Assembly: GCA_965198235.1 (NCBI GenBank)
Contig: OZ240248.1
Span: forward strand, 4,896,001-4,960,000
Source: Candidatus Poribacteria bacterium
GTDB taxonomy: Bacteria > Poribacteria > WGA-4E > WGA-3G
Length of the DNA: 64,000 nt
Direction of reading: 5' to 3'
The translations under genes were made by a program, and so were the position numbers. Positions within the stretch are counted from its first letter, which is position 1, and each line of letters opens with the position of its first letter. Positions 1-64,000 of this stretch are shown in pieces. Below the pieces are notes generated by a model. The model ran no database searches and was not told the DNA's origin. It was given only the letters and a program-made list of their open reading frames with translations.

Positions 1-1
1 T

Positions 2-175
2 GAGGCGTATCATCCACCCGGAACCGGGGACCTGGAGTGGGACGACCTCTTTGAGCATCTCCCGTCGGATGTTTTGAAGGTGTTGGAAATTCGTCCATGC
101 GAAGCGGAACCGGTGGTAGAGGCACGAGAACTATGCGAATCCTTATCACAATTGAGTAAGCAACCCGATGTTTAG
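2..175 (+). CDS. 3' end of a probable sugar-phosphate isomerase/epimerase (AP endonuclease 2 / TIM barrel) protein, partial at window edge
   Basis: Manual frame-2 translation EAYHPPGTGDLEWDDLFEHLPSDVLKVLEIRP...QPDV* has the HxPPGxGxLxW..vlE motif typical of this family's C-terminus; the stop overlaps the next start. Confidence 0.55.
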   Translation, partial: EAYHPPGTGDLEWDDLFEHLPSDVLKVLEIRPCEAEPVVEARELCESLSQLSKQPDV

Positions 176-533
176 AAGGACCCCAAAAGCTACCTATTTT
201 TTCACCGAGGTTGAGCACGATATTCTGAAATCCGTATGCGCGTATATGGTGGGAGTTTCAGGCAATACCGCATTGGATACACCAGTTATTGTGATTGATA
301 CCTTTGCTCGACAACTGCCCAAAACTTTGCGAAGGCAACTCCGTTTTGGACTTTATTTATTCCAATGGGGTCCACCTCTTTTCATCGGGAAGCCGTGCCG
401 TTTTACACAACTCGTCCCGCGTGATGCAGTGAGATATATAGAAGGTTGGGCAAAGAGCCGTTTCAAAGTTCGGCGACGGCTTTTCCGGGGCTTACGAGAC
501 ATCGCTTTTCTCGGTTACTATAGTTCCAATTAG
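168..533 (+). CDS. Hypothetical protein, gluconate-2-dehydrogenase subunit 3-like
   Basis: 121 aa; RFTQL..R..YIEGW..S....RR.LF.GLR....LGYY resembles GMC-oxidoreductase accessory subunits. Confidence 0.5.
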   Translation: MFRRTPKATYFFTEVEHDILKSVCAYMVGVSGNTALDTPVIVIDTFARQLPKTLRRQLRFGLYLFQWGPPLFIGKPCRFTQLVPRDAVRYIEGWAKSRFKVRRRLFRGLRDIAFLGYYSSN

Positions 534-544
534 AAAAAGGTGTA

Positions 545-3500
545 CTATTTCCGTATCAACATCTTTCTCGTAGCCGTGAAATCGCCTGCGGTGAGTGTGT
601 AAAAATAGATACCGCTTGCGACTGACTCACCCACTTCATTTCTTCCATCCCAATACGCCGCACGGCTCCGGTACTGATAGATGCCCGCAGCCTGATGTCC
701 GAGTGCTAACGTCCGAACCAGTACGCCACTCGCAGCATAGATACGTATCGTGACATCCGCGGGTTTAGCGAGTTGATACGGTATCCATGTCTCGGGGTTG
801 AACGGATTCGGATAGTTGTGAAGTAAAGCCGTTTCCTCTGGAACGAACAAAGCTAAAAGCTGCTCAAGGTTTGCGATCCCTTGTCGGAAGGCGATGGAGC
901 CGTCATTTTCAATCTGCGCCTGTGCTATCCACGTCTGAATCGTCGCTGGATCTAATTCTAGGCTGTCTATAGCAGCACTGGAAGGTGCAGCCCTCTCGGT
1001 TGACTCACCCAAATGTTGCGCCACAGCGATCAGGTCTAAAATGTTAATAGTTCCATCGCCGTTTACGTCAGCTCTTTGGTTGGCAGACACAGCGGCACCC
1101 AAGTGTTGTGCCACCACAATTAAATCCAGAACGTTCACTTGACCGTCTCGATTTGCATCCCAAGCGGGGAACGCACGGTCTTCGACAGCGATGACAATTT
1201 CGGGAATGTCTAAAGGGATTGCCTCGGTGCTGCTGTCCCCAGCATAGAGGTTACTAAGTGTTACCCGTGTTTCTCCGACAGCCTTTGCCGTAAATGTGAC
1301 CGATAGCAGTGTGCCTGTGCCATTGACACCACCGCTGAGCCGCGCGGAACTTAGTTTGGTGATTTTACCCGCTGTGTTATCAATTGTGCCTCTCAAAAAG
1401 AAGGTGCCTACACCCTCCGCCTTCAGAAAATTGCCCTCGCTCACCTCAACCGCTTCAAGTGCATTCGGGTCAAAGGTAATATCAGTTTGCCATCCTGCTA
1501 AATCGGTAACCTTTTCTGCACTGAGGCGAAGGGTAAAGGAGTCGCCAGAACGGACAGGCGTTGCATCCGTGGAAAAGGAAAACCCGACATCACTCACATC
1601 CGAGGCGGACGGAGTTCCCACAGTGATGGTTATATCAGGAGAAGGAGACGGAATTACCTCGCCAGCACTGGAACCCGCATGAAACCTACGCAGTGCTACT
1701 CGGCTTTCTCCGACAGCCTTCGTCGTGAATGTGACCGACAACAACGTTCCTTCACCGTCTGCCCCACCTTCAGAGATCCGCGTTGAACTTAGACTGTTGA
1801 TTCTACCTTTTTGATTATTAATCGTGCCTTTCCGAAAGTGGGTACGCCCACCTTTTTGCTTCAAAAAGTTACCTTCGTTGACTCTGTCTGCTTTTAGCAC
1901 ATTCGGATCAAACGTAATATCCGCTTGCCATCCTGCTAAGTCGGTCATATTGTCTGTGCTGAGATGGAGGGTGAACGTATCGCCAACCCCGACTTGTGCT
2001 GCTTGCGTGAATAAGGAGAATCTCTCATCAGGGGACAACACCGTATATTCGGCATCAGGTGCGAACCCGAAATGGCCGGCCCATCCGCCGCCCCAACAAT
2101 GAATAGCAACTAACAACACATTCTTTCCCTGTTTAAGCGTAACTGGGAAGAACTGTTCATAATCATGTGCCCACCCTTCACCGAGTTTCTCCTTAACTAA
2201 TGCTCCATTGAGCCAAATTTTGTGATTATTATCACTTCCAGCAAACATGTTTGTGTTTTGCTCACGCGGTGAATACAAGGTAAGTGAACCGTATATCACA
2301 TCCTCACCATTGCCCCTTGGTATGCCAAGATCAGTTAGCAGTTTGATCATGTTATTCTCATCTGGGGAGATTTTGTGGGATATCCAGACCCTGTCACCAA
2401 GAGATTTCCCTTCCCTAGTACCATTGGTAGCAATTTCGCGTTCCGTTACATCACCACCACTTGCCCGTGCAAGCAAATCTGTGTTACGGAAAGTGTCAAA
2501 CTGTGCTCCCGGTATCAGGACCCATAACCACGGGCCTGTTATTTTCGGACCGCCGCGTGGAAATCCCGGATTGTTAGACAAGGAGATAGATATTTTATCG
2601 GGCAACTTTTCTAAGGGCGAGATATCGGCTATTACATTATTCTGAAGGATTAACGTTCCCAATTTACTGAGTCCTGAAAGGGGTGATACATCCGAGATGA
2701 CATTGTCACTCAGATTTAGATGGGTCAACCCTTTTAAATTCTTCAACGGTGACACATCGGCTATCAAATTATCGTGTAGTGTCAGTGATTGGAGTTGCGT
2801 CAATTGCGCCAACCCTGATATATCCGAGATACCGCAATGGTTGATTTCCAATCGTCTCAGTGTTTTCAAACCCCTCAGAGACGTGAGTTTTGACATTGAC
2901 CTATTGCCACTAAATTCTAACCATCGAAGTCCTTGTGACTCTGCCAAAGGAGAGAAATCTGAGATGGACGTGTTCCAAGCCCTTATACCTTCCAAACTGG
3001 TCAGACTCGCAAGTGGCGACACATCGGACACCGGGTTTCCCTCAATTCCTATTCCATTCAATTTTCTTAAGCCTTTCAGTGGCGATAAATTGGTTATCTC
3101 GTTCTCCTCAAGCCCCAACCAGCCCACGTTGATTAAACCCGCAAGTGGAGACACGTCAGTGATTCTGTTTCCTCGCAGTTTGATGTTATTCAGTCGGGTT
3201 AAGTTCGCCAGTGGAGATAAATCGGATATTGCATTATGGCGAAGTTCTACCTGCTCCAGCCTCGTTGCTGCCTCAAGTCCTGTCAAATTACGAATGCCAG
3301 CCTCATCTGCAACAAGGTGCTTCAGCTCCGCCATATCCGCTACCGTAATCAAATCACCCGGAGATTTGCCAAGTGCCGCTTCAACCGCAGCGCGGAGGTT
3401 TACGTCGGGAATGGAAACCAAATCACTCAGACTCGGGTCAGGCACGACTCGTTGCTGTCTGAGGTCGTCCGGAGAGTTCAGCGCAGAAACCACATCAGCA

Positions 3501-5110
3501 AAGTTAGATGTCCACGCATCTCGTTTCACGTTACCGTTCTCACTTTCGAGTGTCCGCAAGCCCAGATGTTGCAAACTCGGCTTTTCACGAATCTTTTTGA
3601 GCAGTGCCTCCGTTTCTAAACCAACGGCGGCGGCAGCATGTGCTGCATCCACGGGACCTTCAAACGCCTTATAGAAGCGATACACCGGTTCAATCCCACC
3701 AAACACACCCCCTGTGGCTTCAAGGGCTCGTCTGTAACGCTCTATATCCTCACGCACATAACCTTCCATCTCTGATTGTTTTACATACAGGCGCAATGCT
3801 TGCACTTTGGCAGCTCCGTCTGGTGCCTTCGTGATAACCTCACGTACCCCATCTTCAAATTTCTTCATCCCTTCTGTGTGACAACCGATACAAGAGATGC
3901 CGTTCCGCACGATGCCGTCTCTCTCTTCAGGATTAGAAACGATCCTTGTCGGTGCCTCATTAATGCGGCTACCTGAGGCATCGGAGATGTAGTATGCCTG
4001 CAACCCGTTGGGGAGATTGAACACGATCTCACCCCCGTCGTGCCTAAATGTGAGTGGATAGGTGAAGATATTCCGCACACCCCCACTTCCCGCAAAATCG
4101 TAGCTTTTCCAATACGCACCGTATTGAGATTTGTGGCGTTCGACAACTCGATTGTTTTTTGAGACACCCGAATCGTTGAGACCCGCACGCCAGACACGCA
4201 CTCCCGCATCCCTTTGGAGATTTCTTGCGACATCTATACCCAGTTTTCTCTCCAGTTCACGATCGGTTTCTGGGAGAGCCAGAATGTCATGGTAGAGCGG
4301 CGGTAGTGAGGCAGTTGCGAGGAACCAGTCAACATGCACGAACGGCACCTCACAATCCATCTCTTGACGTAGAGAGGTCAGTTTCGCACGTAGACCTGCC
4401 TGTGTCTCCGAATCAAACTCAATGCTATAGGGATATTCCTGTTCAATCTGGGTCCACGCATCATTTCCGACATCCCAATCGTAGCGCCTCAGGTCGATAT
4501 AAAAAATAGTTTTTCTCGGGTCAATGGGTTCTGGTTTGACGATTTGCGATCCCCAAGATAGACTGTTTACCAGCTTTGAAAGCGCCAGCTGATAGGCGCG
4601 AAGCGTTTCTTGACTTTCACCAGCGTTATAGAGATGGGTCGTCGTAAAATAGCGTGCGAAGGGACGATGAAACTTCGGTAGTGATTGGACATGCTTCTTG
4701 ATAGTGTCGAGCATTGCACCCATGGTAATGAAGTTAACATCACGCTGGACTTCCCAACTTGGCGCGCCTGCTTGAATCCAATTACCGATGGTCACAATTG
4801 CTGCGGCTGAAAGTCGCGGTTGACCCTGTGGCATCCGTTTTGCCGGATCGTTTTCACGCAGCCGCCTATAGAGTTCGGATTCAATAGGTAGTTTTCCCGG
4901 AACAACTGCCCCGGTAGCAACCAACTGTGATGCCGATTCAATGACGAGTTGTTCGGTAAAGGATCCGTGCGGTCCGTGGCAATCAAAGCAACTTTGTTCA
5001 AAGATAAGGTACGCCTCTTGTGCGAGATTCTGCTGTGCCTCAGCGGTTTGATATCCCAGGATAAACGTTAATAGAAAACTGATTGTGATAAAATTATTCC
5101 ATACTTTCAT
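545..5110 (-). CDS. Secreted multidomain protein: planctomycete-type cytochrome c (CxxCH x2), internalin-type LRRs, PA14/galactose-binding-like domain, 2 cohesins, dockerin, FlgD-Ig/T9SS-like C-terminal domain
   Basis: Signal peptide ending AEA-Q; CFDCH and CIGCH; 22-aa ISDxSPLxxLxxL repeats; GSDNNHKIWLNG; LAGWQADITFDP and LAGWQTDITFDP cohesins; DANRDGQVNVLDL/DVNGDGTINILDL dockerin; NYPNPFNPETWIPY...TRKMLIRK. Confidence 0.9.
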   Translation of the reverse strand: MKVWNNFITISFLLTFILGYQTAEAQQNLAQEAYLIFEQSCFDCHGPHGSFTEQLVIESASQLVATGAVVPGKLPIESELYRRLRENDPAKRMPQGQPRLSAAAIVTIGNWIQAGAPSWEVQRDVNFITMGAMLDTIKKHVQSLPKFHRPFARYFTTTHLYNAGESQETLRAYQLALSKLVNSLSWGSQIVKPEPIDPRKTIFYIDLRRYDWDVGNDAWTQIEQEYPYSIEFDSETQAGLRAKLTSLRQEMDCEVPFVHVDWFLATASLPPLYHDILALPETDRELERKLGIDVARNLQRDAGVRVWRAGLNDSGVSKNNRVVERHKSQYGAYWKSYDFAGSGGVRNIFTYPLTFRHDGGEIVFNLPNGLQAYYISDASGSRINEAPTRIVSNPEERDGIVRNGISCIGCHTEGMKKFEDGVREVITKAPDGAAKVQALRLYVKQSEMEGYVREDIERYRRALEATGGVFGGIEPVYRFYKAFEGPVDAAHAAAAVGLETEALLKKIREKPSLQHLGLRTLESENGNVKRDAWTSNFADVVSALNSPDDLRQQRVVPDPSLSDLVSIPDVNLRAAVEAALGKSPGDLITVADMAELKHLVADEAGIRNLTGLEAATRLEQVELRHNAISDLSPLANLTRLNNIKLRGNRITDVSPLAGLINVGWLGLEENEITNLSPLKGLRKLNGIGIEGNPVSDVSPLASLTSLEGIRAWNTSISDFSPLAESQGLRWLEFSGNRSMSKLTSLRGLKTLRRLEINHCGISDISGLAQLTQLQSLTLHDNLIADVSPLKNLKGLTHLNLSDNVISDVSPLSGLSKLGTLILQNNVIADISPLEKLPDKISISLSNNPGFPRGGPKITGPWLWVLIPGAQFDTFRNTDLLARASGGDVTEREIATNGTREGKSLGDRVWISHKISPDENNMIKLLTDLGIPRGNGEDVIYGSLTLYSPREQNTNMFAGSDNNHKIWLNGALVKEKLGEGWAHDYEQFFPVTLKQGKNVLLVAIHCWGGGWAGHFGFAPDAEYTVLSPDERFSLFTQAAQVGVGDTFTLHLSTDNMTDLAGWQADITFDPNVLKADRVNEGNFLKQKGGRTHFRKGTINNQKGRINSLSSTRISEGGADGEGTLLSVTFTTKAVGESRVALRRFHAGSSAGEVIPSPSPDITITVGTPSASDVSDVGFSFSTDATPVRSGDSFTLRLSAEKVTDLAGWQTDITFDPNALEAVEVSEGNFLKAEGVGTFFLRGTIDNTAGKITKLSSARLSGGVNGTGTLLSVTFTAKAVGETRVTLSNLYAGDSSTEAIPLDIPEIVIAVEDRAFPAWDANRDGQVNVLDLIVVAQHLGAAVSANQRADVNGDGTINILDLIAVAQHLGESTERAAPSSAAIDSLELDPATIQTWIAQAQIENDGSIAFRQGIANLEQLLALFVPEETALLHNYPNPFNPETWIPYQLAKPADVTIRIYAASGVLVRTLALGHQAAGIYQYRSRAAYWDGRNEVGESVASGIYFYTLTAGDFTATRKMLIRK

Positions 5111-5164
5111 ATATCCATCTCCAGTTAGCAGATGTTTGCTGAAAACTGCTGGTGGTCTCCGGAT

Positions 5165-5770
5165 CTATTGTGTGCTCGGTAAACTTGCACGCATCAGATA
5201 CCCGATCGCGCCGAACACCTTTTTTAAGTCGCTTATTGCGAGGACAGTCGTGTTTCGCGTGAAGAGATTTTCAACTAATTTGCCGAATTGCCAGAGTTCT
5301 CCGTCTGTTACAATCCCATAGATCGGGCTTTGGGTGTCATCATTTATTTTTTGCGCAGCAACCAACTCAGCCAGACACTGCCCCCATCCCTTGACAAAAT
5401 CGTTCCGTTTCGCTTCTACAACGATGATGATTGGAATCCCTGGCACCGTTTTCCCCAACGCCGATTTTGTTGAGATCAGGTAGTCAGGTGTCCCACTGAG
5501 CTCTGCACCGTAAGAAATTGATTGATGACTCCACAGTGCGAACCATTCCACATAGTTTTTGTACACGTCTCTGAGAATCGGATAGATTACATTTTCACAG
5601 CGTGCCGCTTCTGACGAGAACATGTCAATATGACGCTGACTGAATTCAAACTCCTCCAAGAATGCCACGGAAGGTTCAACATTCTCGTAGTCAATATAAT
5701 CCGCTTCGGTGTATTTAATGTTGAAGACTTCCTGAACTTGGGCAATTGAATTAAAATCGGTGAATGCCAT
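5165..5770 (-). CDS. Hypothetical protein, PD-(D/E)XK nuclease-like family (paralog of 23278-23883)
   Basis: Probable start MAFTDF at 5770; G.PDYL, VEAK, GWGQCLAELVAAQ and IYGIVTDGELWQFGKL motifs shared with 23278-23883. Confidence 0.75.
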   Translation of the reverse strand: MAFTDFNSIAQVQEVFNIKYTEADYIDYENVEPSVAFLEEFEFSQRHIDMFSSEAARCENVIYPILRDVYKNYVEWFALWSHQSISYGAELSGTPDYLISTKSALGKTVPGIPIIIVVEAKRNDFVKGWGQCLAELVAAQKINDDTQSPIYGIVTDGELWQFGKLVENLFTRNTTVLAISDLKKVFGAIGYLMRASLPSTQ

Positions 5771-5809
5771 CTGGTTATCCCTCGAGAAGGTCATTTGACT
5801 TTCGTGCCT

Positions 5810-7924
5810 TTACTTCCTTATTAACATCTTGCGTGTGGCGGTGAAATCGTCCGCTGTGAGTGTATAGAAATAGATACCACTTGCCACGGGTTCACCGAGT
5901 TCATTTTTGCCATCCCAATATGCCGCTCGACTCTGTTGATGATACAGTCCTGCTAACTGATGTCCCAAATTCAGTGTCCGAACCAAGACCCCACTCACCG
6001 CGTAAATACGCAATGTGACTTCAGCGGGTTCGGACAGCTGATACGGTATCCATGTCTCTGGGTTGAACGGATTCGGATAATTCGTCAGCAACGCCGTCTT
6101 TTCAGGAATTGACATCGCTAAAAGTCGTTGGAGATTGGCAATCCCCTGTTGAAATGCAAGCGAGCCATCGTTTTCAACGTGTGCTTGTGCTATCCATCCT
6201 CGTATCATCGGTGGGTCTAATCCCATACTACTTATTGCAAGCGCAGAAGGTGCACCCGGAATTCCCGTTATTTCGCCAAGGTGTCGTGCTACAAGAATGA
6301 GGTCTGAAATATTACGCTTTCCATCTTTGTTTACATCAGTTCGCGCGTTCGTGGATCTGGACTTTCCGAAGTCTTGTCCTACCAGAATCAGATCCAGGAT
6401 GCTGATTTGTCCATCTTTGTTCACATCATAAGCTGGAGTTTTTGAGGCAGTTCGGGAAATTGGTCGGTTCACTGTGTATTCAGTGTCAACGTCAAATCCA
6501 AAAAACCCTTTCCACTCGTTAGCGTGACGGTTGTCAAGCGCGACTAACAAAACATTTGTACCCGCATTTAGAGTGACAGGAAAAAACTTGTGGTAACCTT
6601 CACTCCAATGCCCATCAGGTTTTTGGTGAATGAGTTCGCCGTTAAGCCATACTTTGACTCCATCACGATGAGCAATGAACATCCTTGTTTCCTGTTCCTG
6701 AGGTGACTCCAAGGTAGCAGAACCGTAGATGATTCCATTGTTTCCGACACCTTGGCGTTTCAGCATTTCACCGATGTTATTATGCCCGACAGGGGCAATG
6801 TTGTCGGCGGTCCATTCATTTTTTCCGACCTGTTTTCCCTCCGAGGCACCGGCAGTGGCAACTTTCTGTTCTGTTGATACCCCGTTACTTGCTTGTGTGA
6901 GCCAATCTGTGTTGCCGACACGGTCTCCTGGAACCAGTACCCACAACCAAGGTCCCTCTATTTTCGGACCGCCGGGTGGGAATGCACGGGTGTTGTGGTG
7001 AACGATAGGGATAGATAATCCTTCTAAAGGCGATAGATCCGATACTGTATTGTGGTTGAGTCCTAACCATGTCAAGTTGGTTAACCCGGCGAGTGGCGAT
7101 ACGTCCGATATCTCATTCTCTGCAAGATTCAAACGGGTCAAACCACTTAACCCCGCCAGGGGTGATACGTCCGATATCTCATTACCGACCAAGTAGAGTT
7201 CCTTCAAACCTGTTAAATTCGCTAAAGGGGAAATATCCGATATTTCGCCGCCACAAATATCTATAACTTGCAATTTTGGTAATTTCGCTAAGGAAGAGAG
7301 TCCTGAGACAATACGGGTGCCCCAAGTCTGGATGCCTCTTAGGCTTGTTAATCCAGAGAAGGGTGCCAGGTCTGCCCGTGGATTCTCGCCCATCCAAATC
7401 CTTTCGAGTTTTATTAAACCAGCGAGTGGCGAGAAATCGGATATAATATTGCCTCCGATATCCAACCCTTCCAAATTGATTAACCCTTTGAGTGGCGATA
7501 TATCGGATATCAAATTATAGGGGACAATTAGCCATCCCAAGTTGAGTAATTTTTTAACTGGTGATAAGTTCTTTATAGCGTTGTGTCTCAACTCTATGAC
7601 GTGCAGTTTTGTCAATCCAGCGAGGGATGATAGGTCGGCAATCGAATTATTATTGCACCTTATCTCTTCCAGTTTTGTCGCAAACTCAAGTCCTGTCAAA
7701 TTCCTGATATTGGCATCATGCGCTTCAAAGCGCGTTAGCGTTGCCATTTCATCCCTTGTAATTCGTGTCCCCGGTGCTTTGCCGAGTGCTTCCGCGATCA
7801 CAGCACGCAGGTTCGCATCGGGAATGTTAACGGTTTGTGCTGATATTGAAAGAGGTGCTGAGAAAAGTAGCGCGCAGAGCATGAACGTGTAAATGAAAAT
7901 GTGTTGTATTTTGAATGATGGCAT
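5810..7924 (-). CDS. Secreted LRR protein with PA14-like domain, dockerin and FlgD-Ig/T9SS-like C-terminal domain
   Basis: Signal peptide; VNIPDANLRA cap; 22-aa LRRs; DGVKVWLNG; DVNKDGQISILDL; NYPNPFNPETWIPY; AGGAG RBS upstream. Confidence 0.9.
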   Translation of the reverse strand: MPSFKIQHIFIYTFMLCALLFSAPLSISAQTVNIPDANLRAVIAEALGKAPGTRITRDEMATLTRFEAHDANIRNLTGLEFATKLEEIRCNNNSIADLSSLAGLTKLHVIELRHNAIKNLSPVKKLLNLGWLIVPYNLISDISPLKGLINLEGLDIGGNIISDFSPLAGLIKLERIWMGENPRADLAPFSGLTSLRGIQTWGTRIVSGLSSLAKLPKLQVIDICGGEISDISPLANLTGLKELYLVGNEISDVSPLAGLSGLTRLNLAENEISDVSPLAGLTNLTWLGLNHNTVSDLSPLEGLSIPIVHHNTRAFPPGGPKIEGPWLWVLVPGDRVGNTDWLTQASNGVSTEQKVATAGASEGKQVGKNEWTADNIAPVGHNNIGEMLKRQGVGNNGIIYGSATLESPQEQETRMFIAHRDGVKVWLNGELIHQKPDGHWSEGYHKFFPVTLNAGTNVLLVALDNRHANEWKGFFGFDVDTEYTVNRPISRTASKTPAYDVNKDGQISILDLILVGQDFGKSRSTNARTDVNKDGKRNISDLILVARHLGEITGIPGAPSALAISSMGLDPPMIRGWIAQAHVENDGSLAFQQGIANLQRLLAMSIPEKTALLTNYPNPFNPETWIPYQLSEPAEVTLRIYAVSGVLVRTLNLGHQLAGLYHQQSRAAYWDGKNELGEPVASGIYFYTLTADDFTATRKMLIRK

Positions 7925-7960
7925 TCCGGTTTATCTCCTTTTTTGCTGTTAGCACACTTC

Positions 7961-8146
7961 CTAGATGCTACGTTTCACAAGTAAGGATGGATAGGGTGCG
8001 TGGATACTCAACCAAGAGAAAAAGAGGAGGAGTTCGCCATTTCGCATGCCTTTCCACCCTTGCCGAGAAACCGTCGTGACTTGAAAATCCGCGTCAAAAT
8101 ATCGTACCAATCGCCAGTCTAAGTTTTCATCGAGGAGAACGCGCAT
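7961..8146 (-). pseudogene. Truncated DUF5615 (VapC45-like PIN) toxin
   Basis: MRVLLDENL...TTV...GWKGMRNGELL is the typical N-terminus, but similarity stops after about 40 aa; lies downstream of a DUF433 gene. Confidence 0.65.
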
Positions 8147-8250
8147 GTAGTTTTGAATCTCCGGGGGTGTTGGAGGGTTGGGATCCTTAGAACACCGTAG
8201 GGAGACGCATTCATGCCCGCGGGCAGAACATCCCTCAACCGTAACGCCTC

Positions 8251-8481
8251 TTATCGCGGGTGTGATCGGATAGCTCGGGTCAACGCGAGTTCTAAAAAGG
8301 CGACTGCCTGTTTCCGAGACACCGAAGGGAACCCTTCAAGAAAATAGTCAAGACTCTCCCCGGCTTTTAAATGATCAATGAGTGCCTTTACAGGAACACG
8401 GGTGCCCGCAAACACCGGTGTCCCCCCATGAATCTCAGGATCTTGGTTTATTACGTGCTCGGGTTTCATCTTGAGGGTCAT
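8251..8481 (-). CDS. DUF433 family antitoxin (VapB45-like)
   Basis: DPEIHGGTPVFAGTRVPV..L...L..G.SLDYFLEGFPSV signature; GGAGG RBS. Confidence 0.9.
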   Translation of the reverse strand: MTLKMKPEHVINQDPEIHGGTPVFAGTRVPVKALIDHLKAGESLDYFLEGFPSVSRKQAVAFLELALTRAIRSHPR

Positions 8482-8713
8482 AACCTCCGATAACTTTTAT
8501 GTCTGATTTGGGGTAGAACGGATTTTAAGGTAGCCGTTCCTGCCCAAGCAATAGGGTGGATAGGACACTTGCAACGTCGTAAGCGATTCCTCTCCTATCC
8601 AAAGGATTACATCAAGTATATCCCGAAATCAATCAGAAGTCAAATCTTTTCCACGCCTACATCTAACCTAATGAGTTTTGACGTTCAAGCTGGGTAAGAC
8701 TAACAACCCTTCT

Positions 8714-11700
8714 TTACTTCATTATCAACATCTTTCTCGTAGCCGTGAAATCGCCTGCGGTGAGTGTGTAAAAATAGATACCGCTTGCAACTGACTCACC
8801 CACTTCATTTTTTCCATCCCAGTACGTCGCACGGCTCCGGTACTGATAGATGCCCGCAGCCTGATGTCCGAGTGCTAACGTCCGAACCAGTGCGCCACTC
8901 GCAGCATAGATACGTATCGTGACATCCGCGGGTTTAGCGAGTTGATACGGTATCCATGTCTCGGGGTTGAACGGATTCGGATAGTTGTGAAGTAAAGCCG
9001 TTTCCTCTGGAACGAACAAAACTAAAAGCTGTTCAAGGTTTGCAATCCCTTGTCGGAAGGCGATGGAGCCATCATTTTCAATCTGCGCCTGTGCTATCCA
9101 TGTCTGAATCGCTGTCGAGTCTACTTCCAAACCATCTATGGCAAAACCAGAAGGTGCTGCTGACGCATTTGATTCCCCTAAGTGCTGTGCTACAGCAATT
9201 AGGTCCAAAATACTGACGGTGCGATCACCATTTACGTCAGCCTCGTGGTTGGCAGGCACAGTGGAGCCCAAGTGTTGCGCGACCTGAATTAAATCTAAAA
9301 CATTTACCTGACCATCCTGATTCACATCCCAAGCGGGAAATGCGCTGTCTTCAACAGTAATGATAATTTCAGGAGTGTTTGAAGCGATTACCTCAATCTT
9401 CCTGTTACCGGCCTGGAAGTTGCTAAATGCTACTCGGGTTTCTCCGACAGCCTTCGCTGTGAATGTGACTGATAACAGCGCGCCTGTGCCATTGACACCG
9501 CCGCTGAGTCGCGCGGAACTGAGTGTGGTGATTTTACCCGCTTTATTATCAATTGTGCCTCTCAAAAAGAAGGTGCTTTCGCCTCCTTTTTTCAGAAAAT
9601 CGCCCTCGTTTACCTCAACCGCTTCAAGCACAGCAGGATCAAACGTAATATCGGTTTGCCACCCTGCTAAATCGACAATATCTTCCGCACTGAGACGAAG
9701 AGTAAAGGAACCGCCAGAACGGACAGGCGTTGCATCCGTGGAAAGGACAAACCCAACATCACTCACATCAGAGGTAGATTGTGCTCCGACAGTAATGACG
9801 GTATCAGGAGAACGAGACGAAATAGTCTTACCAGCACTGGAACCCGCATGAAACTCACGCAGTGACACTCGAGTCTTCCCAGCAGCCTTTGCCGTGAATG
9901 TAACCGACAACAACCTACCTTCACCATCTACTCCACCTTGGGAGATTCGTGTTGAGCTTAAACCGGCAATTTTACCCTTTTGATTATTAATCGTTCCTTT
10001 CCGGAAGTGGGTGCGCCCACCTTTCTGTTTCAGGAAGTTGCCTTCGCTCACGTTGTTTGCTTTAAGGATATCCGGGTCAAATATAATATCAGCTTGCCAA
10101 CCCGCTAAGTCGGTCATATTGTCTGCGCTGAGACGGAGGGTGAAGGTATCACCGACTGCAACTTGCGTTGTTCCTATAGACAAGGAGAATCGCTCACTGG
10201 GGGATAATATTGTATATTCTGTACCAGTTTCAAACCCAAAAAAGCCGCTCCAACCTCCCCGCGCTTCGTAAACAGCAATCAGCAAGATATTCGTTCCCTT
10301 TTTCAAAGTAACGGAAAACTGATCCTGGAAATCGTTGGCTCCTCGGTCCACAGGATTGTTGTGCACCAAACTGCCATTGAGCCAAACCTTGACAGCATCA
10401 TCGCTACCGACAAGCATTTTTGTTTTTTGCTCCCGGGGCGAATTCAAACTAACCGAACCGTAAGCAACATGATGATTTACATCGCCTGATCCCAATCCAG
10501 TGGCATTCACCATGTCATTGATGTTATCGCCACCTTCAGCAGAAAGAGTCCCGGCTGTCCAGACTTTATTCCCAACGGGGTTTCCTGCTGTCGCTCCCTG
10601 AGTTGCCATCTTCAATTCTGTTACAGCACCTCCACTCATTTGTGTAAGGAAATCTATCCGAGAACGAGCGGCATCTGCACCGGACCTTCCACCTGTAGGT
10701 GCAATCATCCATAGCCAGGGTCCCACTATTTTCCTCGCCCCTCTTACGAAAGAACCCGAATTACCGACCGTTCGGACAAGAGTCTCTTCAGGCAATCCAT
10801 CTAAAGGTGAAAAGTTGGATATCGCATTGTTGCGAAGGTCAAGGCGTTCCAAGTTTTTCAGCCCCGCAAGGGGCGATACGTTCGATATGACGTTGTTTTC
10901 AAGATATAACTCTTTCAACTTTGTTAACTTCGCAAGCGGTGAGACATCGGATATGAGGTTGGCATCAAGGTTCAGATGTTCCAAGTTTTTTAGGTTTCTC
11001 AGTGGCGACACATCCGATATCACGTTATTCACCAGTGTGAGCCATTGCAGCTGTGTTAATTCCACCAATGGGGAAAGATCTTTAATATTGCAGTCACCAA
11101 TATCCAGTCGTCTCAGTGTTTTTAATCCCTTTAGGGACGGAATCTTTGATACAGACCTATCGTTACCAAATTCTATCCATCGCAGTCTCGGTAACTTTGC
11201 CAAGGAGGAGAAGCTTGAGATGCGAGTGTTCCAAGCGGCTATGCCTTCCAAACTGGTCAGACTCGCAAGCGGCGACACATTCGATACGGGATTGCCTGAG
11301 ATCCCTATCCCATTCAATTTGATTAGCCTTCTCAGTGGCGATAGATCGGTTATCGAATTCTCCTCAAGCCCCAACCAGTCCACGTTGATTAGACCCGCGA
11401 GCGGGGACACGTCAGTGATTCTATTCCCCCGCAACTTGATGTTATTCAGCTGCGTTAATCCCGCCAACGGGGAGAGATCCGATATCGCATTATGACGAAA
11501 CTCTATCCGCTCCAGTCTCGTTGCCGCCTCAAGTCCTGTCAAATTACCAATGTTAGCCTCATCTGCTTCAAGACGCTCCAGCCTTGCCATATCTGCCGCT
11601 GTAATCAAAGTGCCAGCAGGTTTGCCGAGTGCCGCTTCAACCGCAACGCGAAGATTTACGTCCGGGATGGAAACCAGATCGCCAGGTCTCAGGTCATCTA

Positions 11701-13360
11701 CAGGCTTTGGCGGTCTTACGATGTCGTCCGGGGAGTTCAGCGCAGAAATCACTTCAGCAAAGTTAGCTGTCCACGCATCTCGTTTCACGTTACCACTCTC
11801 ACTCTCAAGCGTCCGTAAGCCCAGACGTTGTAAACTCGGCTTTGCACGAATCTTCGCAATGAATGCCTCCGTCTCTAAACCCACGGCAGCAGCAGCATGC
11901 GCCGCATCCACCGGATTTTCAAACGCATTATAGAATCGATACACAGGTTCTATACCACCAAATACTCCTCCCGTGGCTTCAAGCGCACGTCTGTATCGCG
12001 CTGTATCCTTGTCCACACGCGCATCCATCTCCGATTGCTTTACATATAGACTCAATGCCAGCACTTTCGCAGCTCCGTCTGGTGCCTTCATAACAACCGC
12101 ACGCACGTCATCTTCAAACGTCTTCATCCCTTCCGTGTGACAACCAATACATGAGATGCCGTTCCGAACAACCCCATCTCTCTCTCCGGGGTTAGAAACA
12201 ATCCTTGTCGGTGCCTCATCAATGCGGTTACCCGAGGCATCGGAGATATAGTATGCCTGTAAACCGTTGGGGAGATTGAATATAACCTCACCCCCGTCGT
12301 GCCTAAACGTCAGTGGATGTTCAATGATGTTCTGCACACCCAGATTCCCAGCAAAATCGTAGCTTTTCCAATACGCACCATGTTGAAATCTGTGGCGTTC
12401 GACAACCCGATTGTTTTCTGAAACACGCGAATCGTTGAGACCTGCACGCCAGACGCGAATCCCCGCCGCACTTTGGAGATTTCTTGCGACATCTATACCC
12501 AGTTTTCTCTCCAGTTCACGATCGGTTTCTGGGAGAGCCAGAATGTCATGGTAGAGCGGTGGTAGTGAGGCAGTCGCAAGGAACCAGTCAACATGCACGA
12601 ACGGCACATCACAATCCATCTCTTGACGCAGGAACGTCAGCTTTGAAAATAGTCCTGCCTGTGTTTCCGAATCAAACTCAATGCTATAGGGATATTTCTG
12701 TTCAATCTGGGTCCACGCATCATTTTCGACATCCCAATCGTAGCGTCGAAGGTCGATATAGAAAATAGTTTTTCTTCGGTCAATGGGAATTGGCTTGATG
12801 ATTTGCGATCCCCAAGACAGACTGTTTACCAGTTTTGAAAGCGCAATCTCGTAGGCATTGAGTGCCTCTTGACTTTCACCCGCATTATAGAGGTGGGTCG
12901 TCGTAAAATAGCGTGCGTAGGGACGGTTACGCCGTTCGAGATTTTTCAGGTGATTCTGAATGGCACTCAGCATAGCATTCATTGTAATGAAGTTAACATC
13001 CCGTTGGACTTCCCAACTCGGCGCACCTACTTGAATCCATTTACCGATGGTGCCAATGGCTGCGGCTGAAAGTCGCGGTTGACCCAGTGGCATCCGTTTT
13101 GCCGGATCGTTTTCACGCAGGCGCCTATAGAGTTCGGATTCAATAGGTAGTTTTCCCGGAACAACTGCCCCAGTATCAACCAACTGTGATGCCGATTCAA
13201 TGACGAGTTCTTCGGTGAAGGGTCCGTGGGGTCCATGGCAGCCAAGACAACTTCGTTCAAAGATAAGATACGCCTCTTGTGCGAGGTTCTGCTGTGCCTC
13301 AGCGGTTTGATGTCCCAAGATAAAAGTTAATAGGAGGCTAATTTTGGTGAAATTCTTCAT
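8714..13360 (-). CDS. Secreted cytochrome c (CxxCH x2)-LRR-PA14-like-cohesin x2-dockerin-CTD protein, paralog of 545-5110
   Basis: CLGCH and CIGCH; LRRs; GSDDAVKVWLNG; two LAGWQ.DI.FDP cohesins; dockerin; NYPNPFNPETW C-terminal domain; long near-identical DNA blocks shared with 545-5110. Confidence 0.9.
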   Translation of the reverse strand: MKNFTKISLLLTFILGHQTAEAQQNLAQEAYLIFERSCLGCHGPHGPFTEELVIESASQLVDTGAVVPGKLPIESELYRRLRENDPAKRMPLGQPRLSAAAIGTIGKWIQVGAPSWEVQRDVNFITMNAMLSAIQNHLKNLERRNRPYARYFTTTHLYNAGESQEALNAYEIALSKLVNSLSWGSQIIKPIPIDRRKTIFYIDLRRYDWDVENDAWTQIEQKYPYSIEFDSETQAGLFSKLTFLRQEMDCDVPFVHVDWFLATASLPPLYHDILALPETDRELERKLGIDVARNLQSAAGIRVWRAGLNDSRVSENNRVVERHRFQHGAYWKSYDFAGNLGVQNIIEHPLTFRHDGGEVIFNLPNGLQAYYISDASGNRIDEAPTRIVSNPGERDGVVRNGISCIGCHTEGMKTFEDDVRAVVMKAPDGAAKVLALSLYVKQSEMDARVDKDTARYRRALEATGGVFGGIEPVYRFYNAFENPVDAAHAAAAVGLETEAFIAKIRAKPSLQRLGLRTLESESGNVKRDAWTANFAEVISALNSPDDIVRPPKPVDDLRPGDLVSIPDVNLRVAVEAALGKPAGTLITAADMARLERLEADEANIGNLTGLEAATRLERIEFRHNAISDLSPLAGLTQLNNIKLRGNRITDVSPLAGLINVDWLGLEENSITDLSPLRRLIKLNGIGISGNPVSNVSPLASLTSLEGIAAWNTRISSFSSLAKLPRLRWIEFGNDRSVSKIPSLKGLKTLRRLDIGDCNIKDLSPLVELTQLQWLTLVNNVISDVSPLRNLKNLEHLNLDANLISDVSPLAKLTKLKELYLENNVISNVSPLAGLKNLERLDLRNNAISNFSPLDGLPEETLVRTVGNSGSFVRGARKIVGPWLWMIAPTGGRSGADAARSRIDFLTQMSGGAVTELKMATQGATAGNPVGNKVWTAGTLSAEGGDNINDMVNATGLGSGDVNHHVAYGSVSLNSPREQKTKMLVGSDDAVKVWLNGSLVHNNPVDRGANDFQDQFSVTLKKGTNILLIAVYEARGGWSGFFGFETGTEYTILSPSERFSLSIGTTQVAVGDTFTLRLSADNMTDLAGWQADIIFDPDILKANNVSEGNFLKQKGGRTHFRKGTINNQKGKIAGLSSTRISQGGVDGEGRLLSVTFTAKAAGKTRVSLREFHAGSSAGKTISSRSPDTVITVGAQSTSDVSDVGFVLSTDATPVRSGGSFTLRLSAEDIVDLAGWQTDITFDPAVLEAVEVNEGDFLKKGGESTFFLRGTIDNKAGKITTLSSARLSGGVNGTGALLSVTFTAKAVGETRVAFSNFQAGNRKIEVIASNTPEIIITVEDSAFPAWDVNQDGQVNVLDLIQVAQHLGSTVPANHEADVNGDRTVSILDLIAVAQHLGESNASAAPSGFAIDGLEVDSTAIQTWIAQAQIENDGSIAFRQGIANLEQLLVLFVPEETALLHNYPNPFNPETWIPYQLAKPADVTIRIYAASGALVRTLALGHQAAGIYQYRSRATYWDGKNEVGESVASGIYFYTLTAGDFTATRKMLIMK

Positions 13361-13423
13361 GTATTTTTCTTCCTCTTCTTGTAGGAACGAACTATGTTCG
13401 CGATGTCTTTGGGCTGCACTTCC

Positions 13424-15694
13424 TTACTTCATTATCAACATTTTTCGCGTTGCCGTGAAATCGCCAGTGGTGAGTGTATAGAAATAGATGCCACTCGCCA
13501 CCGGTTCACTGAGTTCATTTTTGCCATCCCAATACACCGCACGACTCCGAGACCGATAAAGTCCTGCGGACTGATGTCCGAGATTCAACGTCCGAACCAA
13601 AGTGCCACTCACCCCATAGATACGCAATGTGACTTCGGCGGGTTCGGACAGCTGATACGGTATCCACGTCTCTGGATTGAACGGGTTTGGGTAGTTGGCA
13701 AGCAATTGTGTTTCACGCGGAGTCATCAACGCTAAAAGGCGTTCGAGATTGGCGATACCTTGTTGAAATGCCAGCGAACCATCATCTTCAATCTGTGCCT
13801 GTGCTATCCATCCCTGTATCATCGCTGGATCTAATCTCATATCGCCTATTGCAAGAGCAGAAGGTGCCGCAGAAATCCCACTGAGTTCACCGAGATGCTG
13901 TGCAACAAGGACGAGGTCTGAGATATTACGCCTCCCATCTTTGTTTACATCAGTTCGCGCGTTCGTCGGTCTGGGCTTCCCGAGGTCTTGTCCTACCAGA
14001 ATCAAATCCAGAATGTTTGTCTGTCCATCTCTATTCACATCCCATGCGGGTGTTTTTATTACAATTTTTCTCTCGGGTGGGTTAATCGTATAGTCCGTAT
14101 CTTGTGCGAAACCGAAAAAACCGCTAAAGGCCCCATGCCCCCGATTGTCAACAGCGACCAATAACACGTTTGGTCCCTGCTTCAGCGTGACAGGAAACGC
14201 ATCTTGGTAATCGCCGGCACCGCGAAGCACAGGGTTATAGTGAACCAATTCACCGTTGAGCCAGACTTTTACCTCATCATCGCTCCCGACGAGCATTATT
14301 GTATCCTGCTTGCGCGGAGAATTCAACGTGACAGAGCCGTAGACGACATGGTCATATATCTCAGAACCTGCTCCCCAGCCGAGGGCATCTGTCATTTCGT
14401 TGAGGTTATCCCCACCCGTAGGGGAGAGTCGGTGAGCCCGCCACTTACCGTCTCCGACAGGCTTCCCCTCAGTTGCCCCAAAGGTGGCGACTTTCACCTC
14501 CGTTGCGGCACCACCACTCGCTTTTGCTAACAAATCTGTGTGGTCAAGACGTGATCCTGGGACGATCACCCATAACCACGGTCCTTCTATTTTTGGACCG
14601 GCTTGCGGGAAAGCGGAGTTAATGAAATTCGAGTGCGAGATAGATGTCTTCTCGGAAAATCTTTCAAAACTCGATACATCTGCTATTGCATTGTCGTTGA
14701 GCCCCATCCATGTCAAGTTGGGCAAAGATGCAAGCGAGGATACGTCTGTTATCACATTCTCATTAAGGTCTAACCATGTCAAGTTATTTAGTTGCGCAAG
14801 CGGGGATACTTCCGATATTGTGTTATCGCCCAGTTCTACCCATGTCAGGTTGCTTAACCCTTCAAGAGGCGATAGATCGGATACTTCATTATGTTTAAGA
14901 CTTAGGCGGGTCAAGCCAGTTAAGCCCGTCAACGCTGAGAGGTCTGAGATTTCGTTGCCAACAAGATATAATTCTTTCAAACTTGTTGCACGCGCCAAAG
15001 GGGAGATATCTGATATTTCGCCGCCGCAAACATTTATCTGTCTCAGCTTCGGTAAATCTGCCAAGGCGGAAAGGTTTATTATGGGAGTGCCCCAAGAGTG
15101 ATAATTCTGCAGATTGATTAATCCCGCGAGGGGAGACAGATCTGCCAGCGGATTCTCGGTCAGTGCTATCCATTCGAGTTTTATTAAACCCGCGAGGGGG
15201 GATAAATCGTCTATAGCGTTATGACCGAGATTTGTCCCTCTTAGGTTGATAAGATCTCTGAGTGGGGATAGATCGGATATCAAGTTATGCGGAATATGTA
15301 ACCCATCTAAGTTGATTAAACCTTTAATCGGTGATATATCAGATATTGCATTATCTCCCAATTCTATGACGCGCAGCCTAATCAACCCCGCGAGGGGTGA
15401 TATGTCGGATATCAAATTGTGGTTAAGCCTGAGATCTTCTAAATTGCTTGAGGCTTCAAGTCCTGTCAAATTGCTGATGCTTCTGCCACTTGCATTAAGG
15501 CGGGTTAACCTCTGCATCTCAGTCACTGTAACTCGGGCGTTTGGTGCTTTACCGAGTGCTTCCGCAATTGCGGCACGCAGGTTTGCGTCGGGGATGTTAA
15601 CGGTTTGTGCGGAGGTTGAAAACGGTGTTAAAAAAAGAACCGCGCAAAGTACGAGCGTGCAAACGAAAATGTGTTGTGTCTTGGCTAATTGCAT
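13424..15694 (-). CDS. Secreted LRR-PA14-like-dockerin-CTD protein, paralog of 5810-7924
   Basis: Same architecture as 5810-7924 with extra LRR units; AGGAG RBS. Confidence 0.9.
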   Translation of the reverse strand: MQLAKTQHIFVCTLVLCAVLFLTPFSTSAQTVNIPDANLRAAIAEALGKAPNARVTVTEMQRLTRLNASGRSISNLTGLEASSNLEDLRLNHNLISDISPLAGLIRLRVIELGDNAISDISPIKGLINLDGLHIPHNLISDLSPLRDLINLRGTNLGHNAIDDLSPLAGLIKLEWIALTENPLADLSPLAGLINLQNYHSWGTPIINLSALADLPKLRQINVCGGEISDISPLARATSLKELYLVGNEISDLSALTGLTGLTRLSLKHNEVSDLSPLEGLSNLTWVELGDNTISEVSPLAQLNNLTWLDLNENVITDVSSLASLPNLTWMGLNDNAIADVSSFERFSEKTSISHSNFINSAFPQAGPKIEGPWLWVIVPGSRLDHTDLLAKASGGAATEVKVATFGATEGKPVGDGKWRAHRLSPTGGDNLNEMTDALGWGAGSEIYDHVVYGSVTLNSPRKQDTIMLVGSDDEVKVWLNGELVHYNPVLRGAGDYQDAFPVTLKQGPNVLLVAVDNRGHGAFSGFFGFAQDTDYTINPPERKIVIKTPAWDVNRDGQTNILDLILVGQDLGKPRPTNARTDVNKDGRRNISDLVLVAQHLGELSGISAAPSALAIGDMRLDPAMIQGWIAQAQIEDDGSLAFQQGIANLERLLALMTPRETQLLANYPNPFNPETWIPYQLSEPAEVTLRIYGVSGTLVRTLNLGHQSAGLYRSRSRAVYWDGKNELSEPVASGIYFYTLTTGDFTATRKMLIMK

Positions 15695-15841
15695 TCAGGT
15701 TTATCTCCTTTTCTACTGAGGGTACACTTCATCAGTACTCTGTTTCAACACTAAAAGTGGATGGGATTTTAATGAGTTCTTTTAACATAAGATAACTTAA
15801 GATATGGGTTAAGGTCAACATCTTTTATTATTGTTGTTTTA

Positions 15842-16393
15842 AACGTGAGCTTGATAAAAAGTCTTGTAGGTGTTTTTGCTTGGGTGTTTCCCCCAGGTTG
15901 AACGGGAATCAAGTAAAACGTGGATAGAAAAGACACCGATCAAGTTCAGTAGGAAACCTGAAGCCACTAAAGAACGAGTGAAACCCAACGCTTTTTACTT
16001 CCAACACGATGCGTCTGTTGGGTTTCGCTATATCACTCTCTATCAACGATTCGCAGAAAGGCGTAATTTCCTGTATAAACGCAAGGGGTTTACCGCTCAA
16101 CCCAACCTACGGAAACCATATTCAGATTTTTAATTATCAAACTCACATTTTTAACGTGGGTTCGACATAAGAAATTGCTTCATCATGTAGGTTCAAACGA
16201 AAGTGAGACACAACACCAAAACGCATACTGCGGGAGTATATCTGTCATCAAATCGGCGATAGATGTAATACGTCGTGTCGAATTTCTCTAAATCTTTAAG
16301 TCGAACTCACGTTATTAAAGACACAATTTTTAGGCGAAACGTTACATCACCTGAAAAAAAGGATTTTATCAGATTTTTTATCGAACTCACGTT
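15842..16393. repeat. Cluster of MITE-like elements with AACGTGAGTTCGA...TCGAACTCACGTT terminal inverted repeats enclosing REP-like hairpins
   Basis: TIR copies at about 15842, 16138-16150, 16153, 16301-16313 and 16381-16393; internal GTAGGTTG...CCCAACCTAC and GAAACCCAAC/GTTGGGTTTC inverted pairs. Confidence 0.7.
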
Positions 16394-16570
16394 ATTTTAA
16401 TTTCTATTTTTTGTTTTTAATTTGACAAAATTTTGGATATTTTTGATAATAATTGAAGGTATATTGTGTAACAGAAGTTTAAGGCACAGATACTTCTGTC
16501 TCAAAAATTTTAACCTCCAAATATAAAAAAGGAGGTTCGGTTTGGTTATTCGCAACGCAAAGGACAGAAT

Positions 16571-17356
16571 ATGTTAGGGGCAATTATCGGGGATATTGTC
16601 GGTTCGATCTATGAGCCTAAAGATCGCCGGATTAAAACCAAAGATTTCCCTTTTTTCGGTGAGGACTGCCGTTTCACAGATGATTCGGTTTGCACGACTG
16701 CTGTCGCTGATACTCTCTTACACAATCTCCCGGCAGCGGGGACGATGCGGAAGTGGGGGAAACGGTATCCGAAGTGCGGTTTCAGCCAAATATTTAAAAA
16801 CTGGATCTATTCCGAGGCGGATGCACCCAACTGCACTTTCCGTAACGGCGCGGCGATGCGCGTTTCACCCGCGGCATTTCTGAACCGAGACGATTTGGGG
16901 GCAGCACTCGTCGCTGCTGACAAAGTGACCGTTATCAGCCATGACCATCCTGAAGGCATAAGAGGTGCTCGGGCGACAACTCACGCCATCTGGCTCGCCT
17001 TCCGAGGCGAAAGTCCTACAAGTATCCGCGAGGTTATCGCTGCCGAATACGGCTACGATTTGACAAGGACGGTGGACGACATCCGTCCCAGTTATGCTTT
17101 CGATATGACGTGCCAAGGCACAGTCCCACAGGCGGTTACGTGTGCTTTGGAATCAGAAAATTATGAAGATGCCGTGCGTAACGCTGTATCTCTCGGTGGA
17201 GACTCCGATACTCTTGGTTCGATTGCCGGTGCTGTCGCAGAAGCACTGCACGGTATTCCAAACGATATTAAAGAAGAAGCAAAGGTCGGCTATCTCGCCA
17301 AGGCACCTGACATTCTTGAAGTAATCTCGGAGATGTATCGAACATCAGACGGTTAA
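16571..17356 (+). CDS. ADP-ribosylglycohydrolase family protein
   Basis: MLGAIIGDIVGS, FTDDS, NGAAMRVSP, GGDSDT motifs. Confidence 0.95.
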   Translation: MLGAIIGDIVGSIYEPKDRRIKTKDFPFFGEDCRFTDDSVCTTAVADTLLHNLPAAGTMRKWGKRYPKCGFSQIFKNWIYSEADAPNCTFRNGAAMRVSPAAFLNRDDLGAALVAADKVTVISHDHPEGIRGARATTHAIWLAFRGESPTSIREVIAAEYGYDLTRTVDDIRPSYAFDMTCQGTVPQAVTCALESENYEDAVRNAVSLGGDSDTLGSIAGAVAEALHGIPNDIKEEAKVGYLAKAPDILEVISEMYRTSDG

Positions 17357-17381
17357 ATCTGTAGAAGCGCGTACACACTTT

Positions 17382-19115
17382 ATGGAGGCACTCGCGTTTA
17401 ATACCACTTTGAAGCGTGATAGGTTTTACCACTGCCGTGTTTTAGAATGTGGTCAGCCGATTGCGATTATAACCTGTTTCATTCTGTTACTCCTCCTCAT
17501 CTCGCTTCCCGTACTATCAATAGAACCCTCTATCCATTTCACAGATGTTACCGATATAGCCGGCATCCATTTTACGCACGCCAATGGTGCAACAGGTGAG
17601 TTTCATCTGCCGGAGACACTCGGTGCTGGTGGGGCGTTCCTTGATTATAATAACGATGGCTACTTGGATCTTTACCTCGTCAATAGTGCTGCGCCAAGTG
17701 TGCTTTTCCGAAATAACGGTGATGGCACTTTCACAGATGTTACTGAGTCTGCTAAAGTCGACAATCAAGGGAGTTATGGACACGGCGTTGCGTGTGGGGA
17801 TTACGACAATGACGGTTACGTGGACATTTATGTAACCAATTTCGGTACGAACCGGCTCTATCATAACAACGGCGACGGGACGTTCACCGATGTTACGACT
17901 CAGGCAAATGTAGGCGATACCCGTTGGAGTAGTAGCGCGACTTTTTTCGATTACGACAGCGATGGCTACCTCGATCTCTACGTTGTTAACTACGTCAACT
18001 ATAGGTTAGATGCTTCCGCTCCTATCTGTTTTGAGAGTCCAGCTTTTGGGGCAACCGAGAAGGTTCGCGGTTACTGTCACCCAAAGCACTTTGAAGGCGC
18101 ACCCGATAGACTCTACCGAAACAACGGCGATGGCACCTTTACCGATGCTACAGATGCCGCCAACATTCGGGATCCGGGTGGAATGTTTCTCGGCAAAGGA
18201 TTAGGTGTTGTTGCCGCAGATTTTGATGCCGATGGCAATCCCGACATTTACGTCGCCAACGATGACACGCCAAATTATCTCTTCTATAACAAAGGCGATG
18301 GGACGTTCGCTGAAATCGCTATCCTCACAGGTTGTGCCTACAGCGCGGATGGCATAGCCCAAGCCGGTATGGGTGTTGACGCGGGGGATTATAACGGCGA
18401 TGGTTTTCTTGATCTCTTCGTCACCAATTTTTCCTACGAGACAAACACCCTTTATCGGAATAACGGAGACGGCACTTTCACCGATGTCAGTTATAAAGCG
18501 CGGCTTGGTGAAGAGAGTTATCTCTTTTTAGGATTCGGTACCGGATTCTTCGACCCTGATAACAATGGATCCCTTGATATTTTTGTCGCGAATGGACATA
18601 TTTTTCCAAATGTTGAGCGGACCACAGATGTCCTCTCATACAAACAACCGAATCAGCTCTACTGGAATCAAGACGATGGCACGTTTATCGAGATGCGATT
18701 TGAGGGTCAACGTGCTGTCAGCCGCGGGACCCTTTTCGGCGATTATGACAACGATGGTGACACAGACCTTTTTGTCACGCAGTTGAATGACAAGGTGACG
18801 CTCCTCCGAAATGAGAACCGCACTTCCAACAACTGGCTGCGTCTCAAACTGATCGGCACCCGAAGCAATCGCGATAGTATCGGCACACGTGTTACATTGA
18901 CACTCGGTGCTGAATCCCAAACGCGTGAAGTTCACCGAGGATACAGTTATCTCAGTAGCCATGATCCAAGGCTGCTCTTCGGGCTTGGAGAGCGAACCGT
19001 TGTGGATAAACTTCAGATCCACTGGCAAAGTGGTGTTGTGCAGATATTGGAAAACCTCGCGGCGAATCAAGAACTTGTAGTGACCGAACCTCTTTCAGAA
19101 TTAAGAGTAAAATAA
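17382..19115 (+). CDS. CRTAC1 family protein (FG-GAP repeats + ASPIC/UnbV)
   Basis: Repeated DYDNDG.DLYV / LYRNNGDGTFTDVT; C-terminal SYLSSHDPRLLFGLG; start codon uncertain. Confidence 0.9.
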   Translation: MEALAFNTTLKRDRFYHCRVLECGQPIAIITCFILLLLLISLPVLSIEPSIHFTDVTDIAGIHFTHANGATGEFHLPETLGAGGAFLDYNNDGYLDLYLVNSAAPSVLFRNNGDGTFTDVTESAKVDNQGSYGHGVACGDYDNDGYVDIYVTNFGTNRLYHNNGDGTFTDVTTQANVGDTRWSSSATFFDYDSDGYLDLYVVNYVNYRLDASAPICFESPAFGATEKVRGYCHPKHFEGAPDRLYRNNGDGTFTDATDAANIRDPGGMFLGKGLGVVAADFDADGNPDIYVANDDTPNYLFYNKGDGTFAEIAILTGCAYSADGIAQAGMGVDAGDYNGDGFLDLFVTNFSYETNTLYRNNGDGTFTDVSYKARLGEESYLFLGFGTGFFDPDNNGSLDIFVANGHIFPNVERTTDVLSYKQPNQLYWNQDDGTFIEMRFEGQRAVSRGTLFGDYDNDGDTDLFVTQLNDKVTLLRNENRTSNNWLRLKLIGTRSNRDSIGTRVTLTLGAESQTREVHRGYSYLSSHDPRLLFGLGERTVVDKLQIHWQSGVVQILENLAANQELVVTEPLSELRVK

Positions 19116-19176
19116 CCTTGTAAATCCTCAAACCCAGTCGAGAATTAACCAGAAACCTGCCCGAAACGTTTCTCTA

Positions 19177-19226
19177 ATTATGGGACTCCGGGCATCGCTC
19201 CACTCCGTTTCGCGATGGTTTTCGGC
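19177..19226 (+). repeat. Dispersed ~50-bp repeat (ATGGGNCTCC...CTCCACTCCGTTTCG...GG), also at about 29745-29795 and 30613-30665
   Basis: Three similar copies seen by eye, plus an inverted partial copy (TTAACCAGAAACCTGCCCGAAACG) at about 19145-19168. Confidence 0.6.
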
Positions 19227-19291
19227 ACAATTCACACTGGAACTTTGATTTACTGATTACTGATTGCTATTCTAAGATTTTAGCCCCAGCG

Positions 19292-21328
19292 GGGCGGGAT
19301 GATGAAATCCGCCGTGTGATGCAAGTACTTTCCCGCAGACGCAAAAATAACCCTGTCCTCATCGGTGAACCGGGGGTCGGGAAAACGGCGATTGTAGAGG
19401 GGTTAGCACAACGTATCGCTGATGGTGATGTCCCAGAAAGCCTCCGCGATAAACGACTCATCGCCCTCGATTTAGGGGCACTCATCGCAGGTAGTAAGTA
19501 TCGCGGTGAATTTGAAGACAGACTGAAAGCCGTCCTTGCCGATGTGGAACAGGCAGAGGGGCAGGTGGTGCTCTTTATTGATGAACTCCATACCATCGTC
19601 GGTGCGGGTGCAGCGGAAGGTGCCGTGGACGCTTCAAACATGCTCAAACCTGCATTGGCACGGGGTGAACTCCGATGTATAGGCGCGACCACACTCGACG
19701 AGTACCGTAAACACATTGAGAAGGATGCCGCCTTGGAACGCAGATTCCAGCCCGTGCAGGTTGAAGAACCGTCGGTCGAGGACACGATTGCCATTCTTCG
19801 GGGCTTGAAGGAACGCTATGAGACACATCACGGCGTACAAATTCAAGACAGTGCCATTGTCGCTGCTGCTACCCTCTCGAAGCGTTATATCTCCAAACGG
19901 TTCCTACCGGATAAAGCCGTGGATTTGGTGGATGAAGCCGCGTCGCGTCTGCGAATTGAGATCGACAGCGTGCCAGAGGAAATTGACGAGGTGGAACGCC
20001 GGATCATCCAACTCCAAATAGAGCAACAAGCATTGGAGAAAGAGGAAGACGGTGCTTCCCAACAACGTCTTGAAAAACTGAAGGCTGAGCTTGCCGAACT
20101 CAAAGAGAGAGCGGATATCCTCAAAGCGGCGTGGCAGAACGAAAAAGCGAATTTGACGCAGATTGGCGAGTTGATGGAACAGATTGAAGCACTCCGTATT
20201 GAGTCGGAGCAAGCCAAACGGGCAGGTAACCTCGGCAGAGCCTCAGAAATTGAGTACGGCAAGATACCGGAATTGGAATCACGGCTCAAAACTGTCCGAG
20301 AAGTTTTGGAAACAGACACACAGGGCACGCAGATGTTGAAGGAACGCGTGAGTGCGGAAGACATCGCTGAAATTGTAGCGAAGTGGACTGGTATCCCTGT
20401 TTCCCGACTCATGGAAGGCGAGACCCAGAAACTCCTCAGCATGGAAGAACGTTTGCGCGAACAAGTGATCGGACAAGATGAGGCTGTTAGTGCTGTCTCT
20501 AACGCGATACGACGCGCTCGCGTCGGTCTCGGCGATCCTGATCGACCCCTCGGTTCTTTCCTTTTCATGGGACCGACCGGAGTCGGTAAAACGCATCTCG
20601 CCAAATCGCTCGCCGAATTCCTGTTTGACGATGCGAATGCCATGGCGCGTATTGATATGAGCGAGTACATGGAGAAACACACCGTCTCTCGATTGATCGG
20701 CGCACCACCGGGATACGTCGGCTACGATGAAGGCGGACAACTGACCGAAGCGGTCCGACAACATCCTTATTGTGTCATCTTGCTTGACGAAGTCGAGAAA
20801 GCGCATCCGGAGGTATTCAATGTCTTGCTCCAGATGCTTGATGATGGCAGAATGACGGACGGACAAGGACGCACCGTCGATTTCAAGAACACAGTTGTCA
20901 TTATGACATCTAATATTGGGAGTCAGTGGATTAGCGATGCGCTTTTGGATGCAAAAGAGATCCGTCGGAAAGTGATGGAAGCGGTACAGACACATTTCCC
21001 ACCCGAATTCCTGAATCGTATTGACGATCTGATTATCTTTGACCGACTCGGTGTTGCGGAATTAAAACGGATTGTCGCGCTTGAACTTACGCAGCTAAGT
21101 CACCGCTTCGCGGAGAAGGAGATGGCACTGACGCTTTCTGAATCTGCGAAAGAGGCGTTAGTGAAACGCGGTTTTGATGCGGTGTATGGTGCGCGACCGC
21201 TCCGGCGAACACTCCAGCGGGATATCCTCAATCCGTTGGCAATTCGGATGCTGGAGGGCACTTTCCACGATGGCGATGCAATCGCTGTTGACTTTAAAGA
21301 TGGGGAGTTCGTCTTCCGAAAGGCGTAA
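19292..21328 (+). pseudogene. clpB: 5'-truncated ATP-dependent chaperone ClpB (lacks Clp N-domain and start of NBD1)
   Basis: [15 protein letters not shown], coiled-coil M-domain, GPTGVGKT and [12 protein letters not shown]; similarity starts abruptly at GRDDEIRR (19292); in-frame TAA at 19175 with no start codon between it and the GTG at 19316. Confidence 0.8.
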
Positions 21329-21483
21329 TTTAATGGCTGTAGGGCAAGATTTCCGTGCCTCACCTCTGTCTTATTCCATTCTGTGGGCGAGGTTTCCCAA
21401 CCTCGCCCGCGAGCGTTTGACAAAATATTTACATACCCGGAGTATCTTCTTGACGCGAAAATAGCCAATAGGAGGAACTGATA

Positions 21484-21747
21484 ATGCTTAAACACATCAT
21501 AGATCCCGAAGTTGAAGAATACGATGATGTCTACGATGATCATGAATACCTCGCAGCCCAAGAGATGCAGCAGCAGGAGGGCATGCTCTTGAAACAGGGC
21601 AATGAATTCAAAGTCTCTGTCTGGCTAACACCTGAAGATGCTGAGGTTGTGATAACACTTGCTGAGGAACGCGGCATCCCAGCGGGTAAACTTATTGAGG
21701 AATGGATTCTTGAGCGTATTGATGAAGCGTTAGACATGGAAACCTAA
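21484..21747 (+). CDS. Small hypothetical protein with a CopG/RHH antitoxin-like C-terminus
   Basis: AGGAGG RBS; VSVWL.......V..LAEERGIP...LIEEWILERI resembles CopG-type antitoxins. Confidence 0.55.
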   Translation: MLKHIIDPEVEEYDDVYDDHEYLAAQEMQQQEGMLLKQGNEFKVSVWLTPEDAEVVITLAEERGIPAGKLIEEWILERIDEALDMET

Positions 21748-21772
21748 CCTTTTACAGAGGGAGGAATCAACA

Positions 21773-22024
21773 ATGAAACACTCAAATTGGACAGAAGCCG
21801 ACTCACGCAACGCCAAGCGTATCTGGGCAGAATACCAGGAACAGCACGATATTACCGAACGAATTGGACAGACAGCCGGTATTGATCCGAAAAGCGGCCG
21901 GATTTGGTTCGGCGATTCTGCTATAGAGATTGTCGAATGTCGACGCGCCGAAGGATTAACTTCTCCACTTTTCTTTGAACGGGTCGGCTTTAAAACCTAT
22001 TTTCGGAAGGGTGGGCGGAGGTGA
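21773..22024 (+). CDS. Small hypothetical protein (DUF5678-like partner of clan AA aspartic proteases)
   Basis: GGAGG RBS; GQTAGIDPKSGRIWFG...FFERVG; GTGA overlap with the downstream protease remnant. Confidence 0.65.
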   Translation: MKHSNWTEADSRNAKRIWAEYQEQHDITERIGQTAGIDPKSGRIWFGDSAIEIVECRRAEGLTSPLFFERVGFKTYFRKGGRR

Positions 22025-22131
22025 TTCACGGAACAGTATCGACTTCGCGCGTCCCAACAATCACAGTCGCAATCGCTGGGCAAGAATGGACAACGACTAT
22101 TGATACAGGCTTCAATGGGGATATGGAATAG
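22021..22131 (+). pseudogene. Truncated clan AA (retropepsin-like) aspartic protease
   Basis: Manual translation MIHGTVSTSRVPTITVAIAGQEWTTTIDTGFNGDME*; catalytic IDTGFNG motif; cut off by the second 87-bp repeat copy. Confidence 0.75.
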
Positions 22132-22147
22132 CCAATAGGAGGAACCG

Positions 22148-22342
22148 ATGATGCTTAAACACATCATAGATCCCGAAGTTGAAGAATACGAGGATGTCTA
22201 CGATGACGATGAAAAAGCGGCTCAAGAGGGATACCTGCGAGTCGTTGATGAATCTCAGGAAGACTACTTGTATCCTGAATTTTATTTCATTTTTGTTAAA
22301 CTACCTCGCAAAGCACAGGAGACAGTCGTAGCGACAGGCTAA
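22148..22342 (+). CDS. Chimeric small hypothetical protein (repeat-derived N-terminus + LRVVDESxEDYLYP-type C-terminus)
   Basis: First ~21 aa duplicate 21484-21747; the remainder is unrelated to it. Confidence 0.5.
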   Translation: MMLKHIIDPEVEEYEDVYDDDEKAAQEGYLRVVDESQEDYLYPEFYFIFVKLPRKAQETVVATG

Positions 22343-22368
22343 GTATTCGGTAACTCGACAAACTCTCC

Positions 22369-22397
22369 TTGACAATTCACTTCATTCAAGGTATAAT
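22369..22397 (+). promoter_or_regulatory. sigma70 promoter of trpA
   Basis: TTGACA-17 nt-TATAAT, perfect consensus. Confidence 0.8.
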
Positions 22398-22439
22398 TGA
22401 GAAAACATATTAAGAGAAAGCCGGAACTCAATTATATCC

Positions 22440-23240
22440 ATGAATCGAATTGACAAAAAATTTCAAGAACTCCGAGACGAAGGTGCCAAGGCGTTTATGC
22501 CATACCTCTGTGCCGGAGATCCAACCCCCGAACTTACCTCCAAACTCCTCCTTACACTTGAGGAGGCAGGTGCAGACCTCATCGAACTCGGCGTGCCCTT
22601 TTCCGATCCGATTGCAGACGGACCCACCATCCAACGTGCGAGTGAACGCGCACTCACGCATCACATTTCACTCCAACAGATCCTTGAGATGGTCGCGACC
22701 GTCCGCAAACAGACGGACATCCCTATTGCGCTCATGAGTTACTATAACCCGATCTTTCGGATGGGGGAGGACGCATTTTGCAAGGCTGCACAAGACGCAG
22801 GAGTCGACGGTGTCATCGTCCCGGATATGCCACCTGAGCAGGCACAATCGCTCCTTGAAATCGCACCGAACTATAACCTCGCGACTATTTTTCTCGTCGC
22901 GCCGACAAGCCCATCTGAACGGATGCAATTGATTGCGTCCGTCAGCACTGGATTCGTTTATTGTGTTTCAGTAACGGGTGTAACGGGTGCGCGGGCGATG
23001 TTGTCGGACGAAATCGCGCCGATGATTGCAGAACTGCGAAAACACACGGACAAACCGGTTAGCGTCGGTTTCGGTGTGTCAACACCGGATCAGGCAAGTC
23101 AGGTCGCGCAGATCGCTGATGGCGTGATTGTGGGGAGTGCTATCATTAATGTCATTGAGGAGCATATTAATGACGAAGCGAAATTGCTCACTGCGGTGAA
23201 GCAATTTGCGTTAGATTTGGCTGCAGGGGTAAAACTGTAA
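22440..23240 (+). CDS. trpA: Tryptophan synthase alpha subunit
   Basis: IELGVPFSDPIADGPTIQ, GVTG and VGFGVS motifs. Confidence 0.97.
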   Translation: MNRIDKKFQELRDEGAKAFMPYLCAGDPTPELTSKLLLTLEEAGADLIELGVPFSDPIADGPTIQRASERALTHHISLQQILEMVATVRKQTDIPIALMSYYNPIFRMGEDAFCKAAQDAGVDGVIVPDMPPEQAQSLLEIAPNYNLATIFLVAPTSPSERMQLIASVSTGFVYCVSVTGVTGARAMLSDEIAPMIAELRKHTDKPVSVGFGVSTPDQASQVAQIADGVIVGSAIINVIEEHINDEAKLLTAVKQFALDLAAGVKL

Positions 23241-23277
23241 AGAATCTCCCGAATTTAACAGATGGAGGATTCAATAC

Positions 23278-23883
23278 ATGGCTTATAGCAACTTCACCTT
23301 AGAAACAGTAAGAGAAGCATTTCAACTTGAAACACTTCAGTCTGTAGGCATTTTTTCCGAAATAGAGCGAGTTGAACCGAGTGTGGAACTTACCAAAGCG
23401 TTAGCCAAAAAGGTACCCTTAGCCGTCGCGATAGGCACAGAGAAGGCGAAGTCGGAGATGATAGTCGCCGATATACTCGTTGAACTCCGGGAGCACTTTG
23501 AGCATCGCATCAGCCTCTTTTCGGGCATTGATTTCAATGTTGATACCGAAAATGACTTGACGGGTGTGTGCGATTTTTTGGTGAGCCTGTCGCCAGAACA
23601 GTATTATTTAGAGGCACCAGTCATTATTCTTGTTGAAGCGAAAAAGGATGATCTGACAACCGGACTTGGACAGTGCGCGGCAGACATGGTCGCCGCCCAA
23701 CGCTTTAATATCGAGAAAGGGAACGATATACCGTGTGTTTATGGGGCTACCACAACTGGGATAAATTGGCTCTTCCTCAAATTGGAAGGGAAGCGACTTC
23801 ACATTGACATGTCTGCTTACATGCTTGAGCGATGTGACAAAATTCTCGGCATTCTCGCAAGCATGGTATCACAAAAAGTATGA
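23278..23883 (+). CDS. Hypothetical protein, PD-(D/E)XK nuclease-like family
   Basis: MAYSNFTL start; GVCDF, VEAKK, GLGQC, VYGATTTG.NW.FLKL; GGAGG RBS. Confidence 0.8.
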   Translation: MAYSNFTLETVREAFQLETLQSVGIFSEIERVEPSVELTKALAKKVPLAVAIGTEKAKSEMIVADILVELREHFEHRISLFSGIDFNVDTENDLTGVCDFLVSLSPEQYYLEAPVIILVEAKKDDLTTGLGQCAADMVAAQRFNIEKGNDIPCVYGATTTGINWLFLKLEGKRLHIDMSAYMLERCDKILGILASMVSQKV

Positions 23884-23924
23884 ACACACGACTTAGGGAA
23901 AAGACTACTTCTCGTACCCGCGTT

Positions 23925-23960
23925 AATCTGTATAATCCGCGTAATCCGAGATTCAGACAA
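23925..23960 (+). repeat. 9-mer tandem repeat element (AATCCGYGN)n ending GATTCAGAC, second copy at about 39115-39163
   Basis: aatctgtat-aatccgcgt-aatccgagattcagac versus aatccgcga-aatccgtgt-catccgcgac-aattcgcgattcagac. Confidence 0.6.
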
Positions 23961-23964
23961 TTAA

Positions 23965-24879
23965 CTACATACCGCGCTTGATGCCGAATTCCGCCTCAAA
24001 CGCCTCCCAAATATGTTCCGGGATGTCAGCCGTCGCTGCTTCATATCCGTCTTCTACCTGCGCTTTATCCGCGGGACCGAACATCACAACACCGTCTATG
24101 GGGGCAGCGAGACAAAACTGCATCGCCAGATGACGGATGTTGACCTCGCGTTCCTGACACCATTTCCACATCGTGTATGCCTTCGCCTCAATGTCGAAAG
24201 GTGCGTCAGGATTACGTCGGCGTTCGTCTTCAACTTTCGGTTCTGCTCCGGTTAGACTTCCCATGCCTAATGGACTCGCGAGGATAATGCCGACATCGTG
24301 TTGGCGTGCCTGCGGTAAGGTTGTCTCAGACGCAGATTGGGATAGCAGCGTATAATCTAAGAAAGTAAGGATAACGTCGATATGCCCCGTTTCGATGAGT
24401 TCTTTGTGGAATTCATGGGAGCGAACACCAGCACCGATATGTCGAATATAGCCTTCCGCTTTCATCTCTAACAGTGTGTCCAAGGCACGTCCCGGTGCCA
24501 GTACACTCTCCATATCGATTGGATCATGGATGAGCACAGAATCAAGGTAATCCGTGCGGAGGCTTTTGAGGCTGTTTGTGACGCTCCATCGCGTGCCTTC
24601 TGCGGAGAAATCTTTCCGGCGTTCTGGATGGGTGCCTACCTTCGCTTGCAAATAGACCTTTTCTCTCAATCCATCAGAGAGTGCTTCTCCCCAGAGATGT
24701 TCCGCGTGCCCCGGATAGGTGTCGATATAGTTGATACCGAGTTCGATGCCGCGACGGATTGCCCCAATAACTTCGGCATCCTGTTTCTGCCACATCCACG
24801 CCGCGCCGAGAGCGAGCGCGTTCGGTCGCATCTCAGTACGTCCCATCCGTCGAGTTTCTAATTTTGTGGTGGTTTCCAT
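23965..24879 (-). CDS. Aldo/keto reductase
   Basis: RRMGRT, GINYIDTY, SLKSLRTDYLD...IHD; start METTTK at 24879 with an AGGA RBS (the longer ORF start overlaps the upstream gene). Confidence 0.9.
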   Translation of the reverse strand: METTTKLETRRMGRTEMRPNALALGAAWMWQKQDAEVIGAIRRGIELGINYIDTYPGHAEHLWGEALSDGLREKVYLQAKVGTHPERRKDFSAEGTRWSVTNSLKSLRTDYLDSVLIHDPIDMESVLAPGRALDTLLEMKAEGYIRHIGAGVRSHEFHKELIETGHIDVILTFLDYTLLSQSASETTLPQARQHDVGIILASPLGMGSLTGAEPKVEDERRRNPDAPFDIEAKAYTMWKWCQEREVNIRHLAMQFCLAAPIDGVVMFGPADKAQVEDGYEAATADIPEHIWEAFEAEFGIKRGM

Positions 24880-24917
24880 AATTGTCCTATGGGTTACGGC
24901 ACGACGGAGCGTGCCTA

Positions 24918-25517
24918 CTACCTTGCGAGTGCTCGTTTTAACTTGTGTGTGGATTCGGCGAGTGACTCTTGCAGATACGGATACGGGAAACCACCCCACC
25001 GATCAGGCGGCGGCTCGTCCGCTTGCTCAATTTTCAGGTTCACAAAAATGGGTCCAGTTTCATTCCATATCTTCGAGAGTGCTGCATCAAGCGCGTTTGA
25101 ATCGTTAAATTCATAAACCTGCTCAAAACCAACACCTTTCGCAATCGTGGTCCAACTGAAACCTGAGTTGCCGGCAGGCACCGGTTGATTGCCCGTGACT
25201 TCGTAGGTGCCGTTGTCACAGACGAAAAGCAGATAGTTAGGTGGTGGTGTGTTCAGAGCGGTAATCGTCGCCAATGTACCTAAGCACATCAACATGCTGC
25301 CGTCCCCGTTGAGCACAATCACCTTTTTATCGGGTTTGGCGAGCGCGATGCCGAGTGCAAAGTCGGCGGCGTGTCCCATCGCACTTCCGACGGAAGCGTA
25401 ATCCAACGGATGTGTTGATATTTTGCCCCACGGAACGGTAGTTCCCATTGTCGTAACGACAACTTCGTCTGTACGTTGGTTTGCGATAAGTTGTAGACAT
25501 TCTTCCTTGATGAGCAT
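24918..25517 (-). CDS. Thiamine diphosphate-binding protein, sulfopyruvate/phosphonopyruvate decarboxylase beta-subunit-like
   Basis: GSAMGHA, GDGSMLM and DNGTYEVTGNQ TPP-binding motif; single-domain size. Confidence 0.85.
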   Translation of the reverse strand: MLIKEECLQLIANQRTDEVVVTTMGTTVPWGKISTHPLDYASVGSAMGHAADFALGIALAKPDKKVIVLNGDGSMLMCLGTLATITALNTPPPNYLLFVCDNGTYEVTGNQPVPAGNSGFSWTTIAKGVGFEQVYEFNDSNALDAALSKIWNETGPIFVNLKIEQADEPPPDRWGGFPYPYLQESLAESTHKLKRALAR

Positions 25518-25540
25518 AGTTTTCCCCAGTTTGTTTGAGA

Positions 25541-27040
25541 TTATTTTTCTTCTTCTTTCGGCAGGAACTTGATGTGTGGTGGGGTCTTCAACGCAGTCGT
25601 CATGATTTGAATGTGGTGCGCGAATTCCGTCTCGATCTCCATTCCATCAATGCCGCCTCCCCAGATAGCAAACGTCCGATAATTGAGCCTGCCTTCCGCA
25701 TCTGGAACGAGGATAACCGGCAAAAGAGGATTTTCCGATGCATTGCGATCAACAGTTATGTTTGTATCTTGTGCTTCGTGATTGGTGAGTCCAATGAGCG
25801 CAACACCAAGTGTGTCTATATCGCTTGGATCTGTCCCCCAACTCCATATCCACCCCTGCTTTCTGTCCTCTCCATAAGCACCATTCAAGTGTGGGATACC
25901 TGTGACAATGGCGTAATCCGTGGGGAGATTATCATCAATATGGATATGGTGTTCGATCCACGGATTATCTCCATAGATGAACGTAGTTGATGTTAACTGG
26001 CGAGTCTCACCCTGAATGTTCCACTCAGGCACAATCCGTTGGACGATAGAGCGGATGGCACCATCGGCGAGAATTCGGACGTAGTTCCCTTCAGTAGGTA
26101 GTGGAATCATTTCCTGTTTTTCTTTATGCCACACGGCAATTCCACCACAACCTATTAGACCTTCTGAATGGTTTAGCGCAACCATTTGGGGTGTTTCAGA
26201 TTTGAGAAGTGCGTTCAGCGATAAGCCAATCGATTGAACTACGTCCAACTGTCCTTCTGTTGTAGCTTCCTGCTCAAGACCGGTTTCAATATTGTGTGAT
26301 TTTCGGATAAAGTAGATTTCTTGATTCTCGAGGTCGCGGACGATCCACTGTTGCTCAGGTTGCTCTATCTCTACTTGGACCTGTTGGGAGAGGGTAACGC
26401 CGTTGTTCTCAAAATGGTGTCTGAGTTCTGGTGAGAGCGGTCTCCCGTAATCTAATTCGGGCTGAAACATCGTATCTACACTGAACAATTCTGCTCGTTT
26501 CTTACCATAAGCGATGAAGGCACCGTTCGGCTTTAATAAATACGCAATCAGATTTGATTCCATTGCCGCCACGGCGTTGAGTTCAGGAAAAATAGCGGCG
26601 CGCGTCTGTTTATTGATATCCAGTGTTAACGTCGCCTTGACGTTCGGATCATAGAGAATGGAAATCTCTTTTGTCTCTTCCGGCTCTAAATCTAACAGAA
26701 AGCAGAGCTGATCGCGTTCACCGTCATAGTCCAAGTCATCTGCTTGTGCTGGAATCATTACTTCTCGCGGGGCTTTCCCGGTAACAACGGAATAGGCTTT
26801 GAAGGTGAAATCGGGATTCACTTTTCGGAGTTGCGTTCCCGTTAGCACGATAGGCACCTTTTTCCGCTGGATAGGTAATGTATTTTGGATGGAGAGACGG
26901 ATTTTGCTAATTTTCTGATTACCGCCGGGCATCGTACAGGCATTGAGCATCAACAGAGTGCCTAAAATAAGCGACAGGCAGATTGTTAAAGCCGGTGTTA
27001 TTGTATGTGCCTGAGTGTTGTTTTGCTGATGTATGACCAA
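25541..27040 (-). CDS. DUF4861-like lipoprotein
   Basis: Lipobox-like LNAC; IPAQADDLDYDG..DQLCF, ESN.IAY and GCGG motifs. Confidence 0.65.
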   Translation of the reverse strand: MVIHQQNNTQAHTITPALTICLSLILGTLLMLNACTMPGGNQKISKIRLSIQNTLPIQRKKVPIVLTGTQLRKVNPDFTFKAYSVVTGKAPREVMIPAQADDLDYDGERDQLCFLLDLEPEETKEISILYDPNVKATLTLDINKQTRAAIFPELNAVAAMESNLIAYLLKPNGAFIAYGKKRAELFSVDTMFQPELDYGRPLSPELRHHFENNGVTLSQQVQVEIEQPEQQWIVRDLENQEIYFIRKSHNIETGLEQEATTEGQLDVVQSIGLSLNALLKSETPQMVALNHSEGLIGCGGIAVWHKEKQEMIPLPTEGNYVRILADGAIRSIVQRIVPEWNIQGETRQLTSTTFIYGDNPWIEHHIHIDDNLPTDYAIVTGIPHLNGAYGEDRKQGWIWSWGTDPSDIDTLGVALIGLTNHEAQDTNITVDRNASENPLLPVILVPDAEGRLNYRTFAIWGGGIDGMEIETEFAHHIQIMTTALKTPPHIKFLPKEEEK

Positions 27041-27056
27041 TTGTTTTTCCTTTTTT

Positions 27057-27220
27057 TAGTTATCAGTCGCCAGCAGTCAGCCGACAGCCGTGGGCTTCTC
27101 CGCCGATAGCCAATAGTGTCGGGAATCGGAGCGTTTTTGCTTGGGTATTTCTGTGGATTTCCCTGCGGATTTCCCCCTCCTACAGAACAGCCGACAGCTG
27201 ATGGTTTCCGACAGCCAATC
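27057..27220. repeat. Heptamer tandem repeat arms (TCAGYYR / CYGAYAR) flanking a REP-like hairpin with an insert
   Basis: Same 7-mer family at about 19247, 34497-34645, 36874-36917, 46415-46580, 52905-52965, 59777-59822 and 62755-62870. Confidence 0.7.
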
Positions 27221-27231
27221 TGCCATTGAAA

Positions 27232-28383
27232 TTACGGGTCCGGTAAAACTTCAAGCAGACGTTCAACCTCAGAAGCCGTGTTGTAAAAATGAGGGGAGAC
27301 CCTGACGCCGCTTCCACGTTCTGCTGTAATTATATTTTCAGCGTGGAGTTTCTCATAAATTTCAGAAGGCGTGTATTGCTCGCTTTCAAAAATCACAATC
27401 CCCGCTCGATCTGAATCTGTTTTCGGTGTAATGATACGGTAGCCTTTGGCTTCCAATCCTCCTATTAAACGTTTCGTGAGTTCCAAAACGCGCGCCTCGA
27501 TTGTAGGGATGCCGATGTCAAGGAGTAAATCGATCGCTGCCTTGAGTCCATAAAGTCCGACGCTGTTGTAAGAGCCTTCCTCAAAACGGGTTGCGTCCGG
27601 TTTCTGGGTTAAATCGTAATCGAGAAAATCGCGTGGGTTTACGACACTCGACCAACCAATATTAGTATTGATAAGCTGCTCACGTTTTTCGTCGGCACAA
27701 TAGAAAATCGCCGCGCCTTCGGGTGCCAGCAACCATTTATGTCCATCGGCTGCGAGAATATCAATATTACAAGATTTCACATCCACTTCGATCGCTCCGA
27801 GGCTCTGAATAGCGTCAACGATGAACCAAATATTATGTTTTCGACACAGATTTCCGAGTGCCTGAATATCGTTTCGGAAACCGGAGGCGAACTCTACATG
27901 GCTGATTGTCAAGGCACGTGTACGTGCGTCGATCGCGGAAGCAATATCTTCAATATGAATGCATCCGTCTCGCTCCGGCACCATACGCGTTTGAACACCG
28001 TAGCGTTCTTTCAAACTCCACCACGGATAGATATTGGCAGGAAATTCAACCGCTGTTGTGACGACATTGTCTCCTTCTCGCCAATTGATACCATTGGCTG
28101 CGATAAGAATACCTTGTGTCGTATTCTTCATGAATGCGATTTCTGTGGTATCAGCATTGATGAGTTGTGCTGCCGCTGCACGAGATACCTCAGCGGTTTC
28201 CGCCCATTGCTCGGCATTCACGGCACCGTTCACAGTCGCATCCTCTATAAAGCCTGTCATCGCGTCCTGTACTCGACGCGATAACGGGGCGACCCCTGCA
28301 TGGTTCATATAGATGTAAGTTTCAGTTACCGGAAATTCACTGCGCCAATCTTGGGAAAGTTTACAATCAGAAGCACTATTCAC
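27232..28383 (-). CDS. Aminotransferase class V (cysteine desulfurase/isopenicillin N epimerase-like)
   Basis: YMNHAGVAP, VDAIQSLG, DGHKWLLAPEG, RVSPHFYN. Confidence 0.92.
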   Translation of the reverse strand: MNSASDCKLSQDWRSEFPVTETYIYMNHAGVAPLSRRVQDAMTGFIEDATVNGAVNAEQWAETAEVSRAAAAQLINADTTEIAFMKNTTQGILIAANGINWREGDNVVTTAVEFPANIYPWWSLKERYGVQTRMVPERDGCIHIEDIASAIDARTRALTISHVEFASGFRNDIQALGNLCRKHNIWFIVDAIQSLGAIEVDVKSCNIDILAADGHKWLLAPEGAAIFYCADEKREQLINTNIGWSSVVNPRDFLDYDLTQKPDATRFEEGSYNSVGLYGLKAAIDLLLDIGIPTIEARVLELTKRLIGGLEAKGYRIITPKTDSDRAGIVIFESEQYTPSEIYEKLHAENIITAERGSGVRVSPHFYNTASEVERLLEVLPDP

Positions 28384-28414
28384 TACATATTACCTTTTCC
28401 CGACTTCCACTCGT

Positions 28415-28514
28415 AAAAAGAACCCAGCAGCCTGAAACGAAGTGGAAGGCGAATCTACGGAGAAGAACGTCAATACCCAAACCTACCTGACCGAACCGCA
28501 AGGAATAATTAAAA
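28415..28514 (+). repeat. MITE-like element ending GAACCGCAAGGAANATTAAAA (second copy about 46605-46695)
   Basis: Shared hairpin-ATCTACG...CCTGA.CGAACCGCAAGGAA..ATTAAAA organisation at both sites. Confidence 0.6.
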
Positions 28515-29732
28515 ATTCAAAAACGTTTCGATCGTGTAGTCTTTCACCCGTTTTGCGTTGGCAAATGTGATGAGTTCACCAAACAAACCGGAGCAGAATA
28601 CTAAAATTCCACCGGTGATAAAAATAGCACTCGGGTTCGATGATCCAACGTTCAAAATTTTCAGCAAAAGAGAGTTGACAGGCGCGATTGAGAGGATCCC
28701 ACCGAATATGAACAAAGCCACGCCGATGGGTCCTAAAAATCGAATAGGTCTCCGTTTACATTGAATGATAAAAAAACGTGCGAGTGTACCTAATGTGGAT
28801 GACTCTTTTTTGGCGTGTTGAATTTTGTTCTCAGTTATCCACCCAAGTGTCAGTAGGGCTATTGCTAAGCCGAAGCAACTCAATGCTACAACATTAGCAG
28901 TCCGGAATAAAACACGTCCTAACACGAAGAAAGGGAGGCTTAGGAGCGCAGCAGTGCGAAATGCCCTCTGCTTCGGACGGAAAAAAACATCTGACAACTG
29001 TTGCAGCAGTGACGGTTTTTGTGGAGTAGGACGCGATGCAAAGACGGAGATGATAAACTTGAAGGCGATAATGTCCAGCATCACGCGCCATATTCTACCG
29101 AGCCCGTACTTGCTTTTTCCGAAACGCCGTGGATGATGCGTGACAACAATTTCAGCGATACGCGCACCTGCGACTGTAGACATCGCAGGGATGAATCGAT
29201 GCATCTCTCCATAGAGCGGGACCTGTTTGATAACCGATGCTCGGTACACTTTGAGTGAACACCCATTGTCATGGATAGGGACCCCCGTTACCTTGCCAAT
29301 TATCCAGTTCGCAACGATGGACGGGACACGCCGCGTCAAAAATTTATCCTGTCGTTCTTTCCGCCATCCACACACCAAATCGTAGCCTTCGTCCAATTTT
29401 TGGAGCAGTTTCGGAATATCGGCTGGATCGTTTTGCAAATCACCGTCCATACTAATGATCCGCTGCCCTTGCGCGAATTCAAATCCTGCTGCCATCGCTG
29501 CTGTCTGCCCCGCATTCTTTTGGAATCGGATAACTCCCAATTGCGGTTTCTGTTTGCTCAGTTCCGAAAGTACCGCGAAGGTCTTATCGTGGCTTCCATC
29601 GTCCACGAACAACACCTCATAAGCGTCGCCGATTGTCTCACATATCGCTTGGATTTTATCGAACAACAAGCGGACGTTTTCTTCTTCGTTGTAAACGGGG
29701 ACCACGATGGATAGAATCGGTTTTTCGTCCAT
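28509..29732 (-). CDS. Glycosyltransferase family 2 (ArnC/DPM synthase-like) with C-terminal TM helices
   Basis: SIVVPVYNEEEN, VDDGS, MDGDLQNDP, GEMHRFIP; start MDEKP preferred. Confidence 0.92.
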   Translation of the reverse strand: MDEKPILSIVVPVYNEEENVRLLFDKIQAICETIGDAYEVLFVDDGSHDKTFAVLSELSKQKPQLGVIRFQKNAGQTAAMAAGFEFAQGQRIISMDGDLQNDPADIPKLLQKLDEGYDLVCGWRKERQDKFLTRRVPSIVANWIIGKVTGVPIHDNGCSLKVYRASVIKQVPLYGEMHRFIPAMSTVAGARIAEIVVTHHPRRFGKSKYGLGRIWRVMLDIIAFKFIISVFASRPTPQKPSLLQQLSDVFFRPKQRAFRTAALLSLPFFVLGRVLFRTANVVALSCFGLAIALLTLGWITENKIQHAKKESSTLGTLARFFIIQCKRRPIRFLGPIGVALFIFGGILSIAPVNSLLLKILNVGSSNPSAIFITGGILVFCSGLFGELITFANAKRVKDYTIETFLNF

Positions 29733-29877
29733 TGCCTTTTTTAAATTACGGGCCTCCACACATCACTCCACTCCGTTTCGTGGTGGCTTTTGGTAAGTCT
29801 CAACAGAGATAAAAATCTGTGAGGTTAGATGTCCTTCGTTACCTCATGCGTTGCGCGGGATATGCTACTTCGGTGCT

Positions 29878-30603
29878 TTACTGCCAATCCGAGGAATTCA
29901 GCAAGATCTGATGCGCTTCGGTGAGCGAGTCGAAGGTGCCTGCGTCAGTCCATTTTCCCTGTAAAAGACTGTATTCAAGTTCCCCGCGCTGAATATAGGC
30001 GTTGTTAACAGCGGTTATCTCGTATTCCCCGCGTGCTGACGGTTCAACTGTGCGGATGATGCCGAACACCGACGCATCGTAGAAATAGGCACCTACCACC
30101 GCGTAATCACTTTTCGGGGACTTCGGTTTCTCTTCTATTGCAACGATATGCCTCCCGTTCAACGTCGCTACACCGTAGCGCTCTGGATCGGACACCCGTT
30201 TGAGCAGGACCCGAGCCCCCTGCTGTTGTGCGTGGAAGTCATTAACGGCTTGCTGAATCGAGGTTTCAAAGATGTTGTCACCTAACAAAACGACGATTCT
30301 ACCGCCGCTGGCGAACCCTTCTGCCAGGGCAAGGGCATGCGCGATGCCTTTGGCTTCCTCTTGCACCCGATAGGTGAATTCACACCCGAAATCTCTTCCA
30401 CCCCCCAAGACGTTCACGAAGTCCCCAACGTGTTGAGGATTCGTCACGATAAGGATATCAGTGATTCCCGCTGTCGTGAGCTGCTTGACGCTATGAAACA
30501 CCATCGGCTCGTTGCCTACGGGTAGAAGGTGCTTACTGGTGACTTTAGTGAGTGGATGCAAACGGATACCGAGTCCGCCTGCGAGGATTACGCCTTTGAG
30601 CAT
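29878..30603 (-). CDS. Glucose-1-phosphate thymidylyltransferase-like NTP transferase (RmlA/SpsI type)
   Basis: GVILAGG.G.RLHPLT, LGDN, EEKP, SARGEYEIT, WTDAGT. Confidence 0.9.
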   Translation of the reverse strand: MLKGVILAGGLGIRLHPLTKVTSKHLLPVGNEPMVFHSVKQLTTAGITDILIVTNPQHVGDFVNVLGGGRDFGCEFTYRVQEEAKGIAHALALAEGFASGGRIVVLLGDNIFETSIQQAVNDFHAQQQGARVLLKRVSDPERYGVATLNGRHIVAIEEKPKSPKSDYAVVGAYFYDASVFGIIRTVEPSARGEYEITAVNNAYIQRGELEYSLLQGKWTDAGTFDSLTEAHQILLNSSDWQ

Positions 30604-30691
30604 GGTTTTTTAACTATGGGCCTCCGTTCTCCATTTCATTTCGAGCAGGTTTCTGGTTAATTCGCGATTAGGACTAAGGGCTCGTACGTTT

Positions 30692-31594
30692 TTAATTCTT
30701 TGTACCTCGTCCGGGGAAGGTAAGTTCAGCAACACCGGACTTATCCAGATCACCCAACCCGAGTTCAATCATACGATCGTACTGTGCCTTCGTTGCCTGC
30801 GCGAGTGGGAGAGAAATACCAGCATCGTTTGCCAAGTCGAGCGCGATGCCTGAATCTTTAGATGCATGAGCAGATGAGAAATAACACTCATGATCGCGTG
30901 CCTCCATGTCTTCTCCATCGGTTTCCAAGACGCGGGAGTTTGCCCCTGTTTGTGCGAAGACCTCCTGCAACATTGCCAGATCCAATCCAAGTGCTGCTCC
31001 TAAGCCGAGCCCTTCAGCGAGACCTGCCGTATTGATATTCATCACCATGTTGACGAGTGCCTTCACCTGTGCTGCCTGACCGGCTTCACCGACGTAACGG
31101 AGCGAAATGCTCATTGAATCCAGAATGGCGCGTGCCTTGTCAAATGTTTCCTTTTTGCCGCCACACATGAGGTAGAGTGTGCCTTCCCGTGCTTGTGTGA
31201 TACTACTTGCCATACACCCTTCAAGACTCTCAGCCCCATGCTTCGCCGCGAGTTGCTCGATATCCACGTGGACTTGGGGGCTAATCGTTGCGCAGTTAAT
31301 AAAGACTTTGCCGGATGCGCCTTGAAGCAGGCTATCGTCAGCATCTTCGGAGAAGATTTGTCGCATCGCCGCGTCGTCCGTAACCACAGTAATGATATAG
31401 TCTGCGAGTGATGTAACTTTCGCGAGTTCTCTGGCTGCTGTTGCACCGATTTCTGCTGCGAGTTCTTGTGCACGTTCGCTTGCGACATCGTACACAGCAA
31501 CGACATCAAACCCTTCGTCATTGAGATGTCGGGCGATGTTCGCGCCCATTCTGCCTACCCCTACGACACCAATTTTATAATCAGAATTCGCCAT
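30692..31594 (-). CDS. NAD(P)-dependent oxidoreductase, 3-hydroxyisobutyrate dehydrogenase family
   Basis: GVVGVGRMG Rossmann motif; catalytic KALVN; AGGAGG RBS. Confidence 0.9.
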   Translation of the reverse strand: MANSDYKIGVVGVGRMGANIARHLNDEGFDVVAVYDVASERAQELAAEIGATAARELAKVTSLADYIITVVTDDAAMRQIFSEDADDSLLQGASGKVFINCATISPQVHVDIEQLAAKHGAESLEGCMASSITQAREGTLYLMCGGKKETFDKARAILDSMSISLRYVGEAGQAAQVKALVNMVMNINTAGLAEGLGLGAALGLDLAMLQEVFAQTGANSRVLETDGEDMEARDHECYFSSAHASKDSGIALDLANDAGISLPLAQATKAQYDRMIELGLGDLDKSGVAELTFPGRGTKN

Positions 31595-31821
31595 GTTTCC
31601 TCCTTGTTACATTTGACTTTCACATGGAAAAATTTATGTTGAACAAGTGATCCCGACGGCGGGATGTTAACCATTTTGTGCAAACGCAATTCTTACATAT
31701 TTGCAGATGTTTGTCAAGTTTTTCCTGTTTGTGTTGTCTCTTCCTGTAGATGTAATCTTCGGATTTAGCACAAATCTTGGCAAGAATCAAACTGATTGGA
31801 ATTTAAAAATTTAAAAAAGAA

Positions 31822-31849
31822 TTGACATTTTTTGCAAATTTAGTATAAT
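31822..31849 (+). promoter_or_regulatory. sigma70 promoter
   Basis: TTGACA-16 nt-TATAAT upstream of the TPR lipoprotein gene. Confidence 0.7.
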
Positions 31850-31938
31850 GTTCAGAACGATGAACAGAAGTCGGTTGGTTATGCTTTTCTGAGTAAAAAT
31901 ATACCGGCACATTTCTATTTTCCTAAGGAGGACTCACA

Positions 31939-33339
31939 ATGAACCGTTTCACATACGGCTTCGGTCTCCGAATAGGCCGAGCCCATCTTCTCATCCTTGC
32001 CTTTGCTTTTCTCACAGTGACAATTAGCGGGTGCGGGCCAGGCGGCATTAACATTATTCCCCTCGGTGCTAAACTCCAGAACGCAGACACTGCGTTTGAC
32101 GAGGCGGAAACCATAGAGGTGCAAGATGATGACCCGGAAAGGATGGAAAAGAAGCGCCAGAGGCGGCAGGAACTTTACGATAGAGCGATAGCACTCTATT
32201 CAGAGGTCATTGAACGCGATACGAAAGGGAAATGGGCACAGCGTGCACATTACCAGATCGCCAAAGTCTATAAGCGCCGCTATGATTGGGATAAAGCGGT
32301 TGAGCATTATCAAACTATTGTTGCGTTAGATCCCACCGGATATTACGCAAGCGAAGCAAAAAGAGGTACGGCGAATATTCGAAAGAACCGCGAGGTCATT
32401 AAGGCAAAGCGGGCTGAATACCAAAACTATAAAGCGATTTACGATGATTCGCCAACAGATGAGACCTTTAATATCGCTGCAGAGGCACTCTACGAGGTCG
32501 CTCGTGCTTATGAAAGCTTAGAGAATTATAACGAATCCATCCGCAATTACGGGCGAATGGTCGAAGAGTTTCCTGAGCATCCGAAAGCTTCGCAGGCGCA
32601 ATTCCAGATTGGTAGCGTCTATTTTTACACCCTTTTCGACTATCGAGGTGGCTGGCCCGCTTTTGTCGGAGTTACCGAGAAGTTTCCAGATTCTTACGAA
32701 GCTTCGCAGGCTGGAACACTTCTGAAGCAGACGAATGAAATCCTGGTAGAGATTAGTTTTCTAATAGATGAAATTGATAAGTTCCGCAACAAGAAAGCAG
32801 TCGAATACCGAAAGACTGGACGGAAAATTACGCCTGCTGATATGTGGGTAATGGGATATAGCGACCAGGTCGTTCAGAATTTCCAGCAGATTGCGGGTAA
32901 CTGGGAGAAGCTTCGCAACTTCCCCCGTGCTATTAACGCCTACAAGACGTTGGCGAGAGACCTGTCGCATAAAAAATTTGCCTCCGCAGATGCTCTGTAT
33001 CGTACCGGCACCCTTTATCAACAAAATGGTGAGTACGAGCGTGCGATCGAGGCATATAACAATCTGTTTACGAACGCACCAGAGTCTGTATGGCGAAACG
33101 AAGCCGTTTACCAACAAGCGGTTTGCTATCGTTCCATCCGTGAATTCGGATCTGCTTATGAAGGGTTCAAAGCCTATATGAGCATTACAAAGGGAGATAC
33201 ACCCTACCTTCGCGAAGCAGAGCAGATTGTCCGTCAGTATGAACTTGATCAGGACGAAGACGGATACAAGTTCTACGAGGAACAAGAAGCCGGAACATCC
33301 GACCAGGATGCTGACTCTCATCCCGGCATGGGCAGCTAA
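31939..33339 (+). CDS. Tetratricopeptide-repeat lipoprotein (BamD/CpoB-like TPRs) with C-terminal Ca-binding-like DxDxDG motif
   Basis: Lipobox ISGC; multiple A.Y.IA..Y.....Y..A...Y TPRs; DQDEDGY...E...GTSDQDADSHP. Confidence 0.85.
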   Translation: MNRFTYGFGLRIGRAHLLILAFAFLTVTISGCGPGGINIIPLGAKLQNADTAFDEAETIEVQDDDPERMEKKRQRRQELYDRAIALYSEVIERDTKGKWAQRAHYQIAKVYKRRYDWDKAVEHYQTIVALDPTGYYASEAKRGTANIRKNREVIKAKRAEYQNYKAIYDDSPTDETFNIAAEALYEVARAYESLENYNESIRNYGRMVEEFPEHPKASQAQFQIGSVYFYTLFDYRGGWPAFVGVTEKFPDSYEASQAGTLLKQTNEILVEISFLIDEIDKFRNKKAVEYRKTGRKITPADMWVMGYSDQVVQNFQQIAGNWEKLRNFPRAINAYKTLARDLSHKKFASADALYRTGTLYQQNGEYERAIEAYNNLFTNAPESVWRNEAVYQQAVCYRSIREFGSAYEGFKAYMSITKGDTPYLREAEQIVRQYELDQDEDGYKFYEEQEAGTSDQDADSHPGMGS

Positions 33340-33612
33340 TTCCAATTTTAGGGAAACCACCTTTCTATACCTCGGTTTCCCTATGCCGCTTTGGTAGAAG
33401 TGTGATCGGTCGTGTGCTGTAGGGCGAGGTTTTGTGCTTTTTCATCGTTCATAAATGCATGAAGATGGATGGCATGAGGACTTGCCCCTACATACACTAA
33501 CCGACATCGCGCTTTAGAGGCTTATTTAAAACCTGCCCTGCAAGTAGGAAATTATTATGTTTACTGCAATGTTTATGGAACGAGCAGGGACTGAGCAGGG
33601 GACCGTCTCGTA

Positions 33613-34434
33613 TTAGATAAACAGTTGAACTCGAGAACGTTCCTCCGGTGGTAAGTGGCTGAAAACCTTTTGTCGGATAATTTCCGGCGTATAACGACGG
33701 GAGAAGTGGATTAGGACGATATGTTCGCTCTCAACATCTGCCAAAATTGAGGGTAACATCTCAAGATGTAGATGCATTGTCCGCTTCGCACGCACCCGAT
33801 GCTCCGGTAGGATGAATGTGCATTCGCAAATCAGGACTTTGCACTGTTTGAGCAATGGATGTGCATCAAGTGGGATACTCCTCGTATCCCCTAAGTAGGC
33901 GATTAAGGGCAATTGCACCTCTGTCGTTATCTCGACCCCTGAATGTTTCAGTTCCGCGATGTCACGCCCTGGCAAATGCTGAAACTCTGGTTTTAGTTTA
34001 TTGCGCACCTCACAAATCAAATAAGAAACAGCCGGGACACTGTGATCGCTTGGCAAAATGTGTGCCACTAAATTTTGCCGAAACGGAATCACATCACCTA
34101 CCTGAACCGGTGTGATTTGATACGCCCAACTCCTGCCGGTATCCAACGCGGAGATCCTATCAAGAATGTGCATCAGTTGCTTAGACCCGCTCCAGGGGAC
34201 GTAGATGTTCCCCGGGGGTATGCCAGCAAGCCAGCGTTGACTGATGTAGATAGGTAATCCGAAGTAGTGATCGAGGTGGAAATGGGAAATGAAAACGTTG
34301 CCGATGCCGATAAAATTCATCGGACATCTGCCTAAATCGAAAACGAGATCCAGTTCTTTTACTCGAATATAAGTTGCAACGGCGGAACTCGATTTTCCCT
34401 CAAGTGTTAAATTACCACAATGCAATAGTGCCAT
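33613..34434 (-). CDS. MBL-fold hydrolase, RNase Z-like
   Basis: SHFHLDH, YLGDT, ICECTF, HLH, IHFSRRY motifs. Confidence 0.85.
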   Translation of the reverse strand: MALLHCGNLTLEGKSSSAVATYIRVKELDLVFDLGRCPMNFIGIGNVFISHFHLDHYFGLPIYISQRWLAGIPPGNIYVPWSGSKQLMHILDRISALDTGRSWAYQITPVQVGDVIPFRQNLVAHILPSDHSVPAVSYLICEVRNKLKPEFQHLPGRDIAELKHSGVEITTEVQLPLIAYLGDTRSIPLDAHPLLKQCKVLICECTFILPEHRVRAKRTMHLHLEMLPSILADVESEHIVLIHFSRRYTPEIIRQKVFSHLPPEERSRVQLFI

Positions 34435-34496
34435 ATTGAATAGTTTTGACCATCAACTCGTGCCTTTGAAAGATGTAGAAGACGAGTTGATGGTTA

Positions 34497-34645
34497 AAGT
34501 CGTCAGTTATTAGTTGTCAGAAGAATAGACATCAGTCATCAGTTATCGGTTTTCAGTGCCTTAGCGAAGTACGGGTATCGACTCATCAGTTCCTCTGTTC
34601 TTGCCAAGCACTGGCAACTGACGACTGATAACCGATAACTAACTA
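34497..34645. repeat. Inverted heptamer tandem arrays between divergent genes
   Basis: tcagtca-tcagtta-tcggttt-tcag ... ctggcaa-ctgacga-ctgataa-ccgataa. Confidence 0.7.
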
Positions 34646-34670
34646 TTCACGTCTTACGAAAGGACAAGAA

Positions 34671-35528
34671 ATGCGTATCGGAATTATTGGCGGCAGCGGT
34701 TTTTATCAGATGGAAGGCTTAACAAACATCGAAGAAATCACGGTCGAAAGCCCGTTCGGCAAACCGAGCGATGCCCTTATTCTGGGCAACCTTGATGGGA
34801 AGCCCGTTGTTTTCCTACCGCGGCACGGCGTTGGTCACCGGATCCTTCCTTCTGAGATTAATGTCCGCGCTAATATTTATGCCCTAAAATCGTTAGGCGT
34901 AGAATGGCTCATTGCTGTCAGTGCTGTCGGGAGCCTCAAACAAAAAATTGAACCCCGCCATTTCGTTGTACCGGATCAACTCTATGACCACACCAAGCAC
35001 CGGGAGTCAACCTTTTTCGGTGGTGGCATTGCCGCACACATTAGCCTTGCACACCCCTTCTGTTCAATCCTGAGCGACTTTTTATACACCGCTACCACCG
35101 ATGTCGGCGCAACCGCTCATAACGGCGGCACCTATATCTGTATGGAAGGACCAGCGTTTTCAACGCAAGCAGAATCGAACGTATATCGGACCCTCGGATT
35201 TGACATTATCGGGATGACCGCAGCACAGGAAGCCAAATTAGCACGCGAAGCAGAAATCTGCTATGCTGTCCTCGCATGCTCTACCGATTATGATTGCTGG
35301 CACCCTGAACACGACCACGTTACCACCGAGATGATTCTTGACAATGTCCATGCCAATGTGGAGGCTTCTAAAAAGATCGTAAGAAGTGCTGTTGCCAAAA
35401 TTCCAGAGGGAGAACGGAGCTGTGCCTGTTCAACCGCCCTTCAATACGCACTCGCCACCCAACCAGACAAGATACCAACGGCTAAGCGGCACGAATTAAA
35501 ACTCCTTTTGGATAAGTACTTGACGTAA
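34671..35528 (+). CDS. mtnP: S-methyl-5'-thioadenosine phosphorylase
   Basis: IGIIGGSG, FLPRHG, EGPAFST.AES, IIGMT, TDYDCW. Confidence 0.95.
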   Translation: MRIGIIGGSGFYQMEGLTNIEEITVESPFGKPSDALILGNLDGKPVVFLPRHGVGHRILPSEINVRANIYALKSLGVEWLIAVSAVGSLKQKIEPRHFVVPDQLYDHTKHRESTFFGGGIAAHISLAHPFCSILSDFLYTATTDVGATAHNGGTYICMEGPAFSTQAESNVYRTLGFDIIGMTAAQEAKLAREAEICYAVLACSTDYDCWHPEHDHVTTEMILDNVHANVEASKKIVRSAVAKIPEGERSCACSTALQYALATQPDKIPTAKRHELKLLLDKYLT

Positions 35529-36857
35529 CGTCTCAAAAATTCTGTCCGCCTCCGCTTCTGTCAGAATCAGCGGTGGTGCGATGAAAATGATATTTTCCGG
35601 TTCGTCGACAGCATGTCCAATTTTCCCGACGATAATCCCCCCTTTATCAAAGTCTCGCAATTGACCCACGATTCGGTTAGTTGTCGCTGTTTCCAGATGA
35701 GTGCCATCGGCTTGGACAAGTTCCACCGCTATCATCAGTCCTTTGCCACGGACATCACCGACAATGGGTACGTTGCGCAATGTTTCTAATTTCGAGAGCA
35801 GATACGCACCTACCTTTTCCGAATTTTCCCAGAGACGTTCCTTTTGAAGAATTTCAAGGTTCGCAATACCAGCGGCACATGCCACTGGATGTCCGCCGTA
35901 GGTGCAGACTTGAGCGAATTCCCTGTTTTCATCGGATTCGCCGAGGAATGCGTTAAAGACCGCTGTTGAGGCGACACATGCCCCGAGGGGTAGATAACCA
36001 CTCGTCAACCCCTTTGCCAGTGTAATAAGGTCAGGCTGTACGTCCCAATGCTCACACGCGAACATCTTTCCGGTGCGTCCAAAGCCGGTGATCACCTCAT
36101 CGAGAATGAGGAGCAAGCCGTAATCGTCACAGATTTGCCTCAATTTCGGGAGATATTCATCTGGCGGGACAATCACACCACCACCACCGATGATGGGCTC
36201 AGCAATGACACCAATCACGGTTTCGGGTCCCTCCGACTGGATTATCCGTTCAATTTCATCAGCGCACGCGATACTGCAAGAAGAAACGTCTAAGCCGAGT
36301 GGACATCGATAGCAGTAGGGCGGATGTGCATGGGGAAAACCCGGAACGAGTGGTTCAAAAGCCTTCCGTCTGCGTGCCTGTCCTGTCGCTGACAGTGCGC
36401 CATATGTAAACCCGTGATAACCACGATACCGACTGATGATCTTGTAGCGATTCTCGCCCGGATAGGTTTGTCTGCCGTACTGCCGTGCCATTTTGATGGC
36501 GGTCTCATTTGCCTCCGAACCGCTGTTGCAGAAATAGACATGATTCAAATCACCCGGAAGACATGCAGCGAGTTGCTCGGCTAATATCGTGGCAGGGACA
36601 TTAATCTGCGAGTGTGGATAGTAAGGCAACTGCTGTATCTGGGCATAGACTGCGTCTGCAATCTCCTGCCTTCCATAACCGACATTGACGTTCCAGAGTG
36701 CCGAGTACGCATCTAAGTACTCGCGTCCTTCTACATCTATAAGGGTTGTCCCGTGTGCCGATTCAAAAACGGCTAACGCCGTTTCTTCAAGGCGTTGATG
36801 CTGAAACAGAGGATGCCACACGTGTGCCTTATCGGTTTTTCTATAATCTATCGTCAT
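35496..36857 (-). CDS. Aminotransferase class III
   Basis: HVWHP, SGSEANE, DEVITGFGRTG, LAKGLTSGYLPLG; start MTIDYRK at 36857 with an AGGA RBS. Confidence 0.93.
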   Translation of the reverse strand: MTIDYRKTDKAHVWHPLFQHQRLEETALAVFESAHGTTLIDVEGREYLDAYSALWNVNVGYGRQEIADAVYAQIQQLPYYPHSQINVPATILAEQLAACLPGDLNHVYFCNSGSEANETAIKMARQYGRQTYPGENRYKIISRYRGYHGFTYGALSATGQARRRKAFEPLVPGFPHAHPPYCYRCPLGLDVSSCSIACADEIERIIQSEGPETVIGVIAEPIIGGGGVIVPPDEYLPKLRQICDDYGLLLILDEVITGFGRTGKMFACEHWDVQPDLITLAKGLTSGYLPLGACVASTAVFNAFLGESDENREFAQVCTYGGHPVACAAGIANLEILQKERLWENSEKVGAYLLSKLETLRNVPIVGDVRGKGLMIAVELVQADGTHLETATTNRIVGQLRDFDKGGIIVGKIGHAVDEPENIIFIAPPLILTEAEADRIFETLRQVLIQKEF

Positions 36858-37003
36858 ATTTTTTCCTATGGTCATTGGCTGTCGGCTATCAGGGCGTTCG
36901 CTACGCTCACTTTCAGCATGCTTCGCAGTGAGAATAGGGATTTGTGGCGTTTGCAATCGTTTTTACTGCCATAAACATCTCTTTACTGAAAACTCATAGC
37001 CAC

Positions 37004-38713
37004 CTACATAGATGTCGGGGCAGAGATGCCTAAAAGCGTTAGCCCGTTTTTCAACACTCTTTGCACGCTCTGTATCAGAATGAGTCGTGCGTACGTTTTT
37101 TCCATGTCTGTCGGATCAAGGACCCGGTGTTGATTATAGTACGGATGAAAAATTCCTGCGAGTTCGTGCAGGTAATGCACAATGCGATGTGCTTCCCGTG
37201 CCTCTGCGCTCAAAAGCACGGCTGATGGGAATTCGGCTAATTTCCGGATCAATTCGTGTTCCATCGGCTCTGTGAGTCGATTTAGAGAGACTGCTTCAAT
37301 AGATTTAGGTGTAATTCCCTGATCATCTCCCTGCTCGAAGATGCTACAGCACCGTGCATGGGCATATTGGATGTAGAAGACAGGGTTTTCGCTGGCATGC
37401 GTGACTGCCAATTCCATATTGAAGTCGAGATGGGTGTTGTTGGCACGCATGAGGAAGAAATAGCGAGCGACATCCACCGCAAATTGTTCGCCGACGGTCT
37501 CTGCGAGGTCATCAATGAGATCATCAAGGGTAAGAAACTGTCCTCGACGTTTTGACATATCTGACCGCTTGCCTTCTGCATCGACGAGGTTCACCCGTTG
37601 GATGATAAAGATTTCGAGCCAGTCGTCAGGTAGACCGAGCGCTTTCACAAAGTTTTTAAGGTGAGTGATGTGTCCTTGGTGATCCGGTCCGAGGAGATTG
37701 ATGACTTTAGTGAAGCCCCGGTCGAACTTATCGCGATGATAGGCGGCATCTGGCACGAAATAGGTATATTCGCCGTTGCTTTTTATGACGACGCAATCCT
37801 TGTCGTCACCAAAATCCGTCATCCGGAACCATGTTGCCCCTTCCGCTTCGTAGAGATATGTCTTCTCGCGGAACAGTTCAATAATTTCCTCCGGTTTCCC
37901 AGTCTCTCGGATCGCTTTTTCACTGGACCAGACATCGAAATCAACACCAAAACGTTCTAAAGATTTTTTTTGTTGTGCCAAGATGTGGGTAATGCCTTTG
38001 TCCCGGAAAACTGCCACCCGTTCTTCTGTCTCAAGTTGAAGATGGACATCACCTTCTGTATCAGCGATAACTTGAGCGAACTCCCGAAGATATTCTCCTT
38101 GATAGCCTCCCTCTGGAATTTCTAATCCCTCTTCACCGAGTGCTTGCCGGTAACGGACATCTATTGATTCGCCGAGGCGTTCGACCTGTCCACCGGCATC
38201 GTTGACGTAATACTCCCGGACTGCGTTGTAGCCTATGGCATTTAAGAGATTGACGAGGGTATCCCCGACTGCTGCTGCGCGCCCACTGACGATGTTAAGT
38301 GGTCCCGTAGGATTGGCACTGACAAACTCAATCTGAAGGTGTTTCCCTTCTCCTTTGTTGCAGGTTCCGTATGCTTCCTGCATCGTAGCGATTGTCTGGA
38401 GTGTGTCGTAGAGCCAATTATCGGCAAGGTGAATATTGATGAAACCAGCACCGGCAATATCAATTTGGCGGATGGTTGGATGGGCATCGAGATTGATGTG
38501 TGTGACAATTATCTCGGCTATTTTGCGGGGTGCCATCCGTGCCTGTTTCGCGAGTCCGAGGGCAATCGGAGTGGCGACATCCCCGTGTTCGGGCGTTTTG
38601 GTCGGTGAGAACGGGATCTTTGGCACTTCGGGTATAGTGAGTTCCCCGGCGGCAACAGCGGCGTGGATTGCGCTTTCTATAATATCGTAGATTTCTGCTT
38701 TAATTGTATCCAT
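37004..38713 (-). CDS. argS: Arginine--tRNA ligase
   Basis: EFVSANPTGPL, EYYVNDAG, MSKR.G, YIQYAHAR. Confidence 0.97.
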   Translation of the reverse strand: MDTIKAEIYDIIESAIHAAVAAGELTIPEVPKIPFSPTKTPEHGDVATPIALGLAKQARMAPRKIAEIIVTHINLDAHPTIRQIDIAGAGFINIHLADNWLYDTLQTIATMQEAYGTCNKGEGKHLQIEFVSANPTGPLNIVSGRAAAVGDTLVNLLNAIGYNAVREYYVNDAGGQVERLGESIDVRYRQALGEEGLEIPEGGYQGEYLREFAQVIADTEGDVHLQLETEERVAVFRDKGITHILAQQKKSLERFGVDFDVWSSEKAIRETGKPEEIIELFREKTYLYEAEGATWFRMTDFGDDKDCVVIKSNGEYTYFVPDAAYHRDKFDRGFTKVINLLGPDHQGHITHLKNFVKALGLPDDWLEIFIIQRVNLVDAEGKRSDMSKRRGQFLTLDDLIDDLAETVGEQFAVDVARYFFLMRANNTHLDFNMELAVTHASENPVFYIQYAHARCCSIFEQGDDQGITPKSIEAVSLNRLTEPMEHELIRKLAEFPSAVLLSAEAREAHRIVHYLHELAGIFHPYYNQHRVLDPTDMEKTYARLILIQSVQRVLKNGLTLLGISAPTSM

Positions 38714-39308
38714 ATAAGCAAGTTCAAATTATATATTCGTCAATTTTTGTTGTGAGATTGAGCGTTTTGCCTAACAACAGAATTATATCACAATAGGAAG
38801 TATATGTCAAACATTCCTTTGGAGGTGTTAGGCTCATTTATGGCAAATTTTAGAAAGATGTAGCCATTTCAATGTGTGCGGTCTAACAAACGCCTCTCCT
38901 CCGCTAGCGAGGTGTTTTTGATAGGGTGTTTCCCCTAGTAACCTCGCCCTTCGCTACTGTATCGGTAATTGTAAAATCTACCCTAAATAGTTGATGGTGT
39001 GTCAGGATACTTCCAATTTACCAGGGTGCGTAAAGTTTTTGGCATTAACCCTTCCGTTTCTCTTGTGGAGGGTCTAACCCGATTTACCCGTGGATTTGAC
39101 ACGAGGGCTCCCAAAAATCCGCGAAATCCGTGTCATCCGCGACAATTCGCGATTCAGACGAAAAAATAACGTATCACCCAAGGAACACCCCACAGCCCTG
39201 CTTTTTGACAAAATATTTACACATTCAATTTGCCACTTGCCTTTTAAAGATAAGGTGTTTATACTGTAAGTGGAGACCTCACGAATCCAATAGAAAGGGA
39301 GTGGAACA

Positions 39309-40124
39309 ATGCGAGTACTCATCATGTCGGATATGGAAGGTGTCAGTGGTATCGTCGTGTGGGAACAGGTGAGCGGCGGTGCGGCGATGTTTGAGGAAGG
39401 ACGACACCTCTACACGGAGGAGATTAACGCCGCCGTGCGCGGTGCGAAAGCCGCAGGGGCGACAGAGATTGTCGTCGTAGATTGCCACGGGGCAGGACAA
39501 GGGTGGACCTTTAATTCGCTCATTCCCGATAAAATCCACCCGGATTGCGAGTGGGTAGCACACCATGGATGGGGACGCTACGAAGATATGTGGAAGGACG
39601 GTTGTGACGCGTGCTTGCTCATCGGTATGCATGCCCGCAATGGCACGCCTGCTGGGGTGTTGTGCCATACGATTTCCAGCGCGCAATACCGAAATCTTTG
39701 GTTCAATGACGACCTTGTTGGTGAGACTGGAGTGAACGCCGCACTCAACGGATGCTATGGTGTGCCAGTTGCACTGGTTACAGGCGATGCGGCAGTCTGC
39801 CGAGAAGCCAAAGAACTCCTCGGCGACGCACTGCCTACAGTCGCTGTTAAACAAGGACTCAGCCGGTTTAGTGCGCGACAACTTCCGCCGGTACGTGCCC
39901 GCCAATTGATTGAGGACGCAGCAAGAGACGCACTCACGGATTTAACTCGTGTTAAGCCTTATGTCCCTGATACCCCGACGACAATCAAAATTGAACTCTC
40001 AAGTGTGGATAAACTCGCAGAATTCAAAGGACGACCGGGGGTTGAGATAACAGGTCCTGTTACCGTTGAAAGCCGGGCAAAAGATTGGCTGACGGCATGG
40101 AACCAATTCTGGCCCTATGTCTAA
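39309..40124 (+). CDS. D-aminopeptidase, peptidase M55 (DppA family)
   Basis: SDMEG, VDCHG, GMHA, HT, VTGD motifs. Confidence 0.92.
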   Translation: MRVLIMSDMEGVSGIVVWEQVSGGAAMFEEGRHLYTEEINAAVRGAKAAGATEIVVVDCHGAGQGWTFNSLIPDKIHPDCEWVAHHGWGRYEDMWKDGCDACLLIGMHARNGTPAGVLCHTISSAQYRNLWFNDDLVGETGVNAALNGCYGVPVALVTGDAAVCREAKELLGDALPTVAVKQGLSRFSARQLPPVRARQLIEDAARDALTDLTRVKPYVPDTPTTIKIELSSVDKLAEFKGRPGVEITGPVTVESRAKDWLTAWNQFWPYV

Positions 40125-40543
40125 GATTCGTCAAGAACATCAAGCGGATCACCAGCGGCATCTGCACGTTCTAAAATTTCGACTTCGTAGCCATCCGGAT
40201 CGGTGATGAATGCCATTTTCATTCCACCTGATGTGAATTGTTTGTGCCATTCATCGGGCCAAATTTCCAGTCCTGCTTTCTCTAACCCGTCGCAAAATTC
40301 GACAATGTCTGGGACACCGATGGCGAAGTGCATCAGATCCTCTTGAACCTGAAGTTCAAAATCGGGTGAATAGGTTAATTCTAATGTATGTGCATTGCCC
40401 GGGAGTTCAAGATGGACGATCTGGTTGCCCGCTGGAGATTTATCGCTCCGACTGAGAACTTTGAACCCTAAGTGATCGCAATACCAATTGATGGAACCGT
40501 CAAGGTCGCTGACGCGAACCCGCGTATGTAAAAAAACTGCCAT
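40121..40543 (-). CDS. VOC/glyoxalase family (lactoylglutathione lyase-like)
   Basis: LHTRVRVSDL, LELTY, HFAI, FITDPDGYEVE. Confidence 0.9.
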   Translation of the reverse strand: MAVFLHTRVRVSDLDGSINWYCDHLGFKVLSRSDKSPAGNQIVHLELPGNAHTLELTYSPDFELQVQEDLMHFAIGVPDIVEFCDGLEKAGLEIWPDEWHKQFTSGGMKMAFITDPDGYEVEILERADAAGDPLDVLDES

Positions 40544-40636
40544 GTGAGTCTCCTTTGTAAGCGTTATGAAGACATAATAACATACTCAATGGATTTTGGC
40601 AAGGTATCGACAGCATTTTTAGGAATGGTTTTGTCG

Positions 40637-40672
40637 TTGAAAATAGGTGTCAGGTTGTATATAATACACCTA
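40637..40672 (+). promoter_or_regulatory. hicBA promoter with overlapping inverted-repeat operator
   Basis: TTGAAA-17 nt-TATAAT; TAGGTGT (40644-40650) and ACACCTA (40666-40672) flank the -10 box. Confidence 0.65.
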
Positions 40673-40691
40673 AACAAAAAAGGAGAATCCC

Positions 40692-40904
40692 ATGGACCAT
40701 ATTTATACTGCACTCATCCAACAACGTGGCGAGTGGTGGATCGGACGGATCCAAGAAATCCCGAGTGTGAATTGCCAAGAGAGAACACGCGACGAATTAT
40801 TGGATACGCTGAAAATCACGCTCAGCGAAATGCTGGAAATCAACCGAGAGGAAGCCATCAACCTTGTTGAAAATGGATATCAGGCGGTTACAATCCAACT
40901 ATGA
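40692..40904 (+). CDS. hicB: HicB family antitoxin
   Basis: YTALI....WWIG.I.EIP.VNCQE.T..EL signature. Confidence 0.88.
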   Translation: MDHIYTALIQQRGEWWIGRIQEIPSVNCQERTRDELLDTLKITLSEMLEINREEAINLVENGYQAVTIQL

Positions 40905-41086
40905 AACGCCGGAGGCTGATTAGACATCTCAGGAGGCATGGCTGTTGTTTGATTCGCGAAGGGAGAAAGCACGCTATATGGGGAAATCCTGTCATGAATA
41001 CTAAAACTCCTGTCCCTCGTCATACCGAGATTGATAATCAACTTGCTGCAGAAATCTGTAAACAGTTAGGGATCCCACCCCTATAA
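40901..41086 (+). CDS. hicA: HicA family mRNA interferase toxin
   Basis: MKRR.LI..L...GC...REG.KH...VPRH.EI...L...ICKQL; ATGA overlap with hicB. Confidence 0.92.
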   Translation: MKRRRLIRHLRRHGCCLIREGRKHAIWGNPVMNTKTPVPRHTEIDNQLAAEICKQLGIPPL

Positions 41087-41117
41087 TTGAAAAATCTGTG
41101 CCTAACGCGGAGAAAAA

Positions 41118-42497
41118 ATGCCCCGAAAAACCGATAGACCGAACGTTCTCTTTATCATGTCAGATCAGCATCGATACGATTATCTGGAGACTGACGAGAA
41201 TGCGCCTACCGCACTCAATACCCCAAGCTTACGACGCTTAGCGGAAGCGGGCGTGAGTTTCCCAAACTGCACAGTGAATGCACCTGTCTGTGCGCCGTCA
41301 CGTATCGCTCTTGCATCGGGATTGCAACCTTCACGAGTGGGGGCAGTAGATAATGGAAGTTTCCTACCGGCCACCGTGCCGACCTACTATCAGCAACTTC
41401 GCGACTACGGCTATCGCGTCGGATGTGTCGGTAAACTCGATCTTGCCAAGCCCGATGGCTATAATGGACGTTACGGCGACCGACCTCGTACCTATAGTTG
41501 GGGGTTCACACATCCTGAAGAGTGTGAAGGCAAAATGCATGCTGGAAGTTCACCAACACCTATCGGTCCTTATACGCACTACCTTCAGGAGAAAGGGGCA
41601 CTCAAAGCGTTCCACGAAGATTATCAGAAACGCAGTAGCGGCGGTTGGATTAAAGGCGGTTCTCACGATTCTGTCCTCTCGACAGAAGATTTCGCCGATA
41701 CTTATATCGGCAGACGGGCAACGGAATTTATTGAGAACATCCCTGATGATTTTCCATGGCATCTGTTCGTGAGTTTCGTTGGACCGCATGATCCGTTCGA
41801 TCCGCCTACGGAGTATGGGGACAAGTATCGGAATGCAGAGATGCCTCCGGCTATCGTTAGCGATATGGAAAGGAAGCCTGAATGGGTGAAACGGCGCGTC
41901 GTCGATATCAGTCCTGAGGAGATTACTGTAACACGTCAACAGTACTGCGCTGCGACGGAACTCATTGATGACCAAATCGGAGAAATGCTTCGCGTACTTG
42001 AACAACGTGGGATGCTCGACAATACCTATATCATTTATTCAAGTGACCACGGAGAAATGCTTGGTGACCACGGGCTTTACACCAAAAGTGTCGCGTATGA
42101 AGCGTCGCTCAGAGTCCCACTTCTCGTCGCCGGACCCGGCATTGCGGGAAACCAGATTTCGGAGAGTTTGGTCGAGTTGATTGATCTGAATCCGACGATA
42201 TGTGAATTAGTGGGTGTGCCTGTGTTACCGCGTATTGACGCGAGGTCTATTGCACCTATTCTTCGTGGTGAAACTGAAACGCACCGCACCGAAACCGTGA
42301 GTGCCCTCCGAAACTTCCGTTGTATTCGGACGGCAACGCATAAACTCATCGAAAACTACAGCGATGTGACGGAGCTATACGATTTAGAGAACGATCCGTG
42401 CGAACTCCGCAACATCGCCGAGTCGGAACGTGAAATCGCTCGGACACTCAGTGGGCGTTTGGCGAGGCGGTTCCGCTCAGAGTTGAGCACGGATTGA
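41118..42497 (+). CDS. Sulfatase (formylglycine-dependent)
   Basis: PNVLFIMSDQHR, CAPSR, PHDP, SDHGEMLGDHG. Confidence 0.93.
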   Translation: MPRKTDRPNVLFIMSDQHRYDYLETDENAPTALNTPSLRRLAEAGVSFPNCTVNAPVCAPSRIALASGLQPSRVGAVDNGSFLPATVPTYYQQLRDYGYRVGCVGKLDLAKPDGYNGRYGDRPRTYSWGFTHPEECEGKMHAGSSPTPIGPYTHYLQEKGALKAFHEDYQKRSSGGWIKGGSHDSVLSTEDFADTYIGRRATEFIENIPDDFPWHLFVSFVGPHDPFDPPTEYGDKYRNAEMPPAIVSDMERKPEWVKRRVVDISPEEITVTRQQYCAATELIDDQIGEMLRVLEQRGMLDNTYIIYSSDHGEMLGDHGLYTKSVAYEASLRVPLLVAGPGIAGNQISESLVELIDLNPTICELVGVPVLPRIDARSIAPILRGETETHRTETVSALRNFRCIRTATHKLIENYSDVTELYDLENDPCELRNIAESEREIARTLSGRLARRFRSELSTD

Positions 42498-42507
42498 ATA
42501 AATTCAA

Positions 42508-43698
42508 ATGGATACAAACCTGACTTATGACGCGAAGCGTGCGTACCACCACATTACGCAACTCGCTTTCCCGAGGCTGGTGGGCAGCACGGGTGAATCA
42601 AAGGCGCAGGACTACATCGTTCAGCAATTTGCGGGGTTAGGGCTGGATGTCTCACGAGAATCCTTTTCTTTTACAAAATTCCCCGCGGAGGTATTACCTC
42701 GTCTCCTGTGTAGTCTTTTCGTTCCGGTAGTCCTCTCTGTCCCTTGGCTCGGTGACCGGTTTCCGATACTTGTATGCCTTGCCTGTCTACTCAGCCTCTC
42801 TGTAGCATTGCTTTTTACGCAGTGGCAGAAACGGTTTGAAGGGTTGTATGATGTCGGCAGAACGCATCATTCGGAAAACATTGTTGCAACGAACGGTAGG
42901 AAACCCAATGATAGTCCCCCGGCGTTGCTGTTTGTCGCACATTACGACTCCAAGTCACAGGTGTTACCGATCGCTGTTCGGGCTGCGGCTTACGGCATAG
43001 CGATTGTTGGGCTTATTGCATTGACAACTGTAATGGTGATTGAGGTCGCCACCTTTGCTTGGTTCCCCGATTACATTACCCTCGTCTGGTCACCCGATTC
43101 CATTGTCTGGAGTGTCGCCGGTGTTACTACTTTTTGCCTGCTACTTTTACAAATCAATTTCACACAGAACCTTTCTCCTGGGGGTTTTGATAATGCCTCT
43201 GGCGTTGGTGTTATGCTTGAAGTAGCGGGCGTAGTGATGGCGCGTGGTGAAAAAAAATCTGTTACGTTCCTTGCCGCTGGTGCGGAAGAATACGGTATGT
43301 GCGGTGCGTTACGCTATATCCAAGCACACACTCGCGAATATGACCGAGATCGCACCTACGTTATTAACTTAGATGGGCTCGGCGTTGGGAACGCCGTTAG
43401 CGTCGTCACGCGCTATGGAATCCCGCCGGTTCGCACGGCATATATGTTAGCTGAGATGTTCCGAACATCGGGTAAAGCACTTGACACACAGGTTTCGGAG
43501 CGTTATTTGCCGATCGGTGTCGGGTTAGACAGCATTCCGATTGCAAGCCATGGATTTGAAACAGTTACGTTGACGGCGGGAGATGTGGGAAGTGTCGCTT
43601 TAAAAGTCCATTCAAAGCAGGATAGATGCGACCTGCTCGATACGGAAAGTCTACAACAGATGGGTGAGTTAATTGTCAATGTCGTTGAACGCATATAA
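42508..43698 (+). CDS. Membrane-bound peptidase M28 family
   Basis: AHYDS, DNASG, AEE, NLD and H motifs with TM segments. Confidence 0.88.
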   Translation: MDTNLTYDAKRAYHHITQLAFPRLVGSTGESKAQDYIVQQFAGLGLDVSRESFSFTKFPAEVLPRLLCSLFVPVVLSVPWLGDRFPILVCLACLLSLSVALLFTQWQKRFEGLYDVGRTHHSENIVATNGRKPNDSPPALLFVAHYDSKSQVLPIAVRAAAYGIAIVGLIALTTVMVIEVATFAWFPDYITLVWSPDSIVWSVAGVTTFCLLLLQINFTQNLSPGGFDNASGVGVMLEVAGVVMARGEKKSVTFLAAGAEEYGMCGALRYIQAHTREYDRDRTYVINLDGLGVGNAVSVVTRYGIPPVRTAYMLAEMFRTSGKALDTQVSERYLPIGVGLDSIPIASHGFETVTLTAGDVGSVALKVHSKQDRCDLLDTESLQQMGELIVNVVERI

Positions 43699-44338
43699 AA
43701 ATCCACTTCCAGTCACAGGGGTCATCCTCGCGGGTGGTAAGAGTCGACGGATGGGAGAGAATAAGGCGTTGATGCAACTCGGAGACGATTCGCTCATCGA
43801 ACACGTTATCCGCTGTATGCGCCTTATCACGGACGAACTTCTGCTTGTCACCAATAGCCCTACTGAATATGCACACCTCGGTGTGTCGATGCACGGCGAT
43901 ATTCTCCCCGGCACTGGCGCGTTGGGAGGCATCTATACCGGTTTGACGCGTGCTTCGTATGATATTGTACTCTGTGCTGCGTGCGATAGTCCGTTTTTAG
44001 AGTCGAAACTACTCACCTATCTTGTCTCTGCTCTGGGAGCATATGATGCAGTGATGCCTTATACCTATAAGGAAATCAACGCCTATAGCGACGATACACA
44101 GATAACACTCCAGACGTTGTGTGCAGCCTATTCTAAACGCTGTCTATCTATTATTGAGTTGATGTTACGGGACTCCGAGTTGCGCGTCCATGCCCTACAG
44201 GAACGCGCACACATAAAGCGTGTTTCACCTGAAGTCTGGCGGGAGTTTGACTCGGAGGGCATGTCCTTTTTCAATATCAACACGCCTGAAGACTTTGAGA
44301 GAGCAAATTCCTATATGAGATCCCAAGCTGCGTGTTAA
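43673..44338 (+). CDS. mobA: Molybdenum cofactor guanylyltransferase
   Basis: LAGGKSRRMG.NKA, GALGGIYTG, ACD.PF, FFNINTPED. Confidence 0.93.
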   Translation: MSMSLNAYKNPLPVTGVILAGGKSRRMGENKALMQLGDDSLIEHVIRCMRLITDELLLVTNSPTEYAHLGVSMHGDILPGTGALGGIYTGLTRASYDIVLCAACDSPFLESKLLTYLVSALGAYDAVMPYTYKEINAYSDDTQITLQTLCAAYSKRCLSIIELMLRDSELRVHALQERAHIKRVSPEVWREFDSEGMSFFNINTPEDFERANSYMRSQAAC

Positions 44339-44562
44339 GTCTGTCTTACACTTTCCCTGAGTCGTGCGCGCTTGTGTTTAGATTTCGATGTCCTTTACGT
44401 TCTCAGAAATCTGAATTTTCGTTTTAAACCTTTTCGCTGAAAACTCCTCTCTTTATAACTGAAATTTAATTAGTTAGAGTTGCAAAATTACGAATATGCA
44501 ACCTTCTTCCCTATAATATGTGTCACGTGTCACAAGGTAATGTTGTTGATTGGAGGGGACGC

Positions 44563-44835
44563 ATGAAAAACGATGATGCGAAATGGATTGAACGCATCTT
44601 GGCAGGCGATAAAGCGGGGGAAAGCGTAATCATTAAGTCGTTAGCAACAGCGGAGGATGCTGTTTATGGAGCGAATGATGACGGCATCTATCACTTAAAA
44701 AAGGAAACAGGGACTTGGGAACAAATTGTGCCTGAAATTCCAGATGCGATAACTTCTCTCGTTGTTGATGGAGATACCTTTTACGTTGGTACGGAACATC
44801 GTGGTGTGCTCCGTCTTGAACGTGCCAATCAGTAG
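44563..44835 (+). pseudogene. In-frame deletion relic of an ECF sigma factor / beta-propeller fusion gene
   Basis: GGAGG RBS; MKNDDAKWIERILAGD (ECF sigma N-terminus) joined directly to terminal propeller blades (VYGA...GIY...WEQ...ITSLVVDGDTFYVGT..RGV). Confidence 0.6.
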
Positions 44836-44902
44836 ACGTGTACGCTTGTAGCAGATGCTATCTAAAGTGATAGGGAACGAAATGCATATAGAGGTATGAT
44901 TA

Positions 44903-46414
44903 ATGCTAACAACACTCATCCGCCGAGAACTCCTCGACAACCTAATGACGTTTCGATTTGCGGTAGCTGTTTTTATTATGCTGTTGCTTGTGGTTGCCAA
45001 TACCGTTGTGCTTATTAAGGATTATGAGCAGCGTTTGGCAAGCCATAACGCTGCTGTCAAAGGGCATCAGCGGCAGCTTCAGGAGAAAAAAACGTATTCC
45101 GCAGGGACAGAGAAATTATTTGTCGACCGGCCTCCGAACCCAGTAAGCATTTTCAATGTTGGGTTCGATAAGCAACTCGGAAATCAGATTCGGGTATCAC
45201 ATACTTATGTGCCATCGCTGTGGGATGCCGGAATGCATGGGTCGGATAATCCGTTTATGGATATGTTCGCCTCCATGGATATTGTTTTTATCTTTGAGGT
45301 GATCCTGAGTTTGTTAGCACTGATTTTTGCCTACGATACCCTCGCGGGTGAATACGAGCGTGGCACATTACGTCTGGTCTTGACATCGCACGTCCATCGC
45401 GGGCATATCCTATTTGCGAAGTACATCAGTGCAATGCTCTGCCTACTCGCGCCATTGCTAATGAGCCTGCTTCTCGCAGTCATTTTGCTGACGACGACCT
45501 CCTCCATTTCTCTGAACGCCGATGATTTTTTACGGATCGGCGGGATTATTTTAACAACCGTTGTGTATCTTTCTATATTCTATCTCATCGGGCTGCTGAT
45601 TTCGGCGGCGACGCGTCGAACACGTACCGCCTTGATGCTCTCCATGTTCGTGTGGGGGTTTTTAGTCCTTGTCTATCCGAATATGATTCTTGCCGTGGTC
45701 CCGCAACCGGATGCACCGCAGGCACGCCGTGCATCCGCCTTTAATCAAATTGAACAGATATGGGAGGAATTTGACAGAAATCGGAAACACTTCCTCGCCA
45801 CTGACGCTTTTCCTGGCGAAGATTGGCATTTTAAAATTATGGGATCTGGGTGGTACGGTGCATATCTTTGGGGTAGCCCCAGACACCTATACTATATCTA
45901 CGAAAGCAGAATGGAGGCTAATAGCCTTGGCGAGGGATCTGAACCCAAGGTTCCACACGCCCAGAATTACTTCGGTTTCCTCGGTCCCCACGTTATTGGG
46001 ACAGCGGACCAAACGTGGTTTATCCGAAAACCTGCACTGGAAGACATCTTCATTCAACCCGCAAATGTGGAGCGACTCTGGCTAAAACTCTCGCCTGTGG
46101 GGCTGTATGACACCGCAACACAAGCCTGGGCTGGCACCGACTTGCTCGGTGTCAGAGATTTTTTCAAGGCTGCGAGACGATACAGACAGCACGTGATTGA
46201 CTATTTCTATGATGAAGAGGTGTTCAGATCTCGACAGTGGTTTTCTTCGGACAAAGGTGCCGCAGATTGGAGCAATCTACCACAGTTCTCTTTTCAAAGG
46301 GTCAATGCGAATACAAATGCAAAGCGAGCGTTACCGGACGTATGTTTACTGCTCATGATTAATATAGTTCTGTTCATCATAATATTTCTGATTTTCATCA
46401 AAAGTGAAGTGTAG
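44903..46414 (+). CDS. ABC-2 type transporter permease
   Basis: RRELLDNL..FRF N-terminus; AYD.LAGE.ERGTLRL; multiple TMs. Confidence 0.85.
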   Translation: MLTTLIRRELLDNLMTFRFAVAVFIMLLLVVANTVVLIKDYEQRLASHNAAVKGHQRQLQEKKTYSAGTEKLFVDRPPNPVSIFNVGFDKQLGNQIRVSHTYVPSLWDAGMHGSDNPFMDMFASMDIVFIFEVILSLLALIFAYDTLAGEYERGTLRLVLTSHVHRGHILFAKYISAMLCLLAPLLMSLLLAVILLTTTSSISLNADDFLRIGGIILTTVVYLSIFYLIGLLISAATRRTRTALMLSMFVWGFLVLVYPNMILAVVPQPDAPQARRASAFNQIEQIWEEFDRNRKHFLATDAFPGEDWHFKIMGSGWYGAYLWGSPRHLYYIYESRMEANSLGEGSEPKVPHAQNYFGFLGPHVIGTADQTWFIRKPALEDIFIQPANVERLWLKLSPVGLYDTATQAWAGTDLLGVRDFFKAARRYRQHVIDYFYDEEVFRSRQWFSSDKGAADWSNLPQFSFQRVNANTNAKRALPDVCLLLMINIVLFIIIFLIFIKSEV

Positions 46415-46697
46415 AGTGGCAGTCAGCGGTCAGGTCGCTGCGCTTTCAGCGATCAGTTAAGAAACATATATGGCGATTGCTCGTGTGCTTACTACCGCAA
46501 ACTGCTGATTACCGACTGCCCTTACGAATATGGCACAACCGCTCTTTGCTGAAGGCTGATTACTGACGGTTTTCGACAGCCCTTCTGCCGATAAACGTGT
46601 CGAATGAAGGTAAGCCCGACCAACGGGCGGGCTGGATCTACGAAGGAAATCGTTTTTTCATAGATCTCCTGAACGAACCGCAAGGAACATTAAAAGC

Positions 46698-48125
46698 ATG
46701 ATTTGGCATATCACTAAACGCGAACTTTACGATAACCTCAATAGCCTCCGATTTGCCTTGGCAACGGTGTTGTTGCTCGGTTTGATGCTGACCAACGCGA
46801 TTGTGCATCTCCGGGAACACCCGAAGCGCGTCCAGAACTATCACAATGCCATCAACAGATATCAGAATCGCTTAGCCTCTCATGCCGAGGACAGTTTGTA
46901 CAAACTCGCGGAGCAAGGACCCGGATACCTACACAAGAAACCATCCGACCTCCGTTTCTGTGCAGAGGGCGGCGAGACCTTTTTGCCAAGCAATGTGGAA
47001 GGAGGTTACAGCCGTTGGGGGGAGGGAGGTGAACCGCGTTTAGAAAGTTTTTGGATACTGGCATATCATTCGGCTACCCCCGATCTACATAACGTCCGCC
47101 CAAATGTCACCAAAGTGGATTGGGGTTTTATCATCGGCTACGTCTTAAGTCTCATCGCGCTCCTATTTACCTTCGATTCGATTTCCTACGAGCGCGAGCA
47201 AGGCACACTGCGATTGACGCTCGCGAATTCGATTCCGCGGCACACCGTCCTGATTGGCAAGTTTTTAGGGGCATTAATCAGTATAAACATTCCGTTTACA
47301 CTTGCCGTCTTGGTGAACCTCTTAGTAATTTCCACGTCGAGCGATGTACACCTCGATGCGGAGGCTTGGGGACGTTTAGGTCTCATTTTCTTTATTACGC
47401 TCTTGTATATAAGTCTATTTCTCGCATTGGGACTGCTCGTGTCGGCACGTGTGCAACGGAGTGCGGTGAGTCTTGTGATACTTCTATTGGTTTGGGTCAC
47501 CTTTGTCGTTTTTATGCCCAGTACGCTCGTTTCGATTGCGGGACGTTCCACACCGCCAAAGTCTGCTCTCGGATTTTCTGAACGCAGTGCCCAACTTGAG
47601 GAGGAACTTGAGCGCGAATACTACACGCTTCGGTATGGTTCAAATAAGAGTTTAACCCAAATCCAAACATTACAAGTGGCAGGCGAGTACGTCACTAAAG
47701 ATGCAGCAGGGCAGGAACGCCTGCACGAAGAACGCCTAAAACAGCGAATTTCTCAGGTCCGTCGGGCGCGTGCAATCACCCAAATTTCGCCTGTCACCAT
47801 TTTCCAGCACCTCCTTGAATCCTTTGCCGGAACGGGGTTTGAGCGGCATTTGCAATTTTTAGAAAACGTTCAATCTTACGCCCAAGAATTTCGAGTTTTC
47901 ATTGTTGACACTGATCAAGCCGATCCCGAGAGCCTCCATATCTCTGGGGTTCGTGAGGGGATGTCACAGAAGCCTGTCCCTCCAGCGGCGATTCCGAAAT
48001 TTGAAGATACCTTGAGTCTCAGCAAGGATTTCAACACAGCGGCAGTCGATCTTTTGTTGCTCACGCTGTTTATCATAGTCCTTCTATCGGGAGCGTATCT
48101 CGCTTTTGTGCGAGTTGAGATATGA
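46698..48125 (+). CDS. ABC-2 type transporter permease
   Basis: KRELYDNL.SLRF; FDSIS.EREQGTLRL; GKFLG; multiple TMs. Confidence 0.85.
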   Translation: MIWHITKRELYDNLNSLRFALATVLLLGLMLTNAIVHLREHPKRVQNYHNAINRYQNRLASHAEDSLYKLAEQGPGYLHKKPSDLRFCAEGGETFLPSNVEGGYSRWGEGGEPRLESFWILAYHSATPDLHNVRPNVTKVDWGFIIGYVLSLIALLFTFDSISYEREQGTLRLTLANSIPRHTVLIGKFLGALISINIPFTLAVLVNLLVISTSSDVHLDAEAWGRLGLIFFITLLYISLFLALGLLVSARVQRSAVSLVILLLVWVTFVVFMPSTLVSIAGRSTPPKSALGFSERSAQLEEELEREYYTLRYGSNKSLTQIQTLQVAGEYVTKDAAGQERLHEERLKQRISQVRRARAITQISPVTIFQHLLESFAGTGFERHLQFLENVQSYAQEFRVFIVDTDQADPESLHISGVREGMSQKPVPPAAIPKFEDTLSLSKDFNTAAVDLLLLTLFIIVLLSGAYLAFVRVEI

Positions 48126-48356
48126 TACAAATTGCCTATTCCAGAATTTCTTAATGTCCTGTTCTTTACTGCTGCACAGTTATCCTTTCTCAAATGCGAT
48201 CTCAAATAAGAACTCTTTTGACTCTTTTCGTTAAATCTGCTATCATTTTTGCAATTGATGTGGTGACGCGCGGTTAAGAGTATTTTCATCAGTTCCCAAA
48301 CCATTATTTAGCCAAAACCCTCTTATTTTTGGCTAATCTCCCAAAAGGAGTTTATC

Positions 48357-49151
48357 ATGAAAAGAGTTTTTGTGATTTTCGCGGTGACTGGTATACTCAT
48401 CAGTTTTGCACTGTGTAGTAAAGCCAATCCGCCGGACGGATTAGTGCTGCATCTGAGTTTTGACAAAAATACCATTGATGGCGATACCGTAAAAGATCAG
48501 TCTGAAGAAGGTAATGATGGAACGATTAACGGTTCCGCAAAGATGGCCGCAGGAAAGCATGGCGAAGCGTTGGAGTTTGATGGCAAGGATGACTTTGTCG
48601 AAGTACCACTGGAAGATTCGATTACCTTTTCCACTGGCGATTCATTAACAGTTCAAGTGTGGATAAAAACAGATGATGAGCCGCCAAAGAACGATGGGAT
48701 TGTCGGGAATTATCGTCCGGGCACTGACGCGGTTTGGATACTCTCTGTCAGCGGTGACAACCCTGCGACGCGTGGCAAGATGGCCTTTAGTGTCCGGGAT
48801 AAGGGACGTGCGAATAGTGCTGGGATAACTTCGCCGGACTTCCTGAACGATGACAAATGGCATGTCCTCGCTGGTGTCCGAGACCAAAAAGCAAAAAAGA
48901 TCCGATTCTATGTGGATGACAAGTTGATTGATGAAGTTGATGACAACACAAAGGACATTAACAGCGGGCAGTCGATTTGGGTGGGAGAGCACCTGAATCG
49001 ATTTTACAAGGGGTTGATTGATGAAGTGAAGGTGTGGAATCGTCCGTTGACCGCTGAGGAACTTAAACAGTCGCAACTGCAACCGTCTCCAGTTGATGCC
49101 TCCGGAAAGTTGACGACCGTATGGGGAGCGATCAAAACAGCGTACCGATAA
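48357..49151 (+). CDS. Secreted LamG-like jellyroll protein with VDASGKLTTVWGAIK C-terminal motif
   Basis: GLVLHLSFD, ALEFDG, WH..AGV, GLIDEVKVWNRPL. Confidence 0.88.
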   Translation: MKRVFVIFAVTGILISFALCSKANPPDGLVLHLSFDKNTIDGDTVKDQSEEGNDGTINGSAKMAAGKHGEALEFDGKDDFVEVPLEDSITFSTGDSLTVQVWIKTDDEPPKNDGIVGNYRPGTDAVWILSVSGDNPATRGKMAFSVRDKGRANSAGITSPDFLNDDKWHVLAGVRDQKAKKIRFYVDDKLIDEVDDNTKDINSGQSIWVGEHLNRFYKGLIDEVKVWNRPLTAEELKQSQLQPSPVDASGKLTTVWGAIKTAYR

Positions 49152-49156
49152 TACCG

Positions 49157-51436
49157 CTAAAAATTAAGCTTGTACAGAAACTTCACGTTCCGCCCCGGTT
49201 CCGGCATTACCGCTTTGATGAGGGACAGGTGTTCACGGTATGCTGTATCAAAGAGGTTCTCAATCTCGAAAACCAGTGTATTTTCAAGTTGCCACCACGA
49301 GAAATTGAGATAACCGCCCACATCATGGACAAGGTATCCATCCGTGGGTTCCTCGAATTTGCCGAGACGGGTTTGACTCCCCGCAAAACGGGAGGTAACG
49401 TGGAAATGGAAAGGGGAGGGTGTATAGCTGAAGACGAATTTACCGTTCAGAGGGGGAATGCGTTCCAATGGTTTACCGTTGGCTTCAACCGTTCCGTTGA
49501 CGTAACTCATATTGAGCTGTAGGTGAAAGTGCGGTAAGACTTCGCCGTCAATCCGGACCTCTGCACCATTCATTACAACATCCTGTCCGGTATATTGGTA
49601 AATCCACAACCATCCGGCGGTGCCACTTCCCCACTCTTTTTTTCCAGTATTGGTCGGCGTGAGATAGCCGTGTATATGGTTCTGGAAGAGGGTGAGGTTT
49701 AGATTGAATCTGTCTATTGCGTAGCGTCCAAACGCTTCGATACCGTACCCATCCTCAGGTTCCAGTGCCACATTACCTATTTCGTACGAGTAGGCTGCGA
49801 GATGCGGTCCATCGCTGAAAAGTTCCTCAATACCGGGGGCGCGAAATGTTTTCATTATAGTACTGCCGGTACTCAACCTGTCTGTCCAATGATAAATTCC
49901 AGATGCGGCACCCGATACGCCGTTAAAGTCGCGCTGTTGCACCCTTCCGGCTCGGATGACTGTGCCATCATCACTAAACGGTTCTGCCCGTCTAATGTCG
50001 TAGCGGATTGCGCCTTGTAAGGTGAGACGGTCGAAATCTCGCTGATTCAGATAGAAACCCGCGAGAGCAAACTCACGTGTATGGGGTGTCCAGTAAAACC
50101 CGCCTGTGGCATGATCGCGATACTCACCCCAAACACCCATGATGGCGTTGTCTAACACATGAGCCATCGCCGAGAAGTTGTAGGTTAGCACGCCGAATTC
50201 CACCCCGAGCGTGCCGTTTGACTCTAACTCTTGATGTTGGTAACTGGTGTGGACTGTTTGGAGTTTAACTTTATCAATCCATGGACGATTGAAACGATAT
50301 TCCATCTGTCCTTCGTAGCGTTGCCTGTCCAGTGCGATGTTAACACCGCTGATATGTCCTTCAGGGGAACCGGGGATGCCGTAATCTGAACGGTAGCTGC
50401 CACCTGAGACACCAATGTAACCCCAATCTTTGATGAATGATGCGCCTGTTGAAAAATTGACGTTGGAGAGGCTGGTATTTTCCAATGTTCCAATTGGTGT
50501 TTGTGTATCTGTGGCAAGTCGACGGTTCCATTCGAGTTTCCCCGCAAACGGGCCGAATGGTACAACAAAACCTGTTGTTGCTGTCCATCCGGAATTTACA
50601 GATTCGCCTTGGAACGTTAGATTTATATCAGGATGCTTTGGTAGAACTTCGGGAATGTTGTTACGTTTAACGTTGATAACGCCGCCCAATGTGCTTGAGC
50701 CATAAATGAGTGCTCCGGGACCACGCGTAATTTCAACACCTTCAGCAGTCGTTGGGTCAATTGATACGGCATGGTCGGCACTGGATGCGGATTTATCACC
50801 TGTCCGCTCACCGTTTTCAAGAATGAGTAGCCTATCACCCCCCAATCCCCGAATGATGGGGCGCGCGGCTGCCCGCCCCATCGTCCGTTGTGAGATGCCG
50901 GTTTCATCTGACAACGTATCTGCCAACGTCATACCCAATTTCCTTTGGAGTTCTGCGTCCTGCAGTGCTAAATCAGTTGTTTTCTCAAATTTCGCGAGAT
51001 CTCCGGTTGCATCAGACACCCTAATTGTTTCTAATTGATACACTAACACCTTCAATTCGGTCTGGACATAAGGGGTGGATGCGTTGACATCAATCACCTG
51101 TTCAAGCTGCTGATAGTCGGCTTTCGTGAATTGAAGCGTCTGCTTGCCTTCTGGCACGGTATCGAGTTGAAACTGGCCGTTTTCGTCAGTACGGGTACTC
51201 TTCTCAAGTCCAGCGATATAGACGACAACCCCCACAAGTCGGGAGCGACTCTGGGTGTCGATGACCTCCCCGTGCAGTGTGTGTGTTGGAACTTGATCGC
51301 TCTGAGCATCGTTTGTATCACAGCACAGAAACACAATTCCCATCGCTGCAAATAGGTAAATGCACTTAAAAAATGCACCTACCAGAGAAGATTTAGACAG
51401 AAAGGCACAAATACCTGACTGCTCAATAACTCGCAT
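49157..51436 (-). CDS. TonB-dependent receptor, ZnuD-like (metal uptake)
   Basis: Carboxypeptidase-like N-domain, RPIIRGLGGDR plug, DHAVSIDP, ELFSDGPH, HLS, C-terminal Phe. Confidence 0.9.
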   Translation of the reverse strand: MRVIEQSGICAFLSKSSLVGAFFKCIYLFAAMGIVFLCCDTNDAQSDQVPTHTLHGEVIDTQSRSRLVGVVVYIAGLEKSTRTDENGQFQLDTVPEGKQTLQFTKADYQQLEQVIDVNASTPYVQTELKVLVYQLETIRVSDATGDLAKFEKTTDLALQDAELQRKLGMTLADTLSDETGISQRTMGRAAARPIIRGLGGDRLLILENGERTGDKSASSADHAVSIDPTTAEGVEITRGPGALIYGSSTLGGVINVKRNNIPEVLPKHPDINLTFQGESVNSGWTATTGFVVPFGPFAGKLEWNRRLATDTQTPIGTLENTSLSNVNFSTGASFIKDWGYIGVSGGSYRSDYGIPGSPEGHISGVNIALDRQRYEGQMEYRFNRPWIDKVKLQTVHTSYQHQELESNGTLGVEFGVLTYNFSAMAHVLDNAIMGVWGEYRDHATGGFYWTPHTREFALAGFYLNQRDFDRLTLQGAIRYDIRRAEPFSDDGTVIRAGRVQQRDFNGVSGAASGIYHWTDRLSTGSTIMKTFRAPGIEELFSDGPHLAAYSYEIGNVALEPEDGYGIEAFGRYAIDRFNLNLTLFQNHIHGYLTPTNTGKKEWGSGTAGWLWIYQYTGQDVVMNGAEVRIDGEVLPHFHLQLNMSYVNGTVEANGKPLERIPPLNGKFVFSYTPSPFHFHVTSRFAGSQTRLGKFEEPTDGYLVHDVGGYLNFSWWQLENTLVFEIENLFDTAYREHLSLIKAVMPEPGRNVKFLYKLNF

Positions 51437-51448
51437 GGAGGTCCCTCC

Positions 51449-52039
51449 TTATTGGACAGTTACCGGTATCAGAAGTGCCGCCGTGAAATCGGGATGATCC
51501 CCGTGAAGAAGTTGGAGTCTGATTTTCGTTGTCCCTATTTTCAGACCAACGACTTCAAACCGCCACTGCTCTTCTTCACCGTGTTCGTCGTTTCCGTGTT
51601 CGTCTTCGGCGTGTCCCTCTCCATCTTCAGACAGATGGATGTCAATAATGGCGGGATCGTAATCCGACAAGCCCAAGCTGAAGGTCTCCTCTTCGTCATG
51701 TCCATGTTCGTCTTCCTCCTCTTCGCCAACGTGGATTTCTGTACCGCTCGCGTCAAGAAATACGACATGGACCTCAATCTCTTTACCCGCTCCAACGGTG
51801 AGACCGCCGCTATCGGTGCCTTGAAACTGACGATAAACCTCCGATCCGTCAACTTCTAAGGCAAAGCCATCAGCGTCCGCATGAAGTTGTGTCTCTTCTT
51901 CCTCCTGAGCGTGATTATCAACAATAGGGTTATCATCTTCACCACAACCCCCAACAAAGGAGAAGATGGCAACAAAGCTTAGTAACATTAATCGAGAAAT
52001 GGTAACAGAAAAATCGTGCCCAAAAAAGTGCGCAAACAT
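51449..52039 (-). CDS. His/Glu-rich lipoprotein, probable metal-binding partner of the TonB receptor
   Basis: Lipobox VGGC; HADADG, EDEHGHDEEE, HAEDEHGNDEHG, LLHGDHPDF. Confidence 0.8.
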   Translation of the reverse strand: MFAHFFGHDFSVTISRLMLLSFVAIFSFVGGCGEDDNPIVDNHAQEEEETQLHADADGFALEVDGSEVYRQFQGTDSGGLTVGAGKEIEVHVVFLDASGTEIHVGEEEEDEHGHDEEETFSLGLSDYDPAIIDIHLSEDGEGHAEDEHGNDEHGEEEQWRFEVVGLKIGTTKIRLQLLHGDHPDFTAALLIPVTVQ

Positions 52040-52323
52040 TGTATTCTCCTATTTATCTGATGACACACGGCGTGTGCCTATTACTTTGTAAAACGAATTG
52101 CTCTTAATAGATGGCATGCACGCGAACGGTCTAAAACGCACATTAGCATGCCGTGGTATCTCATGCATTTTTAGGCAATAGGGATCTCATAGGTTCCCGA
52201 AAGAGATACCATTCATACAGAGTCGGGTCTTGCAAAGCAGCGGTGTGCAAAGGGAGGGCGAGTGTAGGTACTCCCAAACCCTTTGGACAACATAGCAATA
52301 TAAAATAGAAACAGATTTTGCCT

Positions 52324-52662
52324 TCAAGCAAAATCTGGAAGTTCATTGGAGAATACAGGTGGGGCACGACTCCGCGTGTTCGCGGTGAGTCTTAAAGGAA
52401 GAAAAACGGTTTCATAAAGCGGAAGTGGCGTACTCGGAAGGAACGGAGAGGCGAGTGCAAAGGACGCAACTTCACCTCCGACGTGCTGACTGTTATAGAA
52501 ACAGGCTGTACAGATATCCGCAGAGTGGGAGTGTTCAGTATGACCGTGCGTTAGTGCGTTGACACTCAGCAACGCAACATAACAACATAAAATTATTAAA
52601 ATGCCGGTTTTCAAACCACGCCCAAATGTAAGCGTGTTCGGGAAGGTCATACCGTTTCTCAT
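52324..52662 (-). CDS. DUF2946/CruR-like leader protein with CxxC and RAPP ribosome-arrest motif
   Basis: TM segment, HGHTEHSH, CTAC, Pro-rich linker, RSRAPP near the C-terminus; first gene of the TonB operon; start at 52662 or 52650. Confidence 0.75.
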   Translation of the reverse strand: MRNGMTFPNTLTFGRGLKTGILIILCCYVALLSVNALTHGHTEHSHSADICTACFYNSQHVGGEVASFALASPFLPSTPLPLYETVFLPLRLTANTRSRAPPVFSNELPDFA

Positions 52663-52681
52663 AACCCATGCCTGTGTTAAT

Positions 52682-52744
52682 ATTGAAGATAAGATTTCCA
52701 ATAAACTTGCGATAAATTATATCATACGATTGTGTCAATGTCAA
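52682..52744 (-). promoter_or_regulatory. Perfect sigma70 promoter with overlapping Fur/Zur-like palindromes
   Basis: Minus strand TTGACA (52744-52739)-17 nt-TATAAT (52721-52716) with TGn extension; imperfect palindromes TGATATAA-T-TTATCGCA over the -10 box and ATTGGAAAT-CTT-ATCTTCAAT just downstream. Confidence 0.7.
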
Positions 52745-52795
52745 ATAAACTTGAAAAGATGCTATCGGCTTTCAGAAACCAATACCCTCTTCCCA

Positions 52796-52965
52796 TAGGA
52801 GCGAGTGTTTTTGCTTGGGGTGTTTTTGCTTGGGGTTTTTGATAGGGGTCTTTGCTTGGGCGTTTCTGCGGATTTCTGCGGATTTCCCCATGCTCGCGAT
52901 TCTTACTGACGGCTGACCGCTGACTGCTATTCTTACTGACAACTGATAACTGATAACTGATAACT
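52796..52965 (+). repeat. REP-like hairpin containing four tandem GTTTTTGCTTGGGG-type units, followed by (CTGATAA)n
   Basis: GCGAG (52801-52805)...CTCGC (52893-52897) arms around the insert; ctgacaa-ctgataa x3 downstream. Confidence 0.8.
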
Positions 52966-53047
52966 TCTGGAAAAAGATCGGCTTGCACTTATCGGTGTAA
53001 TGCTTTATGATATTGGATATGAGACTATGCAAAGGAGACAACATTAG

Positions 53048-54250
53048 ATGCTAAGTGTTGAAGAAGCCCGCCAACAGATGCTAAATACCATTCCGGTTTT
53101 ACCCACGGAGAAGCGGGAAATTCTAAGTTGTGCGGGCTACGTTCTCGCAGAGGCACTGCACGCCGAAGAAAACATTCCTCCGTTCGACAATTCAGCAATG
53201 GATGGGTATGCGGTTCGCGCAGCGGATGTTCAGAATGCTTCCGAAGCGAAGCCTGCTGTTCTTTCGATTGTGGAGACGATCGCCGCGGGATATGCCCCAA
53301 CAAAACGGGTTGCGACCGGGCAAGCGTCGCGTATCATGACCGGTGCAATGATGCCTGAAGGTGCCGATGCGGTCGTGATGCAAGAGGTGACCCAGCGGGA
53401 TGGGGATGAAGTCAAGATTTTTGAGGGTATTGACAAAACTGGGAACGTCCGTTTCACAGGTGAGAGTGTCGCGGAGGGGCAACAGGTAATGGGAAAAGGG
53501 AAATACCTACGTCCGCCGGAAGTTTCAATGCTTGCCTCTCTTAATTGCCCAGAGGTTACAGTCTATCGCAAGCCTACCGTTGCGATTGTCTCGACAGGTG
53601 ACGAACTCACGCCACTCGGTGAACCGCTTGAACCGGGAAAAATTCGAGATAGCAACCGTTACGGTCTCTATGCACAGGTCGAGGAAGCAGGAGGCATACC
53701 GATTGATATGGGTATTGCGCCTGATGATGAAGCAGAAACAGAGCGTATCTTTCGGGCAGCACTCGCGAAGGCTGATGCTCTGATTACAAGCGGTGGTGTT
53801 TCGGTAGGGGAGCACGACGTAGTCAAAAGTGTATTGGCGAGATTGGGAGAGATTAACTTCTGGCGCGTCGCGATGAAGCCCGGAAAACCGCAGGCATACG
53901 GCATTTCGGACGGAAAACCTATTTTTGGATTGCCGGGCAATCCGGTCTCTTCGCTCGTTGTGTTTGAGCTCTTTGTACGACCTGCGCTTCTCAAAATGGC
54001 GGGACATACAGAACTGTTGCGTCCGACCTTCAAAGCCACTTTAGCTGAACCCGTTACCAATAGAGACGGACGTGTTAATTATATGCGCGCAATTCTCAAA
54101 GAGTCTAATGGAGATTACACTGCCGAAACGACAGGACCACAGGGTTCAGGAATCCTACATTCACTCGTTTTGGCAAACGGCTTAATCACGATTCCAGCTG
54201 GTGCGACGTTAGGTGCCGGAGAAACAGTGGATGCCCAATTTCTGTTCTAA
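53048..54250 (+). CDS. moeA: Molybdopterin molybdenumtransferase
   Basis: PPFDNSAMDGYAV, IMTGA, STGDEL, TSGGVSVG, KPGKP, LPGNPVS. Confidence 0.97.
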   Translation: MLSVEEARQQMLNTIPVLPTEKREILSCAGYVLAEALHAEENIPPFDNSAMDGYAVRAADVQNASEAKPAVLSIVETIAAGYAPTKRVATGQASRIMTGAMMPEGADAVVMQEVTQRDGDEVKIFEGIDKTGNVRFTGESVAEGQQVMGKGKYLRPPEVSMLASLNCPEVTVYRKPTVAIVSTGDELTPLGEPLEPGKIRDSNRYGLYAQVEEAGGIPIDMGIAPDDEAETERIFRAALAKADALITSGGVSVGEHDVVKSVLARLGEINFWRVAMKPGKPQAYGISDGKPIFGLPGNPVSSLVVFELFVRPALLKMAGHTELLRPTFKATLAEPVTNRDGRVNYMRAILKESNGDYTAETTGPQGSGILHSLVLANGLITIPAGATLGAGETVDAQFLF

Positions 54251-54259
54251 ACGTAATGT

Positions 54260-55120
54260 GTGAAGGAGTGTCCTATGATTATAGATACCCATGTTCACGT
54301 CTGGGAAATCGATCCCCCGAAGTACCCTGTCGGTCCAACTGCGCCGAGTTGGAATTCCTATCCAGATGAACCCGGTACTGCCGATGAACTTTTAGCAGAG
54401 ATGGACGCGCACGGCGTAGACTGGACAGTGCTCGTGCAGACCAGTTGGTCCACTTGGGATAACGGCTATATCGCGGATTCGGTAGAACGTTTTCCTGATC
54501 GGTTTATCGGACACGGATTAATCGATCCACAAGATCCGAACAATGCCGAGCAAGTCCGCTATTGGATAAAGGAGAGAGGTTTAGTAGGTTTCCGCTTCCA
54601 TCCGATGTACTATCCGGATGAAAAGATATTGCTTACTCGACAGAACGGTCCGATGTGGGAAGAGATCGCAGCGTTGGATGCCATCATCCAATTTCACTTA
54701 CGCGCTGAGTTTGCGGATCAGGTTGCTGATATTGCACAACGGCACCCCCATCTGAGACTTATTGTTGACCATATAGGTTACCCCCAGGTAGATGCCGAAG
54801 AAGCGGCGTTTCAACCCATCGTGGAACTCGCACGCTATGACAACGTCCACTTGAAACTATCGGATGTCGCTGGACGTTCGCGCCAAGAGTTTCCTTACCC
54901 AGACGTGCATCCGTTTATTGAGAAGTTGCTATCGGTTTTCGGTGCGGAGCGGACGGTATGGGGGACAGGCTACCCCGGTCACCACAGACAAAAGCACAAC
55001 TGGCCCTCTTTAGCGCAGGAACTCCAACTCATTCGGGTAGGGCTTCCGTTCCTGACAGATAACGATCGGGAACGCATCTTGGGTGGGACTGCCGCGGAGA
55101 TATGGAATTTAGCAACATAG
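54260..55120 (+). CDS. Amidohydrolase 2 family protein
   Basis: IIDTHVHVW, DHIG, WGTGYP; start may be 54275. Confidence 0.9.
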   Translation: MKECPMIIDTHVHVWEIDPPKYPVGPTAPSWNSYPDEPGTADELLAEMDAHGVDWTVLVQTSWSTWDNGYIADSVERFPDRFIGHGLIDPQDPNNAEQVRYWIKERGLVGFRFHPMYYPDEKILLTRQNGPMWEEIAALDAIIQFHLRAEFADQVADIAQRHPHLRLIVDHIGYPQVDAEEAAFQPIVELARYDNVHLKLSDVAGRSRQEFPYPDVHPFIEKLLSVFGAERTVWGTGYPGHHRQKHNWPSLAQELQLIRVGLPFLTDNDRERILGGTAAEIWNLAT

Positions 55121-55390
55121 AATCCTGTTACGTAGAAACTACCCCTATTGAGACCAGACTATCATGGCAACAATTGCAACATGATGGAGTGAGATGGATT
55201 ATCGCGATTCAGGAGAATCGGGGCATCCACTGTTCTTCTTACACGGCACTGGACATTTGCCTTTTTCCGTTCTTGAAAATTTCAGACGCTTGTGATATAC
55301 TATTCAAATCAGTTCGGGTGGGACTACCATGAATCGGCCCCTCACTCCATTCCTGTCACCCTCCCACCATAATCCGCAGAGGAGCGTTTT

Positions 55391-55657
55391 ATGTCAGATC
55401 AAAATAGTCTTGATATATTTGAACTTAAGGAAGATGCTATTCGTCTTCAAGCAAGAATGGAAGAAGTCGATAAAGTTGAATCACGCCTCAGTAACCGGAT
55501 TCAGGAAGTAAAAAACGACCTCAAAGGTGATATTCAAGGTGCCAAGAAGGATATCCATGACAGAATAACTCGATTAGAAACACGCTTGCAGTGGTCTGTA
55601 ACTGTAGCAATAGGTGTCACAGGCATCGTTGTTGCTATAATCGTTAAATTTGTATAG
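55391..55657 (+). CDS. Small coiled-coil protein with C-terminal TM anchor (Bdr/DUF1640-like)
   Basis: IQEVKNDLKGDIQ..K.DI..RITRLE repeats followed by a hydrophobic tail; GAGGAG RBS. Confidence 0.65.
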   Translation: MSDQNSLDIFELKEDAIRLQARMEEVDKVESRLSNRIQEVKNDLKGDIQGAKKDIHDRITRLETRLQWSVTVAIGVTGIVVAIIVKFV

Positions 55658-55677
55658 TTGGAAAACGGAGATTTACC

Positions 55678-55980
55678 ATGTCAGAAAAACCACAAGGGTT
55701 GCATATATATACACCAACTCGTCTGGAATGGCTTGCAGTGATGTTAAATACGCTTTTTCAGTACGACAATCTCTCATCCGATGGATTCATGTTGTATTAT
55801 ATGGGCTTAAAAGATGGAGAGACTATCCGAATAGTCGTCAGGTATGATGCGAACGTGAATAAATCTCTCATGGAGCAGAAGATTAGGGTCGCCAGAGAAG
55901 CTATTTCAAGATATGCTAAAAATTATGGATGGGAATCATGGATTAAGACTGAAGTAGATATTGAGGAACTCAATCAGTAA
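55678..55980 (+). CDS. Hypothetical protein
   Basis: 100 aa with GGAG RBS; YTPTRLEWLA..LN and A..YGW..W motifs. Confidence 0.6.
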   Translation: MSEKPQGLHIYTPTRLEWLAVMLNTLFQYDNLSSDGFMLYYMGLKDGETIRIVVRYDANVNKSLMEQKIRVAREAISRYAKNYGWESWIKTEVDIEELNQ

Positions 55981-56094
55981 TCAAAGTAAGAGGTATAATG
56001 CCTCACGAAATACGTTGGATTTCACGAGTTCCATTCAATCTACTGACTGGGTACCCTTTGAGGGCACCCAGATACACTCTTTTTCAAAGACTCG

Positions 56095-56934
56095 CTAAGC
56101 TTGTGGAATCTCGACCGGCAGATCCAGCCGGTCTCCCCACTCTTTCCATGAGCCTATGTAGTTGCTCACTTTTGGATAACCCAAGAGCCGCAACGCCAAA
56201 TAGGCTTGGGAAGAGCGGTAGCCCCCCTGTCAGTAGCACATAACCTGTTTGTCGGGTGTAATACCAACGGCTTCATACATCTCCCGGAGTTCGTCAGCAG
56301 GTTTGAAAGCCCCCACTTCGTCAAGATTATTAAGCCATTCAATGTGAATAGAGCTGGGAATAGCACCTGCCCGCTCTGCGCGGGCGACCCTACCGTAGTG
56401 TTCGTCGTCGGTGCGCGTATCAAGCGGGATAAAGTCGCTTCGGTTTAACAGGACGCGAATCACATCAGCATCCATGTGTATATCGTGTTGAGCATTTATC
56501 GGAAAAGGTGGTACCTCCGGTGGTTCAGCCCCCGCTGTACTAATAGGTCCATCTGCCGATAGCCATGCCTTGAAACCACCATCTAATAAACGGGTTTCTG
56601 GATGCCCTAAGTATTCGCAAAACCAAAACCCTCGCGAGGCGCGCGTTCCCGATATGTCTTCATACCATACAATCGGTTTACTCGGATCAAGACCGCGTTG
56701 CTGAAACAGGTATGCTATCATCCACATAAAGGCATCATACGTCTCTTTCCGAGTGTCAATAAGGCTTAAACCGAACAAATCTAAATGAAGAGCACCGGGG
56801 ATGTGTCCTCGAATATATTCATAAGTCGGTCGCGTATCGACGATGCAGAACGTTTGATCGTCGAGTGTGCCTTTCAATTCCTCAGCAGAGATAACCAGTT
56901 GTGGATTTTCGTACCCTTTGTAGGTTTCCATCAT
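56095..56934 (-). CDS. Tandem-domain rhodanese/sulfurtransferase with in-frame UGA (probable selenocysteine) at the catalytic position
   Basis: Reading through TGA at 56232-56230 gives [47 protein letters not shown], restoring the active loop and the Y.GSW.EW terminal signature (279 aa). Confidence 0.9.
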
Positions 56935-56984
56935 TAGCTAACTCCTTCCGAATTTTTTGTAGAATGCATTTGCTGTGCTGCGTT

Positions 56985-58358
56985 CTACGCTACTTTAGGT
57001 TTCTTTTTAACAATTTTTATTGCCTTCCACCTTCCAGTACTGTACCAAAACCACATCGCTATGCCTTGCACAACGTTTGAGAGGGCGATCCCTAACCAAA
57101 CGCCATTGAGTCCGATGAAGTGCGAAAGTAGAATCACGAGTCCCAAACCGATGACTACCTGTGCCGCAAGTGTAATCACCATTGGAGAGAAGGTGTCTCC
57201 GGCACCGTTGAGTGCTCTTCCCAAGATGAGCGAAAAGGCGATGAATCCGAACGTCGGGGACAGAAATTGTAGATAAACGATACCGATCTCAACAACACCC
57301 GTTTCCGGTGTAAAAATCCGGATGAATGTCTGTGGAAAAAGGAAGAAAACTGCGCCGATGACTGCCATGATCGCAGCACCTAAAAGGTTCGCCACTCGTG
57401 TTGAGCTCTCAGCGCGTTCTATCTGATTCGCACCTAAATTCTGGCCGACTAAGGGAACAACTGCGTTTGCGATGCCGAAACCGGGATTCATTACCATAAT
57501 CCGCAGCCGCATACAAATCGTATACGCCGCAACGACGGTCTTCCCGTAAGGTCCGATTACCCACAGAAAACCGAGTCTCGAAATATGCCGCCAAAACCCT
57601 TGCATAGAACTGTAAACGCCGAGCCTTAAAATGTCAAGCATTTCCACGAGGTCTACCTGATACCGAACGCTTCGAAATGAAACAGGTGCACGTCCACTCC
57701 AACAGAGATAAAGTAGGATAATTACGCTCGCGCCGCGCCCGATAAGCGTCGCATACGCGGAACCTGCTACCCCCAGTTTTGGAAACCCCCATAAACCAAA
57801 AATCAATAACGGATCAAGAACAATGTTAATCAGCGTTGAGAAAATCAGCACGATCATTGGGGTGATTGTGTCCCCGCCGGCGCGAAAGACAGAACCGAGG
57901 GTCATCGAAACGAACATTGTACTAATACCGGCGAGAATGATATGCATGTAAGTGGTGCCGAGCCTTAAGACCTCTGGATCTACCATTCTGACGGCGAGTA
58001 AACCTTGCTCAGCTAACGGATAGCCGACGAGGGTTACACCGATGGAGAAAAAAACAGCTAACAGCACTGACTGCATGGCGATGTGCTCAGCTTGTGCGAG
58101 GTTCCTTGCTCCGAGGTACTGTGCCACCATAATCCCGGCTCCTGTTGAAATGCCAAGCGAGAAAACCCCGATTAATCGGATTAAGTTTCCGCTCACTCCG
58201 ACAGCCGCTATCGCGCCAGCACCGAGCCTTCCAACGAAAATCATATCGACAATGTTGAATGCCTCTTGAAGCATGTAGCTGAGTATTATCGGTCCTGACA
58301 GCCGTAACAGGTGTCTTAGGGGACTCCCTCGGGTCAAATCTCCCCGTGTTTTTTTCAT
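56985..58358 (-). CDS. MATE family efflux transporter
   Basis: DLTRG, D.IFVGRLG, NIVLDPLLIFG, GQNLGA; ATG at 58358 sits directly at the IS boundary. Confidence 0.92.
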   Translation of the reverse strand: MKKTRGDLTRGSPLRHLLRLSGPIILSYMLQEAFNIVDMIFVGRLGAGAIAAVGVSGNLIRLIGVFSLGISTGAGIMVAQYLGARNLAQAEHIAMQSVLLAVFFSIGVTLVGYPLAEQGLLAVRMVDPEVLRLGTTYMHIILAGISTMFVSMTLGSVFRAGGDTITPMIVLIFSTLINIVLDPLLIFGLWGFPKLGVAGSAYATLIGRGASVIILLYLCWSGRAPVSFRSVRYQVDLVEMLDILRLGVYSSMQGFWRHISRLGFLWVIGPYGKTVVAAYTICMRLRIMVMNPGFGIANAVVPLVGQNLGANQIERAESSTRVANLLGAAIMAVIGAVFFLFPQTFIRIFTPETGVVEIGIVYLQFLSPTFGFIAFSLILGRALNGAGDTFSPMVITLAAQVVIGLGLVILLSHFIGLNGVWLGIALSNVVQGIAMWFWYSTGRWKAIKIVKKKPKVA

Positions 58359-59620
58359 CAAAATCTTCGGATTGGAAACCCCGAATTCATTCGGGGGAGG
58401 AAAACCCACTCCTGTTGTTGAAATTCAGACGCGTCAGCACTCTAAAATCAGAGGGTTTCGCATTTTGGCAAAGACGGGGTTTCCCTGACAAAGAATACAA
58501 GGAAATCCCTTGCTTTCCAAAACCAGCAATACGGGTGAGACCATACTTACTGTGTCTCACAAGAGTGTTTTTTATCAAACGACTCCAAGTCGTCCCACCA
58601 TAACGGGGTCTTTCGCCACCTTGCTGTGAGTTCTGACGATGCAGTTGACGTCTGACAATCGGTATCGGTGAAATGCACAGTAAATGCCGGTTGTCTACAA
58701 TAGGTGCACCCCCAACAGTCTCATATGCCAGACACCAACTGTCAACACAATGCGCAGCAAATGTTTCAGAAAGCTTCTTGGAAGATTTCTTCAAACCGAG
58801 GCTCTCACGAATCGCTTTCGTCTGCCATCCCCGGAGTATCAACAACTCCCACCGCTTCTGAATCTCAGCGTAGAACCACTGCTTGCCCACTTCTAACGGA
58901 CTAAAGGACTGATTCCACTTTTTCGCATGTGCTATCGTGCGTGCTTTGATATCCTCAACACAAATATGGGTGATAGGAAACATCTTCGAGAACCAGTCAA
59001 GGATCCGAAGTTTCCACTCCCATCTCACACGTGTTCCCGCAGGAACTCGCTCTCTGTTGGCAAGTCTATTGGGGCGACTTTTGCGGTTCGGACACTTTCG
59101 AGAACGTCTACCTCTCCGCAACTCACGACGCTTCTCGAGCTTCTGACTGACTTTATTATGGGCATCTGCCTGCACATTCAGATACGTATGTGCTTGACTT
59201 TTGACAGTAAAACCTTCTTTCTTACTACCGGGATCTACCCCAACGACGATTTCTTGTTTGTAATCCTTAGACGGATCCACATTCAGCCGCACACAGAAGA
59301 CACCGTTTTTCCAAAAAGGTGTCGCTTTTCCTGATTTTATCCACTTCCCCGCGCGCTGTGGCGTTGTCGGCATCAGTGGATTTTGGTATTTATCGACGAC
59401 CATAACAAACATGGTTTGTAAGTTCCCTTTCGGGTTGTATATTGCCCCATCCAGATCACGGTATCCGAGAGGAATCAGACTTGGGGAGCATCCGAAACGT
59501 CGTGCTGGCTGCCACGCCAAGATACTGCGATATTTTACTGTAGAAAACTGTTTTGTCCTATGCAGGGAACGTTTGGCTACGCTATGCATAAGCCCCCGAC
59601 TTCAGTCGGGGGTAGTTGAC
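58359..59620 (-). mobile_element. Non-autonomous IS200/IS605-family (OMEGA) element carrying omegaRNA + isrB, no tnpA
   Basis: One end GTCAACTA-CCCCCGACTGAAGTCGGGGG hairpin; other end CCCCGAATGAATTCGGGG hairpin followed by ATGAA; boundaries uncertain by a few nt. Confidence 0.85.
58387..59412 (-). CDS. isrB: IsrB RNA-guided nickase (PLMP/RRXRR, split RuvC, no HNH)
   Basis: MFVMVVD...PLMP; RuvC-I GVDPGSK; Arg-rich bridge helix RRELRRGRRSRK; RuvC-II VEDIKA; RuvC-III HCVD; RRQLH; 341 aa with no CxxC/HNH insert. Confidence 0.88.
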   Translation of the reverse strand: MFVMVVDKYQNPLMPTTPQRAGKWIKSGKATPFWKNGVFCVRLNVDPSKDYKQEIVVGVDPGSKKEGFTVKSQAHTYLNVQADAHNKVSQKLEKRRELRRGRRSRKCPNRKSRPNRLANRERVPAGTRVRWEWKLRILDWFSKMFPITHICVEDIKARTIAHAKKWNQSFSPLEVGKQWFYAEIQKRWELLILRGWQTKAIRESLGLKKSSKKLSETFAAHCVDSWCLAYETVGGAPIVDNRHLLCISPIPIVRRQLHRQNSQQGGERPRYGGTTWSRLIKNTLVRHSKYGLTRIAGFGKQGISLYSLSGKPRLCQNAKPSDFRVLTRLNFNNRSGFSSPE

Positions 59621-59640
59621 ATCTTTGATGTTTTGGCTGT
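59413..59640 (-). ncRNA. omegaRNA (scaffold about 59413-59620, guide from the flank about 59621-59640)
   Basis: About 210-nt non-coding segment upstream of isrB with a GTCAAC terminal hairpin and GGATGCTCCCCAAGTC..CCTCT...GATGGGG elements typical of IscB/IsrB omegaRNAs. Confidence 0.75.
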
Positions 59641-59729
59641 TTGGTCGTGCCGTTTCAATCCCTTTCCGCCTTAATTTGCTTATCGAATCGAAGTTTGATA
59701 AACCCTACAATCCGATACGTCTTGACTTC

Positions 59730-59758
59730 ACTATAGCAGAATTCCGGTCGGCTGTCAA
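59730..59758 (-). promoter_or_regulatory. sigma70 promoter of the original MATE operon, now upstream of the IS
   Basis: Minus strand TTGACA-17 nt-TATAGT with TGn extension. Confidence 0.65.
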
Positions 59759-59849
59759 GCGAAATCGCATCTGCTCTAACTGCTGATCACTGACACCTGA
59801 ATGTTAATTGCTGAAAACTGAATACTTTTCATTTTTAGTCGTTTTTTGT

Positions 59850-59879
59850 TTGACAGAATCCATGTAAACCTGTTATAAT
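59850..59879 (+). promoter_or_regulatory. sigma70 promoter
   Basis: TTGACA-18 nt-TATAAT with TGn extension. Confidence 0.65.
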
Positions 59880-59906
59880 GTTTCATATTTTTTCAGGAGG
59901 CAAAAC

Positions 59907-60695
59907 ATGAAGAACGCAATATTGACTTGCAAAATCTCATTCTATGGGATTGTGTGTTTTTTGGTAGCACTGACCATGTTATTTACACCGTTCGTCTCGG
60001 CAGATCTTGGAGACGGTCTTATCCTACATCATTCTTACGATGAGGGGGAAGGCACGCTCGCTGCAGACGCGAGCGGTAACGGACACGATGGTGAAATTTC
60101 CAATCCGGATTGGGTGGACGGACAGATTGGGAAGGCTCTCCGGTTTGGCGGCGACGGCAGCGACGTGTTCGTCACTGTTGAAAGCACGGATGTCTTGAAC
60201 GTGAACGAATGTACATTTGCGGCATGGATTAACGCCGACCACTGGAACGGCACGCGTCAGATTGTTGGTAAATCCGTTCACGGTGGGTGTGCGGGTAGAA
60301 CGCAATACGGTCTATTCAGCGAAGGTGGGGTTTTCAAACTTCGTTTTGAAACCGAAGGTGGCAGAGCCGACATCGCAACCGATCTTCCACCGACAGGTGA
60401 GTGGATTCACGTTGCTTTTACTAACGATGGCGAAACCGCAACAATCTACATCAACACCGAAGCGGTCGAGGAAGGCGAAGTGCCGGGTGAGCTCAAAGCC
60501 AACGACGATCCGTGGCGGATCGGGCAGGATTGTGAACGCCTCAACTATGTCTTCGCGGGCGTGATAGACGAGGTTTCTCTCTGGAGCCGTGCTTTGAGTG
60601 CTGACGAGATTGGTATGGCATCAGAATTGGGTGTGCCTGTTGATCCTCGAGCGAAATTAGCCACCACTTGGAGCAACATCAAAATTGCTCATTAA
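59907..60695 (+). CDS. Secreted LamG-like protein with VDPRAKLATTWSNIK C-terminal motif
   Basis: SYDEGEG...D.SGNGHDG, WIHVAFT, GVIDEV.LWSRALS; AGGAGG RBS. Confidence 0.88.
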   Translation: MKNAILTCKISFYGIVCFLVALTMLFTPFVSADLGDGLILHHSYDEGEGTLAADASGNGHDGEISNPDWVDGQIGKALRFGGDGSDVFVTVESTDVLNVNECTFAAWINADHWNGTRQIVGKSVHGGCAGRTQYGLFSEGGVFKLRFETEGGRADIATDLPPTGEWIHVAFTNDGETATIYINTEAVEEGEVPGELKANDDPWRIGQDCERLNYVFAGVIDEVSLWSRALSADEIGMASELGVPVDPRAKLATTWSNIKIAH

Positions 60696-60795
60696 AACAT
60701 CGTAGGCGCGCTTCCCAAGCGCGCCTATCCCTTTCCCTATCCTGCCTGAGTTCACACCTACTCGCGAGACAATATAACAAACAGCGGAGAAATAA

Positions 60796-62703
60796 ATGTT
60801 TTGGGAACAGATAAAAAGACACTGCGATGCCGGGTCTGCACACCAATTCCTCCTCCACTTTAATGTCCAAGACTTGCTACATGACGATGTTTACGGCTAC
60901 TTGCCGACTACGGAATATCTCATGGAGCAACTCAGTGTGTTGGGTTGTGAACTCGTCCTGGGATATAACACATCACAAGGCATTCATTTGCCTAACATTG
61001 GGCGGTGGCGAGCGACCCAAAAAATGCTGGACATTGTTCCGAAGTACGAGAAAACCGGTGTCTTTCATTTCCAGAGTATAGCGACATGGCTTCAGACGCT
61101 TCGGCGTTTTCAGGAAGCAGAAGATGCAAATCTCGTTGAGCATGAGATAGATCCGCTGGTCGCACGCCGAAGAATTAATGCCACTTTGGCGTTCGATAAA
61201 CCGCATGAAGACCCGTTCATGCATATAGATCCTGCCCCGTCGGAGGAGTTGCAAGAGAGATTGAACCATCTTTTGCGGCAAGACAGAGCGAGGATTGGAC
61301 TGGTTATCAACTTTTTGGAACAACTTGCACCAAACGATCCTTCGCTGAGTAGTGCCTCTAACGATGACCTGCAACGCTTTTTTAATCAGATGCAAAATTG
61401 GGCATCCGACTTGGAGATCCGAAAACGCAGACACATTATTTTGCTTCTCACTCATAACACCTTTGATATCCATCCCAATCTCACGGTGAATCCAGAGATT
61501 CCTCTGATAGAAATTCCATTCCCAGACTATGACCAACGCCACCATTTTATTGAATATCTCCACGACATTTCGGATCCCCCGTCGCAAATGCGGGCAAGCC
61601 TCGGAAACGAACGCGACAGAGAGTCCCTTGCCCGCGAGACGATAGGGCTGAACCTCTTCGGCATTCACGATGTTGTGAAACAGGCGGAGTCTACACAACA
61701 GAAGACGGGTGGTGAACCGCTTGTGAGATACCAACGTGAGAGCATTAAGACTTTCAGCCACGGAGTCCTTGAACTCGGTGAAACCTACACGAATGCCTCT
61801 GCTGATGGGTGGTATGCGATGTGGACAATTAAGGATATTGCGGACGGAATGAGACATCGGGATCTACGGCGCGTGCCACGAGGTATGCTTTTCCTGGGTC
61901 CTCCGGGCACTGGTAAGATCTACGCGGCGAAGTTACTCGCAGGTGAAGCGAACATGACGTTCGTCCAACTCCGCTACGCCAGTCAGGTCGGCGAGGTAAC
62001 CGTAAATATCAATGAGAATGGGAACACCTATGAGCGGAATCTAAATGCCGCCATCAATTTCATCCGCGGTATTTCACCAACGGTTGTTTTTATTGATGAA
62101 ATTGAACAGGCATCGCCACGGACCGCAACGCATCCAGAAGAACAGCAGCCGTTCCCACAGAGCCTCGTGAATGCTATCAGCGATCCATCTTTGCACGGGA
62201 GAGTGATATGGGTGGGAGCCTCAAGCCGTCCAGACCTGATGCCGCAGATTTTTCGACGATATGGCATTTTCGACACCAAATTAATCATGCTACCGCCAAT
62301 TGCTGAAGGTAGAATAGAAATTTTAAAGATATTCTGTCAAGGACAAGCCCCCGACCAACTCAACTTCCGGGCACTTGTCGGAGATTCAGCAACGGATGGG
62401 TTGACTTCGCGAGACCTGTTTATGATTGTTCAACGCGCAAATAACATCGCACGGCGCGATCAACGTGAAACCCTCACAGATGCCGATCTCCATCAGGCAT
62501 TGGATGACTTCATATCCGACTACTCACCAGAAATGCAGCTTTTCATGGGATTGTTAGCTTTACGAGAGGCGAATTCCCGTATCATGATCCCAGACGGACT
62601 GTTGCCGCCATATCAAGAATTTGTGGATGGCAATCGGATTGATAAAACAGGAATTAATAGACGTTTAATGGAACTGAGCAATCAACTCGGCTTAAACGCT
62701 TGA
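60796..62703 (+). CDS. AAA+ ATPase with long N-terminal region (SpoVK/Ycf46-like)
   Basis: PRGMLFLGPPGTGK, VVFIDEIE, ASSRPDL. Confidence 0.8.
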   Translation: MFWEQIKRHCDAGSAHQFLLHFNVQDLLHDDVYGYLPTTEYLMEQLSVLGCELVLGYNTSQGIHLPNIGRWRATQKMLDIVPKYEKTGVFHFQSIATWLQTLRRFQEAEDANLVEHEIDPLVARRRINATLAFDKPHEDPFMHIDPAPSEELQERLNHLLRQDRARIGLVINFLEQLAPNDPSLSSASNDDLQRFFNQMQNWASDLEIRKRRHIILLLTHNTFDIHPNLTVNPEIPLIEIPFPDYDQRHHFIEYLHDISDPPSQMRASLGNERDRESLARETIGLNLFGIHDVVKQAESTQQKTGGEPLVRYQRESIKTFSHGVLELGETYTNASADGWYAMWTIKDIADGMRHRDLRRVPRGMLFLGPPGTGKIYAAKLLAGEANMTFVQLRYASQVGEVTVNINENGNTYERNLNAAINFIRGISPTVVFIDEIEQASPRTATHPEEQQPFPQSLVNAISDPSLHGRVIWVGASSRPDLMPQIFRRYGIFDTKLIMLPPIAEGRIEILKIFCQGQAPDQLNFRALVGDSATDGLTSRDLFMIVQRANNIARRDQRETLTDADLHQALDDFISDYSPEMQLFMGLLALREANSRIMIPDGLLPPYQEFVDGNRIDKTGINRRLMELSNQLGLNA

Positions 62704-62875
62704 TCCCTACAACTCTCCCATTTCCCCGCTGTAGGGGCGATCTTCAAATCCATTCGCTGTCGGCTTTCAGGGCGGGGGCTACACCACCTCTCAGTCATCA
62801 GGGTGCGACAGATATAATTCACTTCTAATTTTAACAGTCTTTTCTGCTGACTGCTGATTGCTGACCGCTTTCTTG

Positions 62876-62899
62876 TAGGAGGGATCTCCGAATCCCGAC
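62876..62899 (+). repeat. GTAG-type REP-like element (GTAGGAGGGATCTCCGAATCCCGAC); other GTAG/GGCGAGGT hairpins at about 21338-21408, 24892-24921, 33419-33492, 52066-52086, 60702-60728 and 63803-63825
   Basis: GTAG foot plus short hairpin in intergenic positions. Confidence 0.65.
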
Positions 62900-62924
62900 T
62901 CCTTCTTCGCTCTTTTATTTTTTC

Positions 62925-62953
62925 TTGACGGATGTTTTCCCGTTTGCTATAAT
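62925..62953 (+). promoter_or_regulatory. sigma70 promoter
   Basis: TTGACG-17 nt-TATAAT with TGn extension. Confidence 0.65.
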
Positions 62954-62986
62954 ATCTTAATCTTTACCTATAGGGAGGAAAATCTG

Positions 62987-63763
62987 ATGAAACTGGCTAT
63001 TTGTTTATCTATCACACTACTTTTAGTGGTGACACCCTTCGCTATGTCTGTTGGTCCAGAGGAATTTCTGGACGGCTTGGTGGTATACCATCCTTATGAT
63101 GAAGGAAAAGGTGCCGAAGCGGAAGACCTTAGCGGAAACAAACATAACGGTGAAATTGACAATCCGAAATGGGTTAAGGGGAAATTCGGAATGGCGTTGG
63201 AATTCGGTGGTGAAGGCAGCGATGTTTTTGTCACTGTCGAAAGCACTCCCAAACTGAACGTGGATGAAATGACGTTCATGGCGTGGGTCAACGCTAATAG
63301 TTGGAACGGCACACGCCAGATTGTCGGTAAATCCGTTCACGGTGGATGTGGCGGTAGAGTCCAATACGGTCTGTTCAGTGAAGGTGGGACTTTTAAACTC
63401 CGTTTTGAAACCGAAGCAGGTCGCAATGATATTTCAACAGATCTGCCTGACACCGAGAAATTTATCCATATTGCTTTCACCAACGATACCAAGAAAGGTA
63501 AGATCTACATCGATGGCAAAGAAGAAGTTGAAGGGGATGTCCCCGGTAAACTCAAAGGCAACGACGATCCGTGGCGGATTGGACAGGATTGCGAACGTCT
63601 TCAGTATGTTTTCGATGGGATTATCGACGAGGTCCGTCTCTGGAATCGTGCCCTGAGCGAGGATGAGATCAATACGTTCATGGAACAAGGTGTGGATGCG
63701 CTCGCTGTTGAAGCGACTGGGAAACTTTCAACTACCTGGGGTCGCCTGAAAGCAGGACGTTAA
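62987..63763 (+). CDS. Secreted LamG-like protein, close paralog of 59907-60695
   Basis: Shared WNGTRQIVGKSVHGGC and NDDPWRIGQDCERL; ends AVEATGKLSTTWGRLK. Confidence 0.88.
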   Translation: MKLAICLSITLLLVVTPFAMSVGPEEFLDGLVVYHPYDEGKGAEAEDLSGNKHNGEIDNPKWVKGKFGMALEFGGEGSDVFVTVESTPKLNVDEMTFMAWVNANSWNGTRQIVGKSVHGGCGGRVQYGLFSEGGTFKLRFETEAGRNDISTDLPDTEKFIHIAFTNDTKKGKIYIDGKEEVEGDVPGKLKGNDDPWRIGQDCERLQYVFDGIIDEVRLWNRALSEDEINTFMEQGVDALAVEATGKLSTTWGRLKAGR

Positions 63764-63839
63764 GGTAGGCTTAAGGTCGAAATTTGCAAGATGATTTTTA
63801 CTGGCGAGGTTTCCGAACCTCGCCCTATCAATTAAAAAA

Positions 63840-64000
63840 ATGCCCGAAATTTCAAAAACAACTCCATGTAGAAATTGCGATGCGCAGCTTGTGGCAGAGA
63901 CATTCGCCAAAAACCTAAAGGTCTGCCCACACTGCGATTACCATCACTATATGAGTGCTCATGAGCGACTCAACCTCATCATAGATGCGGACAGTTTTAA
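63840..64000 (+). CDS. accD: Acetyl-CoA carboxylase carboxyltransferase beta subunit, 5' partial
   Basis: Manual translation MPEISKTTPCRNC...NLKVCPHCDYHHYMSAHERLNLIIDADSF, the C4 zinc-finger N-terminus of AccD. Confidence 0.8.
   Translation, partial: MPEISKTTPCRNCDAQLVAETFAKNLKVCPHCDYHHYMSAHERLNLIIDADSF

Follow-up and report, generated by a model that had tools for sequence, protein, structure and literature searches.

How does one short sequence come to lie inside hairpin repeats that are otherwise unrelated? The window analysed here, 64,000 nt of a Candidatus Poribacteria genome, holds four such sites, and a preliminary description had proposed that a reverse transcriptase or primase-polymerase writes a fixed template, with stuttering, into hairpins nicked by an HUH/RAYT nuclease.

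A short modular motif in four hairpin repeats

We call the motif family E and used the degenerate 19-mer GTTTTTGMTWGGGTRTTTC as the query. The four-site motif is real: the window holds five matches against 0.14 expected, a count of at least five was reached in 0 of 100 shuffles, and the matches are exact at 15872, 27133 and 38914, with 2–3 mismatches at 52822 and 52848 (Table 1). Uninterrupted relatives also exist as described, namely GTAGGTT at 16187, host A (reading GGCGAGGTTTCC(C/G)AACCTCGCC at 21386 and 63803) and host C.

Table 1. Motif E, empty hosts and a look-alike target in the window
Feature	Positions	Strand	Details
E simple copy	15872..15894	+	one head GTTTTTGCTTGGG, one tail TGTTTC, then CCCCC
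E array	27133..27177	+	one head, three tails (TATTTC, TGTGGATTTC, CCTGCGGATTTC), then CCCC
E simple copy, ATA variant (GTTTTTGATAGGGTGTTTCCCC)	38914..38935	+	loop/tip of host A hairpin
E complex array	52807..52889	+	four heads, then GTTTC, two TGCGGATTTC units, CCC
Empty host A	21385..21409	+	12-bp hairpin, 4-nt loop; -13.8 kcal/mol, z -6.0
Empty host A (GGCGAGGTTTCCGAACCTCGCC)	63803..63824	+	
Empty host C (GTAGGAGGGATCTCCGAATCCCGACTCC on +)	62875..62902	-	opposite orientation to the host copy holding the 27133 array
GTAGGTTCAAACG	16187..16199	+	short look-alike of the 15872 target (GTAGGT/TGAACG), only ~10 nt matching

A ~300-nt repeat (window positions 15842–16149), which recurs twice elsewhere in the genome at 92% and 99% identity, carries the 15872 copy of E at its 5' edge; GTAGGT lies just before this copy, and the AGGT that follows (15895–15898) repeats 15868–15871. 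The 27133 array lies within host C (GTCGGGAATCGGAG..CTCCTACAG), which has heptamer tandem repeats on its flanks. The heads of the 52807 array run CTT, CTT, ATA and then CTT again, this last one carrying a T>C change, and the array sits between GGAGCGAG and CTCGCGA, that is, in host B, a GTAG/ATAG-tagged REP. At 38914, between the host A arms GCGAGGT (38907–38913) and AACCTCGC (38940–38947), the host stem is kept and a 5-bp TAGGG/CCCTA inner stem is added, giving -8.7 kcal/mol (z -3.2); filled host A is thus a weaker hairpin than empty host A.

The basic unit (19–27 nt) opens with the head GTTTTTG(CTT/ATA)GGG, continues with the tail T(G/A)TTTC and closes with a few pyrimidines. Longer forms contain extra 13–15-nt head units, 10-nt TGCGGATTTC units or the re-entry unit TGCGTATTG(CTT/ATA)GGG, and the largest arrays reach ~190 nt. 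Direct repeats are built in: GGGTGTTT opens both head and tail, and TTTCTGCG is present in each tail unit. Head variants are discrete (CTT 274, ATA 119, few intermediates) and are mixed in all orders within arrays. Head and tail unit numbers correlate only weakly across 58 multi-unit arrays (rho 0.23, p 0.09); the two modules reiterate independently, in agreement with the preliminary description. E has no conserved fold, no compensatory changes and no subterminal hairpins, and its folds surpass those of shuffled sequences only with help from the host stem.

The genome as a whole contains 251 E arrays (139 on the + strand, 112 on the - strand) and 192 exact 19-mers (109/83), with no regional strand pattern; its GC-skew curve yields no usable replichores. 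The + orientation previously stressed therefore holds for the four window copies but not genome-wide, and is local chance. Exact matches make up 192 of the 287 copies within two mismatches, the highest share among the genomes for which it was worked out. All 24 sampled species of the same genus carry E (6–136 exact 19-mers each), with the consensus and its two discrete variants alike in all of them, whereas 16 genomes of seven other genera gave 0–3 matches per genome (at most two mismatches) against 0–2 for a control pattern. The named carriers are Candidatus Poribacteria MAGs. E repeats are tiny, dispersed and non-coding, and make up a family restricted to a single genus of these sponge symbionts.

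Hosts and junctions

In at least 12 different host contexts, E follows a G-rich R-G-K flank and sits either at the hairpin tip or at its 3' foot. Hosts include GTAG-tagged REPs, MITE-like 5'-UTR elements and reverse-complement copies of E itself (8 arrays); some copies lie in single-copy DNA and one inside an open reading frame. Regular expressions for 12 host contexts, together with a class adjoining another E array, accounted for 150 of the 251 arrays; many of the 101 left unclassified belong to the 5'-UTR host D. A second mini-element, X, was found within E at 10 loci and alone at four.

The left flank was tallied in 122 simple copies: G stands at position -2 in 118 of them, position -1 is mostly T (74) or G (46), and position -3 mostly G (89) or A (32). 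In these copies TTTC is followed by CCC (44), TTC (33) or TTT (15). E starts sharply at its 5' junction but ends in a fuzzy 3' junction, and the G-(T/G) before E also precedes every reiterated head unit. Compared with empty copies, which as paralogues vary in their loops, filled hosts have usually had 1–8 bases at the hairpin tip replaced (hosts A, C, D, F and G, and a GAAG/CTTC hairpin). Entry is therefore not a clean insertion, and the earlier word "inserted" holds only approximately. The AGGT duplication at 15872, which is present as described, is confined to host-G-type sites.

Much of the copy number sits in hosts that are young and mobile: copies of host repeat E (a host, distinct from motif E) in a ribosomal-protein operon are missing where relatives have the orthologous sites. 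Independent insertions must therefore be far fewer than 251. If E were immobile, its entry into a small number of host repeats would be ancient and those hosts would have carried it since, with slippage and gene conversion producing the variety of arrays and the identical arrays in different hosts. Of the 251 arrays, 106 have 60-nt flanks that both recur in the genome, and the same hosts carry the motif in many species. Host repeat E has 21 empty copies (GAGTT) and 14 filled ones with five array lengths, and its tree is compatible with a single origin of all filled copies. However, with at least 12 unrelated contexts, E would still have had to enter each host family separately, every time at a similar G-rich site in a hairpin. 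E also occurs in single-copy DNA, inside an ORF whose orthologues are empty in two species and within reverse-complement E copies, and X behaves likewise inside E. We regard purely passive carriage as unlikely.

Gain, decay and copying of arrays

We compared orthologous sites in species 10–25% diverged in flanking DNA, a distance at which junctions are not resolvable to the base. Site 4768747, inside a 706-aa ORF, is empty in two species, holds a simple E in one and a decayed E in two, and carries a pristine 58-nt array in this genome, with net gains of 21 and 60 nt, both in frame. At site 2775704, E is present in six of six species; it is pristine in this genome, decayed and simple in four relatives and a decayed longer array in the fifth. 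Orthologous copies have decayed by point mutation (2–5 changes in 19 nt).

This decay bears on the idea that E is a functional site kept by selection, such as a motif in DNA or 5' UTRs to which a protein or RNA binds. The invariant consensus across species fits this idea, as do the frequency of E in elements just upstream of start codons and the orientation of the downstream gene (co-oriented in 113 and opposed in 75 of the 188 arrays outside ORF calls). Against this, orthologues decay, unit number and order vary freely, copies lie on both strands and also in coding sequence, and E weakens the host A hairpin from -13.8 to -8.7 kcal/mol; we consider selection for such a site highly improbable.

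In this genome the 58-nt array occurs five times, at five unrelated sites (three copies exact, two with a single mismatch); the 40 other species searched have none. All five have a fixed left end and a common right end, ..TTTCCCC; a recognised-terminus (transposase) mechanism explains these ends no less well than microhomology copying does. Four of the sites were compared with relatives, and at three of them E was already there, as passive carriage would have it; the five copies could be conversions of older simple E rather than new insertions. Whole copies of this lineage-specific array form have reached several unrelated sites. Complex arrays are thus copied as units from genomic donors, not stuttered anew at each site.

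Templated insertions at repaired breaks and telomerase-type addition copy nearby sequence or an RNA template in reverse transcriptase. E resembles their products in its microhomology at the start, its iterated short units and the few bases lost, but differs in being constant at hundreds of sites in dozens of species. A dedicated polymerase that copies a short, unchanging template of RNA or DNA onto the 3' end at a nicked hairpin, with telomerase-like stutter before the break is sealed, would account for a sharp start always after GG(G/T), the same context as before repeated heads. It would also suit the independent modules, the small losses at the join and a consensus with two variants that stays alike in 24 species while orthologous copies decay. 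However, RVT_1, Prim-Pol, AEP primase and Ku had no match in this 96%-complete, two-contig genome, and no E lies within 700 nt of any of its six Y1 genes, where a master copy beside a RAYT had been envisaged. A single template would not yield CTT and ATA units in every order, the 58-nt array points to genomic arrays as donors, and there is no genome-wide strand bias. Such a writer now seems very unlikely.

A second enzymatic route relies on a Y1 (HUH) single-strand transposase, RAYT or IS200/IS605 TnpA, acting in trans. The enzyme would cut 3' of both the R-G-K flank and the pyrimidine end, and would place E into single-stranded hairpin DNA with no target duplication. The Y1 genes of this genome are three RAYTs with inverted REPs on their flanks and three IS605-type tnpA genes, each followed by an apparent tnpB-type ORF (read by eye). 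One E host is this same RAYT-type REP, with E at the foot of its hairpin. In 43 of 251 arrays GTAG is found no more than 12 nt upstream, against 3% in controls. IS200/IS605 elements (IS608) insert 3' of a target tetranucleotide; the fixed left flank, defined end and lack of regular duplication of E resemble such insertions. However, RAYT homologues were not found in six of the 24 E-bearing genomes, including a single-contig genome with 136 exact copies, and were present in nine of the 16 genomes of E-free genera. RAYT presence does not track E and lends the suggested nuclease link no support. E also lacks subterminal hairpins, and host bases are replaced at the join; a Y1 route is improbable. 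Two points count against mobility of E itself: no mobilising enzyme was found, and no de novo insertion was observed, the closest relatives compared being diverged species.

A probable small dispersed repeat outside cyanobacteria

We think it probable that E moves in its own right, as a DNA element that is copied: a tiny, non-autonomous repeat of the SDR kind discussed below. How it moves is a more tentative matter, and the route we propose may well be wrong in its specifics. Copy-in at the DNA level would spread E, with copies already in the genome as donors. When replication or repair runs into a hairpin, an exposed 3' end in GGG or GGT would pair with the identical GG(G/T) before each head unit of a donor array; the array would be copied and rejoined via the short pyrimidine run, with a few loop bases lost. 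Slippage and ectopic conversion between the built-in direct repeats would then add, remove and swap units. No reverse transcriptase would be involved, and a protein may or may not promote the spread.

Three known systems invite comparison. The BIME mosaics of Escherichia coli reportedly consist of palindromic units and short conserved linker motifs, an account attributed to Gilson et al. 1991. In E, too, short conserved non-palindromic motifs are joined with hairpin units in variable numbers. BIME linkers, however, lie between hairpins, whereas E lies at their tips, and unlike E they are not known to occur alone in single-copy DNA or coding sequence. The Gilson study is cited in PMC2884548. 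The literature on GTAG-tagged REPs (Di Nocera et al. 2013, PMC3733652) and on REPINs and their RAYTs (Bertels and Rainey 2011, PMC3116915) describes systems matched by several E hosts, which are GTAG-tagged hairpin repeats, by the three RAYT genes between inverted REPs in this genome and by the intragenic, in-frame copies of E. E itself, in contrast, is not a palindrome, does not flank RAYT genes and does not track their homologues; it is lodged in REPs without being one.

The closest likeness is to the small dispersed repeats SDR1–8 of Nostoc punctiforme and relatives, said to have been described by Elhai et al. 2008 (Genome Res 18:1484). SDRs of Nostocaceae are mentioned in PMC5861425 and PMC2884548, and the former reports no SDR-like repeat outside Nostocaceae among the cyanobacteria examined. 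SDRs reportedly share with E a length of ~20–27 nt, high copy number and dispersal, and embedding in other repeats (for SDRs, minitransposons and heptamer tandem repeats, the latter also found beside host C) and in their own copies. Both are restricted to one coherent lineage and show signs of recent mobility with no mobilising enzyme known. The two belong to different phyla, and the likeness drawn here is one of organisation and distribution. SDR4–6 are said to share a structure whereas E has no conserved fold, and an RNA intermediate has been proposed for SDRs whereas this genome has no reverse transcriptase match; E, moreover, has two modules that reiterate in tandem. The preliminary description knew of no precedent, but the Nostocaceae repeats are the same kind of thing: on this comparison, E appears to behave like SDRs, so far described only in some cyanobacteria, and not like a product of telomerase-type addition.

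Occurrence and unit structure of E

Read directly in the sequence, E (the small repeat GTTTTTG(CTT/ATA)GGG followed by T(G/A)TTTC) lies at the four window sites where the preliminary description had placed it. AGGT stands on both sides of the copy at 15872, and E-free relatives of the hosts it had named, the hairpin repeats around E, are found in the window, both as described there. A window search with the degenerate 19-mer GTTTTTGMTWGGGTRTTTC gave exact matches at 15872, 27133 and 38914 and matches with 2-3 mismatches at 52822 and 52848; these five compare with 0.14 expected, and 0 of 100 shuffles gave five. By crude ORF calls all four sites are intergenic, and an Rfam scan of the window matched no family. 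Contigs from short-read runs over window 38500-53200 had collapsed repeats, with a summed depth above 10,000 at 52820 and joints such as 52819>52883 that are unassignable to a locus; contigs of an RNA library carried E beside host sequences, possibly through DNA carry-over. A repeat of about 300 nt at window 15842-16149, which begins at the 15872 copy of E, recurs twice more in the genome that holds the window (G000), at 92% and 99% identity; many species of the genus have partial copies, which begin just past the E site.

Coordinates of E copies, associated repeats and Y1 (HUH) genes (C1 is a contig of G000)
Feature	Position	Strand	Remark
E, single unit	window 15872-15894	+	preceded by GTAGGT, then a second AGGT
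E array, one head and three tail units	window 27133-27177	+	within GTCGGGAATCGGAG..CTCCTACAG (host C)
E, single ATA-variant unit	window 38914-38935	+	tip of GCGAGGT/AACCTCGC hairpin
E array, four heads, GTTTC and two TGCGGATTTC units	window 52807-52889	+	between GGAGCGAG and CTCGCGA
Heptamer-like tandem repeats	window 27060-27100, 27180-27220, 52905-52965, 62845-62875		
Element of about 95 nt	window 28427-28515, 46610-46697	+	ATG at 46698
Host E, examples	C1 4170443, 4174397, 2051295, 1703397		outside the window
X, examples	C1 753187, 895467, 1052294, 3727189		
RAYT genes, 159-171 aa	C1 606798-607274, 1898763-1899239, 3853649-3854113		
IS605-type tnpA genes	C1 119838, 4381488, 4792784		each followed by a tnpB-like ORF (by eye)

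G000 (5.17 Mb in two contigs, 48% G+C, 96.3% complete) contains the head core of E 369 times and, after merging, 251 arrays, of which 139 are on the + strand and 112 on the - strand. Exact 19-mers number 192 (109 forward, 83 reverse), and a control pattern gave 0. The bias towards the + strand seen in the window does not extend to the genome; since E lies on both strands there, the four + copies are a local accident. Counts in 250-kb bins were free of regional bias; the curve of cumulative GC skew is so irregular that no origin, terminus or replichores can be defined. Although 86% of the genome is ORF by crude calls, 188 of the 251 arrays lie outside ORFs.

The exact 19-mer was present in at least 116 stretches of a public collection, a search in which we estimate that a few chance matches are expected at that size; among the matches listed, 80 titles comprised 77 Candidatus Poribacteria, two 'uncultured bacterium' MAGs and one Pyrinomonadales MAG. 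It occurred in 24 of 24 species of the same genus (6-136 copies each) and in none of 16 genomes from seven other genera of the order, which at up to two mismatches held 0-3 copies per genome versus 0-2 for the control. This distribution identifies E as genus-specific and not an assembly artefact. The adapter or assembly artefact that the preliminary description had allowed for is ruled out by the presence of E in chromosome-level and short-read MAGs of many submitters. Exact copies make up 192 of the 287 within two mismatches in G000 (67%) and 31-45% in three other copy-rich genomes, a high share that points to recent activity of E in G000.

The basic unit is 19 nt with a pyrimidine-rich end of 3-8 nt. 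It consists of a 13-nt head (H), GTTTTTG(CTT/ATA)GGG, frequently linked to a following head through G or GT, and a tail (t), T(G/A)TTTC; further modules are u (TGCGGATTTC), v (TGCGTATTTC) and a re-entry head h (TGCGTATTG(CTT/ATA)GGG). Single Ht copies account for 126 of the 251 arrays and H alone, truncated or interrupted, for 24. Units also reiterate in tandem, as HHtu (12), HHt (9), Htht (8), HHtuu (8), Htu (7) and HHthtu (5), the longest array reaching about 190 nt. Strict nesting, with every head paired to a tail, was rejected: in the 58 multi-unit arrays that lack h, the number of heads is almost unrelated to the number of tails (Spearman 0.23, p 0.09), and the outer tail is always GATTTC, the tail of simple copies being mostly GTTTC. 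The middle triplet of the head is CTT in 274 cases and ATA in 119, with few intermediates (CTG 17, ATT 7), and both states are present in other species. Because CTT and ATA units are mixed in every order inside arrays, the arrays are not simple local duplications. E is composed of direct, not inverted, repeats: GGGTGTTT opens the tail as well as any head linked by GT, and each tail unit contains TTTCTGCG, an arrangement that would favour slippage and unequal pairing.

Three of the four window copies folded no better than shuffles, and E has no hairpins of its own. In host A, a GCGAGGT hairpin, E lowers stability, from -13.8 kcal/mol (z -6.0) in the empty state, without E, to -8.7 kcal/mol (z -3.2) in the filled state. 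We considered whether a hairpin of E itself, CTTGGG..CCCAAG, is kept by covariation and rejected it, as ATA copies carry CCCAAG, CCCAGG and CCCTAG alike; the CTT and ATA variants had no covariation with the right end of E.

Host contexts and junctions

Regular-expression classes for 12 host contexts, with one more for arrays adjoining another E array, assigned 150 of the 251 arrays; many of the 101 unclassified arrays are in the 5'-UTR element (host D). The assigned hosts comprise GGCGAGG..CCTCGCC hairpins (19 arrays), GTGGAGGG..GCCCAGGAG (17), the 5'-UTR stem GCACGAGT..GATGGTTAAC (14), GTAGGT or GTAGGGG sites, the REP type that flanks RAYT genes and GTAGGAGCGAG..GCTCGCGA (13 each), GTGGGAGGGG..CCCCGAT and GGGAATCGGAG..CCTCCTAC (12 each), and reverse-complement copies of E itself (8), with other classes forming the rest of the 150. 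Both 60-nt flanks, beginning 6 and 12 nt away, are single-copy at 60 of the 251 arrays, a figure that is not a tally of non-repeat sites, many of these arrays still being in a short REP hairpin. GTAG occurs within 12 nt upstream of 43 of the 251 arrays versus 3% of control positions; the tag belongs to the hosts. Tandem heptamer-like repeats (CAGTCAG/CCGACAG, CTGATAA and GCTGACT types) lie beside the hairpins of host C and of host B, a GTAG/ATAG-tagged REP.

The left flank of E is R-G-K in nearly all of 122 simple copies, with G or A at -3 (89 and 32), G at -2 (118) and T or G at -1 (74 and 46). The right join is untidy: TTTC is followed by CCC (44), TTC (33) or TTT (15), and then usually by A. 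Filled and empty paralogues gave the same picture. In host A, GGCGAGGT TT(C/G) AAACCTCGCC becomes GGCGAGGT, the array, CCCTAG and AAACCTCGCC; in the RAYT-type REP, CCCCGTAGGGG TGA AATGTCTGTAG becomes GGGG, the array, TTC and AAT; in host D, GGAGGG CG GATCTACGG becomes GGAGGG, the array, TTCA and GAT; and a GAAG/CTTC hairpin loses its 8-nt loop in the filled state. Only sites of the GTAGGT|T type look as if E had been inserted cleanly, with AGGT repeated; E was found between repeats of AGGT or AGT at host-G-type sites only (two of five copies of a 58-nt array, see below). E thus has a sharp start and a fuzzy end, with the loss of a few bases at the tip, and statements about single junction bases are uncertain because the comparison is paralogous and loops differ from copy to copy.

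A second mini-element, X (AATGTAATACAAGGAATGG followed by ATTTAGTCTATTCCCAGACTAAATCCGG, 47-90 nt), lies inside E at 10 loci, where it replaces TTGGG between GTTTTTGC and TGTTTC, and alone at four; it had no match in the window. Its two modules are each reiterated once or twice, so that the two-module reiteration of E is seen also in X.

Orthologous sites and mobile hosts

One 58-nt array (H-CTT, H-CTT, H-ATA, t, u) stands at five unrelated places in G000, in three exact copies and two with one mismatch, and was found in no other species of the genus among 40 searched. All five begin at the same G and extend through ..GATTTCCCC. We compared four of the five sites with five related species. At C1 4768747, two species are empty (CTGTAGTT-TCGGTTTCATC and CTGTAGAT-TGGGTTTC), which bears out the expectation of empty orthologous alleles; the others have a simple copy, a simple copy with five changes and a decayed Ht-u, and G000 has the 58-nt array. 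The simple copy adds a net 21 nt and the G000 array a net 60 nt, both in frame. A 706-aa ORF (C1 4767873-4769993; L186 627-2747) reads through the array as ..DETWGNPQRKHPIKNPKQKPQAKTPTDT.., a linker rich in acidic residues that is about 20 residues longer than in the empty species. At 2775704, just 5' of a gene, all six species carry E: four relatives have simple copies with 2-4 changes, the fifth has a decayed longer array, and the array of G000 is pristine and complex. At 1098221 a simple copy occupies the same host in the nearest species, and three other species have no host; at 1415073 the nearest species has a degenerate array.

From these comparisons we conclude that E is old in the genus, that its sites can be empty in some species, that single copies decay at about the neutral pace, and that arrays at a given site are replaced or extended with copies of sequence from other places in the same genome. 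They were made between species, with no E insertion caught between near-identical strains. That E is a selected functional site, to which its place in elements just 5' of start codons might speak, we consider very improbable beside this near-neutral decay.

The hosts are mobile too. Host E, a repeat distinct from the element E, is about 130 nt long with a 15-bp stem (TTAACCATCAACTCG / CGAGTTGATGGTTAA) and has 35 copies, 21 empty (GCAC GAGTT GATGG) and 14 filled (GAGT, array, TTC, GATGG), with one T replaced; the filled middles measure 26 nt (four copies), 36 nt (one), 49 nt (six), 72 nt (two) and 82 nt (one). In 17 of the 35 copies an ORF starts 30-66 nt past the anchor ATGTTAAAGCAC (empty-site coordinates). 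The downstream genes are mutually unrelated and, judged by eye from their N-termini, we take them to be housekeeping-like (ribosomal proteins L18 and S11, PanB, HemC, MurD, MnmE and TrkA). Its copies in the ribosomal-protein gene cluster have no counterpart at the orthologous positions in the nearest species, whose aligned genes there lie 0-16 nt apart, and host E is therefore young and mobile. The host REP at 38914 is likewise absent in relatives; at the orthologues of the window sites the nearest species has intergenic DNA without host repeats, the spacer at 38914 being 67 nt versus 384 nt in G000. E thus owes much of its copy number to its hosts. The tree built from 34 copies of host E was unresolved, filled and empty ones being interspersed (8 state changes versus 10.6 in shuffles), and a single origin of the filled copies would be compatible with it. 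Pure hitch-hiking on hosts, aided by conversion, we think unlikely as the explanation of E.

A structured element of about 95 nt, ending ..ACCGAACCGCAAGGAAAATTAAAAA directly 5' of start codons, has about 190 further copies in G000, sometimes three or four in tandem; its anchor CGAACCGCAAGG has 197 matches at up to one mismatch, a few of them by chance. Its first hairpin pairs through different sequences (GCCC/GGGC, GCCTGC/GCAGGC, GCTT/AAGC, AGCCC/GGGCT), and its window copies had no Rfam match. Possible identities are an undescribed cis-regulatory RNA and a mobile leader or ribosome-binding-site element.

Kinship and possible routes of copying

E is not a REP, REPIN or MITE, judging by its sequence features. 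Unlike REPs and REPINs it is not palindromic, the GTAG tag being carried by its hosts, and its copies neither flank RAYT genes nor co-occur with RAYT; unlike MITEs it has no terminal inverted repeats and no constant target-site duplication, and host bases are mostly replaced. A limited literature search on Poribacteria with 'repetitive extragenic palindromic' found one unrelated review and nothing on such repeats. The preliminary description knew of no account of such behaviour, yet it matches that of a known kind, the SDRs of Nostocaceae. These were reportedly described by Elhai et al. in 2008 as lineage-restricted and recently mobile repeats of about 20-27 nt, nested in other repeats and in themselves, of which SDR4-6 are said to share a secondary structure with compensatory changes. 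In two later papers that mention them, SDR5 inserts into HIP1 and no SDR-like repeat is found outside Nostocaceae among the cyanobacteria examined (PMC5861425), and SDRs are about 20 bp and possibly mobile (PMC2884548). E is similar in its unit length, its dispersal as 251 arrays, half of them a single head and tail, its nesting in at least 12 host contexts, in reverse-complement copies of itself and, through X, as a host, and in its filled and empty sites and an array confined to one of the species compared. Heptamer tandem repeats surround host C as they do SDRs, an arrangement like that of filamentous cyanobacteria. In contrast to SDR4-6, E has no shared structure or compensatory changes. 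Its lineage is Poribacteria, not Nostocaceae, and the comparison is by description only, so any relationship between E and the SDRs is one of kind and not of family. E is real and belongs to this known, poorly understood kind, with no new principle; we judge it probable that E is a copied, mobile DNA element of the SDR kind.

Among candidate enzymes, RVT_1 (PF00078), Prim-Pol (PF09250), AEP primase (PF01896) and Ku (PF02735) had no match in G000 at E <= 0.001, in profile searches to which control genomes responded. The six Y1 (HUH) genes of G000 are three IS605-type tnpA and three RAYTs, each RAYT lying between inverted GCAC(T/C)CC..GG(A/G)GTGCTATGTCTATAG REPs of a type that also hosts E. Neither E nor a master template locus lies beside them, E being absent within 700 nt. 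Of the enzymes that had been envisaged next to a master copy, the reverse transcriptase and the primase-polymerase were not found. RAYT homologues are present in 18 of 24 E-bearing genomes and 9 of 16 genomes of E-free genera, and a single-contig genome that holds 136 exact copies of E yielded none; by its distribution RAYT is therefore neither necessary nor sufficient for E, although a RAYT-type route could have used an enzyme acting in the past. That a Y1 transposase moves E in trans would suit the nearly constant left flank, which might recall IS200/IS605-type elements (PATE); E differs from these in its lack of subterminal hairpins, and its right join is untidy and its strands show no regional pattern, with replichores undefined by GC skew. 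We regard this route as unlikely. The telomerase-like copying of a fixed template with stutter that was first proposed, a dedicated templated addition, would produce reiterated units, but it is unsupported by the gene content, and arrays copied as units, such as the 58-nt array, speak against it; we hold it to be quite improbable.

Tentatively, we favour copying at the DNA level from genomic donor copies of E. A 3' end in GG(G/T) would anneal to the identical bases found ahead of each head unit, and synthesis would finish through the pyrimidine run at the cost of a few bases of the loop; the arrays would afterwards be reshaped by slippage and ectopic conversion. This particular route through GG(G/T) pairing is a possibility that we lean towards without relying on it. 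Still more speculative, and in our view unlikely, is a genus-specific machinery, neither a reverse transcriptase nor a classical transposase, that would write a 19-23-nt sequence at the tips or feet of G-rich hairpins, primed on the 3-nt GG(G/T) and realigning into reiterated units. If it existed, E and X would have been made by a templated DNA-writing activity of a new class, which might also explain the cyanobacterial SDRs.

How elements of about 20 nt spread, encoding nothing and with scarcely room for recognition sites, has been a question since the SDRs were described in 2008. SDR-like behaviour in a second, unrelated lineage indicates that it is not a cyanobacterial oddity. With copies by the hundred in each genome and dozens of species sequenced, the Poribacteria lineage offers empty, decayed and freshly overwritten orthologous sites and an array that has spread in one species lineage; together these open the mechanism to comparative genomics and to tests on simple hairpin substrates. 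E also shapes the genes of its bearers, altering hairpin repeats, lying in 5' UTR elements immediately ahead of start codons and lengthening one protein in frame by 7-20 residues.
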